Assembly: GCA_963755715.1 (NCBI GenBank)
Contig: CAVWLW010000065.1
Span: 5,766-69,765, forward strand
Reading direction: 5' to 3'
DNA: 64,000 nucleotides
Source: an uncultured delta proteobacterium
GTDB lineage: Bacteria; Desulfobacterota; Binatia; UBA9968
The position numbers and the translations under genes were made by a program. A model generated the notes under the pieces. It was not told the DNA's origin and did no database searches. It worked only from the letters and a program-made list of their open reading frames with translations. How positions within the stretch are numbered: position 1 is the stretch's first letter; every line of letters begins with the position of its first letter. This document shows, piece by piece, positions 1 to 64,000 of the stretch.

Positions 1-155
1 CGTCCGCAGCCGGGACGCCGAGCGGCGCCGATGATGCCAAGAGCGCACGGCCGTTCGGTGAAAATAATTTACCAAAACCCCTGGTCTTTGATCACGCGCA
101 GATCTTGCGCGACTACTTTGCTTTTAAGCGGACCGGCCAGCGCCCAAAGCCGTGA
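1..155 (+). CDS. 3' end of an unidentified CDS entering from upstream (partial)
   Basis: Frame 3 is open from the window edge to TGA at 153-155 (...PFGENNLPKPLVFDHAQILRDYFAFKRTGQRPKP*). Convergent with the aminotransferase gene. No family recognised. Confidence 0.3.
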   Translation, partial: SAAGTPSGADDAKSARPFGENNLPKPLVFDHAQILRDYFAFKRTGQRPKP

Positions 156-167
156 GTCGTCTGCGCC

Positions 168-1370
168 TTAAACTAGTTTTAGCGCAGCTTGACGAATCCG
201 CTCGCAGCCCTTTTCGATATCGGCGAGCGCCGTCGCATAAGAAAAGCGAATATGTTCGTGCGAGCCGAAATCTTCCCCTGGCACTCCTGCCACTTGAGCT
301 TCTTCGAGCAAATAGTCGGCTAACTCACAAGGCGAGTTGAGCTTTTTCTCGCGGCCGGTTTTACCCAGCAGGCCGGCGATGTTCGGGAAAACATAAAAAG
401 CCCCTTCAGGTTTGCGGCAACTGATGCCGTCGATGGCGTTGAGCCTGTCGACGATCACGTCGCGGCGCTTGTGAAATTCGCGCACCATGGTCGCGACCTC
501 ATCTTGCGGACCGCGTAACGCTTCTAAAGCAGCGAATTGGGCGATGGAGGTCGGATTGGATGTGCTTTGACTTTGAATTTTGCTCCCGGCGGCGATGATC
601 TCGCTCGGGCCGAGCGCATAACCGATGCGCCAGCCGGTCATGGCATAAGTCTTCGACACGCCGTTGACGATCACCGCGCGCTCGCGCAGCGCCGGGCAGA
701 GCGTTACGATGTTATGCACCTCGAAGCCGTCGTAGACGATCTTCTCGTAGATGTCATCGGCAAAAATCAGACAATCGTGCTTTTCCAGGACCCTCGCGAT
801 GGCCAGCAACTCATCGCGAGCATAAGTCGCGCCGGTCGGGTTGCATGGGCTGTTTAAGAAAAAAACTCGCGTGCGCGGTGTCAGCGCCGCTTCGAGTTGG
901 TCCGGCTTAATGCGGAAACCGCTGGCCTCGTTCGACGGGATTAGCTTCGGCACGCCGCCCGCGAGTAAAGCCATATCGGCGTAACTGACCCAATAAGGCG
1001 CGGGGATCAGCACCTCGTCCCCCGGATTCACTACGGCTTGCAAGATATTATACAGCGAATGTTTCGCGCCGCAGCTGACCAAAACGTCTTCCTTCCGATA
1101 AATGAGGTCATGCTCGCGCCGGTATTTTTCACTAATCGCTTCGCGCAGCGGCTCGATCCCTTTCACGTCGGTGTATTTGGTCATGCCTTTGCGCAGCGCC
1201 TCGACCGCGGCCGCCTTGATATGCTCGGGAGTATCGAAATCCGGTTCGCCGGCGGAAAAATTGACCACATCAATCCCTTCGGCGCGAAGCTTGTTCGCCT
1301 TCGCGGCGATCGCTAAAGTCACCGAAGGTTTAATCAGTTTGGTTCTTTCAGCGAGTTGAGCCATTGACAA
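168..1370 (-). CDS. aspC: Class I/II PLP-dependent aminotransferase, aspartate aminotransferase-like
   Basis: 400-aa ORF with NFSAGEPDF, NSPCNPTG and the PLP-lysine context SKTYAMTGWRIGY. Length typical of AspAT. Confidence 0.88.
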   Translation of the reverse strand: MSMAQLAERTKLIKPSVTLAIAAKANKLRAEGIDVVNFSAGEPDFDTPEHIKAAAVEALRKGMTKYTDVKGIEPLREAISEKYRREHDLIYRKEDVLVSCGAKHSLYNILQAVVNPGDEVLIPAPYWVSYADMALLAGGVPKLIPSNEASGFRIKPDQLEAALTPRTRVFFLNSPCNPTGATYARDELLAIARVLEKHDCLIFADDIYEKIVYDGFEVHNIVTLCPALRERAVIVNGVSKTYAMTGWRIGYALGPSEIIAAGSKIQSQSTSNPTSIAQFAALEALRGPQDEVATMVREFHKRRDVIVDRLNAIDGISCRKPEGAFYVFPNIAGLLGKTGREKKLNSPCELADYLLEEAQVAGVPGEDFGSHEHIRFSYATALADIEKGCERIRQAALKLV

Positions 1371-1375
1371 AATTC

Positions 1376-1870
1376 CTAACGCCCAAACTTTTGATTGAGC
1401 CTTTTTAAAACGTTGTCGGGCACCAGGCCGGAAACGTTTCCGCCCAGGCTGACCACTTCTTTGACCAAACGCGAGCTGGTATAGAACTCGGATTCACCCG
1501 TCATCATAAACAAGGTTTCTAACTGCGGTTTCAGGCGGTGATTCATCATCGCCATTTGAAATTCATACTCAAAATCCGAGATCGCTCGCAAGCCGCGGAT
1601 GACGACCGTCGAGCGTTTCTTTTCGGCATAGTCGACGAGCAGGCCGTGAAAGGAATCGGCCTGGACGCGGTCCTTAACATCGACGAAAACTTCGGTGATC
1701 ATTTGCAATCGTTCTTCGACGCTAAAGAGCGAATGGTCTTTGTCCGGATTGGTGGCGATCGCGATGATGATTTTATCGAACACCCGCAAAGTGCGCTTGA
1801 CCAGATCCACATGGCCATTGGTGATCGGATCGAAGGAGCCGGGGTAGATAGCAACTTGAACGAGTGGCAT
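1376..1870 (-). CDS. coaD: Phosphopantetheine adenylyltransferase
   Basis: 164 aa. Nucleotidyltransferase signature AIYPGSFDPITNGHVDLV at the N-terminus, colinear with PPAT. Confidence 0.95.
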   Translation of the reverse strand: MPLVQVAIYPGSFDPITNGHVDLVKRTLRVFDKIIIAIATNPDKDHSLFSVEERLQMITEVFVDVKDRVQADSFHGLLVDYAEKKRSTVVIRGLRAISDFEYEFQMAMMNHRLKPQLETLFMMTGESEFYTSSRLVKEVVSLGGNVSGLVPDNVLKRLNQKFGR

Positions 1871-1882
1871 AGAAAAATGTCC

Positions 1883-2455
1883 TCAAGCAGCCGGATCGGA
1901 TGTTGCTGCGGCTTTAAAAAATGTCAGGAAAGTATCACCATATCGCCGTTGATCATTCAAGATGAGCGAGCCATAGCTCGGTTTCACTTCTTCGCGCCGG
2001 CTGTGCTCCGCCACCGCTGTGCCTATCGGATCGAGCAAATGGTTCTGCGCGATCAGCTTGAGCGTGGCGCCGACCAGCCGTCGGTCGTAAGGCGGATCGA
2101 CAAAAATCAGATCGAAAGTCTCACCCCGCTGCGCCAGCGATCGCAGCGCCCGGGCCACCGGTAAAACCCAGACTTGCGAGCGCGCGCCGAAGCCGAGCCG
2201 GCGCAGATTTTCCCGGATCGCGGCGGCGGATCGCGCCGAAGCGTCGACCAAAACCGCTTTTTCCGCGCCGCGGCTGAGCGCTTCAATGCTGACGTTGCCG
2301 GTGCCCGCGAACAGATCCAGCACGCGTAATCCGGAAAAATCGCGCGGCAAGATGTTAAAAAGCGACTCTTTGACCTTGCCGGCTGTCGGTCGCACCGCTC
2401 CACCCTTGGGCACAACCAAGCGACGGCCTTTCGCCGTTCCACCAATGATTCGCAT
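1883..2455 (-). CDS. rsmD: 16S rRNA (guanine966-N2)-methyltransferase RsmD family
   Basis: 190 aa. SAM motif I DLFAGTGNVSIEALSRGA and DPPY motif. Sits directly upstream of coaD, as in many bacteria. Confidence 0.85.
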   Translation of the reverse strand: MRIIGGTAKGRRLVVPKGGAVRPTAGKVKESLFNILPRDFSGLRVLDLFAGTGNVSIEALSRGAEKAVLVDASARSAAAIRENLRRLGFGARSQVWVLPVARALRSLAQRGETFDLIFVDPPYDRRLVGATLKLIAQNHLLDPIGTAVAEHSRREEVKPSYGSLILNDQRRYGDTFLTFFKAAATSDPAA

Positions 2456-2521
2456 GGGATTTAGCTCTTCGAAACGACTCTGAGTCTAATCATAGGACCG
2501 GCAATTTCGCCAGCGAGCCGG

Positions 2522-3620
2522 CTACTCGTCCATGCGCAAGACGATCTTGCCGAACGATTCGCCTTTTTCCATGCGCTGGTGTGCTTTGGCCGCATCGTGG
2601 AGCGGGTAGATGCGATCGATGATCGGTTTGGCGCCGCTCACCGCGAAGAAATTTAGCAGTTGGCGAAACTCTTCACGCGTTCCCGCCGCCGCTCCGAATA
2701 CCTTTAAGTGGTTCCAAAAAATCCGCCGTAGATCGGTTGCGGCAGCGGCTCCAGCGACTGCGCCGCAAGTCACCAACCGGCCGCCCCGAGCGAGCGAAGC
2801 GAGACTTTTACTCCAGCTCTCGCCGCCGACGCAATCGACGACGACGTCGACGCCGCGCTTGCCGGTGAGACTTCGTACCTCCTTGGCGAAATCCGTATGG
2901 CGATAATTGATGCCATGCTCGGCGCCGAGCATTTTCGCTTTCGCTAACTTTTCCGCGTTGCCCGAAGCGATGATGATATGAGTCGCGAGTGAAGCGGCGA
3001 CGAGCAGCGCCGCGGTCGCGATGCCGCCGCCGCCGACAATCAAAAGCGATTCGCCGGGCCGCAGTTCGGCTTGAGTGATCAACAGGCGCCACAGCGTAAC
3101 ATAAACCAAGGGGAAGGCGGCGGCTTCTTCGAAAGACAGGCCGGCGGGAATTGCGAAACAATTTTTACCCGGCATGCTCACGTACTCCGCGTAGGTTCCG
3201 TGCCTGCGCTCGCCGAGAACGGATCGGGTCGCGCACATGTGATCTCGTTCACTTGCACAGAAATCGCACCGTCCGCAGCCGAGTGACAGGGTAAAGGCAG
3301 ACGCTGTCGCCTAGGTTGACGTGGGTGACCGCGCGACCGACTGCGACGATCGTCCCGGCGCCGTCGCTGCCGATGATATGCGGAAAGGATAATGGAGCGC
3401 CGTTTTGGCCGGAGCGAATTGCAATATCGACTCGATTGACTGCAGCGGCACGTAGCTTGACGATGACGTCGTTCGGTGATTCAAGAGCTGGATCGCCAGT
3501 CTCTTCAAAGCACAACTTGTCGACCCCGCCGGGGGAGTGAATTTGGATAGCTTTCAAGCGTATGCTCAATCGATCGATTGCGTTGACAAGATCAACCGGC
3601 TGCGTCGACGGGAGTCCCAA
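2522..3620 (-). pseudogene. Zinc-type MDR alcohol dehydrogenase/quinone oxidoreductase, frame-disrupted (pseudogene or sequencing error)
   Basis: ORF 3249-3620 is the GroES-like part (IIGSDGAGTIVAVG...GDSVCLYP). ORF 2522-3238 is the Rossmann part (LLIVGGGGIATAAL). Skipping one base near 3283-3290 restores ...SLGCGRCDFCASERDHMCATRS (Cys cluster) in frame with the C-terminal ORF. Likely TTG start at 3557 (MKAIQIHSPGG). Confidence 0.8.
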
Positions 3621-3686
3621 GCAGGCGCTCTCAAACTTTTAAGTTCGCAAGCACCGAAGCTATTGAAAGAAGCTGATCGTCGCGCA

Positions 3687-4034
3687 CTATGCGGAGAAGG
3701 ACGTGCCGCAGCCGCAGGTGGCGGTCGCGTTGGGATTGGTGAACTTAAAACCGCCGCCGTGCAGGCCGGTGACAAAATCTATGACGGTGCCGCTCAAGTA
3801 GGGAGCGCTACTGCCGTCGACGTAGACTCTGACGCCGTCAAGCTCGAGGACCACGTCGTCAGGCTTGGTTTGGTTGTCGAAATCCAGCTTGTACGAAAAG
3901 CCGGAGCAACCTCCGTCCGATACACCCACGCGCAGGCCGTTTCCTTCGCGCTGGTCGCGCGCCAGGAGTTTTTTGACCTGCGCAATCGCGCTGTCCGTTA
4001 GGCTTAAATCTAGACCATTGGCGGTGTTTTCCAT
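3687..4034 (-). CDS. erpA: HesB/IscA-type iron-sulfur cluster insertion protein
   Basis: 115 aa with GCSGFSYKLDFD and C-terminal CGCGTSFSA, typical of the A-type carrier family. Confidence 0.85.
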   Translation of the reverse strand: MENTANGLDLSLTDSAIAQVKKLLARDQREGNGLRVGVSDGGCSGFSYKLDFDNQTKPDDVVLELDGVRVYVDGSSAPYLSGTVIDFVTGLHGGGFKFTNPNATATCGCGTSFSA

Positions 4035-4114
4035 AATTGCTGCTCTTTGGTGTCTTTAAGGTTAATGCTCTAAAGCCCGCGTGTCAACGGGACCCGCGCC
4101 GCGGGTCTGACGGG

Positions 4115-5041
4115 TCATTGACCGAGCAACGCTTGCACGAAATCCGCCGGCTCGAACGGTTGAAGATCTTCGATCTCCTCACCGACGCCGATATATTTCA
4201 CCGGGACGCCGAGCTCTTCCTGGATGCTGATGATGACACCGCCTTTAGCCGTGCCGTCGAGCTTGGTCAAAACGATGCCGGTAATATCGGTCGCTTCTTT
4301 GAAGACGCGAGCTTGTTGCAAGCCGTTTTGCCCTGTTATCGCGTCCAACACCAGCAGCGTTTCGTGTGGCGCATTCGGCTGCTCGCGGGCGATTACCCGG
4401 CGAATTTTTTTCAGCTCTTCGATCAAATGCAATTTGGTGTGCAGCCGGCCGGCGGTATCGATCAGTAAAACGTCTATGCCGCGGCTTTTCGCGGCTTGCA
4501 TGCCGTCGAAAACCACGGCGGACGGATCCGCGCCTGGGCGATGCTTGACGACATCGACGCCAACGCGCTGTCCCCAGATATCGAGTTGCTCGATCGCCGC
4601 AGCGCGAAAGGTGTCCGCTGCCACCAGCAGGACCTTCTTGCCCGCGCTTCGGTATTGGGCGGCGAGTTTGCCGATGGTGGTTGTTTTGCCGACGCCGTTG
4701 ACGCCGAGAAAAAGTATCACCCAAGGCCGCGCTGAAAGCGGCGCAAGCTTAGGCGGGGAGGCGGATTCTTGCAGCATTTGGATCATGCTGGCCTGCAGCC
4801 GCGCTGACATTTCCTCGGCGATATCGCCGTTGCCGTCAGGAGATTGCCGCCGCAGCGCTTCCATCAGCTTGTCGGTCGCTTTGACGCCGACGTCCGCGGC
4901 GATCAGGCTCTCTTCCATGGCGTCGAGCGACTCCTCGTCCCAGCGGCGGTTTTGAAAGATCGAGCCGATGTTCTGAAGCAAGCTCTCGCGGCTTTTAGTG
5001 AGCCCCTGTTTTAAGCGTTGAAAAAAAGATTCGCCCGCCAT
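4115..5041 (-). CDS. ftsY: Signal recognition particle receptor FtsY (short form, NG domain)
   Basis: 308 aa. [16 protein letters not shown]-loop, [17 protein letters not shown]. Confidence 0.95.
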
Positions 5042-5116
5042 GTAAGGACACTCTTTCTGAACTCGACTTTGGAGTCAACGGGCTGGGTGACGGATCGGCA
5101 GGCAGAGGGTGAAGCG

Positions 5117-8100
5117 TCAATGCATGCGCACAGAAACGACCTTGGAAACTCCAGGTTCCGCCATCGTAATGCCGTAAAGAACCTCAGCGGCCTGCATGGA
5201 TTTCTTGTTATGCGTTACCAAGACGAATTGCGAATGCTCACTCATCTCTTTGATTATCTCGATGAACCGATCGATATTGGCGTCGTCCAACGGCGCGTCG
5301 ACCTCATCGAGAAAGCAGAACGGACTCGGTTTGGTCAAGAAGATCGCGAACAACAGGCTTACCGCCGTCAGCGCTTTTTCACCGCCGGACAAGAGCGTGA
5401 TCGACTGAAGTTTTTTGCCGGGCGGCTGCACAACGATATCGACGCCGGTCTCGAGGTAGTCGTTATCATCGGTCAGCACCAGCTTGGCTTTGCCGCCGCG
5501 GAAAAGGCGCGGGAAGATCACCTCGAATTTTTCGTTGATCGCTTCGAAGCTTTCCTTGAAACGCAAGCGGCAAACCCGATTGAGCTTGACGATGGTCTGT
5601 TGCAAGTCGGCGATCGATTTTTCCAAGTCTTCTTTTTGACGGCTCATAAAGCCAAAGCGCTCGGTGAGCTCTTCATATTCGCCGATCGCCGCCAAATTGA
5701 CTTCGCCCATTCGCTCGAGGCGGCCGCGCAGATCGTCGATCTGTTCCGTCAAATCGGCTTGTGAAAGGGTGTCATCGGCTGATTCGATCGATAGCGTTTC
5801 AAGCGCGACATCGTATTTTTCCCGCAGGTTGGCGGCCAGGTGCTGCAGCTCGAGCTGCTGTTTCGCCAGCGCCAGTTGGATGCGGTTCTTGTCTTCCTGG
5901 CAAGCTTCGCCGCGCGGCCGGAGCTCTTTGATGGCCTCGCCGATCTCGGCCAGTTGCAAAGAAACTTTCCGGTAGCTCTGGCGGTCTGTCTGAAGCTGCG
6001 CTTCGAGAGCTTGAAGTTCCGTTCGCCGGCGTCCGAGGGCTTCTTCGGTGTTCGCCATTTCTTGCTCGAGGTCGCGCCGGCGCTGGTGAAACTCGGCGAT
6101 ACGTCCTTGACGCGCTGCGATTTCCTGGGCGGTCTCTTCCTGAAGCTTTAGTCGATTGGCCAGGTTCGTGTGCGTATTCTCTTTTTTCTCGCCGAGGGCT
6201 GCGTGGCGTATGCGCGACTGGGTCACCGCTGCTTCGGCGGCTTCGACGGTCTGGTGAAGCTCGCTGAAGGTCGTCTGTTTTTGTGTGAGGCCGCGCTCCC
6301 GTTCCGTCTTCTCCTCGATCCGTGTTTGCATGTTGCTGTAACAGCGTTGAATTTCCTCGTCGAGCAAATGGACCGCTGTCGTCAGATCGGTTTGCTCCTG
6401 AGTGAAGGCTTGCATGGATTGGGTGATCCGCTCGCACTCGCGCTCCGCGGAACTCTTTTCGAGCTCGAGCCGCACGCGCTCGATTTCGAGGCGATGGCTC
6501 TCGGCGGTCAGTAAAGTTTTCTGGGTCTCAGCCTGCTCGAGTTCTTGTTTGAGCTGCGCGCTTTCCTGTTCTTCTTGGGGCAGCCGAGTTTCGAGGGCAG
6601 CGAGATTTTGGCTCAGATCGCGGATGCGACGGCGCTGCGCTAGAAAGCTCGCTTCGAGCGGCGCGCCGCTGCCGCCGGTCACGATACCCATCGGATCGAT
6701 GACTTCGCCTTCGGCGGTTACGAGAGTGCTGTAGTAGCCGTTACGGTTCCACAGCGATAATCCGGCTTGCAGATCGCGCACCACGACGACGTCGGAGAGA
6801 AGATACTCGGCGACATCGTGATAACCTTCTTTGACTGAAATCACGTCCATCATCGGCGCGATCACTTCGGCTTCGCCGAGCGGCAGCTCTTTGTGCGTTT
6901 TGCGCGACAACTCGAGCGGGATGAAGCTACTGCGTCCCGACGCTTGATGCTTTAAATACTCGATGGCTTCGACGCCATCCTGGTGACCTTTCACGATGAC
7001 GCACTGCAACCGATCGCCTAAAACCGCGGTGAGCGCCTTCTCGTAGTGCTCGGGCGCCTCGATGACTTCGGCGACCAAACCATAAATGCCGTTGGGCGAA
7101 GCCGCCTGCTGCTTTTTCAGCATGATCGCTCGCACGCCTTCCTGGCAACCTTCATAGTTCCTTTGGATATCTTCCAAGGACGCCAAGCGCGAGCGATTTT
7201 CCTGGAGGTGTTCTTTGAGGCAGGCGATCTTTTTTTCTTTTTCGTCGAGAGCGCCGCCCAGGGACTGGATCGAGGCGGTCGCGAGCGCGATTTCGAACGA
7301 GCGCTCGCGAATTTTTTCGAGACAACTTGCCAGCAAGTTTCCGGTTTCGCTGATCTTGGTCTCGCATGCAGCCAACAGCGCCGTGGTTTGAGTCAGTTCC
7401 ACACGGCTTCGCGCCAATTCGTTGCCGATCTCGCCGCGCCGTTTTTCCTTGCTCAGGGCATCGTTTTTAAAATTTGCGATCTGATTGGCGGCGTCGATTA
7501 GAGATTCTTTTTCGCGCTCCAGTGCGCTTTGCAATGAGCGGATCTGCTCTTGGAGGCTTTCCAGTTCGCTTTCCTTGTCGCATAAAAATGTTTCCTCAAA
7601 CAGCGACAATTGGATAAAGCTCTCTTTGGCCTTCTCGAGCTCCTCGATTTCCAGGACGACCGTCTTGGTTCTTTCTTCGAGCTGCAAAAGCGAAGCGCGG
7701 GTTTCGTCTTCGCTCTGATCCAATTGAGCCAAGTCTTTTCTGAAAAAGTCGCACTTCTGCTCGTCGGTTTGAATCTCGGTGCGGCGCTGGTAAAGGGTTT
7801 CTTGCTGCAGGCCGATTTGCTTGTCCGCTTCCAGGAGCGCCAGGCGCACCGATTCGTTTTCCGCTTCCTTGGCGTGCAACGCGGCGAGGATTTCCGCCCA
7901 TTGATTCTCGACGCTAGCCAGTTGCGCTTGCTGTCGGCTGATATCCTGATGAAAAGCTTCCCGCTGGAGAAAAGTGAAGGCAAGGTCCTTTTCTTTAAGC
8001 TCCGATTTCAACGCACGATAACGCTCGGCCTTCTTGGCTTGCAGTTCCATCGAGCGGATTTGGCGCTCGATCTCGCGCACGATGTCGGTGACTCGAAGCA

Positions 8101-8671
8101 GATTTTGGTGGGTGCGCTCCAGTTTCTTTTCAGCGACGGTTTTGCGGCTTTTATACTTGCTGGTGCCGGCGGCTTCCTCGATCAAGCCACGGCGCTCCTC
8201 CGGCTTGGAATTGACCAACTCGTCGACTTTCCCCTGCTCGACGATAGAGTAGGCTTTACTACCGACGCCGGTGCCGAGGAACAATTCCACGACATCTTTT
8301 AGGCGGCAGCCGACCTTGTTGATCGCGTATTCGGATTCCCCGGAGCGAAAGAGCCGGCGCGTCACCATGATTTCACTAAAGCTGCTGTACTCCGCCGGGC
8401 TGCGGCCGTCCTCATTGTCGAAAATAATGGAGACTTCGGCCATGCCGGTGGCCGGCAGGCTATCGCTCCCGTTAAAGACCACGTCTTCCATTTGTTGCCC
8501 GCGAAGATGGCGGGCGCTCTGCTCGCCCATGGCCCAGCGTAAGGCGTCAACGATATTGGACTTGCCGCAGCCATTGGGACCGACCACCGCCGTGATACCC
8601 GGATTCAGCTCGACGATAGTCCTTTGAGCGAAGGACTTAAAACCAATCATTTCAAGGCGTTTTAAACGCAT
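5117..8671 (-). CDS. smc: Chromosome segregation protein SMC
   Basis: 1184 aa. N-terminal Walker A GPNGCGKSNIVDA, long coiled-coil arms, central hinge, C-terminal LSGGEKALTAVSLLFAI signature and Walker B FCFLDEVDAPLD. Confidence 0.96.
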   Translation of the reverse strand: MRLKRLEMIGFKSFAQRTIVELNPGITAVVGPNGCGKSNIVDALRWAMGEQSARHLRGQQMEDVVFNGSDSLPATGMAEVSIIFDNEDGRSPAEYSSFSEIMVTRRLFRSGESEYAINKVGCRLKDVVELFLGTGVGSKAYSIVEQGKVDELVNSKPEERRGLIEEAAGTSKYKSRKTVAEKKLERTHQNLLRVTDIVREIERQIRSMELQAKKAERYRALKSELKEKDLAFTFLQREAFHQDISRQQAQLASVENQWAEILAALHAKEAENESVRLALLEADKQIGLQQETLYQRRTEIQTDEQKCDFFRKDLAQLDQSEDETRASLLQLEERTKTVVLEIEELEKAKESFIQLSLFEETFLCDKESELESLQEQIRSLQSALEREKESLIDAANQIANFKNDALSKEKRRGEIGNELARSRVELTQTTALLAACETKISETGNLLASCLEKIRERSFEIALATASIQSLGGALDEKEKKIACLKEHLQENRSRLASLEDIQRNYEGCQEGVRAIMLKKQQAASPNGIYGLVAEVIEAPEHYEKALTAVLGDRLQCVIVKGHQDGVEAIEYLKHQASGRSSFIPLELSRKTHKELPLGEAEVIAPMMDVISVKEGYHDVAEYLLSDVVVVRDLQAGLSLWNRNGYYSTLVTAEGEVIDPMGIVTGGSGAPLEASFLAQRRRIRDLSQNLAALETRLPQEEQESAQLKQELEQAETQKTLLTAESHRLEIERVRLELEKSSAERECERITQSMQAFTQEQTDLTTAVHLLDEEIQRCYSNMQTRIEEKTERERGLTQKQTTFSELHQTVEAAEAAVTQSRIRHAALGEKKENTHTNLANRLKLQEETAQEIAARQGRIAEFHQRRRDLEQEMANTEEALGRRRTELQALEAQLQTDRQSYRKVSLQLAEIGEAIKELRPRGEACQEDKNRIQLALAKQQLELQHLAANLREKYDVALETLSIESADDTLSQADLTEQIDDLRGRLERMGEVNLAAIGEYEELTERFGFMSRQKEDLEKSIADLQQTIVKLNRVCRLRFKESFEAINEKFEVIFPRLFRGGKAKLVLTDDNDYLETGVDIVVQPPGKKLQSITLLSGGEKALTAVSLLFAIFLTKPSPFCFLDEVDAPLDDANIDRFIEIIKEMSEHSQFVLVTHNKKSMQAAEVLYGITMAEPGVSKVVSVRMH

Positions 8672-8899
8672 AAGTCATTCTATCCAGGGAACTTTGGGGA
8701 GTTTTCGACAGCGAAATTAACTGCAATATTCCATAGCAAGGATGGGGTGTCAAGGAGAAAATCACAATATACGGTGCATTTGTTAGTCTTTTACCGCAAG
8801 ATATGGGACCGAATAATGGTCAGGTAAAAGGTTGGCAAACCCGACGGCTTTGGAATCAAAGCATAAGATTGGCGCGGGGGCGGAATAAGCCAAATAAAA

Positions 8900-9532
8900 C
8901 TACTTTTCGAGGAGCTCGGTGTTCCAATAGGAGACATCGACAGTGTTGAGAAAGGGCATCCATTCCTTGTACCGAGACATGCTGAAAGTCTCCTGCATGA
9001 ACGGCGTCCACTGCGGCTTCAGTGGCTTACGCACGAGCGGCATACTGGCCTGGTGTGGGGTCCGACCGCCTTTCCTGCGATTGCATTCATGGCACGAGCA
9101 GACGACGTTCTCCCAAATGGATGTGCCGCCTTGGGAACGCGGAATTACGTGGTCGAGATTAAGCTCATGACGCGGCAAGCGTCGGCCGCAGTATTGGCAG
9201 GTGCACTTGTCGCGCGCGTAAATGTTGTACCGGCTAAAGCGCACCTGGCGCTTGGGTACGCGATCGTAGCTGACCAACAAAACTACCCGCGGAACGCGGA
9301 TCACCCGATTCACCAACCCCACGGTTTCGTCATGTGCCGAGATCGACAGATCGCTCCAACTGTCGAAATCGAAGGTTTGGTACTGCTCGTTGACCGCCTT
9401 TGCGATCCCCTGATAGAGAAGCACGAAGGCGCGGCGAACAGAGGTAACGTGGATCGGCAAATAGGAACGGTTGAGAATCAGGACCTTGGTGTTCAATATG
9501 CCATACACGGGCGCGACGGCCGGATAAGTCAT
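8900..9532 (-). CDS. HNH endonuclease family protein
   Basis: 210 aa. CQYCGRRLPRHELNLDHVIPRSQGGTSIWENVVCSCHECNRRKGG is a complete HNH/zinc-ribbon motif. Confidence 0.8.
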   Translation of the reverse strand: MTYPAVAPVYGILNTKVLILNRSYLPIHVTSVRRAFVLLYQGIAKAVNEQYQTFDFDSWSDLSISAHDETVGLVNRVIRVPRVVLLVSYDRVPKRQVRFSRYNIYARDKCTCQYCGRRLPRHELNLDHVIPRSQGGTSIWENVVCSCHECNRRKGGRTPHQASMPLVRKPLKPQWTPFMQETFSMSRYKEWMPFLNTVDVSYWNTELLEK

Positions 9533-9772
9533 AGGTTACTTTCACTGCTCGACATGGGTCGGCGTGAGCCAGGGGTAGTCCTCTCAAAGTACCGAGCGGC
9601 GGTCATAAAGTCAAATAAAGCTAAGGATTGTACGCCGTAGCATGCTTGAAGTCACGGCTGAATTCCTCTATAACCACAACTAATTTCATTTACGCGTTAG
9701 TGAGTTCACCCGGTCGACGGGTGATACCACCTCACAACACCTCTCCCTCCTGGAATCCATTTACAGAGTCTT

Positions 9773-11284
9773 ATGAAACAAGAGATATACATCAATTCGA
9801 CGCCGCAAGAGAGCCGCATCGCGCTCATCGAAGACGGTCAACTGGCCGAATTTCTGATCGAAAGAAAAGAAGAAATGGGCGTCGCGGGCAATATCTACAA
9901 AGGCAAAGTGGCGCGGGTTCTCCCCGGCATGCAGGCCGCCTTCATCGATATCGGCATGGAAAAGGCGGGCTTTCTCCACGCCTCGGATTTTTCCACTGAG
10001 CCGGAAGACGTTCAGCTGATCGGTTCCTCGGGCGACGACGTCGAGTTCGAAGAGGCGCCAAAACCGGCGCCGTCACGTCGGCTGCCGCTCGAAAAACAGC
10101 TTGCTCGGGGCGAAGAAATTCTCGTCCAGGTCGCCAAAGACCCGCTCGGCACCAAAGGGGCGCGGGTCACTTCCCATGTGTCGCTTCCGGGCCGCTACAT
10201 GGTCTTTATGCCGGGCACCAAACATATCGGTATCTCGCGACGGATCGAGAGCGAGGAAGAGCGCAAACGGTTGAAAGAAATCGCCCAGGCGCTCAGGACT
10301 GAAGAGGGCGGATTCATCCTGCGCACGGCTTGCGAAGGACGGAGCAAGAGGGAGATCCAACGGGATCTAAGCTTTCTTACGAAGCTATGGAGCCGCATTC
10401 ACAAAAAAGCCGAGTCCGCGCCGTCGCCGTCGCTGATTCATCAAGACCTCGATTTGATCGTGCGCACAATCCGCGATTTCTTCAGCGCCGACACCGAGCG
10501 GGTGGTCGTCGATTCACCGAGAGACCATCGGCGCATCACCGACTTCGTGCGCAATTTCATGCCGCGCCTCAAGTCGAAAATCGTGCTGTATGCCGACAAA
10601 GTGCCGCTCTTCGAGCAACAGGGGATCGAAGAAAAAGTCGCCAAGGCGTTGGAGCGCCGAGTCTGGCTGCGTTCGGGCGGCTCCATCGTCATTGAGCGCA
10701 CCGAAGCGCTCACCGCGGTGGACGTAAACACGGGCCGATTCGTCGGCAAGCGCAATCAGGAAGAGACGATTTTTAAAACCAATTTGGAAGCGACGCAGGA
10801 AGTCGTACGCCAATTGCGCCTGCGCAACGTCGGCGGCATTATCATTATCGATTTCATCGATATGGAGAAGGAAGGGAACCGGAAGAAAGTCTACGATGCG
10901 CTCAGAGAGGCGCTCAAAAAAGACAAAGCGCGCACCAATATTTTAAAAATTTCCGAGCTCGGTTTGGTCGAGATGACTCGGCAACGAACGCGCGAAAGCT
11001 TGGAGAATCAGCTGCTCCGGCCTTGCCCTCATTGCGACGGCCGCGGCCGGATCAAATCCGCGCCGACGATCGCCTACGACGTCTTGAGAGCGATTAAACG
11101 CCAGCACTCACAAGTCGAGGACGGCAAGAATATCGTTGTGCGGCTGCATCCGGATATCGCGAATTTTCTCTACGACGAGAAAAACAACAGCCTGGAAAAT
11201 CTCGAGCGCGAGATCAACCATCGCATCATCATCAAAGCCAGCCAGGACTTACATCAAGAGAAATACGAGATCACCGAAGCCTAA
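9773..11284 (+). CDS. rng: Ribonuclease G (Rne/Rng family)
   Basis: 503 aa. N-terminal S1 domain (GNIYKGKVARVLPGMQAAFIDIG), catalytic core with VDVNTGRFVG and IIIDFIDM, CPHCDGRGRI zinc link. Length fits RNase G rather than RNase E. Confidence 0.88.
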   Translation: MKQEIYINSTPQESRIALIEDGQLAEFLIERKEEMGVAGNIYKGKVARVLPGMQAAFIDIGMEKAGFLHASDFSTEPEDVQLIGSSGDDVEFEEAPKPAPSRRLPLEKQLARGEEILVQVAKDPLGTKGARVTSHVSLPGRYMVFMPGTKHIGISRRIESEEERKRLKEIAQALRTEEGGFILRTACEGRSKREIQRDLSFLTKLWSRIHKKAESAPSPSLIHQDLDLIVRTIRDFFSADTERVVVDSPRDHRRITDFVRNFMPRLKSKIVLYADKVPLFEQQGIEEKVAKALERRVWLRSGGSIVIERTEALTAVDVNTGRFVGKRNQEETIFKTNLEATQEVVRQLRLRNVGGIIIIDFIDMEKEGNRKKVYDALREALKKDKARTNILKISELGLVEMTRQRTRESLENQLLRPCPHCDGRGRIKSAPTIAYDVLRAIKRQHSQVEDGKNIVVRLHPDIANFLYDEKNNSLENLEREINHRIIIKASQDLHQEKYEITEA

Positions 11285-11359
11285 CCTCAATTTTTCGGCC
11301 ACGGATGAACGTCGGCGTCGCGCCGAAGCTTTTTCACATCATGAGCTTGTATGTGCGTG

Positions 11360-11386
11360 AAAACCGCCGTGCTCCGTTGCGGTTTT
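11360..11386 (+). terminator. Candidate intrinsic terminator of rng
   Basis: 8-bp stem aaaaccgc/gcggtttt with an 11-nt loop, followed by gctttcg, about 75 nt after the rng stop. Confidence 0.4.
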
Positions 11387-11417
11387 GCTTTCGTGGTTGG
11401 ACGCGTGCCAAAAACAC

Positions 11418-11450
11418 ATAGGGGCGGGTTTGTTTGAAACCCGCCCCTAT
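11418..11450. terminator. Perfect 14-bp hairpin between convergent genes (bidirectional terminator candidate)
   Basis: ataggggcgggttt-gtttg-aaacccgcccctat. On the minus strand it is followed by gtgttttt. Lies between the rng stop (11284) and the VOC gene stop (11494). Confidence 0.55.
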
Positions 11451-11493
11451 CGTGACTCAAGATGATCTAATGCGTTTACTGCGATTGTCTCAC

Positions 11494-12003
11494 TCAGTGG
11501 TATTCCACGCCGGGTAAAGGATTGGCAACCGCTTCTTCCAACGTCGTGGCGCGCTTCCACTCGTTTGCCGGGCGGCTGCGGCCGTCGGTGCCGATTTGAT
11601 CCATGGCCGCGTAGATTTCGATCTTGTAACCGTCGGGATCATAGAATTCGAGCCCCGGATTGCCGCCAGGACCGCGGCGTCCTTCGTAAAAAATCGTCAC
11701 GCCCTTCGCTTTGAGAAAATCGCGGATCTTGAAAAGCTCCGACACGGTAGCGACTTCCAAAGCCATGTGGTCGAATCCCACTTGGCCGCGCTTGGGCAGT
11801 TCACTTTTCTCCGTTGCCTGGACTAACGCGACGGTGTGGTGGTCGGTGGTGTTACGGAAAAACATCATCCCGCCCTCGTTCCGGTCGGAAAACTTAAAAC
11901 CCATGACGTCGGTCCAGAACTTCGTGCTGCGCTCGATGTCGCTAACCGTGAGCACGACGTGACCGATTTTCTTGATTTTGATCGGAGATTTTTCTTCTGT
12001 CAT
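11494..12003 (-). CDS. VOC (glyoxalase/extradiol dioxygenase-like) family protein
   Basis: KKIGHVVLTVSDIERSTKFWTDVMGFKFSD ... DHMALEV ... FYDPDGYKIEIY. ATG at 12003 is preceded by aaggag; the ORF track extends to 12051. Paralogue of 16162-16716. Confidence 0.8.
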   Translation of the reverse strand: MTEEKSPIKIKKIGHVVLTVSDIERSTKFWTDVMGFKFSDRNEGGMMFFRNTTDHHTVALVQATEKSELPKRGQVGFDHMALEVATVSELFKIRDFLKAKGVTIFYEGRRGPGGNPGLEFYDPDGYKIEIYAAMDQIGTDGRSRPANEWKRATTLEEAVANPLPGVEYH

Positions 12004-12126
12004 AAAATGCTCCTTTCGGTTGTTAAGATTGGCGCGGTTGTATGCCGCCAAAGCTACCGATTTTCTAGCACGGAATGTCGGCTTAAGGCAAAGCGGAAAG
12101 AATCGGGGATTAGCCGGTCGGCAAGA

Positions 12127-12528
12127 TCAGCCGCGCGTGAATTTAGCGACGATCTTGCGGCTGTAGTTGCGCACCGAACTTAGGTCCAGCGAGCGGCGCT
12201 TGAGCATATCGAGGCGGATCATTTTCCATTGAATGCTTTTGGCCAGCGCGCGGCGCTCGCCTTCGTCTTCGACGTGTTTGATCAGGTCCTCGAGCGTATG
12301 AATGTCTTTCAGTAGTTCGACTTCGGGCGGCAAGACATGGGCGTTCTTGAGCACGTGATAGCCGATCCGTAGATCTTCGGGCACCCAGCTTAGGTCTTCC
12401 AATTCCAGCGGTTTGCCTTTGCCTGGAAGGTTATCAAATGCGCCCTCACGCTGTGCTTCGAGAATGCGTTGTTCGGCGATCCTGTGCATAAACGACACGG
12501 CGCCCGTTTGTTGTGGCGGTCTTTTCAT
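12127..12528 (-). CDS. DnaJ-like DUF1992 domain protein
   Basis: 133 aa. IAEQRILEAQREGAFDNLPGKGKPLELEDL...HVLKNAHVLPPEVEL matches the DUF1992 (DNAJC28-like) core. Confidence 0.7.
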   Translation of the reverse strand: MKRPPQQTGAVSFMHRIAEQRILEAQREGAFDNLPGKGKPLELEDLSWVPEDLRIGYHVLKNAHVLPPEVELLKDIHTLEDLIKHVEDEGERRALAKSIQWKMIRLDMLKRRSLDLSSVRNYSRKIVAKFTRG

Positions 12529-12532
12529 CCGC

Positions 12533-13796
12533 TTAGCTCCTTCGACTGACCGATCTTTCCGCTTGCATTGCCGCGAGCTCTTCCGGCGGCCGGACGTGGC
12601 GGAACATCAGAAAAAATGCCACGTCGTTGACCAATTGTAACCCGCCGCCGATGAACAAGGGAAGCGTCAAGCGAAACGGTTTGCATGAGATAAGTCGAAA
12701 TGGTCGGGCTGATGCCGAACGGCACGATGCGCGCCAAGCTGGTGACGCCGGCCGCGGAGCCGCGTTCGTTGGATTGGACCATCGCCATGGTGAACGAAGC
12801 TCGTAAAGGATTGTCCATGTAAGCGAAAAATGACCGAATGACAATGAGCGCGGCGGCCACGTTAAGAATCGAGGCAAATGGTAGGCATAGCCAAATCAGC
12901 GACGCCAAACCGTGGGAAAATGCCATGGTTTTGACGACGCCGATTTTGCTCGCGATCAGCGGCGCGCTGAGAAACGACAGCGCCGCGAGAAAATAGGAAG
13001 CAAAGAAAATCACGCCGAGAGATTTGAGCTCGACGCCGAAACGAAGAAAGAACCAATAAGCGACCAACGAACCCGCCATACCGGCGCCGAAGTTGTCGAC
13101 GATTGCAAGCAAAGACATCTTGGTGACAAAGACACCGGTGCTTTTGGACATCTTTTTTTCGGCAGGCCTGGGTTGGTGTTCCTCCTCGCCGATGGCCCGA
13201 TACACGAACAGGAGCGCGACGCTAAAAAGTATGGTCAAGCCGAAAAGCGGCTTGTAGGAGTCGACCGCGTTCCAGCCCTTTGTTTCTTGAAGAAACTGCG
13301 GCAGGCCGCTGGCCAACGCGCCTAAAGAGCCCATGATCGAGCCGACGCACGAATTGACCGCGAAGATCTGATTGCGATTCTCCGGCCGGCATTTCTCGGC
13401 CAGGAGAGCTTCTTCCACCGGATTGAACGGACCGCCGCCCGAGCCGCCGCCGCCGGATCCGCCGGCGCCGACGTTCGCGACGATAACTGCAGCCAGAATA
13501 AAGAAGAGACTGCTAAAATAAATAAGGATGAGGTTGGACAGGATCGTCAGAATCGCAAGCAGCATCAAAATTTTTCTGCGACCGACCCGATCCGACAAAT
13601 ATCCCCAGAGCGCCGTGAGCACGGCGCCGCTCAGATACGCGACGGTGAAAATGACCCCGATCATCACCGGCGTATATCCAAGCCGGTCGAGATAGATGGC
13701 GAACACGACGTTCAAATACGAAAAAGCGAAGGCACGGATGCCGCGCGAGGCCATCAGCAACTTGGCATCGCGGTGTAAGTTTCGCAGCAGTCCCAT
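12533..13796 (-). pseudogene. MFS transporter, C-terminal frame disruption (pseudogene or sequencing error)
   Basis: The real start is ATG 13796, 2 nt after the stop of the upstream paralogue. After ...YLMQT the frame derails. The +1 frame (ORF 12533-12877) reads RLTLPLFIGGGLQLVNDVAFFLMFRHVRPPEE, colinear with the paralogue's TLNVPIFIGGFLQFFHDCVFYFMFRDVKPPEE. One extra base near 12676-12684. Confidence 0.8.
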
Positions 13797-13798
13797 AA

Positions 13799-15055
13799 TC
13801 AAGCCGTCGCGGTTTGCGGCGTAGCCCCTTCTTCTTCGGGCGGTTTCACGTCGCGGAACATGAAATAGAAGACGCAATCGTGAAAGAACTGCAGGAAGCC
13901 GCCGATAAATATCGGCACGTTCAACGTGAACGCCTGCATTAAGTACGCCGAGATCGTCGGACTGATCGCCACCGGAACATGCCGTGAGAGAGTGGTGAAG
14001 CCGGCGGCGGAGCCGCGATCTTCGGGCCGAACGACGCCCATGATGAAGGAACTCCTGAGTGGACTGTCCATATAAGCCAGATAGGAGCGAGCGATTGTCA
14101 GGGCGGCGGCGATCGCAAACGTCGGCGCCAGCGGCAGGCAGAGCCAAATTGCCGACGCCAAACCGTGGGAGAAAGCCATGGTTCGGACTACGCCGATTTT
14201 GCGCGCGATGATCGGCGCGGTTAAAAACGACATGGCGGCGAGAAAGTAAGATAAAAAGAACATAAAGCCGAGAGACTTGAGCTCAACGCCGTAGCGCAGA
14301 AAAAACCAGTAGGAGATCAGCGGGCTGACCAATCCGCCGCCCAAATTATCGATCATGCCGAGCAGCGACATTTTAAGCACGAAGGCGTTGGCTTTGGTCA
14401 CCATTGGTTTCTTCGCTCGTTTTTTGGCGACGTGATGCTCGTCGATTCGCGAGTAGGCAAAGATCAGCACGGCGCTAAAAACGATCGTTAACGCAAAGAG
14501 CGGCTTGTAAGAAGCGATCGGTTGCCAGCCCCAATTTTCCTGTAAATGCTGCGGCAAACCGCTCAACAGCGCGCCTAAGGCGCCCATCATCGAGCCGACA
14601 AAGGCATTGGCGGCGAAGACTGCGTTACGGTTCTGCGGCGTGCATTTTTCTGCGAGCAGGGCCTGCTCGACCGGACTCATGGGGCCGCCGCCTTGGCCGC
14701 CACCGCCCGAACCCCCGGCGCCCACGTTGGCGATGATGACCGCGGCGATGATGAAAATCAGATGACTGGAAAAAATGTAAATAAGGTTAGACGCGATGGT
14801 GAGGACGGCCAAAAGCATCAGAATATTTTTCCGGCCAAATCGGTCCGACAGATAGCCCCACACGGCGGTTAAGACAGCCGCGCTGGCATACGCCGTGGTG
14901 ACGACAAAGCCAACGGTGATCGTCGAGTAACCGAGCTGACTCAAATAAATCGTGAAAATGACGCCCAAATAGGAGAACGCAAAGGCTCTGACGCCGCGGG
15001 AGATCATCAAGATTTTCGCGTCGCGCTGCAAATCCCCGAAGAAATGTCGGATCAC
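13799..15055 (-). CDS. MFS transporter (tandem paralogue)
   Basis: 418 aa, about 12 hydrophobic segments, LSDRFGRKNILML MFS loop motif, Gly-rich loop NVGAGGSGGGGQGGGP. The GTG start overlaps the upstream stop (GTGA). Confidence 0.85.
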   Translation of the reverse strand: MIRHFFGDLQRDAKILMISRGVRAFAFSYLGVIFTIYLSQLGYSTITVGFVVTTAYASAAVLTAVWGYLSDRFGRKNILMLLAVLTIASNLIYIFSSHLIFIIAAVIIANVGAGGSGGGGQGGGPMSPVEQALLAEKCTPQNRNAVFAANAFVGSMMGALGALLSGLPQHLQENWGWQPIASYKPLFALTIVFSAVLIFAYSRIDEHHVAKKRAKKPMVTKANAFVLKMSLLGMIDNLGGGLVSPLISYWFFLRYGVELKSLGFMFFLSYFLAAMSFLTAPIIARKIGVVRTMAFSHGLASAIWLCLPLAPTFAIAAALTIARSYLAYMDSPLRSSFIMGVVRPEDRGSAAGFTTLSRHVPVAISPTISAYLMQAFTLNVPIFIGGFLQFFHDCVFYFMFRDVKPPEEEGATPQTATA

Positions 15056-16003
15056 TGCGGCCTCGCCGCGTTGTAATGGTCGCGCTCGAAATCGAGCTCG
15101 GTATAGATTCCCAAGGCGTGAAGCGCGTCGTTGGCTTCATCCAATGACGAACTCGTACGCACGGCTTGCGCCGGGCGCGAAAGGCTTTCATATAATTTTT
15201 CCGGCGACATGAAAAAAGTCAGGGTGGTGAGCGGCGTAAGCTTGAGAGTGCGCCGATCGCCGCGAATGCGCTTTGTTCCCCATGCGCCGCGGAAACATTC
15301 CACCGGGATGGCGCTCGCTTCGGTGGGCACGGTTTTGATGACCTCCTCGATTTCGGCGGCGATTTTTGGCGTGAGCGCCCATGCGCCCTGCAACCCATTG
15401 ACAGCGGCGAGTTTGCTCAGCGCCGCTTCGATTTCATCCACGGTCAACTCGCCGTCGCTGCCGTAGCCAAACACGCCCCATAAGGTGCGGCGGCCGCGTT
15501 TTGCCAATTCCGCAAACGCGGCCAACATGATCGAATCTGCCAACGGACTGCGCAATCCGGGCTCATGACCTTGCGCCAGCGAATCGCCGCCAACGTCGAT
15601 GCCGACCAGCAAGTCCGCTTGGAGTTCTTGCATCGCGATTTCAATTCCATCCACCACGCCGGCGGCGCCGCCGTTGATGTCGATCAGTAAAACTCGCCTG
15701 GCCGATCGCCGCCGCCATTCTCGATTCGGCGAAATAAACACCGGTATCGGTTTGACTATCGGCATTCGCCATCCAGGCGAAAGGATGCAGCACCCGAACG
15801 TTTCGTGTTTCGCTAAGCTTTCGTGGCCCGGGTATCGGATCGTAGACGTTTCGTTCCCAGGAAAGACCGCCGAGGATGAATTCCAAGCCGCAAAATTCAA
15901 GGAAGCGCGCAGTCGCCAAGGCGCCGACCACGTCGCCGCCGCCACCGACGCCGATAACCAGGGCGCGCGACGATGCGCGGATGAGAGTTTCCAACGATTG
16001 CAT
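15052..16003 (-). pseudogene. DUF1152-like protein, frame-disrupted (pseudogene or sequencing error)
   Basis: ORF 15641-16003 (ALVIGVGGGGDVVGALATARFLE...) continues in the frame of ORF 15052-16050 from VLLIDINGGAAGVVDGIEIA...DVGGDSLAQGHEPGLRSPLADS. The frames join at a T-run near 15693-15702. Confidence 0.6.
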
Positions 16004-16161
16004 TTATTATGTTGTTCAGGCTGGCTCTTCGACGTCTTAATGGCTGTCATCCTGAACGACGTGAAGGATCTCGGCCGAGATTCTTCGCCTGTGGCTCAGA
16101 ATGACACGCCATCTTTGCCATACTCTCGTTTGCCTTTGCTCGCGTAATTCTCGAATGATCA

Positions 16162-16716
16162 TCATTTCGGAATATGCGTATCCTGTCCCGGCACAGGATT
16201 AGCAATTGCTTCTTCGAGCGATTTGACGCCGTGCCATTCGTTGGACGGCCGCACGCGGCCGTCACTGCCGACTTGATCGACACCCCAGTAAATTTCTAGA
16301 GAATGATTGTCCGGGTCGCGAAACTCCACGGCGATCTGACAGCCGGCGCGGCGGCGGCCTTCAAAGTCGATCTTGGCGCCGCATTCACGCAAGCGATCGC
16401 GCGCGTGCAGGACTTCGCCGAGCGTCGGCACCTCGAAAGCGAGGTGATGTAATTCTCTATTCGCGTTCTTGCCGTCACCGGCGCCGACGAGAGCGAGGCA
16501 ATGATGGTCCGTGTTACAACGCAAAAACACCATGCCGCCGGGCATCATCTCTTCCGGATAAACGTCCGAGACTTTGAAGCCCAGAACCTTCGTGTAAAAT
16601 TCGGTCGAACGTTCGAGATCCGAGACTTGCAAGACGACATGACCGACTTTGCTGATGTGAAAATCCATGCCTTTCGGCGGCGTCATACTTTTCAGCTTTT
16701 CGATATTGACGGCCAT
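16162..16716 (-). CDS. VOC (glyoxalase/extradiol dioxygenase-like) family protein
   Basis: 184 aa. SKVGHVVLQVSDLERSTEFYTKVLGFKVSD ... HHLAFEV ... FRDPDNHSLEIY. ggagg RBS upstream of the ATG. Paralogue of 11494-12003. Confidence 0.8.
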   Translation of the reverse strand: MAVNIEKLKSMTPPKGMDFHISKVGHVVLQVSDLERSTEFYTKVLGFKVSDVYPEEMMPGGMVFLRCNTDHHCLALVGAGDGKNANRELHHLAFEVPTLGEVLHARDRLRECGAKIDFEGRRRAGCQIAVEFRDPDNHSLEIYWGVDQVGSDGRVRPSNEWHGVKSLEEAIANPVPGQDTHIPK

Positions 16717-16772
16717 AACGATTCCTCCATCTCTGAGTCAGCTCCGCAGCGATGAATCGGCAAAGGCCGCGC

Positions 16773-17570
16773 TCAACTCGCCGGCTTTGGCATGAGATTG
16801 TTGGCGCGCAGGAAATCAATGACAAACTCGTCGAAACTGGCAGGATCTTCGATGTTACAGGCGTGACCCGTCTTCGGTAACACCTTGTGCACGGCGCCAG
16901 GAATGAGCGACGCCGTCAGTTTTCCGCCTTTGAGAGAATTATCGTACTCACCGTTGACCACCAGAGTCGGCACTTTCATCGTGCCGAGCCGAGGCGTCAT
17001 GTCGAGACCGCCGCGGGCGCGAAAAATCTGGCCGATGGATTCACCCGAGAGCCACGGGTCGCGTTCAACGAACGTGTTGAGCAGATATTTACCTAACTTT
17101 GAATCGGCGAACTCGGGCGCCACCAAGTCGCGCAGATGTTGGATGTGATATTTCTCGATGCCGACTTTTGTGTAGCCGTGGATGCGTTCTTCGATCGATC
17201 CGCCCGGTCCGCTGCTGCCACCGACGAGAATAATCGCTTTGAAAATCTCCGGGTGATCGAGACCTAACAGAATCGCCATGCCCGAGCCGACGCTGACGCC
17301 GCCGAGGATCGCTTCCTTGACGCCCTGGTCGCGACAAACAGCGAGCACATCATCCGCCATGTCTTTTAGGCTGAACGGTGTTTCAGGTTTGTCCGAGCGC
17401 CCGTAGCCACGAATGTCGATGGCGATGACTTTGAAGTAGGTGGAAAAGTGCGCGATCTGGTACATCCAGAGGTTATGATCGAAGGGATTGGCATGAACCA
17501 TGACGAAAGGAAAACCTTCGCCGGAAACTTCGTAATAAATCTTAAGTCCGTTGGCGGTGCTGTAGGGCAT
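16773..17570 (-). CDS. Alpha/beta hydrolase
   Basis: FVMVHANPFDH, IAIDIRGYGRSDKP, nucleophile elbow GVSVGSG, C-terminal TGHACNIEDP. ATG 17570 (MPYSTANGLKIYYEV) preferred over the ORF-track start 17639. Confidence 0.85.
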   Translation of the reverse strand: MPYSTANGLKIYYEVSGEGFPFVMVHANPFDHNLWMYQIAHFSTYFKVIAIDIRGYGRSDKPETPFSLKDMADDVLAVCRDQGVKEAILGGVSVGSGMAILLGLDHPEIFKAIILVGGSSGPGGSIEERIHGYTKVGIEKYHIQHLRDLVAPEFADSKLGKYLLNTFVERDPWLSGESIGQIFRARGGLDMTPRLGTMKVPTLVVNGEYDNSLKGGKLTASLIPGAVHKVLPKTGHACNIEDPASFDEFVIDFLRANNLMPKPAS

Positions 17571-17745
17571 AGATATTGGGTTTTGAATGCCAGAGATATG
17601 GCAATTGGTGTAAAAACTCTTATCTGGAGCGCCAATCACTTGTCAAGAAATGAAACTTTCTCATGCACCGAGCTTCACTTGCGGACATACATTTCGCTTG
17701 TTATGTGGGTAGGCGGCTCAGGGTGTTCATGAATCAAGCCGAGGA

Positions 17746-18693
17746 GTGTTTTTTACTATAATGACGTTGCTTTTATCGGTCCTCGTTATTTTCTTTGGTT
17801 GGCGCTTGCAGCCGCTCGCTGCGCAGGAATTACAAAAAGTCCGCATCTCCTATTCGAGCCGCAGCAATTCGACCACTGTTTACCAAGTCGCTTTGGCCAG
17901 AGGTTTCTTCAAAGAAGAAGGACTGGAAGCGGAGATGATTCAAATGAATCCGCGCCTCGGCGGTCTGGCGGTGATGAACGGTGACATCGAGTTCACGACG
18001 ACGTTCGGCACCACGCTGCGCGGTATTATCCAAGGCTTGCCACTCAAATTTGTCGCCATATCCGTTCGCAAGACCGATCATTTCTTAATCAGCCGCCCCG
18101 AGCTAAAGACGATCCAAGACCTGCGCGGTAAGCGCCTCGGAGTCTCGACGCTATTTGGCACCGATCAACTGGCCGCCGAGGACATGATGCAGTCCAAAGG
18201 GTTGAACCCGAGCGCCGTGCAGGTGGTGGCCTTGGGCGATGCCCCAGTGCGGGTCCAAGCCTTGCGCGCAGGCATTGTTGAAGTCATCGCGATGAACACT
18301 CCCTACGATATGGTCTTGATGAAAGACGGTTATAACGCTCTTGCCGGGCCGCAAGATCTCAAGCGTGCGCTGCCACTGGCGGGCTTGGCAGTAAAAGATA
18401 GTCTGCTTAAGGAAAAACCTGCTTTGATCAAACGCGCGCTGCGCGCGGTTTTAAAGTCGCACCGATTCATTTTCGACAACAAACAAGAAACCACCCGCAT
18501 CATGATGCAGTGGTTGAGCCAGCCGCCGGATATCGGGTCGCGCGGCTATGAGCTGGCGTTACTGGCCCTTTCTCGGAACGGCGAGATTCCCGACTCCGAC
18601 TTGGAATTGTTAACGGAGAAAAAACGGCCGTTGAACGAAGTCCGCGATTACAGTTTGCTACGCGAGGCGCAGAAAGAACTGGGCATGCGTTGA
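17746..18693 (+). CDS. ABC transporter substrate-binding protein, NMT1/NitT-TauT-like
   Basis: 315 aa. N-terminal hydrophobic signal. Colinear with the other NMT1-like SBPs at 26464-27507 and 60770-61783. Confidence 0.7.
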   Translation: MFFTIMTLLLSVLVIFFGWRLQPLAAQELQKVRISYSSRSNSTTVYQVALARGFFKEEGLEAEMIQMNPRLGGLAVMNGDIEFTTTFGTTLRGIIQGLPLKFVAISVRKTDHFLISRPELKTIQDLRGKRLGVSTLFGTDQLAAEDMMQSKGLNPSAVQVVALGDAPVRVQALRAGIVEVIAMNTPYDMVLMKDGYNALAGPQDLKRALPLAGLAVKDSLLKEKPALIKRALRAVLKSHRFIFDNKQETTRIMMQWLSQPPDIGSRGYELALLALSRNGEIPDSDLELLTEKKRPLNEVRDYSLLREAQKELGMR

Positions 18694-18734
18694 TCAGGAT
18701 TGCATCCGACAGATTCGGTTAGGAGCGAATCGCC

Positions 18735-19748
18735 ATGATGAGAAAGACTCGCGGTTTCGTCAATCGGTGGCTGTTTCTTCTAGTGACCGTAGTGCTTAGC
18801 TTTAGCCAAGCAGGCGTGGGACTTTGCGCCGATGACAGCTTATTTTCCGAGGCGCGCCGAGAGCGGGGAACCGTGCGTTGGTACACCGCCTTGAACGTCA
18901 ATGGAAGCAAGCCCCTCGCCGATGCTTTCGAGAAAAAATATCCGTTTCTAAAAGTTGACATCAATCGGCTGAGCAATGAACGCATCATGAACCGAATTTT
19001 CGCCGAAGCGAAATCGGCGGCGCCGCAATTCGACGTCACTTCGTTCGCTTACTTGCCCTTGCTGGCGGAGAAAGGTCTTTTGGCCAGTTATCAAAGTCCC
19101 CAGACCAAAGCTTACCTGGAGGGATTTTTTGATCCCAAAAGCCATTGGACGACGATGTATTCGAATCTTATCGTGTTGGGCTACAACACGCGTCAGGTCA
19201 GTGCTGCCTCGGCGCCGAAGGACTGGCCGGATCTCCTCGCTTCGCAGTGGAGCGAGAAAATCGGCATGGATCCCGAAGTCGGCATCTGGTACGGCGCGAT
19301 GCTGCACTACATGGGGAAAGAAAGAGGAGAGAAGTTTTTTCGCTCGCTGGCGCAGCAGAAAATACAGTGGCGTCGCGGCCATTCTTTGCTCGCTCAACTG
19401 ATGACGGCCGGCGAGTTTCCGCTCGCGCTCGTCTATGCCTTCAACATCAGCCAATTGCAGCAAAGCGGCGCGCCGGTGAAGTGGGTGACCTCGGCAAAAC
19501 CGATCGTTGCTACCACCAGCGGCATCGGCATTTCGGCAAAGACGGACGCGCCGGCATCGAGCAAGCTGTTCATCGATTTTGCGCTCTCTTTGGAAGGCCA
19601 GAAAATAATCACCGAGACCGGGCGTTTTTCCGCGCGGAAAGATTTACAGACCATCGGCGATCTCAAGACCTATGCGGTCCCTGATGCGGTGGTGCTGAAT
19701 CTTGAAAAGTACTTGCAAGAATTCACCCAACTATTTCGCCCGAAATAA
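18735..19748 (+). CDS. Extracellular solute-binding protein family 1 (Fe3+/polyamine-type SBP)
   Basis: 337 aa, signal peptide. GTVRWYTALNVNGSKPLADAFEKKYPFLKVDINR is typical of AfuA/PotD-like SBPs. Confidence 0.65.
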   Translation: MMRKTRGFVNRWLFLLVTVVLSFSQAGVGLCADDSLFSEARRERGTVRWYTALNVNGSKPLADAFEKKYPFLKVDINRLSNERIMNRIFAEAKSAAPQFDVTSFAYLPLLAEKGLLASYQSPQTKAYLEGFFDPKSHWTTMYSNLIVLGYNTRQVSAASAPKDWPDLLASQWSEKIGMDPEVGIWYGAMLHYMGKERGEKFFRSLAQQKIQWRRGHSLLAQLMTAGEFPLALVYAFNISQLQQSGAPVKWVTSAKPIVATTSGIGISAKTDAPASSKLFIDFALSLEGQKIITETGRFSARKDLQTIGDLKTYAVPDAVVLNLEKYLQEFTQLFRPK

Positions 19749-19787
19749 CCGGGCAATTACCACTGGACCAGTCGAAAGGAAAACCGC

Positions 19788-20864
19788 ATGCAAGATCTGA
19801 GTACAAAATCCGCCTATGAGCTGAAGACCCCCTATGCTTTTTGGCAAGACGGAGAAGGAATTCCGGCCTACGGCGGCTACTGGATCGAAGACGTTCGAAC
19901 CGTCGAGTTGGCAGATTGGCAAAGGACGGGCGGGCGCGGCGCGTTCGTCAATCTCAACGGCGCGGGCATGAACTGCGACGCACATATAAATGAAATACCG
20001 GCAAAACAGCAGCTAAAGGCGGAGCGGCATCTCTATGAGGAAATCATTTTTATTTTGAGCGGCCAAGGTGCGACCGTGATTTGGAACGATGGCGGACCAA
20101 AACACACCCTCGAGTGGCAGGAGGGAAGTCTTTTTTCACCGCCCCTGAATGCTTGGCATCAACATTTTAACGCCGATGCTGCCAAACCGGCGCGCTTCAT
20201 CTCGCTGACCAGCGCGCCGCAGGCGATCAATCAATTCCGCAATCTCGATTTTATTTTTAACAACTCGTTCATATTCGCGGATCGATATCGTGGCGAAGCC
20301 GGCGAATTGACGAAGGCGGGTCAATACATTCAAAAAGGCGTCAAGCCGGGGCGCGTGTGGGAGACTAACTTTGTCGCCAACCTATTGGAGTTCCAGCCCA
20401 AGGAGCACTCGGCGCGAGGCGCGGGGACTCGGAATAGTCTCTTCGAGTTTGCCGGCAACACCATGAGCGCGCATCTGTCGGCGTTCCCTGCGGGGAAGTA
20501 TAAAAAGGCGCACCGTCACGGGCCGGGCGCGCACATCGTCATTTTATCCGGCAACGGTTATTCGCTGATGTGGCCGCACGATACCGAACCCCAACGGATC
20601 GACTGGCGTCCGGGAAGTTTGGTCGTGCCGCCACTCGATTGGTATCATCAACATTTTTGTCCGGGACCCGAAGCGGCACGGTTTATCGCCCTAAAGCCAT
20701 GGGGATTTAAGTATTTGGTCGACGACCTTGCCAAGTCGGACAAGGACGAAAACGAAGGCGGCACGCAGATCGAATACCAAAATCAAGATCCAAAAATTCA
20801 CCGGATCTTTGTCGACGAGTGCACCCAGCGGGGCGTGCTTGCGCAGATGCCGATGTTCGCTTAA
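19788..20864 (+). CDS. Bicupin protein (gentisate-dioxygenase-like fold, function unknown)
   Basis: 358 aa with two cupin cores: HLYEEIIFILSGQGATVIWNDGG and AHRHGPGAHIVILSGNGYSLMW. Confidence 0.55.
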   Translation: MQDLSTKSAYELKTPYAFWQDGEGIPAYGGYWIEDVRTVELADWQRTGGRGAFVNLNGAGMNCDAHINEIPAKQQLKAERHLYEEIIFILSGQGATVIWNDGGPKHTLEWQEGSLFSPPLNAWHQHFNADAAKPARFISLTSAPQAINQFRNLDFIFNNSFIFADRYRGEAGELTKAGQYIQKGVKPGRVWETNFVANLLEFQPKEHSARGAGTRNSLFEFAGNTMSAHLSAFPAGKYKKAHRHGPGAHIVILSGNGYSLMWPHDTEPQRIDWRPGSLVVPPLDWYHQHFCPGPEAARFIALKPWGFKYLVDDLAKSDKDENEGGTQIEYQNQDPKIHRIFVDECTQRGVLAQMPMFA

Positions 20865-20934
20865 TCAGGCAAATATCGACGCGCCGAGCTGCGGGCGCAG
20901 AACCGAACTTCATTTCTGATGGAGAAAAAAGAAC

Positions 20935-21639
20935 ATGGCTTCTATGAACTCACTGAGGGACGAACTTAACCGAATGGCGAATCTGCAGTTTGAGACGCCG
21001 GAATTCGAGCGCCTGCTGTCCGTTCGCTTGACGCTGCCGCGGGCGCGTTTTTACATCAAGCACAATGCTTACTACAACAAGAACCGCCGCGACTGTTGGG
21101 GATTCGTGCTCGGCGCCGCTCCTTTGGACGTCAAGAAACTCGTGTGGAAACACGAGGAGGACGAGCTTATCACCGACAAGCGGGAAGGCGAGGATCACTA
21201 TTCGTTGGTCGTGAGGCAGGCGCAGATGGTCGGTGTGACGCGCGAGGAAATCGAACAATCGGAACCCATACCCGGGGCGCGCGCCGCCCAATACGCCTGG
21301 CTTCATATCGCGCGCAACCGGCCGTGGTTGGAGGCGTTCACCAGCTCAACGATGCTCGAGCGACGCAACAATGGCGAAATCATCAAAGGCGGCGGTCTGT
21401 CGGCGCGCATCGCCAAGCGTTGGGTGGAAGACTTGGGCGTTGCCATTGAAAAGGCGCCGTCGCTCAAGGTTCACGCGGTTGCCGATGTGGAGCACGCCGA
21501 TATGATGTGGGAAGTTTTTGAAAATCATGCAGCGAGCGATGAAGCGCAGCGCGCGGTTCTTAGCGCTGCGCACGACTGCATGGAGATCGATCGCGCCTAT
21601 CGCGGCGCTCTTGCCGACGCCATGCTCAGGATCGATTGA
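20935..21639 (+). CDS. Heme-oxygenase-like / iron-containing redox enzyme family protein (TenA/PqqC-like fold)
   Basis: 234 aa, all-helical. FYIKHNAYYNKNRRDCWGFVLGAAP...VWKHEEDEL resembles the Haem_oxygenase_2 family. Confidence 0.45.
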   Translation: MASMNSLRDELNRMANLQFETPEFERLLSVRLTLPRARFYIKHNAYYNKNRRDCWGFVLGAAPLDVKKLVWKHEEDELITDKREGEDHYSLVVRQAQMVGVTREEIEQSEPIPGARAAQYAWLHIARNRPWLEAFTSSTMLERRNNGEIIKGGGLSARIAKRWVEDLGVAIEKAPSLKVHAVADVEHADMMWEVFENHAASDEAQRAVLSAAHDCMEIDRAYRGALADAMLRID

Positions 21640-21680
21640 GCCGCTGCGCAATTGCGGAGTTTGGGGTCTCTCGGTAGTTA

Positions 21681-21810
21681 CCCCTCGCCTTCAGACGAAG
21701 AGAAGTTTCGTCGTGCCGGCGCAGGCCGGCATCCAGGTTCGTTTCAGTGGCAGTTCAAAGGTCCCTGGATTCCGGCATCCGCCGGAATGACGGAAGGGAG
21801 AACTGTCGAC
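21681..21810 (+). repeat. Composite palindromic intergenic repeat, copy A
   Basis: Hairpins tgccggc-gcag-gccggca and attccggc-atcc-gccggaat, terminal gtcgac. Aligns with copies at 46812-46925 and 62902-63045. Confidence 0.8.
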
Positions 21811-21858
21811 CCAAGTCAACGCCTATAACCTCGACTTTTAGCCGAAGGGCCATTTAAG

Positions 21859-22563
21859 TCAGGGGACCTTTCTCGGCCGCTCTTGTTTGATCTTCTCTTT
21901 AACTTCTTGAAGCTTCATCACGTCGGTGTATTTGTGGTGCATGTCGAAGAGATTGACCTTGTGCGACAGCGGACTGCGATCGAAGACGCATTCTTCAACG
22001 ATCGACACGTGATAGCCGAGCGAGTATCCATCGACGCAGCTGGCACGTACGCAGCCGCTGGTGCTTTCGCCGCAGACGATCAAACTGTCGACGCCGAGTT
22101 GCGTCAGATGAGCGACGAGCGGCGTGCCGAAAAAGCCGCTGGCGCGTTCTTTGAAAATGACCACATCGCCCGATTCGGGTTTGAACTCTTCCTTGATCTC
22201 GAATGCTTGCGGATCGATCTTGACCCGTTGGCGATTGGTCGCATGAACGGCGCCGGGTTTCGCTTCTTTGCGGGTTTCGGTGGTCGTATAAAAGACCGGG
22301 ATTTTCAGTGATCGCGCCAACGCAAACAGCTCTTGCGTCGGTTTGATCGCGTTGTGCGCATAAACACCACACGAGCTTTTGTAGGTATCGACGAGCTCAT
22401 GCGGCTCTTTGGCGCCGCCTTCATACGCGAGATTATAAAGATCGATGGCCAAGAGCGCCGGTCTTTGACCGATATAGGTTTCACGATGGTACGGAGTATA
22501 GGTTTTTAATATCTCCGGCGTGACAACGTCTTTCCAACAGTGATCTTCGAATTCGGCTGTCAT
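21859..22563 (-). CDS. Isochorismatase-family cysteine hydrolase
   Basis: 234 aa. PALLAIDLYN, IPVFYTT, and DSLIVCGESTSGCVRASCVDG with the catalytic Cys context. Confidence 0.8.
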   Translation of the reverse strand: MTAEFEDHCWKDVVTPEILKTYTPYHRETYIGQRPALLAIDLYNLAYEGGAKEPHELVDTYKSSCGVYAHNAIKPTQELFALARSLKIPVFYTTTETRKEAKPGAVHATNRQRVKIDPQAFEIKEEFKPESGDVVIFKERASGFFGTPLVAHLTQLGVDSLIVCGESTSGCVRASCVDGYSLGYHVSIVEECVFDRSPLSHKVNLFDMHHKYTDVMKLQEVKEKIKQERPRKVP

Positions 22564-22747
22564 GATTTTTCTCCTTGTCGATGGATTCCGCGATTGACGG
22601 ATCGCGCGAGTATCTTTTCCTCTACCTGGTGCCGAGCGGTGTTGTCAAGGAATAGAAAAGACAAAGCATGCGAATGGATTGACACGCCAGCGCTCGTCGG
22701 TTAAATGGTTGCGGGCGGAAATTTCGGGATGCGCAAAGGGGATCGAT

Positions 22748-24479
22748 ATGTCAAAGCATAAAAACAAAGCCAACTCCGGCTTGCGGAACTCGACGCTCAA
22801 CCGGCGACAGTTCATCAAGCTAGCCGGCGTGTCGGCCGTCTCGGTCGGTGCGATGTCTTGGCCCCGGGCGCCGATCTTTGCCGCTCAACCGTCGCGCAAG
22901 CGAATCGTCATTCACGGCGAACGCCAGGTGACCAGTCTTGGATACCACAACCGGCGTGAAACCGAACATGTCTCGATGGTCGATGCCGGGCTCGTCGGAC
23001 AAAACCCTGTGACGCTAGAGCGCGTGCCGATGCTCGCCGAAGAGTTGCCGTCGGTGAAAAAGGGCACCTGGAAAATCGACATGCAGAAAAAGACCATGGT
23101 CACGGTCTATAAACTCCGGCCCAATCTCAAGTGGCATGACGGCAAGCCGTATACTTCGAAAGATTTCGAATTCGGCTGGCAGATCTCCAAACATCCCGGA
23201 ATTTCCCATGCCCGATCGGCTCGTGCCGGAGTTGATTTCTAAGATCGAAACGCCGGATGACCGCACGATCGTGATCCATTGGAACGATCTCTATAACGAG
23301 GCTTACGCAATCCAATATACCCACGTGCGCGCGTTTCCGCGTCATCTTTTGCTCGACGCGTTCAGCGGCGGCGACATGAAAGCATTCGCCAATCTGCCCT
23401 TCTGGAACAAAAACTTCATCGGCGCGGGCCCCTATCGCGTCGCCGAGTGGGACGCCGGCACACGCATGGAGCTCGAAGCATTCAAAGATTTTCCCCTTGG
23501 CCAGCCGAAGATCGAGCGCATGACCTACAAAACGGTGGAAGACAGCAATACCAACCTCGCCGCCGTGCTCGCCGGCGAAGTGGATTTTTGCATGCGCAGC
23601 ACGATTTCGTTCGACGGCGCGATGATTTTGCGTGACCAATGGGAGAAGGCGGGGAAGGGAAAGATTTTGATTAGCCCAGCGTCCTGGACATGGCTGAGTC
23701 TCAGCCGCGACAATCCATTTTTCAGCGACGTCCGGGTACGGCGCGCACTGCTGCATGCGATCGATCGCGATGCGATGGTGCAAAATATTTTCAAGGGAGA
23801 AAAAGTGGTGTCCGATTTGCCGCTTTCCCGAGTGCGCAAGAGTTATAAAAAGGCGTTGGCCGCCTCGACCGTCTACAAATTCGACGCCGAGCGGGCAAAA
23901 AAGCTGATGGCGGAGGCGGGCTGGAAACCGGGAGCCGACGGGGTTCTCACCAATGCGAAAGGCGAGCGCATGGAATTCGAGTTTCGCGTCACCGCGGAGC
24001 GGCGCGATCACGAACAGGCGCAAGCGATCATCGCCGACTACTGGAAGAAGGTCGGTGTTCGGACCAACATCAAGAATATGCCGAACCGGCTGCTCAACAG
24101 CGCCGATAACCGCAACCGCTGGCCCGGCGCCTACATCGGTTCGCATAACGTCACGGTTGAAGAGTGGCAGGAGCGTTTTCACAGCAAAAACATCCCGACG
24201 GCCGAAAATAAATATGCTCCCGAGAACGTGTCGGGCTGGAATGATCCAAAAAAAGACGCGATCTTGGACGAGCTCAGCTCGATCATTTCGCCCGCGCGCT
24301 CGGAGCAGTTGCAGATCGAATTTTGCAAGATGTTCAGCACGGCGCTGCCGCATCTGCCGCTAAGCTATTCACCCGAGGTGCTAGTCGTCAAAAAAGGTCT
24401 GACCGGCATCACGCCGCGGCAAGAGAGTGGTGGGCAGAACTCGAGCAGCTGGAACACGTATCAGTGGGACAAAGTTTAA
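22748..24479 (+). pseudogene. ABC peptide/nickel-type (family 5) substrate-binding protein, frame-disrupted
   Basis: ATG 22748 with Tat-like signal NRRQFIKLAGVSAVSVGA. ORF 22679-23242 and ORF 23136-24479 join as ...KDFEFGWQIS.NIPEFPMPDRLVPELISKIETPDD when one base is skipped near 23180-23200. Confidence 0.8.
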
Positions 24480-24489
24480 GAGAACAAAC

Positions 24490-24543
24490 GTTCCAGAAGT
24501 TCCAATCGTTCCAGCCGTTCAAAACGTCGAAAACGTCGGGCGC
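24490..24543. repeat. Degenerate 9-bp tandem repeat (6 units)
   Basis: gttccagaa gttccaatc gttccagcc gttcaaaac gtcgaaaac gtcgggcgc, in the spacer between the SBP and permease genes. Confidence 0.6.
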
Positions 24544-24592
24544 GATTGATCACGCGTTAAATCTAGAGGCGTCTGCTAAAAAATAGAAAATC

Positions 24593-25564
24593 ATGCTTTT
24601 GTACGTGATTCGGCGACTCCTGCAGATCGTGCCACTGTTGCTGGTTATCTCGGCCCTGATTTTCGCTCTGCTCTATGCGATGCCGGGTGATCCGCTTTAT
24701 CGCATGCTGCAGGACATTCCGCATCTGCGGCCGGAGGATTATGAGCGTTTACGCAAGCTCTACGGTTTCGACGATCCTTTCTATGTGCAGTATTGGAAGT
24801 GGCTCTGGCAGTTGCTGCAATTGAACCCCGGCTATTCGCGCGAGTACGGCCAGCCGGTTTTCGAAATTATCTGGCCGGCGCTCAAAAACACTCTGGTGTT
24901 GACGGTGTTGGCGGTAGTGATCGGCAAAACCATCGCCATTCTCCTGGGCATTTTTTCCGCCGTGCGCCAGTATTCGCTCGGCGACTATTTTTTAACCGGC
25001 GCCACTTTCATTGCCTACTCGGTTCCTGCTTTTTGGCTCGGTCTCATGTTGATCATCGTCTTCTCGGTCAAGCTCGGTTGGTTGCCGACCTCGGGTATTG
25101 TCAATGCTGATTTCACGCCGGGAAGTTGGGAGGCGACCGTCGACTGGTTAAAGCATTTGATCTTGCCCGTCGCCGTGTTGGCGATTTCTGAAATTATTCA
25201 AGTGCAGCGCTTCATGCGCTCGAGCATGCTCGAAGTGCTGCGCCAGGATTATTTAACGACCGCGCGCGCTAAGGGATTGAGCGAAATCATCGTCGTCGGA
25301 CGACATGCTTTAAAAAATGCGCTGATCCCAGTGGTCACTATTATCGCGGTCACGATGCCGCGCGTGGTCGGTGGCTCCACCGTCGTCGAAACTGTCTTTG
25401 CCTATCCCGGCATGGGACGGCTGCTTTACACTTCGATCATGGGTAACGATTACGTCGTCGCGATGACTGTGGTCATGATCATCGCCGTGACCGTGGTGTT
25501 TTTTAATCTGCTCGCGGACATTATTTATGGCTGGCTCGATCCAAGAATTCGCTATCAGAGCTGA
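24593..25564 (+). CDS. ABC transporter permease (DppB/OppB-like)
   Basis: 323 aa. N-terminal MLLYVIRRLLQIVPLLLVISALIF, EAA-type loop DYLTTARAKGLSEIIVVGRHALKNALIPV. Confidence 0.9.
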   Translation: MLLYVIRRLLQIVPLLLVISALIFALLYAMPGDPLYRMLQDIPHLRPEDYERLRKLYGFDDPFYVQYWKWLWQLLQLNPGYSREYGQPVFEIIWPALKNTLVLTVLAVVIGKTIAILLGIFSAVRQYSLGDYFLTGATFIAYSVPAFWLGLMLIIVFSVKLGWLPTSGIVNADFTPGSWEATVDWLKHLILPVAVLAISEIIQVQRFMRSSMLEVLRQDYLTTARAKGLSEIIVVGRHALKNALIPVVTIIAVTMPRVVGGSTVVETVFAYPGMGRLLYTSIMGNDYVVAMTVVMIIAVTVVFFNLLADIIYGWLDPRIRYQS

Positions 25565-26440
25565 AGCGGCGCCAGCGCCGACGTTGACCTCTGGCTATTG
25601 GCGCGTCGTTTGGCAGCGCTTTAAGCGCCACCGGATCGCTTACGTCGGCTTTTTTTTCTTTGTTTTTTTGCTCTTTCTGGTTATTGCGGGACCGTACATG
25701 GCGCCTTACGAGCTCGATCAGATTTCCTTGTCCGAGCGCATGCAGATGCCGTCGCTCAAGCACTGGCTCGGCACGGATGAGTTGGGACGAGATACCTGGG
25801 TGCGCATCATGCACGGCGGGCGGGTTTCCCTCGCCGTCGGGCTCACGGTCGGCCTCAGCACGGTGATTCTTGGCGGTTTGATCGGCATCCTCGCCGGTTA
25901 TGTCGGCGGCGTTTTGGACAACCTGCTCATGCGCCTGGTCGACACGATTTACACGATTCCGCGCATCGTGCTGTTGTTGGTTCTGTCGAAATTGGCCGGA
26001 CCCGGGTTGCTCAATATCATCCTCATTCTCGTCGCGCTGGAATGGACCAACGCGGCGCGCCTGGCGCGCAGCGCGGTGTTATCATTTCGCGAGCAGGAAT
26101 TCGTCCTCGCGGCGCAATGCTTGGGCGCTTCGCGCTGGCGCGATCATGCTGCGTCATCTGCTGCCGAATTCGCTTGCGCCGCTGATCGTCGCCGCGACTT
26201 TAGACGCCGGCGCGGCGATCCGCGCTGAAACGACGTTGAGTTTTCTCGGCCTGGGCATTCAGCCGCCGACGCCGAGCTGGGGCAACTTGCTCACCAACGC
26301 CGCGACCAATATCTTTCATCGCGCCGTTGCAAGTTTTTCTGCCTGGACTTTTTATTTTCTTTGCTTTGATGAGCTTCAATTTGCTCGGCGACGCGCTGCG
26401 CGATGCGTTGGACCCGCGCCTGGCCGAACGCGGCAAGTGA
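25527..26440 (+). pseudogene. ABC transporter permease (DppC/OppC-like) with two frame disruptions
   Basis: Frame 0 reads to ...[10 protein letters not shown]. The next frame gives [51 protein letters not shown] third gives [32 protein letters not shown] with stop at 26438-26440. Shifts near 26136-26142 and 26318-26328. Confidence 0.8.
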
Positions 26441-26463
26441 ACTCTCGTCGTGGCGCGTGGCAA

Positions 26464-27507
26464 TTATTGCTTCGCCGCGCCCAGGCTCTGCAAAAAACCC
26501 GACGTCTTGAGATAATCCGCGAAAGAGTTGTCGAAAAATTCTCCGGCGCGCGCGTCTTTGGCGCGCGGGAACTCTTTTTCATCCAGGTACATCAATTGGC
26601 CTTGTATCGGCTCGCTGTGCACCGCAAGGTTGGCGTCCCAGTAGGGCGCGAATTGCTCATAGGTGCCGTCGATGATGTTAGCGTCGTTGGTGTCGGTGAA
26701 TTTGCCGATCGCCTTTTTCGCTACCGCGGGATTTTGCCGCGCCAGCATCGTCGCTTCGGCGGTGGCTTTCATAAAGGCGTAAAGCAAATTCGGGTTCGAC
26801 TTGATGCTCTTTTCCGTGGTGCCGTAAGCGAGATGGAGGCCAGGTACGTTGATCTGCGCGATGTCGATCAATAGACTGAGTCCGGCGTCGCGCGCCTTCA
26901 AAGTATTCGGCGCTGAGAGAGTTCCGGCTGAAGTCTTGCCATTGATTATCGCGGTCAGAATGGCAGGGATACTTTGGACGTAGATAAAACTTACGTCTTT
27001 CTCCGAGATCACGCCGGTTTTCTTGATCGCTTCGCGCGCGGCGATCTCGGTCGACGTGCGCGGCGTCGTCACGGCGATGATTTTGCCTTTCAGGTCCGCG
27101 AGAGCGCCGACGCCCTTTGCGCCCCATAATTGAAAGATGAAGCGTTGCAGCGAGCCGCCGATGTACTTCACCGGAACGTTTTGCAGGCGCGCGTTGACGA
27201 GATCCGGGCCCGAAGAGATCACATCGACCTCGCCGGCGACCAGCGCTTGCAGCGCAACTTGCGAGTTGAGGAGTTTTAAACTCGCGTCCAGGCCGTGTTT
27301 TTTGAAAAGCCCGGCTTCCTGCGCCACCCACAGAGGGGTGAACGCGCCGCTCGCCTGTGTGTAAGAGACCGTGAAGTTGCTTTTTTCGGGCTTGCCGCCG
27401 AGCTGCGCACCGGCACGGGATGAAAGTGAAAAGACGGCGAACACAAGCGCCAATGAAAACCAAAGTTGCCGGTATCGGCGCTCTTTGTTTCGTCCCATCG
27501 TGACCAT
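26464..27507 (-). CDS. ABC transporter substrate-binding protein, NMT1/NitT-TauT-like
   Basis: 347 aa, signal peptide [23 protein letters not shown]1-like fold pattern ([19 protein letters not shown]). Confidence 0.75.
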
Positions 27508-27723
27508 GGCTCACCTCCTGGTTGGCGTCTCGATATCAGAAGAGCAAAGCTGGCGTCAAATGGCTCGTGCCTGGTGGATTTACCATTGAGAGGTGATTTT
27601 GATGATGGGCAGGAGCAGAGTGCCCAGCGCGCGAGAGTCAGTGGTTGACAGTCAACCGGTTCTCTCTGTAGATTTTCTTGAGAATTCGCGATCTGAGCGC
27701 AAACGCGACGGAGGAAGCACAAA

Positions 27724-29040
27724 ATGGCAGAAACCAAAGCAGAGAACGCAGGGCAGAGCGCCTATCAAAAATTGCTCGATGATTTGCCGCGCACCGGGCC
27801 GGGGACTCGCGGCGGTGAGATGCTCAGGCGCTATTGGCATCCGGTGTGTTTGTCCTCGAGCCTCAGCGACATTCCCATTGCAGTTCGGATGCTTTGCGAA
27901 GATTTGGTTGTGTTTCGCGATGGCCAAGGACGGCCCGGTTTGTTGGGCATCCGCTGTCCGCATCGTTTGGCGTCGTTGGAGTATGGCCAGGTGCAAGAAG
28001 ACGGGCTGATGTGTTCCTATCATGGCTGGAGATACGACGTGAAAGGGCGGTGCATCGACCAGCCGTTGGAGCCGCGCGACAGCACTCTCAAAAACAACAT
28101 CCGCCATCTCTGGTATCCGATCGAAGAGTGGGGCGGTGTGATCTGGACCTACATGGGACCGGAAAAAGAAAATCCGCCGCCGCTGTCGAAGATCGACGTG
28201 CTGGCGCGCACCGATGGCGAACTGAAGCTTGTCGACGGCGACGTGCGCAATTACAACTATCTCAACTGGATGGAAAACTTCGCCGACATGGGGCACGCGA
28301 CGGTGCTGCACGGACTAGTCGTGCGCGATCTACCGGAAGCGCTCAAACCGTACAACGACTGCAGTATTAAAAACTGGACGCCGCTGCCGCTGGAGCACGT
28401 CGAGACCGACTACGGCATGAAGACGGTATCCGTGCTCGACACCGGCGACCCGGAAATTAAGTTCGTTAATACTTGGGCGCTGGCGATGCCGATTCACTGG
28501 AGATTCTCAGGTCTCCGATCCGGTTTTCCCCCCGATTTTACGGACGAACGCCAAGAAGGCGGCGGTATGATTCGCATCATCGATGACACGCACTTCGAGC
28601 TGATTCGTTACAGCCTCACGCGCAAGGGAAATTTCACGGGCGGCTGGCTGTTCGGCTTGCCAAGCGACCTGAAAGGCACGGCCGAGCAAAAGGCGCACGA
28701 CAAGCGAAAATATAAAGGTTGGGAGGGAATACCTGCGTTAGAAGATCTCGTGTTGCAGGAATCGCAAGGCGAGATTCCCGATCGTCGACTCGAGCATCTG
28801 GCCAGCTCGGATCGCGGCGTCATCATGTTGCGCAGAATCTGGCACAAGGCGATGGCAGATGTCGCCGCCGGTAAAGACCCGAAAGGCGTAAGTCGCGGGG
28901 TCAATGGCATGCTCGAAGTGGATACCTTTCACGGCCACGTCAAGGCGAGCGAGCTAAAGATCGGTCCCGAGAACATGCCGTCTTCGACGGACGGCAGAGG
29001 ACTGATTCGCGATAAGAACGGCGATCTGGTTTTTGCGTGA
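27724..29040 (+). CDS. Rieske [2Fe-2S] non-heme iron oxygenase, alpha-subunit-like
   Basis: 438 aa. Rieske motif CPHRLASLEYG...CSYHGWRYD. C-terminal catalytic domain with NWMENFADMGHATVLH. Confidence 0.85.
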   Translation: MAETKAENAGQSAYQKLLDDLPRTGPGTRGGEMLRRYWHPVCLSSSLSDIPIAVRMLCEDLVVFRDGQGRPGLLGIRCPHRLASLEYGQVQEDGLMCSYHGWRYDVKGRCIDQPLEPRDSTLKNNIRHLWYPIEEWGGVIWTYMGPEKENPPPLSKIDVLARTDGELKLVDGDVRNYNYLNWMENFADMGHATVLHGLVVRDLPEALKPYNDCSIKNWTPLPLEHVETDYGMKTVSVLDTGDPEIKFVNTWALAMPIHWRFSGLRSGFPPDFTDERQEGGGMIRIIDDTHFELIRYSLTRKGNFTGGWLFGLPSDLKGTAEQKAHDKRKYKGWEGIPALEDLVLQESQGEIPDRRLEHLASSDRGVIMLRRIWHKAMADVAAGKDPKGVSRGVNGMLEVDTFHGHVKASELKIGPENMPSSTDGRGLIRDKNGDLVFA

Positions 29041-29085
29041 GAAAATAATCAAGCCGCACGGATCAAGATCGGCCGCGACTGCGGT

Positions 29086-30243
29086 TCACTTCTTGTAACT
29101 GATTCGATAGATAGCGCCGGCTTCATCATCGGAGACGAGCAAGGCGCCGTCGGGCATAACGACCACATCGACGGGCCTGCCCCAAGCTCGGCTTCCTTGC
29201 AGCCATCCTTCGGCGAAAGTCTTGTACGATACGGCTCGGTTACCTTGTAGCTGCACAAGGGTGACGCGATAGCCGATCGGCGTGCTGCGATTCCATGAGC
29301 CATGCTCGGCGATGAAGATCTGGTTTTTATATTCCGACGGAAACATCGAACCGGTGTAAAATCGCATGCCCAGCGCGGCGACGTGCGGACCGAGCTTTTG
29401 CGCCGGCGCGGTAAATTCGCTGCAGGGACGCTTCTTGCCGAACTCAGGATCGGGGATATCGCCGCCATGACAGTAGGGGTAGCCGAAATGCAGCCCCGGC
29501 TTCGGCGCATGATTCAATTCATCCGGCGGAACGTCGTCTCCCTGCCGATCCCGTCCGTTGTCGGTGAACCAAAGCTCCTTGGTCTGTGGATGCCAATCAA
29601 AACCGACCGTATTGCGAATGCCGCGGGCAAACACTTCGACACCGCTGCCGTCGGCTTTCATGCGTTTGATTAGCGCATAGCGATCCGCATCGGGCTCGCA
29701 AATATTGCACGGCGCGCCGACCGGTATATAAAGCCGCTCGTCCGGACCAAAAGCGATAAATTTCCAGCCGTGTTGCCGATCGGCTAGGAAAACTATTGTT
29801 GACCGACGACAGGTTTGGGGACATCGTTCAGCCGAGATTCGATGCCATCGTAGCGCAGCACTCGACTGATTTCCGCGACGTAAAGCGCGCCATCTCTGAA
29901 TGCCACACCGTTGGGCGTATTGAGTCCCTGGGCGAGCACCATCGGTTTTTTGTTCTGCTCGCCGCCGCGCGTTTGAATCGCATATACCTTGCCTGCTTTT
30001 TGAGTGCCGATGAATAGCGTGCCGCTCGGACTAAGAGCTCATGGATCGAGCACCAGGTACTTCGGCATACAGGCTGATCTCGAAGCCGGGCGGCAATTGA
30101 ATTTTGTCCAAAGGAAGTTTTTCGGCGCCAATCGAATCAGCCTTCATCCACAACAGAATCGAAACGAACCAAGACGGCGACGCCAAAATGCGGACAACGT
30201 AAACTTGTTTGTTTTCATTCATTTCTCTCCGGCCGAGGATCAT
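29086..30243 (-). pseudogene. PQQ-dependent (sorbosone/aldose) sugar dehydrogenase, multiply frame-disrupted
   Basis: Three frames hold the pieces. N-terminal ORF 30031-30243: LPPGFEISLYAEVPGARSM. Middle: ALSPSGTLFIGTQKAGKVYAI...NGVAFRDGALYVAEISRVLRYDGIESRLNDVPKPVV. C-terminal ORF 29086-29661, extendable to DRQHGWKFIAFGPDERLYIPVGAPCNIC. Shifts near 30036-30040 and 29776-29806. Confidence 0.75.
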
Positions 30244-30415
30244 TAAAAATTCAAACCGCTGGAGCGAACCGCAACCCGCATGCCAAGAAGCTGATTGCCG
30301 TACGTATATCGCAACTGATGGAAAATTCTGGCTATCGATTTGTACTGACTAAAAGCACGTCCCAAATTCGCGACAGACTAGCGCGCAAAAATCTCTGCAT
30401 ATTGAAATTCTCTGT

Positions 30416-31078
30416 CTAACTCAATGGCGATTCGGCGTAGTGGTCGAGTAAATCGGCGGGATCGCGGTACACAACGACGCAACCCGCCTGGCGCAATTCT
30501 GCTTCTTGCCAGCCGCCGCAGAGTAAACCGACGGTGGTTAGATTTACCTTGGCCGCCGCCTCGACATCGTAAGGCGTGTCGCCGACGACCATGACTTCTT
30601 TGGCTGCTATCCCAGCCAACTTCTTCAGCGCTGCTTCAAAGATATCCGCATGGGGTTTGGATCGCTCGGCATCGTCGGACGAGGTTTCAGCGTCGACCAG
30701 ATCATCGATCCGTGCGATTTTCTTGTAACTAGCGAGCTCATCTTCCTTAGCCGAAGACGCGAGCGCGATGCGCTTGCCGCCGTGTCGGATCCGCTCGAAA
30801 AGCTCGCGCACTTTTGGGAATGCTACGACGCGCGGCATATATTGTTTTTTAAAAAGCGCGCCACGATACTTGTCCAATATGGCGCCGAACTCATCGAGCT
30901 CACGCTTGGAGAAAAAAACCGGCAGCAACTGATCGGCGCCTTTGCCGATCTGTCTGCGTAGTGCCTCCAGGTCGACTTCTTTGCCGAATTTCTTGAACGC
31001 TTCTTGCCATGCTTCGGCGTGTAGATCCACCGAATCGACAATCGTTCCATCGACATCGAATACGACTGCTTTGATCAT
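30416..31078 (-). CDS. HAD-superfamily hydrolase
   Basis: 220 aa. Motif I VVFDVDGTIVDS, motif IV VVGDTPYDVEAA. Confidence 0.85.
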   Translation of the reverse strand: MIKAVVFDVDGTIVDSVDLHAEAWQEAFKKFGKEVDLEALRRQIGKGADQLLPVFFSKRELDEFGAILDKYRGALFKKQYMPRVVAFPKVRELFERIRHGGKRIALASSAKEDELASYKKIARIDDLVDAETSSDDAERSKPHADIFEAALKKLAGIAAKEVMVVGDTPYDVEAAAKVNLTTVGLLCGGWQEAELRQAGCVVVYRDPADLLDHYAESPLS

Positions 31079-31176
31079 ATTTCTTGTTCCTCAGCGGAAT
31101 GAGAGAGCAAACGATAGACCAAACGCCGCGGTGTGAGTCGGGTGTGGCATTCGAATTGCTGTCCCGCATCATCATC

Positions 31177-31686
31177 ATGATTCGAAAGCTATTGAGGGCT
31201 CTAGTCCGACGACCTACGGTAGGGGGCATTGTTTTTCTTGCAGCCATGCTGTCGGCAAATGCCATCACGAGCGCGGAACCTGTCGGGAAAAATCCCGACA
31301 ATCATGAGTCGCTTTCGAAGATTGTCGAAAGCCTCAAGTCGGCCTGGAATAAAAATGATGCGGATCGCATCGCCGAACTTTTTCTTCCCGATGCAATTTT
31401 GGTGTTGCCCACCGGCTCTGTCACCCGCTCCCGTTCCGAAATCAGGCAGCGCGTTATCGCCGAATGGCGCGGTAAGTTGAAAGACTCTCAATTGAGCTAT
31501 GCCGTGGAAGATGTTTCCCTGCTGGATAACGATACCGCGGTTGTCACCGGAAAGTATCGGTTAAGCGGAGTGAAGATCCTTGGCTTTGATCAAGCGCCGG
31601 AAGGACCTTTCATCTTCCGCCACAAGAAACAGCGCGGTCGCTGGATGATCTCGAAAGCGGAGATTCTTGGCCATAAGGCGAAATAG
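31177..31686 (+). CDS. Secreted SnoaL-like/DUF4440 (NTF2-fold) protein
   Basis: ATG 31177 gives signal MIRKLLRALVRRPTVGGIVFLAAMLSANA, then WNKNDADRIAELFLPDAILV...AVVTGKYRL...RGRWMISKAEI. The ORF track starts earlier, at 31084. Confidence 0.6.
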   Translation: MIRKLLRALVRRPTVGGIVFLAAMLSANAITSAEPVGKNPDNHESLSKIVESLKSAWNKNDADRIAELFLPDAILVLPTGSVTRSRSEIRQRVIAEWRGKLKDSQLSYAVEDVSLLDNDTAVVTGKYRLSGVKILGFDQAPEGPFIFRHKKQRGRWMISKAEILGHKAK

Positions 31687-31719
31687 ACATAGATCGAGGT
31701 CCAAAGAGATAAACACAGG

Positions 31720-32014
31720 TTGGTGAAAATCAAAGCCCTGAAGAATTGGCCACCTCAGGAGTGGAGATCTGAGGCGCAGACTCTCGCCCCGGAAAATGCC
31801 CTCGATGCCGCGGACGTGAGCGCCTCGGTTGAAGTAAACCAGCCCGGCGTGCTTATTTTATCCGTCACCCATAATGACCATTCGTTACGGCGCTTCACTT
31901 TCCCTTCTGGCGCAACTTGCGACTAAGGTCGCGCTCATCATCAGCGGCGTCAGCCCAAACAAGCCGCTGCGGGAAATCGGCGAGCTGGAAATGGATTCCG
32001 AGTTGTCCCAATAA
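31720..32014 (+). CDS. Hypothetical small protein, possibly frame-disrupted
   Basis: ORF 31720-31926. Its +1 frame continues LLAQLATKVALIISGVSPNKPLREIGELEMDSELSQ* to 32014. No family recognised. Confidence 0.25.
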
Positions 32015-32083
32015 TTCCCTACGCTCTAGCAAGGTCCGGGCGTTTAGGTATCATCGAGCAATCCTAGGAAAAGGGGGCGAGAC

Positions 32084-33043
<960 letters not shown>

Positions 33044-33099
33044 GGAATCTCGCACCAAGGTCGATATTCGTTCAGGCAACACAACATTCTCTCGTGAAT

Positions 33100-34431
33100 C
33101 TAGCGTGCCGCCTGGGTTCGGCCGATTTTCTGGCAATTTTCCAATTCCCGGAGTTTTTTTGTTAGAAACGTTTGTTCCGACTCGATCGTGACCAGCTCCA
33201 GGGCTTGACGAAAATAATTGGCCGCAGCCTCGCGATTGTCCAGACGCGTTTCGAACTCACCCAGAGTCGCATAGAGCAGATAATAAGAGTTCAACTGCTC
33301 CCGTTTGTGGATCGCTTCGATCGCTTCGATGCCGGTTCGCGGACCGTGAACGGCGGCCACGGCCACGGCGCGATTGAGCGCCACCACGGGAGAATCGTCG
33401 ATCTCGATCAAGCGGTCGTAGAGCGACAGGATACGCGGCCAATCCGTGGATTCGTAATCCTGCGCCGCGCAGTGGCAGGCGGTGATGGCGGCTTGAAGAT
33501 GATACTCGCTGGCTTCGTCGCCGGCGGTAGATTGCATCAGGTGATAGAAGCCGCGCGCGATCAACGACTGATCCCATTGTGAGCGGTTCTGCTCCTCGAG
33601 GCGAAGAATGTTTCCTTCGGCGTCCACTCGCGCCGGCAGGCGCGCGCCGTTCAAGAGCATCAGCGCCAGGAGCGCGTGCGAACGCGGTTGATTACCCGCG
33701 GGGTGTTCGGCTACCAACGCTGTCAGCCGTATCGCTTCATGACAAAGTTCGGCCCGGATCAAATGCTCGCCGCCTGAAGCTTTGTAACCTTCGTTGAAAA
33801 GTAGGTAAAGCGTTTGCAGCACGCCGTCCAAGCGCCGGGTCAGTTCTTCCCCGCTAGGAATTTCGAAAGCAATGCGCGCGTCACGGATTTTTTGCTTCGC
33901 CCGCGTCAACCGCTTGGCGATCGCCGCTTCAGAGGTGAGAAACGCCCGCGCGATTTCTCCGGGACTGAAACCGCAAAGGGTTTTGAGCGCGAGCGCGACC
34001 TGCATCTCCTGCGGAATGAGCGAATGGCAACACGTAAACATCATGCGCAAGCGGTCGTCTTTGATTTGATTTTCGGCAGTCGTGGAGCCTTCGTCGGTGG
34101 CGTCTTCGGAGACTTGCTCCATTAAGTGGGCGATTTCGGCTTCCTTGTTGCGGAAAACTTTATCGCGCCGGATGAGATCGAGGGCCAGATTTTTTGCCAC
34201 CTGGGTGATCCAAGCGGAAGGATTTCTCGGGATGCCGTAGTAGGGCCAAGTCTGTAACGCCCGCGCCAACGTTTCTTGCACCACGTCCTCGGCACGGTTC
34301 AGGTGCTCGATTCCGAAAATCCGCGTCAAGGTCGAGATTATCTTTCCCGCCTCGTGACGGAAAAAATGCTCCACCACCTGAGTAACTTCCCCAGGTGGCG
34401 CAACCGGAGCCGTGGTTTCAGAAATCGTCAT
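33100..34431 (-). CDS. ECF sigma factor with C-terminal TPR-like extension (COG4941 / ECF42-type), sigma-1
   Basis: 443 aa. Region 2 (AEDVVQETLARALQTWP...NPSAWITQVAKNLALD). MFTCCHSLIPQEMQVALALKTLCGFSPGEIARAF region 4. About 230-aa helical C-terminal extension. Paralogue of 54798-56072. Confidence 0.85.
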   Translation of the reverse strand: MTISETTAPVAPPGEVTQVVEHFFRHEAGKIISTLTRIFGIEHLNRAEDVVQETLARALQTWPYYGIPRNPSAWITQVAKNLALDLIRRDKVFRNKEAEIAHLMEQVSEDATDEGSTTAENQIKDDRLRMMFTCCHSLIPQEMQVALALKTLCGFSPGEIARAFLTSEAAIAKRLTRAKQKIRDARIAFEIPSGEELTRRLDGVLQTLYLLFNEGYKASGGEHLIRAELCHEAIRLTALVAEHPAGNQPRSHALLALMLLNGARLPARVDAEGNILRLEEQNRSQWDQSLIARGFYHLMQSTAGDEASEYHLQAAITACHCAAQDYESTDWPRILSLYDRLIEIDDSPVVALNRAVAVAAVHGPRTGIEAIEAIHKREQLNSYYLLYATLGEFETRLDNREAAANYFRQALELVTIESEQTFLTKKLRELENCQKIGRTQAAR

Positions 34432-34488
34432 TGTCGAAGATCGGTTTCGCGAACGCGTTTGTAGACGATGTTAGAATTTGTTCCTATT

Positions 34489-34668
34489 TTATTCTTGCTC
34501 GTATGCTCGCTTTAGACCTGCTATGTCGAGTTTATTCATTTGCATCATGGCGTTCATGACTCTTGTCGATTTGCCTGGATCCTTGTCGTGTAACAAAAAT
34601 AGAGGTTAAAAATTCGCCGCCTCTTCGGCTTTGCCATCGAACCACAAGAATGGGGTGATTTTCTGCAT
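34489..34668 (-). pseudogene. Internally deleted remnant of a PhnB-like VOC gene
   Basis: [20 protein letters not shown] is identical over 20 aa to the N-terminus of 50828-51301, with synonymous nucleotide differences. It is followed in another frame by [32 protein letters not shown], which matches that protein's C-terminus. About 100 codons are missing. Confidence 0.8.
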
Positions 34669-34695
34669 AACTTTTTAATCCTGCTGACCGGAAGA

Positions 34696-35103
34696 TTATG
34701 CGCTTGCCCGCGCCGGTTGCGCGTTGCTCGGGCTCAGCGCTAGCGGACATTCAGGAGCGACGGGTCGCACTTCCACCGACGCGCCGTAGTTCAGGCCGGG
34801 AAAGTTCTTGGCAATCTCCGTGGCTTCGTCCAAACTGCCGACTTCCAGCAAGAAAAAGCCGCCGATCGCTTCCTTGGATTCGGCAAACGGACCGTCAGCG
34901 ACTGAGCGACCCTTCTTCTGGGAAACAACTTTGCCCTCTGGAAAGAGAGGTTTGCCGACTTTGGCCTTGCCCTCTGCGGTCAAGCGGTCAAGCCAGGCGT
35001 ACATTTGTTTCACAACCTCCTGAATCTCTTCCGGGGAAAGGCCCTTGTGCCAATCTGTGCCACGGAATAGCAAGATGTATTCTGATTTTGCCGGTGCGCT
35101 CAT
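34696..35103 (-). CDS. YCII-related (DGPF) domain protein
   Basis: 135 aa. YILLFRG...ADGPFAESKEAIGGFFLLEV..LDEATEIAKNFPG. Confidence 0.85.
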   Translation of the reverse strand: MSAPAKSEYILLFRGTDWHKGLSPEEIQEVVKQMYAWLDRLTAEGKAKVGKPLFPEGKVVSQKKGRSVADGPFAESKEAIGGFFLLEVGSLDEATEIAKNFPGLNYGASVEVRPVAPECPLALSPSNAQPARASA

Positions 35104-35147
35104 ATAGATCTCCTTATCAAGTAATGGTTTTTATTGGCCTACAACAA

Positions 35148-35177
35148 TACGACGAACGGGCAAGCGGCTGCAGGACA
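35148..35177 (-). promoter_or_regulatory. ECF-type promoter candidate A1 (TGTCCT-N17-CGTCGTA)
   Basis: Minus-strand read: GTGTCCTGCAGCCGCTTGCCCGTTCGTCGTATTG. The -10 lies 45 nt upstream of the YCII ATG at 35103, heading the YCII-remnant-sigma-1 operon. Confidence 0.6.
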
Positions 35178-35208
35178 CTCTATTAATTTTTTTTGGAACT
35201 TTTACCGA

Positions 35209-35784
35209 TCATTTGCCGAGCTTCATCGCTTTGGGGCGCGCCAGGAGACGATCCACGTAAGCCTCCAGCTTGGGCCGGTCCGGCGGTTTGCCCCACATTC
35301 GCTTCCAAATAAACATAGAGCCGATCATGATGTCAGCAGCGGTGAACCAGTCGCCGAACAGGTAAGGTCCGTTGCCCAGTTCGCTTTCGATCACGTCCTT
35401 GGCCGCTTCGAACTCCGTCCAGCCGCGTTGGGGCAACGTTTGTACATTCAACAAAGCGTCGCCCATGGCGGGCTCGAGTTGCGCGGTCGAGTAGACCATC
35501 AACGAGAGGTAGCGGCCGCGTTCCGGCGCGTCGATTTTGGGCGCGAGGTTGGCTTGCGAAAACTTGTCGCCGAGATACAGGCAGATCGCCGTGCCCTCGA
35601 AGATCTTCGAGTCGCCATCGACAAGCGCAGGTAGCTTGCCAGCCGGGTTGATCTTAAGAAACTCCGGCGTCTTGTGTTCACGCTTTGTGAAGTCGATGGG
35701 AACGATCTCATATTCTGCGCCGCACTCGTCAAGCATCCACTTGGCGATTACAGCCCGGCTCTGAGGATTGTAGTAAAGCTTCAT
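35209..35784 (-). CDS. Glutathione S-transferase
   Basis: ATG 35784 (MKLYYNPQSRA). PEFLKINPAGKLPALVDGD thioredoxin-like N-domain plus helical C-domain. The ORF track extends to 35859. Confidence 0.85.
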   Translation of the reverse strand: MKLYYNPQSRAVIAKWMLDECGAEYEIVPIDFTKREHKTPEFLKINPAGKLPALVDGDSKIFEGTAICLYLGDKFSQANLAPKIDAPERGRYLSLMVYSTAQLEPAMGDALLNVQTLPQRGWTEFEAAKDVIESELGNGPYLFGDWFTAADIMIGSMFIWKRMWGKPPDRPKLEAYVDRLLARPKAMKLGK

Positions 35785-35998
35785 CGCAGCACCTCTTAAT
35801 TCAAGAACAAGAGTGGGATGGAAAGAGTTCAGTCTGTGAAAGAAGCGCGCGAAAATCAACCCATCACTGAAAACTTAATCTTGCGAAAAGTCTTTCGGTG
35901 AATTGCGAGTCTCCGGTATGTGGTTTCTCGAGCAACGCCGGCTTATCGCTGTGTGTTCTGAAAGCCGGAGAAGGAGAGATGGCTGCTTCTTCGCGCGC

Positions 35999-36772
35999 TT
36001 AGTTCTTTAGCCTATACCCCGTCTTGAAAATCCAGCCCACTATCGCCAGGCAGATCACGAAAAATCCCAGCGTCATCGCCAGAGCTAACTGCCACGCTCA
36101 CGTCGGACGATTCGTAGAAGCTCCAGCGGAATCCGCTGATGAGATAGACGACCGGATTGAACAGCGCGACCGTGCGCCACCCCGGCGGCAGCATATCAAT
36201 CGAATAAAAGGCGCCCCCTAAAAAGGTCAGCGGCGTCACGATCAGCATGGGGATGAACTGCAACTGCTCGAAGCCTTTCGCCCAAATGCCGATGATGAAG
36301 CCGAACAAGCTGAAAGTCGTCGCCGTTAGCACCAGGAATGCGATCATCCAGAATGGATGCAGAATTTTGATCGGCACGAACAGTGACGCCGTGGCCAGAA
36401 TGATCAGTCCCAGAGTGATCGACTTGGTCGCCGCGGCGCCGACGTAGGCGAGGACGATTTCTAGATACGACACGGGCGCGGACAAGAGTTCGTAGATCGT
36501 GCCGGTGAACTTCGGGAAATGGATGCCGAATGAGGCATTGAAAATGCTTTGGGTGAACAATGACAGCATGACCAGCCCCGGCACGATGAAGGCGCCGTAG
36601 ACGACGCCATCGACCTCGGTCATGCGCGAGCCGATCGCGGCGCCGAAGACCACGAAATAAAGCGAGGTTGTGATCACGGGCGTCACGAGACTCTGCCAGA
36701 GCGTGCGTAGGGCACGCGCCATCTCGAATTTGTAAATCGCCCAGACGCCGTACCTGTTGAATGCCAACGAGC

Positions 36773-36776
<4 letters not shown>
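35999..36776 (-). pseudogene. ABC-2 type exporter permease, C-terminal frame disruption
   Basis: 254-aa ORF is ABC-2-like to ...[14 protein letters not shown]. The +1 frame restores a final TM helix [29 protein letters not shown] with stop at 35999-36001. Shift near 36088-36095. Confidence 0.75.
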
Positions 36777-37699
<923 letters not shown>

Positions 37700-38043
37700 C
37701 GCGCGGTTTTGGCGAGATTGCAAAACGGCTCGCGCGCCGGACGCGCCTGCCGTTTGTTCGTGCCTTCCAGCACCACCCAGTGGTAACATTATAGACAACG
37801 CAATGACTCCCGACCGAAAGCTTCATCGCATCACCTCTCATAGAGAACAGGAAATGCAATTTATATTAGTCTGTGGGAGAAACTTGCCTAAATCAACTCC
37901 AGCGCTGATCTTCGTTTGTCTTTACAGCTTCAACGCGCAGCTTTATCATCGCTAACTGATACGCAGCATTAGAACAAAAGCCGATCCGTATCTTTAAAAT
38001 ATTTAACCTTGCGCTTTCTAAAAGCGAGAAAAGGAGATCCACG

Positions 38044-38808
38044 ATGACATTGAACCATTCGATTCACGCGCTGATGGTTGGCATGAGTGAAAACTGGTGG
38101 CGTGCGGGGATCATGCCTTGCGTGCGGAGCGATTTGGAACGGGACAAACCGGTGGCTTATATTTTTTGGCTCGTCGAAGGTCCCAACGGCCCGGTGGTTG
38201 TCGACACCGGATATCATCCCGACTACGTCGCGCCGGAATGGGCTAAAGGGAAAAATTTTATCGATGCGCCGACTCTGCTCCGAGAGCTAGGCGTCAAAGC
38301 GGAGGAGATCAAGACCGTCATCGTCACGCATTTTCATCAAGATCATTTTACCGGCTTCGATTATTTTCCCGGCGCCAAATTCGTCATGCAGCGCGCCGAG
38401 CTGGATTTTTGGACCGGACCGCTCATGCGCCACGAGATCTTCGACAGGCAAATCCGTCCCAAAGTGCGCCCAGCGCTGGAACGATTGAGGCAAGAAGGGC
38501 GGATCGAATTAATCGACGGAGACGTCGAGCTTTATCCGGGACTGGAGCTTCTCAAGGCCGGGGGGCACACACCTGGATCGCAGATGGTGGCGCTGCAAAC
38601 GGCAGCGGGCAAGGCCGTCCTCTGCGGCGACATCGCGTACACTTATAAAAATGTTCGCGATCGTCACCCGGTGGGTTGGTATTACGATTTGGGCAATACT
38701 GTGGTTGCGCTCGAACGCGCTCTTTCCACCGCCACTCGGCCTGATCTCGCTTTTCCTAACCATGATACGGAAGTCATGGAAGGTAAGCGCGTCGTCCGCG
38801 TTGTCTGA
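38044..38808 (+). CDS. MBL-fold metallo-hydrolase (lactonase-like)
   Basis: 254 aa. VIVTHFHQDHFTG (HxHxDH) and later GGHTPGS. Confidence 0.85.
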   Translation: MTLNHSIHALMVGMSENWWRAGIMPCVRSDLERDKPVAYIFWLVEGPNGPVVVDTGYHPDYVAPEWAKGKNFIDAPTLLRELGVKAEEIKTVIVTHFHQDHFTGFDYFPGAKFVMQRAELDFWTGPLMRHEIFDRQIRPKVRPALERLRQEGRIELIDGDVELYPGLELLKAGGHTPGSQMVALQTAAGKAVLCGDIAYTYKNVRDRHPVGWYYDLGNTVVALERALSTATRPDLAFPNHDTEVMEGKRVVRVV

Positions 38809-38975
38809 CGAAGTCCCTGGCAGTGGCTGAGGATATCAAGAATTTACGAAACGGCACCTTCCTTGTGTAGATTTTTTGGTTTGTTAGTAGTTTTGAGCTA
38901 TGGTTGCTGGTGCTCATGGTTGTGACGCCATTTTAAGCTTAAAGTTCAACGGCTCGTCGAAAAACGAGAAGAAAA

Positions 38976-40611
38976 ATGACAGAAAAAATACTTGTCGTGC
39001 AAGGTGGAAAACTGATCGACGGCACCGGCCGGGCGCCCGTCGAGAATTCCATCATCGTGATCCAGGCAGGCAGGTTCCAAACAGTCGGCAGGAGCGCCGA
39101 AGTCTCTATTCCCGCCGACGCTGAGGTCATTGATGCCAGGGGCAAGACCGTCCTGCCTGGCTTCATCGATGGTCATGGCCACTTGGAGGATTTTCACGGC
39201 GAGCTTTATCTCCATTTAGGAATTACTACCTGCGCCAATATCGAACTGTACCAAGACGGCCCGTGGACGCGAGCGCAAAAACAGGGAACCGCTCTGGGAA
39301 AAATTCGCGGTCCACGGATTTGGATGTCGGGCCGGGCGATCGGCGGCGTCAGCACCGGACATGACGCTTTCGGCTCGCGGACCGCGCGCGATAACATCAT
39401 CGTCACGACGCCGGAAGAAGTGCGCCGAGCAGTGCAGCGCAAAAAGGAACTTGGCTGCGATATCCTCAAGGTCAATGAATTTCTCTCCATGGACTTGGTG
39501 AAGGTTGCTTGCGACGAAGCTCATCGGCTCGGTATGCCCGTCGCCGCGCACAGTTGGGATGTGGTCGGCTCCGCCAATGCGGGCGTTGACGCCATCGAGC
39601 ATATCTGGTCGGTAGGTTACAGCTCCATTCCCTACGCTCCCGCCAGGCGCAAACTCGCCGAGGATCGACTCGGCGGCGTCATCGATCAAGAGCTCGCCGG
39701 CGCTTACTATCAGACGGAAAATTACGACGCGGTGATCGGCGCGATGGTGGAACACCAGGTCGCGTGGACTCCGACCATTGCCAAATGGCTGCGGCCGCTT
39801 TCGTCGAACGCCGAACGCTTTCAGAAAAAGAGAAAACGAGATCTTGAACGATCCCAATGCCGATCTTCCTGCGGCGGTGCGCGCGGTCACCGACAATTCT
39901 TATGACAAGTTGTTCAAGCGCTACACGCCTGCGCAGCGCGATCAAGCCAAAGTCGGTTATGAAAAAGCCAAGGAATTTATCCGGCGCTTCGTCGAAGCAG
40001 GCGGCATTCTGAAAGAAGGCTCGGACCCGCCGCGCGGTATGGCGGCCTTGTTGATGCATCAGGCGCTGGCGATGGACGTGGAGGCCGGCGTGCCGCCGAT
40101 GACCGCGATCCAAGCGGCTACGCTCAACGTCGCGAAGACTTTCAAGAAGGACAAAGACTACGGCAGCGTCGAGGTCGGCAAGGTCGCGGATCTTTCCATC
40201 GTCGAAGGTGATCCGCTGCAAGACATCTGGCTGACGCAAAACGTTAAGATGGTCATCATGGACGGCAAGGTCATCGATAGCGGATTTACGAAATACAAGA
40301 ATCCGATCGCGTCATTCTATTCCTACCAGAGCTTGCCGCTGGATCTGGAAATAGCGCCGCTGTTTCTCATCGAGGGCTCCGGTCCGACGACATTGAAGGT
40401 GCGGGGGCAGGGCGGCATGTGGCCATTCCACCATGTAATGCTGAACGGCGAGCCGCTGCCGACGAGCTTTGTCTCGAAGGACGAGCTTAAGGCGACCATT
40501 CCACCCGAGGCAATTGCAAAGGCGGGCACGTACGTCGTCACGCTCAAGTGCGAAGGGGAAGCGTTCCCCGAGTCCCATCGCGCCCATCTCGTGGTGGGGT
40601 TTAAGCCATAG
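38976..40611 (+). pseudogene. Amidohydrolase-family protein, frame-disrupted
   Basis: ORF 38976-39905 (VLPGFIDGHGHL metal motif) and ORF 39778-40611 join as ...RPLSSNAERF.KRENEILNDPNADLPAAVR at the A5 run near 39822-39830. Confidence 0.8.
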
Positions 40612-40708
40612 CATTTGTGTTGTCGGTAAATTCTATGACTCGGTGATCTCTGAAGGCTGCACTCGCCTCCTTACGCGCGAACTACGTCTTGAGCAAGGTT
40701 GCTGCTGG

Positions 40709-41926
40709 TTATCTTCGGGCTTTTCGGCTTGACGCTGACAGCAGTCCGATGGCCGCGATGATACATATGGCGGCGGACACTGCCAGCGTGTGGTCGATGC
40801 CGATGATCGCGGCAGCGCTGCCGATCGCGAGCCCTCCAAGCGACCATAATCCGATGTCCATGAAGAACAGACTCAGAACTCGGCCGAGCAAATGCGGCGG
40901 CGTTTCCACTTGAATCGCGGTATTCGAAGCGGCGCGACCGGCGACTTGGCAACCGCCAACCAGAGCCAGGAACACCAAGGACAAGAAAAAGGAGTGTGAG
41001 AAGGTAAATAAGCCGAGGAAAAGGCCGAAGCCGGTCACGCAACAGCAGATCCAGAAAATCCCCGGGCGAAAGCTCCGCGTGGAGGCGAGGGACAAAGCCG
41101 AAACGATGGCGCCGGCTCCCGGAGCGGACATTAGAAGCCCGAACCCGGTTGGTCCGACATGCAAGATATTGGTCGCGAACATCGGGATGAATCGCGAATA
41201 GGGCGCGCCCACGAGCGCAACGATATAAGAAAGCGAAACAATCGAAAAAATCCGGCGGTTGTTGCGCAGATAACCGTAGCCCTCTTTGATTTCTTTCCAT
41301 ACGCCCTGCTTATGGGTCGGCGCTTCCCAGCGCGGCAATTTCATTAGATAGAGATTCCAGATGAGGGCCACGAAGCTAAGAGCATTGAGAAAAAAGCATC
41401 CAGATATCCCGAGGAACGCAATAATGGCTCCTCCCACGGAAGGGCCCAAAATCTTCGAGAGATTGAAGAAAGACGATTGAAGTCCGATGGCATTGAGCAA
41501 TTCTTCTTTGGGAACCATGCCGTTAACCAGCGACTGGCGCACGGTTTGATTGATCGTGTCGATACAGCCCAAAAAAAACGCCAAGACCGCGATGTGCCAA
41601 AAGAGAATGACTTTGAAATACACGGCGAAGCAATAGACGATTGCTTGAACCATCGCCAAGCTTTGAGTGATGATCAGCACTCGCCTGCGGTCGAAGCGAT
41701 CCGAAATGGCTCCGCCGATGGCGCCGAGAAATAATCGCGGCACGGTATCGAAAAAACTTACCAAGCCAAGCAAAAAGGGCGAATGCGTAAGCTGCCATAC
41801 GAGCCAGCTTTGGGCGATGCTCTGCATGAAGTCCCCGGAGGTCGAAATAACATTGCCCTCCACGAGCAGGCGAAAATTTCGATGTCTGAGGGAGCGAAAA
41901 GTTGAGAAATCGTAGATGCTGCGCAT
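40709..41926 (-). CDS. MFS transporter (EntS/MFS_3-like)
   Basis: 405 aa, 12 predicted TM segments. GAISDRFDRRRVLIITQ loop motif. Confidence 0.85.
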   Translation of the reverse strand: MRSIYDFSTFRSLRHRNFRLLVEGNVISTSGDFMQSIAQSWLVWQLTHSPFLLGLVSFFDTVPRLFLGAIGGAISDRFDRRRVLIITQSLAMVQAIVYCFAVYFKVILFWHIAVLAFFLGCIDTINQTVRQSLVNGMVPKEELLNAIGLQSSFFNLSKILGPSVGGAIIAFLGISGCFFLNALSFVALIWNLYLMKLPRWEAPTHKQGVWKEIKEGYGYLRNNRRIFSIVSLSYIVALVGAPYSRFIPMFATNILHVGPTGFGLLMSAPGAGAIVSALSLASTRSFRPGIFWICCCVTGFGLFLGLFTFSHSFFLSLVFLALVGGCQVAGRAASNTAIQVETPPHLLGRVLSLFFMDIGLWSLGGLAIGSAAAIIGIDHTLAVSAAICIIAAIGLLSASSRKARR

Positions 41927-42061
41927 TACGTGCCGAGTTGTCTGAAGACTTTCAAATTCAGTGTGACGGTAAAAGGGGCAGAAAGCAAAGACCGGCTGAC
42001 TCGCGGTCTGATAAAAACGCTTTTGCGCTAAAACTCTAAAGTCCGAATACCCACGCCACCG

Positions 42062-42466
42062 CTACTCCACGATCTCATCATAGCCTCGCCCAAGGAACTG
42101 GACGAAGCAGAACCCGTGGCCGAAGGGATCGGCCATGAGAGCGAGCTTGCCCCACTTGTGCGTGGCGATGGGCTGCTCTAGCTGCGCTCCAGCCGATAGA
42201 GCTCTCTGAACCGCCGGTTCGATTTCATCGACCACAAAATCAAGATGGACCGGCGTCCAATGGCGCTGGTAACTTCGACGCTGTGAGGTTGTTTCTGAAG
42301 CGAGTGTGCCAGGTATTTTGACGAGCAGGTAGATTGGCGCCGAACTTCCGAGCATCTCTACTCCAAGGGCTCCGAAGCGACGGCCGACCTTTAACCCAAA
42401 CGTATCTCCGTAAAAGCGGACTGCTTTATCGAGATCGTCAACGTCCAGATTTATCAAAAGATCCAT
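42062..42466 (-). CDS. VOC/glyoxalase family protein
   Basis: ATG 42466 (MDLLINLDVDDLDKAVRFYGDTFGLKV) ... ADPFGHGFCFVQ. Confidence 0.75.
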   Translation of the reverse strand: MDLLINLDVDDLDKAVRFYGDTFGLKVGRRFGALGVEMLGSSAPIYLLVKIPGTLASETTSQRRSYQRHWTPVHLDFVVDEIEPAVQRALSAGAQLEQPIATHKWGKLALMADPFGHGFCFVQFLGRGYDEIVE

Positions 42467-42537
42467 GACATATATTCGCGTCCTCACCTAGAGTTGGCAT
42501 AGAAGGCTCGTTCTTTCCCCGTCAGGCCGATAAAAAC

Positions 42538-42628
42538 CGGCATCCAGAAAGGGCGTATGCCATACGCCCCTACCTAAAATCCTGGATTCCGGGTCGCGCT
42601 AGCTATCGCCAGCTTGCCCGGAATGACG
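42538..42628 (+). repeat. Degenerate copy D of the palindromic repeat family
   Basis: ccggcatccag, palindrome gggcgtatgccatacgccc, then cctggattccggg...cccggaatgac. Confidence 0.55.
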
Positions 42629-42750
42629 CCCGTCCAGCAAACTTCTGAAGTTCCCCATGAACCGCCGCCGGTCATCCGCGGCAACGAAGGAATCGGCGTC
42701 GCTTGATTTCACAACGACCGTCCGTCGAAGTGTTGGAGTGGGAACGCTTT

Positions 42751-43128
42751 CTAGGTCGATTCCTCGAGCACGGACAAGATATTGCCGGCGGGATCTTTGA
42801 ACCACGCGATCAATGGTCCGCCACCGCGAAAGATTCCCTTCTCATCTGTTTTGAGCTCACCCTCATAGCGTTCGAAGCGCACACCTTTCTTTGTTAGCTG
42901 GTCCACGGCTTCCTCAATATTGCCGACCGGGAAATTGAGAATAGTGAAACTTGCCGGAGCGTGGTTTGGCTTGGGGTAGACGAGCACCTTAGTGCCGCCC
43001 GCGAAGTGCAGGTTCAATAGCCCATGAGTTTCAGAAACCTCCAACCCGAGTGTTTTGCCGTAAAACTCCTTCGCCTTTTGGATGTCGTTTACCGAGAAAC
43101 CACTAAATGCTTTAGTGTCTTTGAACAT
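42751..43128 (-). CDS. VOC/glyoxalase family protein
   Basis: ATG 43128 with ggaggt RBS ([31 protein letters not shown]) ... [13 protein letters not shown]. The ORF-track extension to 43296 overlaps the GFA gene. Confidence 0.8.
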
Positions 43129-43154
43129 AGCATTACCTCCGTGTGTCGCCGATT

Positions 43155-43502
43155 CTACATCGATCGTCCGTCGAAGTGTTGAACCGGAACGCTTTCCAGA
43201 TCGATTCCTTCGAGGCAGCGAATATTGATTGCGGCCATCCGATTGCCTTTGGGATCGGTGCCTTCTCCGTACGGATGAATGCCGCACGTCTGACAAAATC
43301 GGTGCTTGATAACGTGCTTGTTGAACGTGTACGTGCCGATGTCTTCTTCCGCTGTGAGCGCATGCAGCTGTTCACGCGGCACAAACCACAGGAGAGATCC
43401 TTTGCGGGAACACATCGAGCAATTGCATGCCATCGCGCCACTAAGTTCGCCTTCCACCTCGAATGCAACCTTGCCGCAGTGACAGCTACCTTTATAATTC
43501 AT
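43155..43502 (-). CDS. GFA-family (glutathione-dependent formaldehyde-activating-like) protein
   Basis: 115 aa. [11 protein letters not shown] ... [10 protein letters not shown] ... FCQTCG zinc-Cys pattern. Confidence 0.85.
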
Positions 43503-43575
43503 GTGAGGTTCTCCTTTTGCTCTGCTAGCAGTTCGCTGATAACCGAGCAGCGCCCAAAGAAGCGCCGCTCGCCGC

Positions 43576-43977
43576 TTATTGAACCGCGCTTGGTTCCATA
43601 TAGATCAGTTCCCAAATGTGACCATCCAAATCCTGAAATCCATGGCCATACATAAAGCCGTGGTCCTGCGGCTCATTGTAGGTCGTTCCTCCGGCGGCGA
43701 CTGCTTTTCGAACCATCTCATCGACCTTTGCTCGGCTTTCCATGGATAAGCACACCAGCACTTCAGTGGCTTTCTTTGCGTCGCAAATTTCCTTTGGAGT
43801 AAAGGTCTTGAACTTCGCTTCAGTTAACAGCATGACGAAAATATCGTCAGTCACGATCATGCACGTGGCCGTCTCATCGGTAAATTGCTGATTAAAAGTG
43901 TAGCCAAGCTTGGTGAAAAACTCGATTGACTTGTTGAGATTTTTCACTGGCAGATTCACGAAAATTTTTGTCGCCAT
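43576..43977 (-). CDS. VOC/glyoxalase family protein
   Basis: 133 aa. KIFVNLPVKNLNKSIEFFTKLGY ... FQDLDGHIWELIYMEP. Confidence 0.8.
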   Translation of the reverse strand: MATKIFVNLPVKNLNKSIEFFTKLGYTFNQQFTDETATCMIVTDDIFVMLLTEAKFKTFTPKEICDAKKATEVLVCLSMESRAKVDEMVRKAVAAGGTTYNEPQDHGFMYGHGFQDLDGHIWELIYMEPSAVQ

Positions 43978-44014
43978 GTTTTCTCCTTGTGTAGATTCAT
44001 TACACTACGAACTA

Positions 44015-44191
44015 TCAGCGGAACGGCCGCATAATGCCGCCGTTGATGCCGCTCGGGCCGCCGGTTTCGACCCGGTGGTAATTCATTTCGGCAATGTGCC
44101 GAATCTTGCAGTCGAAGGTCTTTCCGTAGAACTCCGACAGTTTCGCCGGCTCCTTCGATAATAGCTGCCAGTGAACAACCGGTTTGCCCAT
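44015..44191 (-). pseudogene. Truncated VOC-family fragment (58 codons)
   Basis: MGKPVVHWQLLSKEPAKLSEFYGKTFDCKIRHIAEMNYHRVETGGPSGINGGIMRPFR*. This is only the first half of a VOC domain. Stops occur in all frames afterwards. It has an aggag RBS and promoter A2. Confidence 0.6.
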
Positions 44192-44258
44192 GACGATCTC
44201 CTTTCTTTTTTGAGGGTTTACGATTTTATCGCTACAGCGTTTTGATTTGTTTCATTAA

Positions 44259-44288
44259 TACGACGAATGAGCGCGTGGCTCCGGGACA
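44259..44288 (-). promoter_or_regulatory. ECF-type promoter candidate A2 (TGTCCC-N17-CGTCGTA)
   Basis: Minus-strand read: GGTGTCCCGGAGCCACGCGCTCATTCGTCGTATTAATGAAAC. The -10 lies 68 nt upstream of ATG 44191. Confidence 0.6.
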
Positions 44289-44483
44289 CCTGGGATAAAT
44301 GTTTCAGGGCTACTTAATAAATTGTGCAGGATTAAAAGAAGAATTAAAGGAGGGTGCCGGGGAAAATGGACGGGCCGAGAGAAAAGAAAATTTGACTCAT
44401 ATAGAACGTTGAGTCCATATATTTCATTGATTAAGGCGCGGTTTAGGGTACTCTCAAAGAAACCTGTAAGGAGTAGCTTTTGT

Positions 44484-45083
44484 ATGAAATTGAAAACCCG
44501 GTTGTTTTTATCAATTGTCGCGGTTTTGACGTTGTTTTGTGTTGGCAAATCGGCCAACGCAGGCGAGCCGACTGAAGCCATTCGCGGCGCTGTGAATCAA
44601 GCCGTCGAGATTCTGAAGGACGCCAAGCTCGACAATCAAAAACAACGAGGTCAAATCATCGATCGATTGCGGCAAATTGTTTATCCGTTATTCGACTTCA
44701 ATGAGATGGCGATGCGCTCGCTAGGGGCAAATTGGCGCCCCCTGAATCCGCAGCAGCGGAAGGAGTTCGTTTCGACTTTCACGGCTTTGCTGGAAAAGAC
44801 CTACGCGGACCAAATCGATCTCTACCACGGCCAACAGGTAGTTTACACCGGCGAAAGCATCGACAGTGATTACGCGCAAGTCGATTCCCGTATCATCGAC
44901 AAGAACGGTCAAACGTATTCCGTCGTTTACAAGCTGCATAGAGTCGATGGCAAATGGAGAATCTACGACGTCGTCGCGGAGAATATCAGTGTGGTCAACA
45001 ACTATCGCGCGCAGTTCAATCGGGTGATTGCCAAGTCCTCATTCGAAGAACTCTTGAAAATGATGAAGCAGCAGGCGAGTTAG
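44484..45083 (+). CDS. MlaC/Ttg2D-like phospholipid-binding periplasmic protein
   Basis: ATG 44484 after aaggag. Signal MKLKTRLFLSIVAVLTLFCVGKSANA. FDFNEMAMRSLGANWRPLNPQQRKEFVSTFTALLEKTYA is typical of MlaC. Confidence 0.75.
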   Translation: MKLKTRLFLSIVAVLTLFCVGKSANAGEPTEAIRGAVNQAVEILKDAKLDNQKQRGQIIDRLRQIVYPLFDFNEMAMRSLGANWRPLNPQQRKEFVSTFTALLEKTYADQIDLYHGQQVVYTGESIDSDYAQVDSRIIDKNGQTYSVVYKLHRVDGKWRIYDVVAENISVVNNYRAQFNRVIAKSSFEELLKMMKQQAS

Positions 45084-45160
45084 CGCGGGAAATCAAGGCA
45101 AGTCTGGTCCGGGTTCCGCCTCCAATCGGCAGCCAAGGCGAATCGAGATGCCCCGACCCC

Positions 45161-45649
45161 TCAAGTCGCCGGCTGCTCCAATGCGAAAGCGATTTGCCTG
45201 AGCACATTTTTTTCTGCCTCTGAGACTCGCTCACCGCCGAATCCGAAGATACCGCCTTCGTTTGACGCTTCGGCGACCCGCCGGCCAATGGCTAATAGCC
45301 ATTTTTTAAACTCATCTGCTTCCTCGGGCTTGACCTTGCGCTTGAGGAGATCGTTCACGGCTCGCACGTGACTTAGCGCCGACTCCTTACACTGCTCCGG
45401 ATCTTTTAATCCTTGGGGAGGTTCTGGTTTCGTTTGGCGCGCCTTTAGATCGGCGGCCAACTCGGCAATAAGCGGATTGGAGCTACCTTTTTGCAGCATT
45501 TCCGCCATAGCCATGCCCATGGATAACATCTCTTTCATCACGCCCCAGGGTCCATTCGGACTCGCACAGGTAACCGCCAGTCCAACCATCGGCGCAGCGG
45601 CGACAATTGTTTTCCACTCTTCCGGCGTGAAATCAGCTTTGCTTGCCAT
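45161..45649 (-). CDS. Hypothetical protein
   Basis: ATG 45649 after aggagg (MASKADFTPEEWKTIVAAAPMVG...). No family recognised. The ORF-track GTG start is at 45691. Confidence 0.6.
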   Translation of the reverse strand: MASKADFTPEEWKTIVAAAPMVGLAVTCASPNGPWGVMKEMLSMGMAMAEMLQKGSSNPLIAELAADLKARQTKPEPPQGLKDPEQCKESALSHVRAVNDLLKRKVKPEEADEFKKWLLAIGRRVAEASNEGGIFGFGGERVSEAEKNVLRQIAFALEQPAT

Positions 45650-45871
45650 CGAAATTGCCTCCTGCTTCTGGCGTTGTGAATACTGCGGCACGCTGTGTCT
45701 AAATAATACGATGCACTAACCATCTGTCGATATCTAGAGCAGAACCCACTTCGAGAGGGAAAGCGGGTACGAACTCTTTTCTTAATCGGAGAAAGGGGAT
45801 CGATGCAGCATTTATCATAGCAGATCCGGGTGGTGCGCGGAGGCCTGCGGTTGCTGCTGGTGGAAGTCAGA

Positions 45872-46613
45872 TTATTTTACGCCGTACTTGTCGTGGTGAC
45901 GGACCCACATGTCGCCCTGTTGGTTGAGATCTTCGGTGCCGCTCCAACCCTCCTGTCGGCCAAGCGGCGTCAGATCGAGATAGTTATAGGTGCCGATGAG
46001 CAGATCGCCGCCGCGCGCATAAGTCGAGTAGGTGTGAAAGACGTCGTCGCCCTCGCGCACGAAAAACGCTCAAGCCCGGCAGCTCGCCCTTCGTGAACCA
46101 GGGCATGCCGGCTTTCTCGTGCGCCGCCTTGTCCCGGTAGTTGTATTCGACGGGCGCGACGTTCTCGTCCAGGGTGACATGGAAATCGTAATTGAAGTCG
46201 CTGCCGAACGAGGAGTACCAGGGGAAGCTCCAACCCATCTGCTTTTTAAACGGCTGGATTTTGGCGAGCGTCGCGCGCGAAACGACAGCCAACGAGGTGT
46301 CGCGCGCGTGCAGATGGGCGAGGTGGCCGATGTTGTCGACCAGAAACGAGCACATCGGACAGCCCTCGTCCCAGCTGGGGTCGAACATGAAGTGGTAGAC
46401 GATGAGCTGGCGTCGTCCGCCGAACAAATCGAGCAAGCGCAGTTTCCCGGCCGGGCCCTCGAAGACATACTCTTTGTCGATCTTGACTCTCGGCAACTTA
46501 CGGCGCTCAGCGTTCAGCGCGTCGCGCTGGCGGGTGAATTCCTTTTCTTTGGCAAGCAGCTCCTTGCGGGCGACAAGCCACGCATCTCGCGAGACGACTT
46601 TCGGATAATCCAT
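45872..46613 (-). pseudogene. DUF899 thioredoxin-like protein, frame-disrupted
   Basis: MDYPKVVSRDAWLVARKELLAKEKEFTRQRDALNAERRKLP...CPMCS. ORF 45984-46664 and ORF 45872-46060 join as ...[27 protein letters not shown] at the T5 run near 46060-46068. Confidence 0.8.
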
Positions 46614-46757
46614 TTTGCTCTCCTTTTTTGAGTTCGATAGGCTTCGCGGCGATATTCGCGGCACGATGAGCGCATTCGCTCGACGGAGGTCGCGCCGCGA
46701 CTTTCAGTTAGACGGTCATAATGGCCGAGGCATATCGAGATCATTTCGTTCTATCAG

Positions 46758-46787
46758 TACGACGGATGAGCAAAACATTTCAGGACA
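46758..46787 (-). promoter_or_regulatory. ECF-type promoter candidate A3 (TGTCCT-N17-CGTCGTA)
   Basis: Minus-strand read: ATTGTCCTGAAATGTTTTGCTCATCCGTCGTACTG. The -10 lies 145 nt upstream of the DUF899 ATG at 46613. Confidence 0.55.
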
Positions 46788-46811
46788 ATTGCCTTGATTT
46801 TTTTTGGCTGC

Positions 46812-46925
46812 CAAGTGAAAGCTCGTCATGCCGGCAAACGCCGGCATCCAGGTTCGTTTTCGAGTTCAAGTTCGAAACCCGCCTGGATTCCGGCTTCCGC
46901 CGGAACGAGAGGAACAAGAGTCGAC
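46812..46925 (+). repeat. Composite palindromic intergenic repeat, copy B
   Basis: atgccggc-aaac-gccggcat and ttccggc-ttcc-gccggaa hairpins, terminal gagtcgac. About 90 percent identical to copy C over the core, by eye. Confidence 0.8.
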
Positions 46926-46947
46926 TTCCAGTCGACAAATTCAGAAC

Positions 46948-46968
46948 CCCTCGGTTTGGAACCGAGGG
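46948..46968. terminator. 9-bp hairpin downstream of the 47014-47424 gene
   Basis: ccctcggtt-tgg-aaccgaggg, 46 nt after the minus-strand stop. Confidence 0.35.
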
Positions 46969-47013
46969 TCGTTCAGAGGCTACCGCAAGCGACGCAACTG
47001 GATTGTTCGATCT

Positions 47014-47424
47014 TCAGGCGGCCTGCTCGCAGTTAACCATCCACGGAATCCCGAATTGATCGACAAGCATTCCGAAACGCACGGCCCAGAAAGTCTTCTG
47101 GATCGGCATTTTCACTGTTCCGTTTTTTGCCAATGCGTCAAATATGCGTTCCGCGTCTGTCGGGTCGTCGATGCCGACCGTCACAGAGAATCCTTTTGAT
47201 TCTTCATAGCGGTCAGGTGGAGCGTCGGAACCCATCAACACCTCGTCACCGACGATTAGACGGGCGTGGAGGATCTTATTGCGCCATTCGGCTGGCACTT
47301 GTTCCTCCGCCGGCGTACCCACATGTGTGACCATTGCGACGATTTTGCCGCCAAGGCACTGCTCGTAGAACTTGAACGCTGCCTCGCATTGGCCGTTGAA
47401 AGTAAGATAAGAATTCAATTTCAT
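47014..47424 (-). CDS. PhnB/YjdN-like VOC family protein
   Basis: 136 aa. MKLNSYLTFNGQCEAAFKFYEQCLGG...ILHARLIVGDEVLMGSD...FGMLVDQFGIPWMVN. Confidence 0.82.
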   Translation of the reverse strand: MKLNSYLTFNGQCEAAFKFYEQCLGGKIVAMVTHVGTPAEEQVPAEWRNKILHARLIVGDEVLMGSDAPPDRYEESKGFSVTVGIDDPTDAERIFDALAKNGTVKMPIQKTFWAVRFGMLVDQFGIPWMVNCEQAA

Positions 47425-47534
47425 AATGCGCTCCTTTGACTAATGGGTCATCCAGAAAATCCGTTTGCGTGAGGGTCGCCGGAAATCTTGAGGTTCCACG
47501 AAGTCGACACTCGACTGACTCCGCGCTCTAACTG

Positions 47535-47564
47535 TACGATGAACGAAGCCCGAAGAAATCGACA
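47535..47564 (-). promoter_or_regulatory. ECF-type promoter candidate A5 (TGTCGA-N17-CATCGTA, hybrid)
   Basis: Minus-strand read: CGTGTCGATTTCTTCGGGCTTCGTTCATCGTACAG. The -10 lies 111 nt upstream of ATG 47424. Confidence 0.5.
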
Positions 47565-47635
47565 CGGCAGACGATCTTTTTTCTACAAGCTATCGAAGAT
47601 TTGCTCAGACCGTAGATTTTTCATCCTTCGAGCGC

Positions 47636-48013
47636 TCAAGATCGGGTCGAGGGAGGCGTCAGCCGCCAGCGGCCGTAGGCGACGAAGGCCGCGAGAATCC
47701 CGACCACCAGCGGGATCGGCGCCGATGCGAAATCACCGGCCGCCAGCGTGTACACGGTGGCGCCGATCATAACGATCACCAGCCCCGTGGCGGCCAACGG
47801 TGTCAGAGCCGGCCGTATGCGCAGGAGCCAAGGGAGGATCACTCCGATCGCGCCGAGCACCTCGACGATGCCCGTGAAACGGAGGAACCACCCCGGCAAC
47901 GGTATCGGCATCTGCTTCGTCATTTCCTCGATCGGTATGACTAGCTTCATTCCTCCAGCGAACAGAAAGATAGCCGCGAGCAGCGCCTGAGCGATCCATA
48001 GTGCAATGTTCAT
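47636..48013 (-). CDS. DoxX family membrane protein
   Basis: 125 aa, four TM segments. MNIALWIAQALLAAIFLFAGGMKL. Confidence 0.8.
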   Translation of the reverse strand: MNIALWIAQALLAAIFLFAGGMKLVIPIEEMTKQMPIPLPGWFLRFTGIVEVLGAIGVILPWLLRIRPALTPLAATGLVIVMIGATVYTLAAGDFASAPIPLVVGILAAFVAYGRWRLTPPSTRS

Positions 48014-48247
48014 GATCGGTCTCCTTCGTTGTGATTCGCAGCTGTTATTGCTCTACACTGCGGAATACTTACTGTTATCGATTCTTCTCCGTTACGTGCT
48101 TGTAATAAAGTTCAACGATCTGTGAATTATGAGTTTTATCTTTGATCAATCTTAGTTTAATGCCGTGACGCGAGTCTTTAAACACGGCGAACATGAAAAT
48201 TTATTTTCAGCGGGTAACCGCAACACCGATGACGATTTGTGCGAAAA

Positions 48248-48697
48248 CTAGTTTCCTTTGAAGCCACTGCGCAGTGGAATGAGCGCGCGCAACCGGTCAT
48301 CGCGCACGTAAAGCCCGCCCCAAATCAGCACTGCGATATAGACTGGGAACAATGTGTGGCTGAAGAGCGGGCTTCCCACGCGCACATGCGTGGCGATGGC
48401 GCCGCCGAGATAGCCGGTTAGCAGAATCGCGCCGAGAATAGCCGTGCGCGGAATCATGTAAAGAACAGTGCAGGTAAGGAGGACGATTCCAAGACCGAGC
48501 AAGACGCTTTCGGGATAGCCGAGCTGAACGGTGCCCTCCACGACCGGTGCGGGTTTCACCAGTTTTCCGACGCCGTCTACGAGCAGGAACAGGGCAGGGA
48601 GACCGCTCATAATGCGTCCGGTCCAGAGCCTCCCCTTGGAGAGGGGCGTGGATTGAGCATCTGCTTGGCGGGCGTGCATTGTCGTAGTTGCTTCCAT
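48248..48697 (-). CDS. DoxX-like family membrane protein
   Basis: 149 aa, four TM segments. SGLPALFLLVDGVGKLVKP...LTGYLGGAIATHVRVG. Confidence 0.7.
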   Translation of the reverse strand: MEATTTMHARQADAQSTPLSKGRLWTGRIMSGLPALFLLVDGVGKLVKPAPVVEGTVQLGYPESVLLGLGIVLLTCTVLYMIPRTAILGAILLTGYLGGAIATHVRVGSPLFSHTLFPVYIAVLIWGGLYVRDDRLRALIPLRSGFKGN

Positions 48698-48826
48698 GGC
48701 GTCTCCTTTCAGCTTTTCGTCCTAGGGTTACCAGATCTTTTTGACACTTTCGGATGGATCCTCAGTGGAATTTATTTGTGTTGTAGTCATAGCTTTCTGG
48801 TTGGCGATCTTCTTCCGGTCCAATTC

Positions 48827-48856
48827 TACGACGAGCGAAATGAGCTCTTCAGGACA
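48827..48856 (-). promoter_or_regulatory. ECF-type promoter candidate A6 (TGTCCT-N17-CGTCGTA)
   Basis: Minus-strand read: GAGATGTCCTGAAGAGCTCATTTCGCTCGTCGTAGAATTG. The -10 lies 130 nt upstream of ATG 48697. Confidence 0.55.
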
Positions 48857-48881
48857 TCTCATGTTTCGTCTTCGTGCGCGC

Positions 48882-49241
48882 TCAGGCGTCGACCAGGACC
48901 TTGAATCCGCCCCAGAACATGCGCTTGCCATCGAACGGCATCGACTTTGGATCCATCATCTTTGCCAGGCGCGGGTCCTTCATGACCTTCGCGTTGACAC
49001 GGTCGCGATGCGCACGCGACTTGAACACAATCCACGAGAACACCACCGTCTCGCCGGGCTTGAGCTTGACGCTCTGCGGGAACGACGTGCGCTTGCCCGG
49101 CTTCACGTCGTCGGCGACGCACTCGGTGAACTCGAGAGCGCCGTGATCGCGCCAAACTTTTCCAGCCTTCTGGGCCATGCGACGATAGGCCTGCAGCTTC
49201 TTTTTCGGCACCGGCAAAACGTAACCATCGACGTAGCGCAT
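48882..49241 (-). CDS. DUF1428 domain protein
   Basis: 119 aa. MRYVDGYVLPVPKKKLQAYRRMAQKAGKVWRDHGALEF...FGGFKVLV. Confidence 0.85.
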   Translation of the reverse strand: MRYVDGYVLPVPKKKLQAYRRMAQKAGKVWRDHGALEFTECVADDVKPGKRTSFPQSVKLKPGETVVFSWIVFKSRAHRDRVNAKVMKDPRLAKMMDPKSMPFDGKRMFWGGFKVLVDA

Positions 49242-49305
49242 AAAAATCTCCCTTGGTTTGCTGAAAAAATATAGAAACAGATCACTATCGCGATGCGACG
49301 AATCT

Positions 49306-49602
49306 CTAGCCGCCGGCGATTGCCCCCACGATCATAAAGGGCTCGGCGCCACTCGCGACAGCCTGGGGCAGCGGCGCGTCCGGCGCTTCGTGGGAGAGAT
49401 CTTCCCCGCACGCGAAAAATCGCACGAATGCTCGGCGTTTTTTCGTGGTGTGGTCGCGGATCGTGCCGCGCAACATCGGATAACGAGCCTCGAGCGCGTC
49501 GAGCACCGAACGCTGCGTGACCTCACCCTCGACGTCGAGCTTCACCTCGCCGTCGACTTGCGCGAGCTTGCGCAGATGTGCTGGGAGCGTGACACGGATC
49601 AT
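49306..49602 (-). CDS. MoaD/ThiS-family ubiquitin-like small protein ending in Gly-Gly
   Basis: 98 aa from ATG 49602 ([26 protein letters not shown]...[10 protein letters not shown]). ATGA overlap with the upstream gene stop. Confidence 0.7.
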
Positions 49603-50786
49603 GGCAGCGTCTGGACCTCGACGGACACCACGGCCGGAAGATCGCGGACAATGGGCGCCCAGTTGTCGCCCGCGTCGGCGGATGCATACACCTGCCCGCC
49701 GGTCGTGCCGAAGTACACGCCGCACTTATCGAGCGAGTCGACGGCCATGGCGTCGCGCAGCACGTTGACATAGCAGTCGCTCTGCGGCAGGCCTTTGGTG
49801 AGCGCTTCCCACTCGTTGCCGCCAGATCGGCTGCGGTACACGCGGAGCTTGCCGTCGGGCGGAAAATGTTCCGAGTCGCTCTTGATCGGCACGACGTAGA
49901 TGGTCTCCGGCTCATGCGCATGAACGTCGATCGCGAAGCCGAAGTCGGTCGGCAGATTGCCGCTGATCTCATGCCACGACTCGCCGGCATCGTCGCTGCG
50001 CATGACGTCCCAGTGCTTCTGCATGAACAGCACGTCCGGGCGCGAGCGATGCATCGCGATGCGATGAACGCAGTGGCCGATCTCCGCGGTCGGATCAGGG
50101 ATATAGAGTGAATGCAGGCCGCGGTTGATCGGCTGCCAAGTCTTGCCGCCGTCATCGGTGCGAAACGTGCCAGCCGAAGAGATGGCGACGAACATTCGTT
50201 CCTGGTTACTTGGATCGAGAAGGATGGTGTGCAGGCACATTCCTCCGGCGCCCGGCGCCACATTGTCACCTGAACCGTGGCCTCGCAGGCCGGCGAGCTC
50301 GCGCCACGATTTGCCACCGTCGGTGGAGCGGAACAGGGCAGCGTCTTCGACGCCGGCGTAAACCGTGTCGGGATCAGTCAGCGACGGTTCGAGATGCCAG
50401 ACGCGCTTGAACTCCCACGGATGCGCCGTGCCGTCGTACCATTGGTGCGTGGTGAGCGGCTTGCCCGTTTCGGCGGATGTATCGTAAACAAACTTGTTGC
50501 TCTCGCCCTTGGGCGTGCCGTCCGGGGCGGTGGTCGGTTCGCCTGGCGGCGTTCCCGGTTGGTGCCATGTCTTTCCGCCATCATCTGAGCGTTGAATGAT
50601 CTGCCCAAACCAGCTGCTGGACTGCGACGCATACAACCGGTTCGGATCCGCTGGAGATCCCTTGAGGTGATACATCTCCCAGCCGGCAAAGTGGGGGCTG
50701 CTGACCTCCCATTTTTCACGCTTTCCGTCCGACGTGAGAATAAATGCGCCTTTGCGCGTGCCTACCAATACTCGTACTCCGCTCAT
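49599..50786 (-). CDS. BNR/Asp-box repeat beta-propeller protein (sialidase/Ycf48-like fold, function unknown)
   Basis: 395 aa with six S-x-D-x-G-x-x-W type boxes: [54 protein letters not shown]. Confidence 0.8.
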
Positions 50787-50827
50787 GTCTTTCTCCTTAT
50801 TGATTGAGTTTCGCGCGCCGCGTTATT

Positions 50828-51301
50828 TTATTGTTGCTCGTTTGCTCTCTTCAGACTTGCGATGTCGAGCTTGTCCATTTGCAGCATGGCGTTCATAACT
50901 CGCTTCGATTTCTCGGCATCCTTGTCTTGCAGCAATTGACCCAGGACGGTCGGCACAATTTGCCACGACACGCCGAATTTATCTTTAAGCCAACCGCATC
51001 TCTGCTTTTCCCCGCCCTCGGAGAGCTTTTCCCAGAATTTATCGACCTCTTCCTGCGTCTCGCAATGCACGAAGAACGATATGGCCGGCGAGAAGGTGAA
51101 CATGGGACCGCCGTTCAATGCGATGAACTCTTGTCCCTGGAGTTCGAAGGTCGCGGACATGACCGATCCTTTCGGTCCGGGTCCTGCCTCGCCAGAGCGC
51201 ATCATGCTCACAATCTTTGAGTTTGGAAAGATGGAAGTGTAGAAGTTCGCGGCCTCTTCGGCTTTGCCATCGAACCACAAAAACGGTGTGATTTTTTGCA
51301 T
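50828..51301 (-). CDS. PhnB-like VOC family protein (3-demethylubiquinone-9 3-methyltransferase-domain type)
   Basis: 157 aa. [30 protein letters not shown]...[16 protein letters not shown]. Confidence 0.85.
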
Positions 51302-51324
51302 ATCGTTTTATTCCTATGCTGATT

Positions 51325-51735
51325 TCAAGGCGCAACCGTAACCATCCAGCCGACGCCGAAGCGATCTGCAACCATGCCGAAGCAGGGCGACCAGAAGGTT
51401 TTGCCGAGCGGCATTTGCACCTGCCCGCCTTCGGCCAGCGCGGCGAACTTTCGTTTCGCGTCGGCTTCATCAGCCGCCGTGAGCGATAATGAAAATCCCT
51501 GAAAATTTGTCCCTTCGCTGCAACCGTCGGAGGCCATCACATTAGCGTTGCCGATGCGCAAGGTCGCGTGCATGATCTTGTTCTCCCAGCCCGGCGGCAC
51601 CATCCCCGGCGGCGTGGGTTCCGGACTTTCTTTGTAACGCATCAGCATCAAAACCTCGGCGCCAAGCGCCTTTTTGTAAAACTCGATCGCCTCTTCGCAG
51701 CGGCCGTTAAAAAATAGATAGGGTTCGATAGCCAT
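51325..51735 (-). CDS. PhnB/YjdN-like VOC family protein
   Basis: 136 aa. PYLFFNGRCEEAIEFYKKALGAEV...IMHATLRIGNANVMASD...FGMVADRFGVGWMV. Confidence 0.85.
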   Translation of the reverse strand: MAIEPYLFFNGRCEEAIEFYKKALGAEVLMLMRYKESPEPTPPGMVPPGWENKIMHATLRIGNANVMASDGCSEGTNFQGFSLSLTAADEADAKRKFAALAEGGQVQMPLGKTFWSPCFGMVADRFGVGWMVTVAP

Positions 51736-51822
51736 AATCGCATCTCCTTTTTGTGGGTTGGTATTTCTTGATCGTTCTAATGGGTTTTTTAAACAGGCAC
51801 GACGCCGAGCGACATCGCTCGC

Positions 51823-52203
51823 TCACGGATTCTCGGCGGCATTGACCTTTGCGGTAGATTCCTCGTCGAGGGCGCGGATCTCGAAAGTCGCCACGCGAAT
51901 CCCCGGATGTTTCGACATCAATTCGGTTGCGTGATTTAGATCGATGGCATCGAGCAAGAGAACACCGCCGATTTGTTCCTTGGTTTCAGCGTATGGGCCG
52001 TCGGTGATGGATACCTTGCCATTCCGGTAGCGCAAAGTTCTCGCGTTTTGCGCATTTTGCAGCGCCTCCAGGCGAACGAAATGACCATTCCTTTTAAGGA
52101 CGTTGTCGTAAGCGAAACATTCCTTGATGAAGGTCTCACGCTCGCTATCAGACATGACGTCGAACTTTTGTTCATCTATGTGTGACAGACAAAGAAGCTT
52201 CAT
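51823..52203 (-). CDS. YCII-related (DGPF) domain protein
   Basis: ATG 52203 (MKLLCLSHIDEQ...). [20 protein letters not shown]. The longer ORF-track start (52269) would overlap promoter B2. Confidence 0.85.
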   Translation of the reverse strand: MKLLCLSHIDEQKFDVMSDSERETFIKECFAYDNVLKRNGHFVRLEALQNAQNARTLRYRNGKVSITDGPYAETKEQIGGVLLLDAIDLNHATELMSKHPGIRVATFEIRALDEESTAKVNAAENP

Positions 52204-52240
52204 AATCTTTTCCTTGCGGCATTTACCTACCGATATCCAG

Positions 52241-52268
52241 TAGTCGTTCAGCCGCCACGGAATCGACA
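52241..52268 (-). promoter_or_regulatory. ECF-type promoter candidate B2 (TGTCGA-N16-CGACTA)
   Basis: Minus-strand read: GATGTCGATTCCGTGGCGGCTGAACGACTACTGG. The -10 lies 38 nt upstream of ATG 52203. Confidence 0.55.
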
Positions 52269-52313
52269 TCCTAAACTAAAAATATTCGACCCAACGGCAG
52301 CTTTTACGGTAAT

Positions 52314-52670
52314 TCAGCACTCCAACTCGGCAATGCAACGCACTTCGACCGTGCCCCCCGCCGGAAGCGTCGGGATGCGCGCCGCGATCGACATCGCCTC
52401 GTTCAGATCCATGCAATCGATAAGGTGGTAGCCGCCGAGTTGCTCTTTGGTCTCGGCGAAGGGCCCATCGGTAAGTACTGTCCTGCCGTTCTTCATGCGC
52501 ACTGTCTTCGCTGACGGCGCCGGGTGGAGTTTTGCTCCGCCGCGGAAGTGGCCAGTGTCGACGAGATTCTGTACCCAATCTCCATAGTCCTGCATAATCT
52601 TGTCCTTCTGCGCGCCGGGTAAGTTGTTCCAGGCAGTCTCGTCGAAACAGCACATCAGCATATATTGCAT
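52314..52670 (-). CDS. YCII-related (DGPF) domain protein
   Basis: 118 aa. MQYMLMCCFDE...[21 protein letters not shown]. Confidence 0.88.
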   Translation of the reverse strand: MQYMLMCCFDETAWNNLPGAQKDKIMQDYGDWVQNLVDTGHFRGGAKLHPAPSAKTVRMKNGRTVLTDGPFAETKEQLGGYHLIDCMDLNEAMSIAARIPTLPAGGTVEVRCIAELEC

Positions 52671-52779
52671 AGTGATCTCTCCATTCTGAAACTCGGCAGT
52701 AGCAGAGCGGCATAAAGCTGCTTCTGCACAAACCCCAGATGATTTAGCTTACCGAGTGGCGAAACTTCCCGACATGGGT

Positions 52780-53658
52780 TCACGCTTCGAGCGGAATCCA
52801 AATCTCCATTCCGCCCATACCGGTTTTGGGATTGAACTCTTCGGTGTAGCGCTCGAAGCACGGGGCGCTCGCCACTTTGAGCCCCGCTTGGGGCACCCAC
52901 TCGTTCCATATTTTGTCGATAGTATTGCCGATGGCAGAGACATTGTCCGGGTGCGTGAAGACCGCATATTCGCGGGCGGGGAGTCGTACGGTCGCGAACT
53001 CAGCCGGGAGTCCCTTGGCGTCCTTCACTTCGACACCCGAGAGATACTCGAATCCACGCCCCGGCGATACGTTCCAACAAACGCCGTAGGAAACTTGACC
53101 CATCTGTCCGGGGACCTTGCCGATTTTCGGGGCAAACCGTTCCCATTGTGCGGGAATCTTGGCCCGGGTTTCGAACGTGTAGCTCTCGTTCAAACCGGCG
53201 ACAACGATCTCCTTGGCATGCTCAAAGCGGGGTGCTCCGAGCCCCAGCGCCTGGGCGCGAATGCTGGCTTCTTGCCTGCGCAGTTCCGGCGTAAACTCGG
53301 CGCCGAAATCTTCCGCCTCGAAAAGTGGGCGAATCTCGACCTCGCCATCCTCGTTGTACGGATTGGGGCAGCGCTTGACCCACTCGATCGCCTCTTCTTT
53401 GGACTTGCACTGCCATAGCCAGTAGCCGGCGATCAGTTCTTTGGTCTCGGCGAAGGGCCCGTCGATCACGGTGCGCTGGCCGCCGGAAAACCTGACACGC
53501 GCGGCTTTGGAGGTCGGATGCAGTCCCTCCCCAGCAAGCATCACGCCGGCTTTCACCAGCTCTTCATTGAATTGGCCCATCTCGGTGAGGAGTCGCTCGC
53601 TCGGCATCACGCCTGCTTCCGAGTCCTTAGTGGCCTTGACCAAGATCATGAATCGCAT
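52780..53658 (-). CDS. YCII (DGPF) domain fused to a GyrI-like/AraC-effector-binding-like domain
   Basis: 292 aa. N-terminal MRFMILVKAT...VIDGPFAETKELIAGYWLW...EIRPLFE. C-terminal half (IVVAGLNESYTFETRAKIPAQWERF...EYAVFTH...MEIWIPLE) has the GyrI-like SHS2 pattern. Confidence 0.75.
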   Translation of the reverse strand: MRFMILVKATKDSEAGVMPSERLLTEMGQFNEELVKAGVMLAGEGLHPTSKAARVRFSGGQRTVIDGPFAETKELIAGYWLWQCKSKEEAIEWVKRCPNPYNEDGEVEIRPLFEAEDFGAEFTPELRRQEASIRAQALGLGAPRFEHAKEIVVAGLNESYTFETRAKIPAQWERFAPKIGKVPGQMGQVSYGVCWNVSPGRGFEYLSGVEVKDAKGLPAEFATVRLPAREYAVFTHPDNVSAIGNTIDKIWNEWVPQAGLKVASAPCFERYTEEFNPKTGMGGMEIWIPLEA

Positions 53659-53729
53659 CGTCGTATCTCCTTCTGTCTTTTTGATCGGCCGCGCCGTGGC
53701 TCTGGGGTTAAATCACTGCTGATATTCCT

Positions 53730-53758
53730 TAGTCGATCGGCTCGGCGCAAAATCGACA
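53730..53758 (-). promoter_or_regulatory. ECF-type promoter candidate B3 (TGTCGA-N17-CGACTA)
   Basis: Minus-strand read: GCTGTCGATTTTGCGCCGAGCCGATCGACTAAGG. The -10 lies 72 nt upstream of ATG 53658, just after the stop of the upstream YCII gene. Confidence 0.55.
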
Positions 53759-53763
53759 GCCGT

Positions 53764-54150
53764 TCACTCTGCGCCGGGCGTGTTAAGTCCGAGCGCGAGC
53801 GTCTGCGCATCCTCCGCGATCGGCCGCACCTCGACGCAGCCGAAGCGCGCGCCCGGGATCTTGGCGGCTACCCGGATCGCCTCGTTCAGATCCCTGGCCT
53901 CGATGACGTAATAGCCGCCGAACTGCTCCTTGGTCTCGGCGAAAGGTCCGTCGGTTGTCGACACCTTGCCGTCGCGCACGCGGACAGTGATCGCCGTATC
54001 GGCGGGGGTCAGCCGATTGGCGCCGATAAAGTGACCGTTTCTTTTGATGTCGGCCGTGAACTCAGCGTACTCCTGGAAGTGCTGCTCCGCATCGGCCGGC
54101 GCCATTTGCTCCATCACGGTCTCGGCGCAGATCAGGCAAATGAATTTCAT
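53764..54150 (-). CDS. YCII-related (DGPF) domain protein
   Basis: 128 aa. MKFICLICAE...TTDGPFAETKEQFGGYYVIEA. Confidence 0.88.
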   Translation of the reverse strand: MKFICLICAETVMEQMAPADAEQHFQEYAEFTADIKRNGHFIGANRLTPADTAITVRVRDGKVSTTDGPFAETKEQFGGYYVIEARDLNEAIRVAAKIPGARFGCVEVRPIAEDAQTLALGLNTPGAE

Positions 54151-54304
54151 CTCGTCTCCTTTTTTTGTCGAACGGCGTCAATCAACCAACGACCCACAGC
54201 CCACGTCGCCGGCATTTCGTCGTGGCCCGAGGACTTAGGGATGTTCAGGCGCGCTGGGAGCATCAGGATGGTCACGTTGATCTGCGAGAACCGGGTTTCT
54301 CACA

Positions 54305-54697
54305 TCATTCGCCCTTTGAACGGCGCCGCTCACTCTCGTGGATCATTTCGGTCAAGTCCTCAGCCGGCCGAATCTCGAAGGGTCCTGCCTTCACACCTGG
54401 ATGCTTCGACATCAACTGGATGGCGTGGTTAAGGTCTTTGGCCTCGAGCACGAGGATCCCGCCCAACTGTTCTTTCGTCTCGGCATACGGGCCATCGGTG
54501 ATGGACACCTTGCCGTTCTTCCATCGCAGCGTGGTAGCGTTCCCAGCGCCTTGGAGCGCTTCTCCACCAACAAAGTGACCTTTTTTTCGCAGCACGTCGT
54601 CGTAGGCGAAGCACTCATCGACCATGGCGTTCCGCTCGGTTTCGGACATCGTTTCCCACTTCTTCTCTTCCATGTATCCAAGGCATACGTATTTCAT
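54305..54697 (-). CDS. YCII-related (DGPF) domain protein
   Basis: ATG 54697 after aggagg ([14 protein letters not shown]...). [21 protein letters not shown]. The ORF-track start 54733 would abut promoter B1. Confidence 0.85.
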
Positions 54698-54737
54698 AAT
54701 TTCCTCCTGATCGTATTTGATTGGTCGTTTCACCCTG

Positions 54738-54766
54738 TAGTCGTTCAGGCGAGCCCAGAATCGACA
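54738..54766 (-). promoter_or_regulatory. ECF-type promoter candidate B1 (TGTCGA-N17-CGACTA)
   Basis: Minus-strand read: GTTGTCGATTCTGGGCTCGCCTGAACGACTACAGGG. The -10 lies 41 nt upstream of ATG 54697, directly downstream of sigma-2. Confidence 0.6.
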
Positions 54767-54797
54767 ACGGGACTTTAGAAAAACTGCTTTCGCGGTC

Positions 54798-56072
54798 TCA
54801 GCCCGGCAGTTCGGCTAGACGCCGCTTCAGAAACCGCCGCTCCGGCTCCTGCTCCGTGAGGCTCAGCGCTCGTTCGTAGGAGGCTCGGGCTTCCGCGATT
54901 CGCCCCAACCGCCGGCAGAGATCCGCCCGCGCTGCATGGGCGAGGTGGTAGCCGGAAAGATCACCGCGTTCCAGGATCGCGTCGATCAGCGCAACTCCCT
55001 CAGACGGACCGTCGCGCATCGCCACCGCCACCGCCCGGTTCAGCTCGACCACGGGCGACGGCTCCGCCAGCGCTAGCAGGTCATAAAGCGCGACGATCTG
55101 GGTCCAGTCCGTGGCGGCGGCGTTGGCCGCATTAGCGTGCACGGCTGCGATCGCTCCTTGGACGGTGTATGGGCCAACCTGGTTTGCCGCCAGCGCCCGT
55201 TCCACCAGCGCTGAGCCCTCCGCGATCTGATCCCGGTTCCAAAGCGAGCGGTCCTGGTCGTTAAGCAGGATCAACTCCCCGCTCGACGATGTGCGCGCGG
55301 CGCGGCGCGAGTCGTGCAGCAGCATCAGCGCGAGCAGTCCCAGCGCTTCCGGCTCCGGCAGCAACTCCACAAGCAGCCGACCGAGGCTGATCGCCTCGCT
55401 TGAAAGATCGTGCCGCGTGAGTGCCGCACCGGATGACGCGGAATATCCCTCGTTGAACACGAGGTAGACGACCCGAAGCACGGCATCGAGTCGGTCCGGC
55501 AGCTCGGTCGCCGAGGGTACCTCGTAGGGAATGCGCGCGTTACGAATCTTTGCTTTGGCGCGGACGATGCGCTGCGCCACCGTGGCCGGCGATGAAAGAA
55601 ACGCGCGCGCAACCTCCTCCGTTGTCAGGCCGCAGACTTCGCGCAGCGTCATCGCCACTTGAGCGTCCGGCGACAGGGCTGGATGGCAGCAGGTGAAGAT
55701 GAGGCGCAGCCGATCGTCTTTGATGCTTTCGTCGTTCCACGCCTCGGGATCATCGGTGTCCGCCACGAGTCGCTTGTCGATATCGTCCGGCAACGGCGTG
55801 AATCGGCTGCGCCGGCGAATTGCGTCGATCGCCTTGAAACGGCCGGTCGACACGAGCCAGGCGCGTGGATTGGCGGGGACACCATCGCGCGGCCATTGCT
55901 CCAAAGCCGCCCTGAAAGCGTCGTGCAATGCCTCTTCGGCGATATCGAAGTCGCCGAGTAGGCGGATTAACGTGGCGAGGACGTGGCGCGAATCGGAGCG
56001 GTAGACGGCGTCCACCGTGTTGCGCGCGTGTTCAGGCGCGATGCCTAAGCCGGTTTGTGGGTCGCGATCCAT
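54798..56072 (-). CDS. ECF sigma factor with C-terminal TPR-like extension (COG4941 / ECF42-type), sigma-2
   Basis: ATG 56072 ([15 protein letters not shown]...). [17 protein letters not shown]...[50 protein letters not shown]. Long helical C-terminal extension. The ORF track extends to 56237. Confidence 0.85.
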
Positions 56073-56599
56073 AACATGTTGCCTCTCATTTAAGGTTAGC
56101 GTGGGGTAGCGACTCAGAGCGGAGAATCGCTTTGGCATTTTCCGCCCATCCGATCGCACTCTAAACTCTGCCAATTTTCTCGCAATCGGTGCCAAAATCA
56201 ATGAGGGAAAGTAAATTGGCGGCGAGGCGAGTCCCATGAAACGATAGAGGTCTTATCGAAGACAAACCAAACGGATTCGCAGCGCAACGATTTGAACGGC
56301 TGGAACGAATTAAACGACTGTTGTTTCAGCGCGCAACCAGCAACGTGGGATCTGCGCAGTGACCCGCCGATCCTCGGGTTCGGCGGCGCTTTCGAACACG
56401 ACTACCGATTTCCGCGCTCGGTGAGTAGATATTTATGAAAGTTAAAGCGCGGCGGCTTCCAGTCGTCGCCGCGAGTCAGGAAAGAGCCGGTTTGCGTTTC
56501 GCTGACGACCGAGGTCTTCGCAAACACGGAAACATGGTTGCCCTAGTAACCGGCAGAATCGCGCGATCTCCTGGTTCGATCCCGGCTCCTGGCCGCCGA

Positions 56600-57229
56600 T
56601 CACGGCTTGATGGCGGCGAAAGCTTCGGCGATGCGCGTCGGCGCATTTGGGCGGGCGTACATCCGCTTCATGTAGGTGAGCAGCTGCGGGCAATCGTCGA
56701 GCAACTGGTCCTCGTTGGCCCAGTCGAGCGTGTATGCCATCACAAAATCGGCGACCGTCACATTGTCGCCCACGATGAACTGCCGCCGTTGCATGTGCTC
56801 CTCTAACACAGATGCCATGGCCTTGAACTCCTGGCTGGCGGGGACCACGTCCGCCGGCAAGCGCTGCTCTTCCGGATACAGCATCGTGTTGCGAGCGATG
56901 CGCCAGAGCGGCTGCTCCAACTCCGTCGCCGCGAACAGAAGCCAGCGGTTGACCTGCGCCCGCTCCTTAAGGTCGGTGGGGATCAGGCCTTTGTTGGAAT
57001 ACTTGTCGGCCAAGTAGAGCACGATGGCCACAGACTCGGTCAACACGAGGTCGCCGTCGACGAGCACTGGAATTTTGCCTGCGGGATTGATCTTGAGAAA
57101 CTCGGGGCGCTGGTGCTCGCCGGCTAAGAGGTTGACGCGAATGGGTTCGAAATCCACGCCCAGCTCCTGGAGTGTCCAGCGCACGCGGATCGATCGGGTA
57201 GGGCCAAACTCGTATAGTTTCATCTTCAT
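56600..57229 (-). CDS. Glutathione S-transferase
   Basis: 209 aa. PEFLKINPAGKIPVLVDGDLVLTESVAIVLYLADKY. Confidence 0.85.
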   Translation of the reverse strand: MKMKLYEFGPTRSIRVRWTLQELGVDFEPIRVNLLAGEHQRPEFLKINPAGKIPVLVDGDLVLTESVAIVLYLADKYSNKGLIPTDLKERAQVNRWLLFAATELEQPLWRIARNTMLYPEEQRLPADVVPASQEFKAMASVLEEHMQRRQFIVGDNVTVADFVMAYTLDWANEDQLLDDCPQLLTYMKRMYARPNAPTRIAEAFAAIKP

Positions 57230-57297
57230 CGATACCTCCTTCTTCGGCCGCGCTTTGCGGCCGATCGCGATGTTTGAACCTAAGTTCTCGGCGAGCG

Positions 57298-57497
57298 CTA
57301 CGGCTTCAAGTCGATCGCGGCTTTGAAGCTGCCGTCCATGTAGAAGGGGACCGAGCTACGCTCATGTGTGATCGTCCACTTCCCGTCGATTTTACGGAAG
57401 CCGAGGGTCTCGCGAAACCACAAGTCCACGTTCTGTCCGTCTAGTCGTTGTTGCCATCAGCCACGTCATCTTCGATGGGTTTACTGGTTGCCGTCAT
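57298..57497 (-). pseudogene. Internally deleted remnant of an NTF2-like (SnoaL/DUF4440) gene
   Basis: MTATSKPIEDDVADGNND*, then in another frame DGQNVDLWFRETLGFRKIDGKWTITHERSSVPFYMDGSFKAAIDLKP*, a typical NTF2-like C-terminus. Keeps aggag RBS, ATG and promoter A4. Confidence 0.6.
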
Positions 57498-57533
57498 TTT
57501 TTCTCCTCTCTAGCTTTTGTCTCGTTTCATTAA

Positions 57534-57563
57534 TACGACGAACGAGAAAATACCCTCGGGACA
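57534..57563 (-). promoter_or_regulatory. ECF-type promoter candidate A4 (TGTCCC-N17-CGTCGTA)
   Basis: Minus-strand read: GATGTCCCGAGGGTATTTTCTCGTTCGTCGTATTAATGAAAC. The -10 lies 37 nt upstream of ATG 57497. The remnant and GST lie downstream. Confidence 0.6.
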
Positions 57564-57946
57564 TCATGCAGCGATTAAATTGTAAATCGCGTGCCAGTGC
57601 AAAGGCGGCAGCAAAAATAATTGCGACGTCGTTAGAAGCAAGTCCTGTATGGATTTTTATAATTGCTAATCGGAAAAATCCTTCAACTCAGCACTGCCAG
57701 TTTTTATTTTCCATCCTTTGGGGCGATGCGACGAGTTGAAAACTCCTTCATATTTAGTGTCTTCCAAATGACCTAAAAAATTCTAGGCTGTTGGCATATG
57801 CATTGCGGCTCTGCTGTCAGAAGATTTTCGGCCTTTCATCTGTGCGCAACCCCCAAGTAGTCACGTGTGTGATGATCCAAAGTAAACGGTGAATCGGTTG
57901 ATTAAACCGAAGGAAATGAAGATCTACAGAAAAGGAGGGCAAGACT

Positions 57947-58798
57947 ATGGCTGACCAAAATATGGCTGCCGAAGAGACCTTATTAGACGTCCGAGTAGCG
58001 GAGGCTTCCAAACTCTATAAGTTCTATCTCAACCAGGAGAAGTTGATTCTTGGAACCCTCTCCGTAAGTCTTTTTCTTCTCGTCTGGGAGCTGGTCGGAA
58101 ACGTATTTCAACTTATCAATCCGATGTTTATGAGCGCCCCATCGCTCATCTGGAAAGCCGCTGTGCAGCTATTCGGCTCGGGCGAGATTTGGAATGATCT
58201 TAGCGTCAGCGGCATCGAATTCGGGTGGGGATATTTCTTATCGATTTTTGTTGGTGTCCCCTTTGGGATCGCTATTGGTTGGTACAAGAAGTTCGCTTAT
58301 ATCTGTGATCCATTCGTCAACGCGATGAACGCAACGCCGCGGGTTGCGCTTTTGCCTCTGATCATTATCTGGTTGGGCATCGGCATTCTTTCCAAGATCG
58401 GAATTATTTTTCTCGGCGCGGTATTCCCCTTGATCATCAATACGCGAGACGGTGTGAAGACCACGCCTGTCAGTCTCCTCAACGCCGCGAGAAGCTTCGG
58501 TGCTTCGGAATGGCAGTTATTTAGAAGCGTGGTAGTGCCCTCGACGGTGCCATTTATCCTCACGGGATTGCGGTTGGCGATCGGCAGGGCGCTCATCGGT
58601 GTCATGGTTGGCGAGCTGTACGCCGCGACTGCCGGGATTGGATTCATGATCACAGTAGCCGGCGCGACGTTCCAGACCGACAAGGTTTTTGTCGGCGTCC
58701 TTATATTTGCGCTCAGCGGCATGATCGCTACGGATGTTATCGATAGGATAGAGCGGAGATTCGATAAGTGGCGACCTAAGGTAGGGTCGGATGAGTAG
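57947..58798 (+). CDS. ABC transporter permease, NitT/TauT (SsuC/TauC-like) family
   Basis: 283 aa after aaggaggg RBS. EAA-type loop LLNAARSFGASEWQLFRSVVVPSTVPFILTGLRLAIGRALIGVMVGE. Confidence 0.88.
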   Translation: MADQNMAAEETLLDVRVAEASKLYKFYLNQEKLILGTLSVSLFLLVWELVGNVFQLINPMFMSAPSLIWKAAVQLFGSGEIWNDLSVSGIEFGWGYFLSIFVGVPFGIAIGWYKKFAYICDPFVNAMNATPRVALLPLIIIWLGIGILSKIGIIFLGAVFPLIINTRDGVKTTPVSLLNAARSFGASEWQLFRSVVVPSTVPFILTGLRLAIGRALIGVMVGELYAATAGIGFMITVAGATFQTDKVFVGVLIFALSGMIATDVIDRIERRFDKWRPKVGSDE

Positions 58799-58888
58799 TT
58801 TCGGGGGTGAATCGCGAGGGGCCGTTTCATTTGCACATTGGTGTGAGGATGGAGACGTTGCTTCGGACGTTGGCAGCGCGGTGTCCGG

Positions 58889-59593
58889 TTATGGTGTGTG
58901 GGCTAGCTCGAGGAATTCCGCGGCCAGCTTCGGACCGATGCCTTCATCCTCGTGTTTGAAAAATACATACGCATGATCCCACGGCTGCGAGAGGATTCGC
59001 CCTTTCCAATTTAATAAATCGGCGCGGCTGTATTCCGAGCGCCGCAGCCGGACGTAGCCCCATGTTGCAGTGGCGATCAGATTAGAAGTTTCGCTCTCAT
59101 CCATTTCGGCCATACAGAGCGCGCAATTGTGCTCCCGTAGGGAGGCGAAGACCTCGTCATCGAACCAGGAAAGATGGCGGAACTCAAAAGCCACCGCTCG
59201 GTCTGCGGGCAAAATCGACAAGAAATTTTGCAACGTATCCAAGTTTTTTCGCAGATACGGCGGCAGCTGGAAGAGAACTGCACCTCTAGTCGAGCCCAAC
59301 ATTGTTTCTGCACGGAAAAGATATTCGACTTCGCTTGCCGCATCTTTGAGTCGTTTCACGTGGGTAATTTTCTGCGGCGCTTTAAGAACAAAGCGAAACT
59401 CGGCCGGCACCCGTTCGGCCCACGTCTGCAGCACGCTTTCTTTCGGCAGTCTATAAAATGTGTTGTTGATCTCGACCGCAGGCAGCCGCGCGGCGTAGAA
59501 TCGCAGCATCTCTTTCGCCGCGAGGCGCTCGGGATAAAAGTTTCCGAGCCACGCTTTGTAGCTATAACCGCTGGTCCCTACCCATAATTTCAC
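58889..59593 (-). CDS. DUF72 domain protein
   Basis: 234 aa. MKLWVGTSGYSYKAWLGNFYPE...VEINNTFYRLP...FEFRHLSW. Confidence 0.88.
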   Translation of the reverse strand: MKLWVGTSGYSYKAWLGNFYPERLAAKEMLRFYAARLPAVEINNTFYRLPKESVLQTWAERVPAEFRFVLKAPQKITHVKRLKDAASEVEYLFRAETMLGSTRGAVLFQLPPYLRKNLDTLQNFLSILPADRAVAFEFRHLSWFDDEVFASLREHNCALCMAEMDESETSNLIATATWGYVRLRRSEYSRADLLNWKGRILSQPWDHAYVFFKHEDEGIGPKLAAEFLELAHTP

Positions 59594-59797
59594 GGCCTCT
59601 CGCGCCTCCTGTCAAAAACCAAGATCCCGGATCTTGTGCTTGAATCATACCATCTACGGCTGCCGCTTTATAATCGGCGATCCCCATTCGGTCGCGTGTT
59701 ATTCCGGTTGGCGGCCGAACCCTTGCATAACACTCTAATCCATTAAACTGTTGTTTCCGACTTTACTTCACTAAACTAGCCGTTAATCTGAAGCGCT

Positions 59798-60650
59798 ATG
59801 GTTACGATAGTCTTTGCACTTCTCTCGGCGACTTTGTATGGCAGCGCCGATTTCCTCGGCGGCTTGGCGACGCGGCGATCTTCGGTGATGCCGGTGATGA
59901 TCTTCTCCCAACTTGCCGGACTGATCATGCTTCTCCTGGTGTTGCCGTTCTTGCCTCCCGCAACCGCGACCCACGCCGACTTCGCTTGGGGCGCGCTGGC
60001 GGGTGGGGCGCTCGGCGTAGGATTGATGCTTCTCTATCAGGGGCTCGCGACCGGTAAGATGAGCGTGGTCGCTCCCGTCACCGCCGTCTTGGCAGTTGTG
60101 GTGTCGGCAGTCGCGGGAATCGTGCTCGGAGATCGTTTGTCGATGGGCGCGTTCTTAGGCGTAGTGCTCGCCATCGGTGCAATTACGCTGATCAGTCAAG
60201 ACGGAGCGCAGAAGGCTACGAGGGAGCGAGGACTGGGCATCGCGCAAGGTCTTGCCTGCGGCGCTTTCAGCGGGGGTCTTGATCGGCGTGTTCTTCGCTG
60301 CGCTCAAACAAAGCAGCCCCACCTCCGGCCTGTTGCCGCTCGTTTCGGCGCGGCTGGCCGCGCTTGTCGTCCTCGGTGCCGTCACCTTCTGGCGACGGCC
60401 GCCGTTGCGCGTCGGTCGCGACGCGGTGTGGCTGATCATCGTCGGCGGCGCGCTCGACATCTTGGCAAACGTGCTCTATCTGCTTGCCACGCGTCTGGGC
60501 ATGTTGACCATCGCTGCGACACTGACCTCGCTTTATCCCGCGAGCACGATCCTTCTCGCGCGCTTGGTTCTCGGTGAACGGCTCCGCCGTATTCAAATTA
60601 CCGGCTTGGCGTGCGCAGGAGTTGGCGTCGCACTCATCGGCGCAGGCTGA
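59798..60650 (+). pseudogene. EamA/DMT-family transporter, frame-disrupted
   Basis: ORF 59798-60577 (first five TM helices, ...RERGLGIAQGL) and ORF 60252-60650 (PAALSAGVLIGVFFAALK...LYPASTILLARLVLGERL) form one 10-TM DMT protein. Shift near 60240-60256. Confidence 0.8.
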
Positions 60651-60769
60651 TGACCGAGGGTGTTCATGGGGAAATTTTTTGCCGACGCACGAGGATTGCC
60701 GCGTACGATTACATGATAAAGCAAGGCCCGGCGCAAACACTCTGGGCGCCTGCTGATGCTCTTTGAGAC

Positions 60770-61783
60770 TTACTTTAAAGGGACTTGAAACAGTCCCTTT
60801 TGCTCCAACTTGCGAACCGTTCGGTCGTCGATAAGATCTTCGGCGCGCAGCCCGCGAATCTTTTCGTTGCTCGCGCCTAGCAGTCGAATCGTATTGCGCA
60901 CGCCATCCGCGCTCGGATAAATCTTCTGCTCGTAAAGCGTCTTGATGACTTCATACCCTTCGGTTGTGTCCTCGGGTTTGGACAAGCGCAAGCCTTTTGC
61001 GAGGCTGCGCATGACCGCGGCCTTATTAGCCGGCTCCCGGATAAAGGCGATCGCCTCGACGATGGCGGTCAATACCTTCTCGGCGACATCGGGATATTGG
61101 TTCACAAAGCTGCGCCGGGCGAAGACCGTTGTGCCTTGATACGGAATACCCAAATCCGGCAAATCGGCCAAGACGCGATACCCTTGCCGTTTCAACGCCG
61201 TTGCGTAGGAATAGGTTGAGAGTTGCGTCGCGTCGATGGTGCCGGTGGTGATTGCTTGAGCGCGCACGGCATCGTTGCCGATCACACGGATGCTGATGTT
61301 GTCGCGCTTGGGATCGAGACCCCAATGTTCCAGCGCGAGCATCGTAAATACCCAATTGCCGCCGCCGATGCTGGTAACGCCAATGGTTTTGTTTTTGAGA
61401 TCAGCGGGCTTTCTGATATCGGGAGCCGTGACAATCGTGCCGGTCAATTTGTTCACCAAACCGGCGATGAAAGCGAGATCGAGCCCGCCAGCCATCGCGC
61501 CTAGAATCGCGCCGGACGTCGAGCCCGTATTGATCTGTGAGTCACCGTGCGCAATCGAAGCCAGTGCCACCGGCGCGCTAGCAACATAGACTAGATCCAC
61601 GTCGAGCCCCTGCTTGCGAAAGAGGCCTTGATCGCGTGCGACAAAAAGCGCGCCTTCGCGTTCGCTCAAGATCGCATAGCTGATCACGATTTTGCTTGGT
61701 GCTGCAGCAGCCCGAGAAGAAGTCGTCCAAAACGGAAACGCCAAAAGTGTTGCGATTAGAAATATCAAAGATGTTTTTGCCAT
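60770..61783 (-). CDS. ABC transporter substrate-binding protein, NMT1/NitT-TauT-like
   Basis: ATG 61783 (MAKTSLIFLIATLLAFPFWTTSSRAAA signal). ALFVARDQGLFRKQGLDVDLVYV. The ORF track starts at 61852. Confidence 0.75.
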   Translation of the reverse strand: MAKTSLIFLIATLLAFPFWTTSSRAAAAPSKIVISYAILSEREGALFVARDQGLFRKQGLDVDLVYVASAPVALASIAHGDSQINTGSTSGAILGAMAGGLDLAFIAGLVNKLTGTIVTAPDIRKPADLKNKTIGVTSIGGGNWVFTMLALEHWGLDPKRDNISIRVIGNDAVRAQAITTGTIDATQLSTYSYATALKRQGYRVLADLPDLGIPYQGTTVFARRSFVNQYPDVAEKVLTAIVEAIAFIREPANKAAVMRSLAKGLRLSKPEDTTEGYEVIKTLYEQKIYPSADGVRNTIRLLGASNEKIRGLRAEDLIDDRTVRKLEQKGLFQVPLK

Positions 61784-61976
61784 TCGCTTAGTTTGCCTCG
61801 TTCCTATCAAAGCACTGCGCGTCGCCTGCGAGCGGCGAACTTTTATGCTCATTCATCTTGTCTGCAATTTTGATTTTCGCAGCTTAACAGTTGGCGAGAA
61901 ATCTTGAAAGTCGTAAGTGACTTTGCAAGCGACCCTTGTGTCTTCTCGGATCTATTTTTTTCAATTTGTTATCAGC

Positions 61977-62861
61977 TTATTCAAACCGAAATGACGCATC
62001 CGTGCCGGTCACCGCGCCCTTGAGCGATAAATTATTGAGTGTGCCTTTGAATTTGAGGTCATCGATGGTGTAGACGCCGTCAAAGCGCAGTGCTCTCGGC
62101 AAAGACTTTCTGAATTGCGGCAGAACGGCATTGACCTTTCCCAGATCGAGGGCATCAACGTGGATGTCGCCATCGAGGAGAACGTTGCGATAATCAGAAT
62201 TTTCCGCGATAGGACCGACACGGCTCTTAAACTTTACGTTGGGTTTAGCGGCCATGACCGCAGCCTCTAGCTCGATGTCAAAGGGCTCGTCCCATTCGAA
62301 GTCATTCACTTTCAGGTTGATCTGCGTCGCCGTTAGCTCGCCGCCGTTCTTGAGATCGCGATAACGCAGCGTGCCATCCGAAACATTCATCGATGCAATC
62401 AAAAACAGCAGGCTGTTTTGCTTCTTGGCAGATGCGTTTTTGCCACTCTCCGCGCTCTCCCGGTCGGTTTTCTCATTGCGAGCGCTGCTCGCGAAGTTGT
62501 ATTGCCCTCTGCCATCGCGAACAATCGTTATAAACGGCGACTCAAGCACAAGTCTTTTGAACCGGAACTGGCCGATCAACAGCGGCAGAAACCGAAAATC
62601 TACGCGAAGATCCTTAGCGAGCAGAAAGGCGTCGGCGGAAAAGGCCGGATCGTCGGCCATGGCAAAATTTACCAAACGAGCGCCAACCGGGCTGAGCGTC
62701 ACCTCGATCTTGTCCACGGTAATCTTGCGCCCGAGTGCCTGCTCCAGCCGGCTGGTCAGATAATCTTTATTGCGCCGAACCAGGAAATTGACGTTCAACA
62801 CCGCGAGAATCAAAACGCCACTCAAAGCCAACGCAACAGCGCCGATGATCCGTTTACGCAT
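61977..62861 (-). CDS. AsmA-family protein (short, N-terminal-domain type)
   Basis: ATG 62861 (MRKRIIGAVALALSGVLILAVL membrane anchor). ITVDKIEVTLSPVGARLVNFAMADDPAFS...LESPFITIVRDGRGQYNF. The ORF-track extension to 62969 runs into repeat C. Confidence 0.7.
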   Translation of the reverse strand: MRKRIIGAVALALSGVLILAVLNVNFLVRRNKDYLTSRLEQALGRKITVDKIEVTLSPVGARLVNFAMADDPAFSADAFLLAKDLRVDFRFLPLLIGQFRFKRLVLESPFITIVRDGRGQYNFASSARNEKTDRESAESGKNASAKKQNSLLFLIASMNVSDGTLRYRDLKNGGELTATQINLKVNDFEWDEPFDIELEAAVMAAKPNVKFKSRVGPIAENSDYRNVLLDGDIHVDALDLGKVNAVLPQFRKSLPRALRFDGVYTIDDLKFKGTLNNLSLKGAVTGTDASFRFE

Positions 62862-62901
62862 AGGCAGCTTAGTTTGATATCCCTTTCGAGGATGGTTGAA
62901 A

Positions 62902-63045
62902 TCCCTCGCCCCTTCGACCGTGCTCAGGACATGCTTCAGGCGAAGTGAGAGTTCGTCATGCCTGTGCACGGCATCCAGGTTCGGTTCAAGTTCGAAAACC
63001 GCCTGGATTCCGGCTTCCGCCGGAACGACAAAAACAAGAGTCGAC
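62902..63045 (+). repeat. Composite palindromic intergenic repeat, copy C (longest)
   Basis: ccctcgcc...caggcgaagtgagagttcgtcatgcc...ggcatccaggttcggttcaagttcgaaaaccgcctggattccggcttccgccggaacga...gagtcgac. Confidence 0.8.
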
Positions 63046-63232
63046 GACTCGCCCGCGCCGCAGCTTCAACGTACCCGATTACACGTTGTCGCGATACAAA
63101 GCGCAACCGCAATGACCCGATCTCTGCAATCGGAATTATCCCGAGCACTTGACTCATCCGTGGCCGCGCGGTTAAAAAGTCGCTAGCACGTCACCGCGCA
63201 TTTACTCCTTACCTGCGGAAAGGAGTCCTATT

Positions 63233-63793
63233 ATGTTTGAAACCGAGCGATTCATCCAGGATTGTCGCGATGGTCTTCGCGATCCAAACCCACACGCCGC
63301 GATGCGAGAGATTGTCGCGCGAGCGGTGAGCGAACCGGGCCAGGTTTTGAAGTCGCTGGGCGAGCCAAAGCTTTCGGGTATCCAGACGCTTTACCGATCC
63401 GATACGCTGACGATTCTCAACGTTCTGTGGGGACCCGGCATGACTTTGTACCCGCATGATCATCGCATGTGGGCGGTGATCGGGATCTATAGCGGGCGCG
63501 AAGACAATGCGTTTTATCACAGGAGCGAAAGCGGTCTCGTTTCACACGGCGTAAAGACGCTCAGCCTCAAAGAAACGATTCCTCTCGGTGAAGCGGTAAT
63601 CCACGCCGTGACGAATCCGCTCGATCGGATCACAGCAGCGCTCCACGTCTACGGCGGCGACTTCTTCGCCGTGCCGCGAAGCGAGTGGGACCCGCAGACG
63701 TTCCAAGAGCGGCCTTTCGATATCGAGCACGCCCGAGAGGTGTTTGCGGAAGCAAACAAACGTCTTGGTCATTCCGAGTTGGAAACCGACTAA
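63233..63793 (+). CDS. Cupin-like (cysteine-dioxygenase-type-I-like) predicted metalloenzyme
   Basis: 186 aa. LNVLWGPGMTLYPHDHRMWAVIGIYSGREDNAFY...VIHAVTNP...LHVYGGDFF double-stranded beta-helix pattern with a His cluster. Confidence 0.5.
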   Translation: MFETERFIQDCRDGLRDPNPHAAMREIVARAVSEPGQVLKSLGEPKLSGIQTLYRSDTLTILNVLWGPGMTLYPHDHRMWAVIGIYSGREDNAFYHRSESGLVSHGVKTLSLKETIPLGEAVIHAVTNPLDRITAALHVYGGDFFAVPRSEWDPQTFQERPFDIEHAREVFAEANKRLGHSELETD

Positions 63794-64000
63794 CGGAAAT
63801 AAAAACTTCAGATTGCTTCCCCGACGAATCACGCAATATCGCAAAGGTAGAACTTGACGGGCAGAACCTTCGGGGTCGAGCTTCGATTTCTTTCAGTTGC
63901 TGCGCGCATCTTAAGCTTTGCGTAGAATCCAAACTTCGATTCGACTCCATATCTGCGACGAATAAAATGCAAATCTGAAAAACAGCAAAGTTAAAGATCT

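Follow-up and report, generated by a model that had tools for sequence, protein, structure and literature searches.

The 64,000-nt stretch of contig CAVWLW010000065.1 analysed here (the window) carries, in one 25-kb neighbourhood, two ECF42 sigma factors that we read as members of old, separate subclades, each accompanied by its own subclade's promoter type; we give this reading a probability of about 0.72. Comparison with about 170 related loci indicates that each of the two sigmas reads a variant of the ECF42 promoter of its own, which would probably allow independent switching of two stress-type gene sets. An earlier note on this DNA had proposed two co-resident ECF42 sigmas with differing -35/-10 preferences and interleaved regulons, and this is strongly supported by the comparative data, in which the motif tracks the clade over about 160 loci.

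Both sigma ORFs are full-length, unbroken and keep all clade-typical residues. The Pfam models Sigma70_r2, Sigma70_r4_2 and DUF6596 match both proteins, TPR models additionally match sigma-2, and the FTCCH(S/P) segment is present in each, in agreement with the sigma2, sigma4 and C-terminal extension layout described before; the neighbouring ORFs were likewise confirmed to be devoid of any anti-sigma domain (Pfam). Sigma-1 and sigma-2 share 40% identity over 418 aa, and each has orthologues elsewhere that are 65-79% identical. Placed within ECF42 they fall in deeply separated clades and are thus not recent duplicates, and the flanking paralogues are 33-48% identical, so that the description of the loci as diverged duplicates does not hold. 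YCII, PhnB-like VOC and GST genes had also been reported beside each sigma: YCII and GST do adjoin sigma-1 but a PhnB-like VOC gene does not, the nearest VOC genes being located about 8 kb away, under P1b. The YCII/VOC/GST likeness of the two loci reflects what ECF42 regulons commonly contain and is not the product of local duplication.

The motif TGTCCY-N17-CGTCGTA (P1) has five exact matches in the window, all on the minus strand and ahead of operons (Table 1), with 0.06 expected; this count was reached by no shuffle. One of them heads the sigma-1 operon, as had been claimed, and is included in the total of five, which replaces the earlier count of six. Allowing 2 mismatches in the window yielded two extra matches only, both without TGTC and at chance level. 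The order P1-type site, YCII, sigma recurs in sigma-1 relatives. Truncated remnants are the first genes behind P1b and P1e, two sites that have 19 identical bases in common around the -10 element. The second motif, TGTCGATT-N16/17-CGACTA (P2), is present at three sites in the window, none of them more than 3.8 kb downstream of sigma-2. The two exact matches to TGTCGA-N17-CGACTA just downstream of sigma-2 were recovered, and a third site, with an N16 spacer, had been missed. All YCII genes of the putative sigma-2 regulon are intact.

Table 1. Sigma genes, candidate promoter sites and operons, in window coordinates.
Feature	Position	Strand	Content	Basis
sigma-1, ECF42-type	33100-34431	-	443 aa; K173/T176 in region 4.2, N81/R57/S72 in region 2	Pfam Sigma70_r2, Sigma70_r4_2, DUF6596; clade, residues
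YCII/DGPF gene	34696-35103	-	first gene of YCII–sigma-1 operon	Pfam YCII
P1a	35148-35177	-	TGTCCTGCAGCCGCTTGCCCGTTCGTCGTA; heads YCII–sigma-1 operon (autoregulatory layout)	motif search
GST upstream of P1a	35209-35784	-	lacks its own P1/P2 site	Pfam GST_N/GST_C
P1b operon	40709-44191	-	VOC remnant 44015-44191, VOC 43576-43977, GFA 43155-43502, VOC 42751-43128, Glyoxalase_6 42062-42466, MFS transporter 40709-41926	
P1b	44259-44288	-	TGTCCCGGAGCCACGCGCTCATTCGTCGTA	motif search
P1c operon	45161-46613	-	DUF899 45984-46613, hypothetical protein 45161-45649	
P1c	46758-46787	-	TGTCCTGAAATGTTTTGCTCATCCGTCGTA	motif search
P1d operon	47014-48697	-	DoxX_2 48248-48697, DoxX_2 47636-48013, VOC/PhnB-like 47014-47424	
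Hybrid degenerate site	47535-47564	-	TGTCGATTTCTTCGGGCTTCGTTCATCGTA; upstream of VOC 47014-47424	motif search, strain comparison
P1d	48827-48856	-	TGTCCTGAAGAGCTCATTTCGCTCGTCGTA	motif search
P2c operon	48882-52203	-	YCII 51823-52203, VOC 51325-51735, PhnB-like 50828-51301, BNR-repeat protein 49599-50786, DUF1428 48882-49241	
P2c	52241-52268	-	TGTCGATTCCGTGGCGGCTGAACGACTA; N16 spacer, ahead of YCII gene	motif search
P2b operon	52314-53658	-	YCII–GyrI-like fusion 52780-53658, YCII 52314-52670	
P2b	53730-53758	-	TGTCGATTTTGCGCCGAGCCGATCGACTA	motif search
P2a operon	53764-54697	-	YCII 54305-54697, YCII 53764-54150	
P2a	54738-54766	-	TGTCGATTCTGGGCTCGCCTGAACGACTA; motif starts 32 nt past end of sigma-2 ORF	motif search
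sigma-2, ECF42-type	54798-56072	-	424 aa; Q167/V170 in region 4.2, F79/A55/R70 in region 2	Pfam Sigma70_r2, Sigma70_r4_2, DUF6596; residues
Gap upstream of sigma-2	56073-56599	-	527 nt	
P1e operon	56600-57469	-	SnoaL-like remnant 57298-57469, GST 56600-57229; directly upstream of sigma-2	
P1e	57534-57563	-	TGTCCCGAGGGTATTTTCTCGTTCGTCGTA	motif search

All eight P1/P2 sites lie 37-144 nt from the downstream ATG start codon, and the two types agree in TGTC, in spacing and in the CGNC frame. Conservation among the sites is that of two short blocks at fixed spacing, with unrelated spacers; in strain L161 (97.6-99% identical) the substitutions fall in the spacers or past the -10, and the -35/-10 blocks are unchanged. 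An A/T-rich stretch is found just 5' of the -35 in 3/5 P1 and 2/3 P2 sites, and a T-tract adjoins the -35 in P2 (TGTCGATTT) and is lacking in P1. The hybrid site combines a sigma-2-type -35 with a decayed CGTC-type -10 (TGTCGATT…TTCATCGTA; the strain L161 equivalent is TGTCGATT…TTCGTCATA). The gap before sigma-2 has neither a P1/P2 site nor a sigma-70-like match, which bears out the earlier remark that sigma-2 has no convincing promoter; nor was a terminator-like site or an Rfam family found in it, the promoter and terminator scans being crude and not tuned to this organism.

The comparison sample comprised about 160-170 related loci from many phyla, and across about 160 of them the type of motif goes with the clade of the sigma. 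Among sigma-1 relatives it is TGTCC…CGTC (located close to the sigma on the coding strand in 24/50 genome loci, with TGTCG/CGAC in 0/50), the intermediate clade retains the canonical TGTCGA…CGTC (TGTCG/CGTC in 11/22 genome loci), and sigma-2 relatives carry TGTCGA…CGAC in 59/89 loci (TGTCG/CGAC and no other type in 7/9 close genome loci, TGTCG/CGAC in 52/80 metagenome relatives of 65-79% identity); the simple motif pattern found nothing in roughly one third to one half of the related loci. Any CGTC-type site near the sigma occurs in 2/89 sigma-2-clade loci, and among the 80 metagenome relatives a GT-type site was found in only one locus and a CT-type site in one. In these metagenome relatives 39 sites are positioned just downstream of the sigma (+13 to +185, as P2a) and 19 head the YCII–sigma operon. 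YCII is the first gene downstream of the motif sites in 92/162 cases. A second case of co-residence, locus L002, has the same two clades and motifs side by side in the order sigma-2-like, P2, YCII, P1, VOC, YCII, sigma-1-like; the two systems are 1.7 kb apart, and the motif variants are still distinct.

Residue comparison of the two sigmas, which the earlier note had proposed as a check on distinct preferences, revealed differences at the equivalents of RpoE Ser172, Phe175, Asn80 and Lys56, positions tied to ECF specificity. According to Todor et al. (2020, PMC7776599), -35 specificity is set by Ser172 (by mutagenesis), Phe175 covaries with -32, and -11T is recognised by Ile77, Ala60 and Asn80 and favoured by a basic residue at Lys56 (the Phe175 and Lys56 evidence being covariation and modelling), while ECF sigmas are very sensitive to single-base promoter changes. 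In the E. coli RpoE sequence used for numbering, the eight residue names given by these authors all fall at the right positions, and HMMER match ranges to PDB 1or7 yield the same offset. In the sigma-1 clade position 172 is K and position 80 is N, and positions 175 and 56 are mostly T/Y and mostly R/K; in the sigma-2 clade positions 172, 175, 80 and 56 are Q, V, F and A, and loop L3 has R; F, Q, V and R occupy the discriminating positions in 80/80 metagenome sigma-2 relatives. K at 172 goes with TGTCC (-35 position 5 is C in 25 and G in 1, that site being inside coding sequence) and Q with TGTCG (G in 26 and C in 1, an overlap artefact); the register of the ECF42 -35 hexamer relative to RpoE is uncertain by 1-2 nt, so that the base touched by K173/Q167 cannot be named. 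At position 80, N goes with CGTC (38/40) and F with CGAC (8/8, a link with a single evolutionary origin in the sample, so that shared history is not fully separable from function), and position 56 has R/K versus A between the motif classes. This residue-to-base covariation was replicated once, independently: in a prediction test, the residue-to-motif rule held in an actinobacterial subclade that branches within the Q/TGTCGA sigmas, in which K is found in 118/120 members, with (T/G)GTCCA…TTCGTCGT in 4/4 K members with usable context, and TGTCGATT…TTCGTCGG in the sole informative Q relative, 71% identical to the query.

That the motifs are operators of another regulator or dispersed-repeat copies, and not sigma-dependent promoters, is hardly credible. 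The bases shared by P1b and P1e would suit such an origin, but conservation is confined to two short blocks at a fixed distance, the spacers being unrelated, and the sites accompany ECF42 sigma genes in many phyla, vary together with the residues by which the sigma contacts DNA and match promoters at mapped RpoE10-dependent start sites. It is also very improbable that a single sigma is functional and the other a silent passenger, such as a recently acquired module, whose motifs are unused in the host: the unusually high GC of sigma-2 (65.8% vs 55.5% for the window), its lack of a recognisable promoter and the truncation of several island genes point in this direction, against which stand the two intact ORFs with clade-typical residues, the intact YCII genes on the sigma-2 side, and a strain diverged by about 2% that keeps both sets of promoter elements while the spacers change.

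Both sigmas might instead initiate at both variants, the regulons being redundant rather than insulated and the variants having simply arrived with each module. B. subtilis ECF paralogues do have extensively overlapping promoter recognition, with CGTC read by several (PMC5758882), and the frame common to P1 and P2, the mixture of types in the hybrid site and regulon contents alike in kind (YCII, VOC, GST) are compatible with it. We consider it unlikely, however, as P1 and P2 differ in the -35 as well as the -10, the residues that set the sigmas apart occupy positions at which one substitution can switch ECF specificity (PMC7776599), CGTC-type sites are rare near sigma-2-clade genes, and the variants stay distinct in L002 despite the short separation. 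Possible, if still doubtful, is a cascade in which read-through from P1e via GST puts sigma-2 under sigma-1 and makes the P2 regulon a second tier. P1e, the SnoaL remnant and GST directly precede sigma-2 on the same strand, no own promoter was found for sigma-2, and the gap lacks a terminator-like site, a sigma-70-like match and a P2 site, so that the two regulons may be linked and not act independently. On the other hand, 527 nt is long for an operon junction, the scans were crude, the order is reversed in L002, with the sigma-2-like gene and P2 upstream of the sigma-1 operon, and none of the sigma-2 relatives surveyed has a P1-type site ahead of the sigma.

We favour two sigmas with separate promoter types, the pairing of each with its motif being suggested by adjacency and covariation. 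Sigma-1 would read TGTCCY-N17-(T)CGTCGTA, which is predicted to drive the operon of YCII and sigma-1 itself, a positive feedback, and four further operons (VOC/GFA/MFS, DUF899, DoxX/VOC and SnoaL-remnant/GST). Sigma-2 would read TGTCGATT-N16/17-(A/T)CGACTA, the putative driver of three tandem operons right behind it that encode six YCII paralogues, VOC/PhnB, a BNR protein and DUF1428; since this motif does not drive the sigma-2 gene, the circuit would be open-loop. Relative to the canonical TGTCGA…CGTC, the sigma-1 type appears altered in the -35 and the sigma-2 type in the -10, so that the co-resident pair differs in both elements, a source of strong insulation according to published ECF work; we infer such insulation here. 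Control presumably acts via the TPR-like extension at the C-terminus of each sigma, perhaps together with YCII proteins, by analogy with the literature on other ECF42 members.

The described ECF42 members (S. venezuelae SVEN_0747/4377/7131, S. meliloti RpoE10, P. putida ECF-10) similarly have sigma2 and sigma4 regions with a TPR-like C-terminal extension of about 200 aa, no anti-sigma gene, adjoining YCII/DGPF genes that are also the main targets (RpoE10 has glyoxalase-like targets as well), and small local regulons with a TGTC…CG(T/A)C promoter frame. They use TGTCG(A/G)…CGTC, whereas here one clade has TGTCC at the -35 and the other CGAC at the -10, the two clades co-reside with interleaved regulons, and in the sigma-2 type the target promoter is often just behind the sigma gene and not ahead of a YCII–sigma operon. 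The ECF42 -10 was reportedly given as CGA/TC by Liu et al. in 2018. RpoE10 promoters at mapped start sites are TGTCGG-N16/17-CGTC (PMC6180224).

The concept is not wholly new, as subgroup-specific ECF promoters are already acknowledged in ECF classification 2.0/ECF Hub (Casas-Pastor et al. 2021). There a motif prediction is made for each subgroup, and in some cases a motif is particular to one subgroup of a group; the example named in the text is ECF30, and the TGTCC and CGAC variants may already be among the ECF42 subgroup logos in its supplements or website. The sections of Todor et al. (2020) used here present ECF41/ECF42 as examples of local regulators and do not describe specificity classes within ECF42. 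Of the code given there (Arg171, Ser172, Phe175, Asn84, Lys56, Asn80; found by mutual information, mutagenesis or modelling), positions 172, 175, 80 and 56 separate the sigma-1 and sigma-2 clades, but both paralogues have Ala at Arg171 and Asp at Asn84, so that the discriminating residues are a different subset.

A further parallel is offered by B. subtilis sigX/sigW/sigM, co-resident paralogous ECFs told apart largely by 1-2 bases of the -10 (CGAC sigX-specific, CGTA sigW-specific, CGTC shared) and with selectivity modulated by a T-tract next to the -35 (PMC5758882), present here in P2 only. By the sigX/sigW precedent some cross-recognition between the two systems is possible, and since CGTC promoters are read by several B. 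subtilis ECF sigmas, sigma-2 might also use a CGTC-type -10. The B. subtilis sigmas come from different ECF groups, are paired with membrane anti-sigmas and use the same -35 (AAC), while the present pair belongs to one ECF group, has no anti-sigma and differs in the -35 too.

The stretch from 33 to 58 kb forms a minus-strand island of small operons arranged around two ECF42-type sigma genes, sigma-1 and sigma-2. Both proteins exceed the Pfam thresholds for Sigma70_r2 and Sigma70_r4_2, the core of an ECF sigma factor, and both contain DUF6596 (123.5 and 128.8 bits), the Pfam model that spans the proximal portion of the C-terminal extension in ECF42 sigmas. They pass the NCBIfam sigma70-ECF superfamily model, the only NCBIfam family passed; NCBIfam holds no model specific for ECF42. 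The alignment of the two proteins runs through residue 430, consistent with an extension of about 200 aa with predicted TPR-like helices in both, and residues 353-421 of sigma-2 match TPR_2, TPR_12 and other TPR models, all below the Pfam cut-offs. In ECF42 members of S. venezuelae this extension is reported from experiments to be needed for activity. The FTCCH(S/P) segment described in the earlier note is present in both sigmas, and its statement that neither gene adjoins an anti-sigma gene is borne out by a domain search of the neighbouring genes (CorA, YCII and GST at sigma-1, GST and YCII at sigma-2), which found no anti-sigma domain at either sigma.

YCII/DGPF genes accompany both sigmas, as they do in related loci. 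Sigma-1 is neighbored by CorA, by a GST and by a YCII gene that lies immediately upstream and is read in the same direction. Upstream of sigma-2 lies a GST; downstream come six YCII-domain genes and, beyond these, VOC, PhnB-like, BNR-repeat and DUF1428 genes. This YCII expansion is unusually large for one locus, and one of its members is fused to a GyrI-like small-molecule-binding domain. An amidohydrolase gene on the plus strand is split into two overlapping ORFs, likely by a frameshift reflecting either a pseudogene or an assembly error.

Five exact matches to TGTCCY-N17-CGTCGTA (P1a to P1e) were found in the window, with 0.06 expected. The earlier note had assigned this motif to the sigma-1 operon and five further genes; the sigma-1 operon is indeed included, but the count was one too high, five being the total, and no sixth site was found when the window was searched with up to two mismatches and with looser regular expressions. 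The two-mismatch search adds only two matches, both lacking TGTC, which corresponds to chance level. The second motif, TGTCGA-N17-CGACTA, had been placed only directly downstream of sigma-2, which is correct for its two exact copies (P2a and P2b); a third copy, P2c, in which the spacer is 16 nt, had been overlooked. Each of the three P2 sites heads one of three tandem operons, the series beginning 32 nt past the sigma-2 ORF. Each of the eight candidate promoters is followed by an ATG start codon at a distance of 37-144 nt, and five of the eight are preceded by an A/T-rich stretch. Since the sigma-2 module sits between two P1 operons, the two putative regulons are physically interleaved.

Sigma genes, candidate promoters and associated features of the island (window coordinates)
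Feature	Position	Strand	Remark
Sigma-1	33100-34431	-	ECF42-type sigma factor
P1a	35148-35177	-	heads YCII–sigma-1 operon
Amidohydrolase	38976-40611	+	overlapping ORFs 38976-39905 and 39778-40611
First ORF after P1b	44015-44191	-	truncated remnant, 58-aa VOC-like fragment
P1b	44259-44288	-	heads VOC/GFA/VOC/glyoxalase/MFS operon
P1c	46758-46787	-	heads DUF899
VOC gene	47014-47424		downstream of hybrid site
Hybrid site	47535-47564	-	ninth site, TGTCGATTTCTTCGGGCTTCGTTCATCGTA
P1d	48827-48856	-	heads two DoxX genes and VOC
Sigma-2 module	56072-48882		between two P1 operons
Six tandem YCII-domain genes	51823-54697	-	mutual identity 29-61%
P2c	52241-52268	-	third P2 copy, 16-nt spacer
YCII–GyrI-like fusion	52780-53658		one of the six YCII-domain genes
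P2b	53730-53758	-	exact TGTCGA-N17-CGACTA match
P2a	54738-54766	-	exact TGTCGA-N17-CGACTA match
Sigma-2	54798-56072	-	ECF42-type sigma factor
Gap upstream of sigma-2	56073-56599		527 nt, non-coding
Insertion in gap	56301-56355		55 nt, relative to the near-identical strain
First ORFs after P1e	57298-57469	-	SnoaL_3 fragments, 18 aa and 43 aa
P1e	57534-57563	-	heads SnoaL remnant and GST just upstream of sigma-2

In a metagenome-derived strain (L161; ENA ERZ25039585 contig_771) that is 97.6-99% identical to the window, every -35 and -10 block is intact, and promoter substitutions are confined to the spacer or to positions past the -10 element. The hybrid site combines a sigma-2-type -35 element (TGTCGATT) with a CGTC-type -10 element decayed to CATC; its counterpart in L161 (18521-18550) reads canonically as TGTCGATT…TTCGTCATA, and L161 lacks the VOC gene (about 720 bp). 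P1b and P1e, both followed by gene remnants, have 19 bases in common around the -10 element (TTCGTCGTATTAATGAAAC), an agreement suggesting that one of these promoter regions is a copy of the other.

The association between sigma and motif was examined in 80 ECF42 loci returned by a genome scan (one genome for each species; query, the two sigmas aligned). By tblastn these divide into sigma-1-like loci (Verrucomicrobiota, 52-69%; one MAG labelled deltaproteobacterium, 73%; Bacteroidota, about 40-48%), close sigma-2-like loci (65-72%; MAGs labelled Nitrospira, Planctomycetes, Acidobacteriota, Zixibacteria and others) and more distant sigma-2-like loci (48-58%; mainly Chloroflexi and Actinobacteria). 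The coding strand was scanned for TGTCNN-N16-18-CG(A/T)C over an interval extending 1200 nt upstream and 250 nt downstream of each sigma. TGTCC/CGTC, TGTCG/CGTC and TGTCG/CGAC sites were found, respectively, in 24, 5 and 0 of 50 sigma-1-like loci, in 0, 0 and 7 of nine close sigma-2-like loci, and in 1, 11 and 3 of 22 distant ones; the opposite strand, taken as a control, gave only scattered matches. On a neighbour-joining tree, which places sigma-1 and sigma-2 in different deep clades of ECF42, the three motif types map to clades, canonical TGTCG/CGTC lying between the other two. Both window motifs share the TGTC...CG(T/A)C frame and spacing of ECF42 promoters, and neither is of the canonical TGTCGA/CGTC combination found in the intermediate clades: the sigma-1 type is TGTCC/CGTC (consensus tTGTCC-N17-cgttCGTC.t) and the sigma-2 type TGTCGA/CGAC (TGTCGAttt-N17-CcgaaCGACtAt), the canonical consensus being TGTCGAttc-N17-ccgtTCGTCgt. 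YCII is the first gene after the motif site in 92 of 162 cases.

Searching metagenomes with sigma-2 as query added 80 relatives (65-79% identity), 52 of which carry TGTCG…CGAC; GT-type and CT-type sites occur in one locus each. Thirty-nine of the TGTCG…CGAC sites follow the sigma stop by 13-185 nt, the layout seen in the window; 19 stand at the head of a YCII–sigma operon, approximately 415-580 nt upstream. In L113, L121, L122, L124 and L131 a YCII gene (MKYLCLVY…) begins about 10-60 nt after sigma with no P2 site between, so the internal-promoter layout of the window is not universal in the clade. A compact two-sigma cassette was found in a MAG labelled Hydrogenedentes (L002, 6886-11305), in the order sigma-2-like, P2, YCII, P1-type, VOC, YCII, sigma-1-like, each motif adjoining the sigma of its own clade; the ECF42 clades of sigma-1 and sigma-2 thus co-occur adjacently in at least one other lineage.

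A dispersed repeat as the source of the motifs is rejected since the spacers are unrelated and conservation is confined to the two blocks. The similar YCII, VOC and GST neighbours had led to the view that the two loci are diverged duplicates, but this is not supported, and a recent segmental duplication of an ECF42 locus is rejected on the basis of the placement in different deep clades and of the low identities between paralogues (40% over 418 aligned residues for the sigmas, 34% for GST, 33-48% for YCII and 41% for VOC), and much closer relatives of each sigma (65-79%) were found in other lineages. A separate acquisition of the sigma-2 module is hinted at by the high GC content of sigma-2 (65.8%, compared with 57.3% for sigma-1 and 55.5% for the window), the other genes of the module being mixed in this respect.

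When the sigmas were grouped by motif type and aligned to E. coli RpoE, few columns separated the groups, namely those at RpoE positions 172, 175, 80, 56 and 71. At the Ser172 position, Lys is present in all 25 TGTCC sigmas (sigma-1 K173) and Gln in 23 of the 24 whose sites are of the TGTCG type (sigma-2 Q167); two apparent exceptions, L001 and L017, are artefacts, the site being located inside a PhnB-like coding sequence in the former and overlapping the real TGTCGA site in the latter. The Phe175 position is T/Y/V/F in TGTCC sigmas versus V in the TGTCG-type. At the Asn80 position, Asn accompanies CGTC in 38 of 40 sigmas and Phe accompanies CGAC in 8 of 8 (sigma-2 F79). At the Lys56 position the sigma-1 clade mostly has R/K and the sigma-2 clade A; at the loop-L3 position Tyr71 the latter has R. 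The residues Q, V, F and R occupy the tracking positions in every one of the 80 relatives of sigma-2 from metagenomes. Mutations at the Ser172 position alter -35 specificity, Phe175 covaries with -32, Ile77, Ala60 and Asn80 recognise -11T, and a basic residue at Lys56 favours -11T (Todor et al. 2020, PMC7776599); the T-to-A difference between CGTC and CGAC falls at this -11 position. The -35 hexamer of ECF42 can be aligned with RpoE numbering only to within one or two bases, so that no specific contact is claimed. In the RpoE sequence used for numbering, all eight residues named by Todor et al. fall at the right numbers, and HMMER ranges to PDB 1or7 give the same offset. A sister clade of sigma-2 (L045, L051, L066, L077) has His at RpoE-80 and yielded no clear motif, so it offers no separate check of the -10 rule.

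The -35 rule was put to a prediction test with the actinobacterial locus L073, whose sigma is nested among Q/TGTCGA sigmas, has Lys at the RpoE-172 position and adjoins TGTCC…CGTC. A protein search with L073 yielded 120 relatives (69-95% identity), with Lys in 118 and Gln in two, and contexts were fetched for six. Of the four with Lys, three carry TGTCCA…TTCGTCGT and one GGTCCA…TTCGTCGTC ahead of the YCII/sigma genes; the sole informative Gln protein has TGTCGATTTCGG…TTCGTCGGG, the contig of the other being too short. Lys with C has therefore arisen at least twice, which argues against pure shared history behind the -35 rule; Phe with CGAC has one origin in the loci sampled. This large subclade (L073, L165-L169; e.g. 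Nonomuraea phyllanthi) has acquired Lys-172 independently, with the TGTCCA…TTCGTCGT sites as candidate promoters, and several of its loci have a 55-70-aa ORF between the promoter site and YCII or after sigma.

That two co-resident ECF42 sigmas have different promoter preferences, as the earlier note proposed, is well supported indirectly by clade-motif association and residue covariation. The same evidence, with one independent replication, lends indirect support to insulation of the pair, in which each sigma would read its own promoters and not those of the other. Relative to the canonical motif, the sigma-1 clade has altered the -35 element and the sigma-2 clade the -10 element, so that the pair differs in both; ECF orthogonality was found to stem from combining both promoter elements (Rhodius et al., PMC3817407). 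Located behind a promoter of its own type, sigma-1 would be subject to positive feedback, and sigma-2 would not. The earlier failure to find a convincing sigma-2 promoter is confirmed by scans of the 527-nt gap, in which no P1/P2-like site, sigma-70-like match, terminator-like site or Rfam family was found. Because this gap has no terminator-like site, a link from sigma-1 to sigma-2 via P1e and the GST running towards sigma-2 is possible; the P1e–GST–sigma-2 arrangement is not conserved in L002.

ECF42 is among the most widespread ECF groups and is usually treated as a single group with a single promoter motif. A more far-reaching reading, about as likely as not, is that ECF42 comprises three or more natural classes of specificity (TGTCGA/CGTC, TGTCC/CGTC and TGTCGA/CGAC) governed by a very small residue code of K versus Q at RpoE-172 for the -35 element and N (with R/K56) versus F (with A56 and R71) at RpoE-80 for the -10 element, and that bacteria with two adjacent ECF42 systems use classes differing in both elements. 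The result would be a natural, anti-sigma-free orthogonal pair in which two to four point mutations could exchange the specificities. If the neighbouring systems do use separate promoter variants, they would have two different inputs or outputs, and comparing their regulons, detoxification-type enzymes and DoxX/MFS membrane proteins for sigma-1 and the expanded YCII array with VOC/PhnB genes for sigma-2, offers a handle on ECF42 function. The finding qualifies the common premise that each ECF group has a single promoter motif, and it allows the published ECF specificity code to be tested simply in a group without the usual Arg171 and Asn84 determinants. For synthetic biology, anti-sigma-free sigma/promoter pairs differing by few residues are attractive orthogonal parts. 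The locus is chiefly of value as a natural example, clean and testable, of specificities diverging within a single ECF group.

Architecture, YCII linkage, absence of an anti-sigma and small local regulons are established for ECF42. In the literature searched, specificity classes of ECF42, their residue determinants and co-resident pairs of different classes are not described, the ECF Hub logos of ECF42 subgroups aside, which may already show the TGTCC and CGAC variants; Casas-Pastor et al. describe promoters as sometimes subgroup-specific within ECF groups. The P1 and P2 motifs share their frame with the promoters of the S. meliloti ECF42 member RpoE10, which activates two operons encoding glyoxalase-like and hypothetical proteins, with mapped start sites preceded by TGTCGG-N16/17-CGTC, and whose own gene follows a YCII gene (PMC6180224). 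In B. subtilis, ECF paralogues are told apart by -10 bases, CGAC being specific for sigX and CGTA for sigW, with CGTC shared.

Follow-up and report, generated by a model that had tools for sequence, protein, structure and literature searches.

Three candidate promoters in a YCII/DGPF gene array downstream of an ECF42-type sigma factor gene, and conservation of their motif beside orthologues of the sigma factor

The stretch of DNA analysed here, which is 64 kb long and is referred to as the window, contains the gene of an ECF sigma factor (sigma-2) that is followed by an array of YCII/DGPF and VOC genes. Three copies of a bipartite motif are present in the spacers of this array. The features of the locus, listed from the sigma gene onwards, are the following.

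54798..56072, minus strand: sigma-2, 424 aa, start corrected to the ATG at 56072; sigma2, sigma4, DUF6596 and TPR
54738..54766, minus strand: candidate promoter P2a, TGTCGA-N17-CGACTA, inside the spacer of 100 nt that separates the YCIIa start codon from the sigma-2 stop
54305..54697, minus strand: YCIIa, 130 aa, DGPY, Pfam YCII (E 2.7e-21); first gene after P2a
53764..54150, minus strand: YCIIb, 128 aa, DGPF, Pfam YCII; without a motif of its own
53730..53758, minus strand: candidate promoter P2b, TGTCGA-N17-CGACTA, starting 5 nt past the YCIIb stop
52780..53658, minus strand: fusion of YCII and GyrI-like/Cass2, 292 aa, Pfam YCII and GyrI-like; first gene after P2b
52314..52670, minus strand: YCIIc, 118 aa, DGPF, Pfam YCII; without a motif of its own
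52241..52268, minus strand: candidate promoter P2c, TGTCGA-N16-CGACTA, 37 nt 5' of the YCIId start at 52203
51823..52203, minus strand: YCIId, 126 aa, DGPY, Pfam YCII; first gene after P2c
51325..51735, minus strand: VOC/glyoxalase-like gene, 136 aa, Pfam 3-dmu-9_3-mt/Glyoxalase
50828..51301, minus strand: PhnB-like VOC gene, 157 aa, Pfam 3-dmu-9_3-mt (E 9e-51)
49599..50786, minus strand: BNR/Asp-box (sortilin-like) gene, Pfam; end of the array

The five YCII genes directly 3' of sigma-2 display the signature DGP[F/Y]AETKE, and all five score 56-76 bits against the Pfam YCII model (gathering cutoff 24), with DGPF or DGPY present in each of them. YCIIa matches PDB entry 1s7i (PA1349) with an E value of 4.9e-32; a search for a link between this protein and ECF42 gave nothing usable. 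The position of the BNR gene is kept in relatives, with 86% identity at the end of the array in loci L001 and L004.

According to Pfam, sigma-2 consists of Sigma70_r2 (residues 25-91) and Sigma70_r4_2 (126-177) without sigma3, which is the ECF core only, and sigma70-ECF superfamily was the only NCBIfam model above cutoff. Its C-terminal extension contains DUF6596 at residues 195-294 (E 1e-37) and a TPR at 378-422, for which the E values of 6e-5 to 9e-4 are under the Pfam gathering score. What defines ECF42 sigma factors is a long extension of about 200 aa at the C-terminus in which tetratricopeptide repeats occur (PMC8999054, PMC7826278); they are described as regulating locally, and their YCII neighbours are conserved (PMC7776599, PMC8999054). 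The YCII neighbours of sigma-2 recur in orthologous loci, and no anti-sigma domain was found in its immediate neighbours (a GST upstream, YCII downstream). Judged by domain architecture and gene neighbourhood, sigma-2 is of the ECF42 type. A sequence search of the PDB retrieved distant SigE/sigmaE chains but no structure of an ECF42 factor.

The pattern TGTCGA-N16/17-CGACTA matches the window exactly three times, each time on the minus strand, in a spacer of the YCII array and co-oriented with the array genes. Dinucleotide-preserving shuffles of the window gave a mean of 0.01 matches, and 0 of 100 shuffles reached three. A preliminary description of the locus, also made from the sequence, had placed the sites at these same positions, the strings quoted there each being one 3' base too long, which is trivial. 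The last base of CGACTA is separated by 40, 71 and 37 nt from the start codons at 54697, 53658 (the YCII-GyrI-like fusion gene downstream of P2b) and 52203, respectively. When up to two mismatches were allowed, no further intergenic candidate was obtained in the window, and no weaker copy was found 5' of YCIIb, YCIIc or the VOC genes. The 17 other matches (9.4 expected from mononucleotide shuffles) are all dispersed in coding sequence, and the earlier claim that this variant is confined to the YCII array therefore holds. The gene of sigma-2 does not have a TGTCGA...CGACTA promoter of its own upstream.

The longest open reading frame of YCIIa would start at 54733, 5 nt past the -10 box of P2a, and that of YCIId would start at 52269-52267, in overlap with the -35 box of P2c. 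The shorter starts at 54697 and 52203 had already been favoured; both ATGs are preceded by a Shine-Dalgarno sequence and give N-termini like those of the orthologues (MKYICLGY and similar). These features indicate that the short start codons of both YCII genes are the right ones.

We analysed conservation of the motif in 80 loci containing sigma-2 orthologues (65-91% identity, 876 kb), which carry about 16 phylum-level labels and include Binatia, Nitrospirota, Gemmatimonadota, Acidobacteriota, Pseudomonadota, Cyanobacteria, Verrucomicrobiota and others. In 56 of these loci the strict motif was present, with 77 copies on the sigma strand and a single copy on the opposite one; about 0.25 matches were expected by chance, and shuffles gave 0-2. 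For the relaxed motif the ratio of sigma strand to opposite strand was 102:7, and TGTCGA..CGTC (4:6) was at background level. Among the 109 relaxed matches, 63 are located directly 5' of YCII homologues and five directly 5' of VOC/PhnB homologues, typically 18-90 nt 5' of a start codon having a Shine-Dalgarno sequence. Presence of the motif, its statistics, its conservation and its co-occurrence with the sigma clade were observed directly.

As for P2b, MRFM-type YCII orthologues are accompanied by the motif in many loci (e.g. L002:10512, L009:1118, L014:11650 and L037:7358). Orthologues of the PhnB-like gene have it in L014, L027, L035 and L074, and the orthologue of the VOC gene 51325..51735 in L001 has an intact motif of its own at L001:7876. 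In the window itself, a possible decayed copy of the motif is present 5' of the VOC gene. The classical operon in which YCII precedes the sigma gene is found in many other loci with the motif upstream (sites near position 5500). On an annotated P. aeruginosa plasmid a sigma with 69.5% identity is encoded, and behind it TGTCGA-N17-CGAC sites are located 5' of YciI and NTF2/VOC genes; the -10 box of a Streptomyces plasmid homologue is CGTC, unlike the CGAC of the window. The cross-phylum consensus reads TGTCGATTT...CCG(A/T)(A/T)CGACTA, and the class with a 16-nt spacer is kept too (32 sites, consensus TGTCGATTT...ACGACTA).

The preliminary description had cautioned that a tandem duplication of a YCII gene plus its upstream spacer might account for part of the similarity, the hexamers then being a by-product without a function of their own. 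YCIIa and YCIId are 61% identical, and P2a and P2c have TGTCGATTC...CTGAACGACTAC in common. However, these extra flanks (TT past TGTCGA and GAA before CGACTA) turned out to be part of the general consensus across phyla, and the three paralogous upstream regions cannot be aligned outside the two boxes. Alignment of orthologous spacers, which had been proposed as a check, showed that the hexamers are kept, together with ATG and Shine-Dalgarno sequence, and that the rest of the spacer varies: in six orthologous P2a spacers, including those of L002, L003, L004, L067 and L073, only TGTCGATT, AACGACTA, GGAG and ATG are invariant. Because nothing but the boxes, the ribosome-binding site and the ATG is invariant in spacers that have otherwise diverged, duplication fails to explain the similarity. 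The boxes also recur with the 77:1 bias by sigma-2 orthologues of many phyla, 5' of different gene families, and we give the by-product explanation next to no credence.

It could also be argued that the sites serve a DNA-binding regulator as operators and are not sigma-factor promoters, as TGTCGA...TCGACA is nearly palindromic: TGTCGA is in part the reverse complement of (T)CGAC(A), and a T precedes CGAC in about half of the sites with a 17-nt spacer. A symmetric operator should give matches on either strand, however, whereas the motif has a strict direction relative to the downstream gene (77:1), and its 3' box is CGACTA (T in 74-84%, A in 94-96%) and not CGACA. On the basis of the strand bias and this consensus the palindromic-operator reading was rejected. 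The bipartite layout, with a spacing of 16-17 nt and a location 20-90 nt 5' of start codons, is like that of ECF promoters, and the motif switches with the sigma paralogue, the differences mapping to the sigma4 recognition helix (see below). Operators are hence a very improbable explanation of the sites.

A second sigma factor gene of the same type is located elsewhere in the window, together with sites of another motif, variant 1.

33100..34431, minus strand: sigma-1, ECF42-type paralogue, 443 aa, 40% identical to sigma-2
35151..35177, minus strand: candidate variant-1 promoter, TGTCCT-N17-CGTCGTA, 5' of the YCII-sigma-1 pair
57537-57563, 48830-48856, 46761-46787 and 44262-44288, minus strand: other variant-1 sites, TGTCCY-N17-CGTCGTA

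Sigma-1 shares the ECF42 features, i.e. a C-terminal extension with TPR, a YCII neighbour (34696-35103, upstream) and no anti-sigma gene. All five TGTCCY-N17-CGTCGTA sites of the window have the N17 spacing, and, in agreement with what had been described, the CG of the -10 box lies as far from TGTC in the two variants (17, 17 and 16 nt past TGTCGA in P2a, P2b and P2c). In 80 loci of sigma-1 orthologues (502 kb), variant 1 was found 38:0 and variant 2, the motif of the YCII array, 0:0; in the 80 sigma-2 loci variant 1 was at background level (1:3). By these counts the motif tracks the sigma paralogue, with a clean double dissociation over 160 loci. The absence of variant 2 beside sigma-1 orthologues, the invariant boxes and the 77:1 strand bias bear out the proposal of a promoter variant specific to the sigma-2 YCII array. 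The motif is distinct, as proposed; to call it the second variant is a matter of perspective, since of the two it is the sigma-1 motif that deviates more, the TGTCGA -35 box being found with other ECF42-type sigmas (the plasmid homologues; TGTCGG for RpoE10).

The sigma4 recognition helix has T164, Q167, I169 and V170 in the sigma-2 clade and A, K, L and T in the sigma-1 clade. These positions align with T169, S172, I174 and F175 of E. coli sigmaE, of which S172 and F175 contact bases of the -35 element, residue 172 being correlated with the -34 base (PMC1540707). R171, aligned with sigmaE R176, is common to both clades, like the TGTC half of the box. In the sigma2 domain the clades differ by F79N and K80L (sigma-2 to sigma-1). 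Region 4 of E. coli sigmaE on -35 DNA (PDB 2H27) is the structural template for an ECF sigma4 helix reading the -35 box, although sigmaE is a distant homologue (E about 3e-4), its -35 element is GGAACTT and it is without a C-terminal extension.

Both motifs have TGTC, the same spacing and the same CG in the -10 box, and the two sigmas have 40% identity, so that the three sites might be ECF promoters read by sigma-1 or by both paralogues, with the variants belonging to one cross-talking regulon. In locus L002 a sigma-1-type promoter is located 5' of the sigma-2 orthologue, which links the two systems. The double dissociation argues against cross-talk, as do the substitutions that distinguish the clades where the helix aligns with residues contacting the -35 element, and the fact that most sigma-2-orthologue loci have the motif without a sign of the sigma-1 motif nearby. 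We regard cross-talk as unlikely.

RNA material for this locus consisted of assembled, fragmentary soil metatranscriptome contigs only. A few near-identical contigs without 5' ends (X30/X32) lie within YCIIa, YCIIb and the VOC gene and show that these genes are transcribed in soil; contigs also span the greater part of the spacer from YCIIa to YCIIb. X25/X26, labelled 'GENOMIC RNA-Seq', are DNA-like runs in which spacers and sigma gene are covered alike. No sigma70-like promoter (2.5 expected) and no minus-strand terminator-like hairpin were detected in 50500-58000; the six hairpins found there (9 expected) are all on the plus strand, and nothing in the sequence appears to argue against read-through between the array genes. 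Rfam, at a permissive threshold, gave only two sub-threshold chance matches in 50500-57700, so no RNA element explains the spacers.

Together, these results make it very probable that RNA polymerase with sigma-2, the ECF42-type factor encoded immediately upstream, recognises the three sites as promoters. TGTCGA(TT) would be the -35 box, read by the sigma4 domain of sigma-2, and CGACTA, located 16-17 nt downstream, the -10 box, read by its sigma2 domain, and transcription would begin a few bases past CGACTA; we infer both initiation at the sites and the identity of the sigma factor that reads them, for which the association of motif and sigma clade is strong but indirect evidence. The three promoters would split the array into three units. 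The P2a unit would comprise YCIIa and YCIIb, the latter presumably co-transcribed from P2a, and the P2b unit the YCII-GyrI fusion and YCIIc, again presumably co-transcribed. The P2c unit would contain YCIId, probably both the VOC/glyoxalase-like gene and the PhnB-like gene, and probably the BNR gene. These operon boundaries, and an inducing signal, are likewise what we infer. Every internal start would be supplemented by read-through, as the units are not separated by terminators. Sigma-1 would have a regulon of its own under TGTCCY-N17-CGTCGTA, consisting of the YCII-sigma-1 pair, DoxX, DUF899 and glyoxalase genes, and because its code differs from that of sigma-2, the two regulons are probably insulated from each other in the same genome. 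We see an even chance that a wider reading is correct as a whole, namely that TGTCGA/CGACTA of sigma-2 and TGTCCY/CGTCGTA of sigma-1 are mutually insulated ECF42 codes kept across phyla, that they are traceable to a few residues (T164A, Q167K, I169L and V170T in sigma4; F79N and K80L in sigma2), and that in some relatives both are wired in series, as the promoter in L002 suggests.

The regulatory module as such, ECF42 sigmas controlling adjacent DGPF/YCII genes via a TGTCG-type promoter, has already been described, and for this reason the locus holds little new biology. Its modest new value is clean comparative evidence for distinct promoter codes in two ECF42 sub-clades, plus candidate specificity residues. 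Such codes could serve in orthogonal genetic switches; if insulated, they would represent a natural, ready-made orthogonal ECF switch pair and would define how specificity for the TGTC-type -35 box is encoded. Sigma, promoter and YCII/VOC genes together form a self-contained cassette, whose carriers range from soil MAGs to clinical Pseudomonas and Acinetobacter plasmids. Cultured carriers include Pseudomonas carbonaria CIP 111764 (L053), Variovorax sp. KK3 (L077), Brevifollis gellanilyticus NBRC 108608 (L066) and P. aeruginosa PA34 with pMKPA34-2 (L161). For annotation, two YCII genes and sigma-2 now have settled start codons, and three putative transcription units are assigned to a defined regulator; the bacterium is an uncultured one from soil, and a Binatia MAG is its closest relative.

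Among known systems, the ECF42 group includes SVEN_0747, SVEN_4377 and SVEN_7131 of S. venezuelae and ECF-10 of P. putida, with DGPF/YCII target promoters. Liu, Pinto and Mascher reportedly gave its motif, in 2018, as TGTCGA / CG(A/T)C. In its members, sigma2 and sigma4 are followed by a C-terminal extension that measures roughly 200-250 aa and has TPR at its end; an anti-sigma gene is absent, genes with a YCII domain are conserved neighbours, and the regulon is small and local (PMC8999054, PMC7826278, PMC7776599). Sigma-2 and sigma-1 have all these features; the sigma gene of the window differs in standing before the YCII array and not itself behind the motif. The mapped, RpoE10-induced promoters of the ECF42 factor RpoE10 of S. 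meliloti read TGTCGG-N17-CGTC, and its targets include glyoxalase-like and ligand-binding proteins by a YCII gene (PMC6180224). The window sites have the same TGTCG core in the -35 box and the N17 spacing; they differ in the -10 box, CGAC(TA) instead of CGTC, in position 6 of the -35 box, A instead of G, and in the number of promoters, three in a five-gene YCII array. The TGTCG-type -35 box, a CGxC -10 box about 17 nt away and YCII/glyoxalase targets would thus place the sites among ECF42 promoters, with a -10 core that is one base off. ECF41 sigmas, e.g. RpoE9 of S. meliloti, whose promoter type is TGTCACA...CGTC (PMC6180224), resemble the window system in that their C-terminal extension is regulatory, their regulon local and their promoter of the TGTC...CGTC type. 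They differ in that the extension is SnoaL-like and not DUF6596 plus TPR, the -35 box is TGTCAC, and the neighbours are carboxymuconolactone decarboxylase or oxidoreductase genes and not YCII.

A second promoter variant, TGTCGA-N16/17-CGACTA, had been proposed in the preliminary description for the YCII/DGPF array headed by sigma-2, an ECF42-type sigma gene, and was said to be confined to that array. A pattern search of the whole 64 kb gave three matches (P2a-P2c) and no others:

54738-54766, minus strand: P2a, TGTCGA-N17-CGACTA
53730-53758, minus strand: P2b, TGTCGA-N17-CGACTA
52241-52268, minus strand: P2c, TGTCGA-N16-CGACTA
56072-54798, minus strand: sigma-2, start corrected to ATG 56072
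33100-34431, minus strand: sigma-1, a paralogue 40% identical to sigma-2, downstream of its own YCII gene

Among 100 dinucleotide-preserving shuffles the mean was 0.01 matches, and three were never reached. When up to two mismatches were allowed, the extra matches (17 versus 9.4 expected from shuffles) were all scattered within coding sequence, and no further copy was found in the array spacers. Together these results confirm the three sites and their confinement to the array. The end of CGACTA is separated from the start codon by 40 nt at P2a (start 54697), 71 nt at P2b (start 53658) and 37 nt at P2c (start 52203).

The genes 3' of sigma-2 are, in order, YCIIa, YCIIb, a YCII-GyrI-like fusion, YCIIc, YCIId, two VOC/PhnB-like (glyoxalase-like) genes and a BNR-repeat gene, all on the minus strand like sigma-2 itself. 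All five array YCII proteins contain DGP[F/Y]AETKE, and the solved structure of P. aeruginosa PA1349 (1s7i) is a match for YCIIa at E 5e-32. The gene ending the array (BNR/Asp-box, sortilin/Ycf48-like; 49599-50786, minus strand) is 86% identical at the equivalent position in L001 and L004, two loci with sigma-2 orthologues, and may therefore be part of the sigma-2 regulon. Upstream of the first VOC gene, the spacer (51736-51822, minus strand) reads TGTCGCTCGGCGTCGTGCCTGTTTAAAAA. Upstream of the orthologous gene in L001 (7876-7904) an intact TGTCGATTTGATCGAACCCTGTTCGACTA is present; since TGTCG and CCTGTT are retained in the window at equal spacing and the -10 box is gone, this spacer may be a decayed fourth promoter.

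A scan with sigma-2, taking one genome per species, yielded 80 loci (876 kb) with orthologues 65-91% identical. The closest are from Candidatus Binatia MAGs; other labels are Methylomirabilota, Nitrospira, Gemmatimonadota, Acidobacteriota, Beta- and Gammaproteobacteria (cultured proteobacteria include Pseudomonas carbonaria, Variovorax and Methylocaldum), Chloroflexota, Planctomycetota, Verrucomicrobiota, Bacteroidota, Cyanobacteria, Leptospiraceae and several candidate phyla. The strict motif, present in 56 loci, had 77 copies on the sigma strand against a single one on the opposite strand; shuffled loci contained 0-2 matches in total. The relaxed form TGTCGA-N16/17-CGAC gave 102:7 (sigma strand : other), while TGTCGA paired with CGTC remained at background (4:6). 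Directly downstream of the 109 relaxed matches lay a YCII homologue in 63 cases and a VOC/PhnB homologue in 5, the distance to an ATG with Shine-Dalgarno sequence usually being 18-90 nt. A symmetric operator for some regulator is an unlikely reading of these sites, given the 77:1 strand bias, a consensus that reads CGACTA and not CGACA, and the co-variation of the motif with the sigma paralogue.

It had been cautioned that tandem duplication of gene plus spacer could explain the flanking identity shared by the sites. These flanks, however, are part of the general consensus at sigma-2 loci, TGTCGATTT-N-CCG(A/T)(A/T)CGACTA. Moreover, when the sigma-to-YCIIa spacer was aligned with five orthologous spacers, TGTCGATT, AACGACTA, GGAG and ATGAAATA were invariant and the remainder had diverged, and, outside the boxes, the P2a, P2b and P2c regions fail to align with one another. 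Together with the cross-phylum footprint of the boxes, this excludes a duplication relic as the explanation for the similarity.

Two module layouts were observed. In the first, a classical autoregulated operon, the motif (near position 5500) precedes YCII and then sigma (L010, L018, L033, L043, L045, L048, L050, L057, L062). In the second, sigma is followed by motif and YCII (motif near 7250; L002, L004 and many others). The window has the latter, and sigma-2 is therefore not visibly autoregulated. Even the closest relatives differ in how many YCII, VOC and BNR genes follow sigma and in what order. At Nitrospira loci (L014, L019, L021, L022, L035, L039, L047) motif copies with a 16-nt spacer recur in front of the gene for a lysine-rich protein, about 130-146 aa long (MAKRPSTDKKTKK... 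and similar), which has no similarity to the window array genes and is a predicted lineage-specific regulon member.

A metagenome scan with sigma-1 yielded 80 loci (502 kb) with orthologues 65-85% identical. There, all 38 occurrences of TGTCCN-N16/17-CGTCGTA were on the sigma strand (relaxed form 79:5), and TGTCGA-N16/17-CGACTA had zero matches; beside sigma-2 orthologues, the sigma-1 motif was at background (1:3). The main evidence that the TGTCGA variant belongs to sigma-2 and the TGTCCY-N17-CGTCGTA variant (variant 1) to sigma-1 is this double dissociation, which also disfavours cross-recognition of P2a-P2c by sigma-1. With the 77:1 bias it supports both the observation and the interpretation first offered, a separate promoter variant for the array behind sigma-2.

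When 79 sigma-2-type and 81 sigma-1-type proteins were aligned over their N-terminal ~200 residues, clade-fixed differences clustered in the sigma4 recognition helix (T164, Q167, I169 and V170 in sigma-2 versus A, K, L and T), with others in the sigma2 region (F79 and K80 versus N and L). By HMMER, sigma-2 residues 164, 167, 169, 170 and 171 pair with E. coli sigmaE T169, S172, I174, F175 and R176. In the sigmaE4/-35 DNA structure S172 and F175 contact bases and R176 reads the conserved upstream G; across ECF sigmas the identity of residue 172 is correlated with that of the -34 base (PMC1540707). The recognition-helix arginine and the TGTC half-box are common to both clades. The discriminating helix residues co-vary with box positions 5-6, which fits a role in specificity that we infer rather than measure. 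Two actinobacterial plasmid homologues retain a sigma-2-type helix (AQRIVRAK) and the TGTCGA -35 box; in the Streptomyces one of the two, TGTCGA is paired with CGTC, upstream of its YciI-sigma operon.

Five variant 1 sites, each TGTCCY-N17-CGTCGTA, are present in the window, preceding the YCII-sigma-1 pair, DoxX, DUF899, a glyoxalase-like gene, and an 18-codon ORF followed by a glutathione S-transferase (GST) gene, the upstream neighbour of sigma-2:

57537-57563, minus strand: predicted variant 1 promoter
57497-57441, minus strand: 18-codon ORF, MTATSKPIEDDVADGNND
about 57430-57297, minus strand: apparent C-terminal remnant of an NTF2/SnoaL-like gene, ...GKWTITHERSSVPFYMDGSFKAAIDLKP
57229-56600, minus strand: GST, with sigma-2 520 nt further on
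48830-48856, minus strand: second variant 1 site, followed by a short ORF, MTTTQINSTEDPSESVKKIW, and the DoxX gene at 48697

Thus, a small leader ORF follows two of the five sigma-1-type promoters. Because no terminator-like hairpin was found on the minus strand between the 57537-57563 site and sigma-2, read-through into sigma-2 is possible. In L002, a perfect sigma-1-type promoter (5814-5843, TGTCCTCAGAGCACTCGCTCATTCGTCGTA) lies about 157 nt upstream of a sigma-2 orthologue 88% identical to sigma-2, which suggests a sigma-1 to sigma-2 cascade in that relative. At the equivalent spot the spacer is lost in L001 (about 5805-5830, TGTCCTGAGAGCGTCGTA) and the site is decayed in the window (about 56140-56175, minus strand).

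Active sigma-2 would guide RNA polymerase to all three sites, P2a-P2c. Neither YCIIb nor YCIIc has a motif of its own (gaps from the preceding genes 154 and 109 nt), and no terminator-like hairpin was found on the minus strand of the array; the likely units would therefore be P2a-YCIIa-YCIIb, P2b-fusion-YCIIc and P2c-YCIId-VOC-VOC-(BNR), and read-through would add to downstream units. Near-identical soil metatranscriptome contigs, assemblies without 5' ends, cover YCIIa, YCIIb, most of the intervening spacer and the first VOC gene, so these three genes are expressed in nature.

The sites and sigma-2 most probably form a local ECF42 regulon of textbook type, a kind already known, here in an uncultured soil bacterium. 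Some novelty lies only in the indications that ECF42 contains two insulated promoter codes, for which candidate specificity residues can be named, and in the possible link between sigma-1 and sigma-2 in a close relative. ECF42 factors are defined by a C-terminal extension of about 200 residues that contains TPRs and is needed for activity, by the absence of an anti-sigma factor and by a YCII-domain gene conserved nearby (PMC8999054, PMC7826278, PMC9023288). In a regulon-prediction study, both ECF41 and ECF42 are described as locally acting regulators whose synteny is conserved (PMC7776599). Sigma-2 has Sigma70_r2, Sigma70_r4_2 and DUF6596 (E 1e-37) domains, with C-terminal TPR matches under the Pfam gathering score; sigma-1 shares this architecture except for the weak TPR matches. 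No anti-sigma gene was found among the genes neighbouring sigma-2. Judged by domains and neighbourhood, sigma-2 agrees with ECF42 in every feature tested.

The start-mapped promoters induced by the S. meliloti ECF42 factor RpoE10, whose targets are glyoxalase-like and ligand-binding proteins, read TGTCGG-N17-CGTC (PMC6180224); they share the TGTCG core and spacing with the window sites but differ in one base of the -10 core. Sigma-2 orthologues remain 65-91% identical over about 16 phylum-level labels, far above the expectation from phylogenetic distance, suggesting that the sigma-promoter-YCII module has often been transferred horizontally. A sigma-2 homologue is present in 368 plasmid records in total, including Ralstonia, Klebsiella, Streptomyces and Escherichia, and clinical P. 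aeruginosa and Acinetobacter plasmids carry the sigma, motif and YciI/NTF2/VOC/MATE array (L161; H2-H5); judged from sequence records, the sigma-promoter-YciI cassette is mobile. An annotated example of the window's cassette is P. aeruginosa plasmid pMKPA34-2 (L161, NZ_MH547561.1 8016-12860), in which a sigma 69.5% identical to sigma-2 is followed by one TGTCGA-N17-CGAC site with a pair of YciI genes, and then by another site with NTF2, four VOC genes and MATE behind it.
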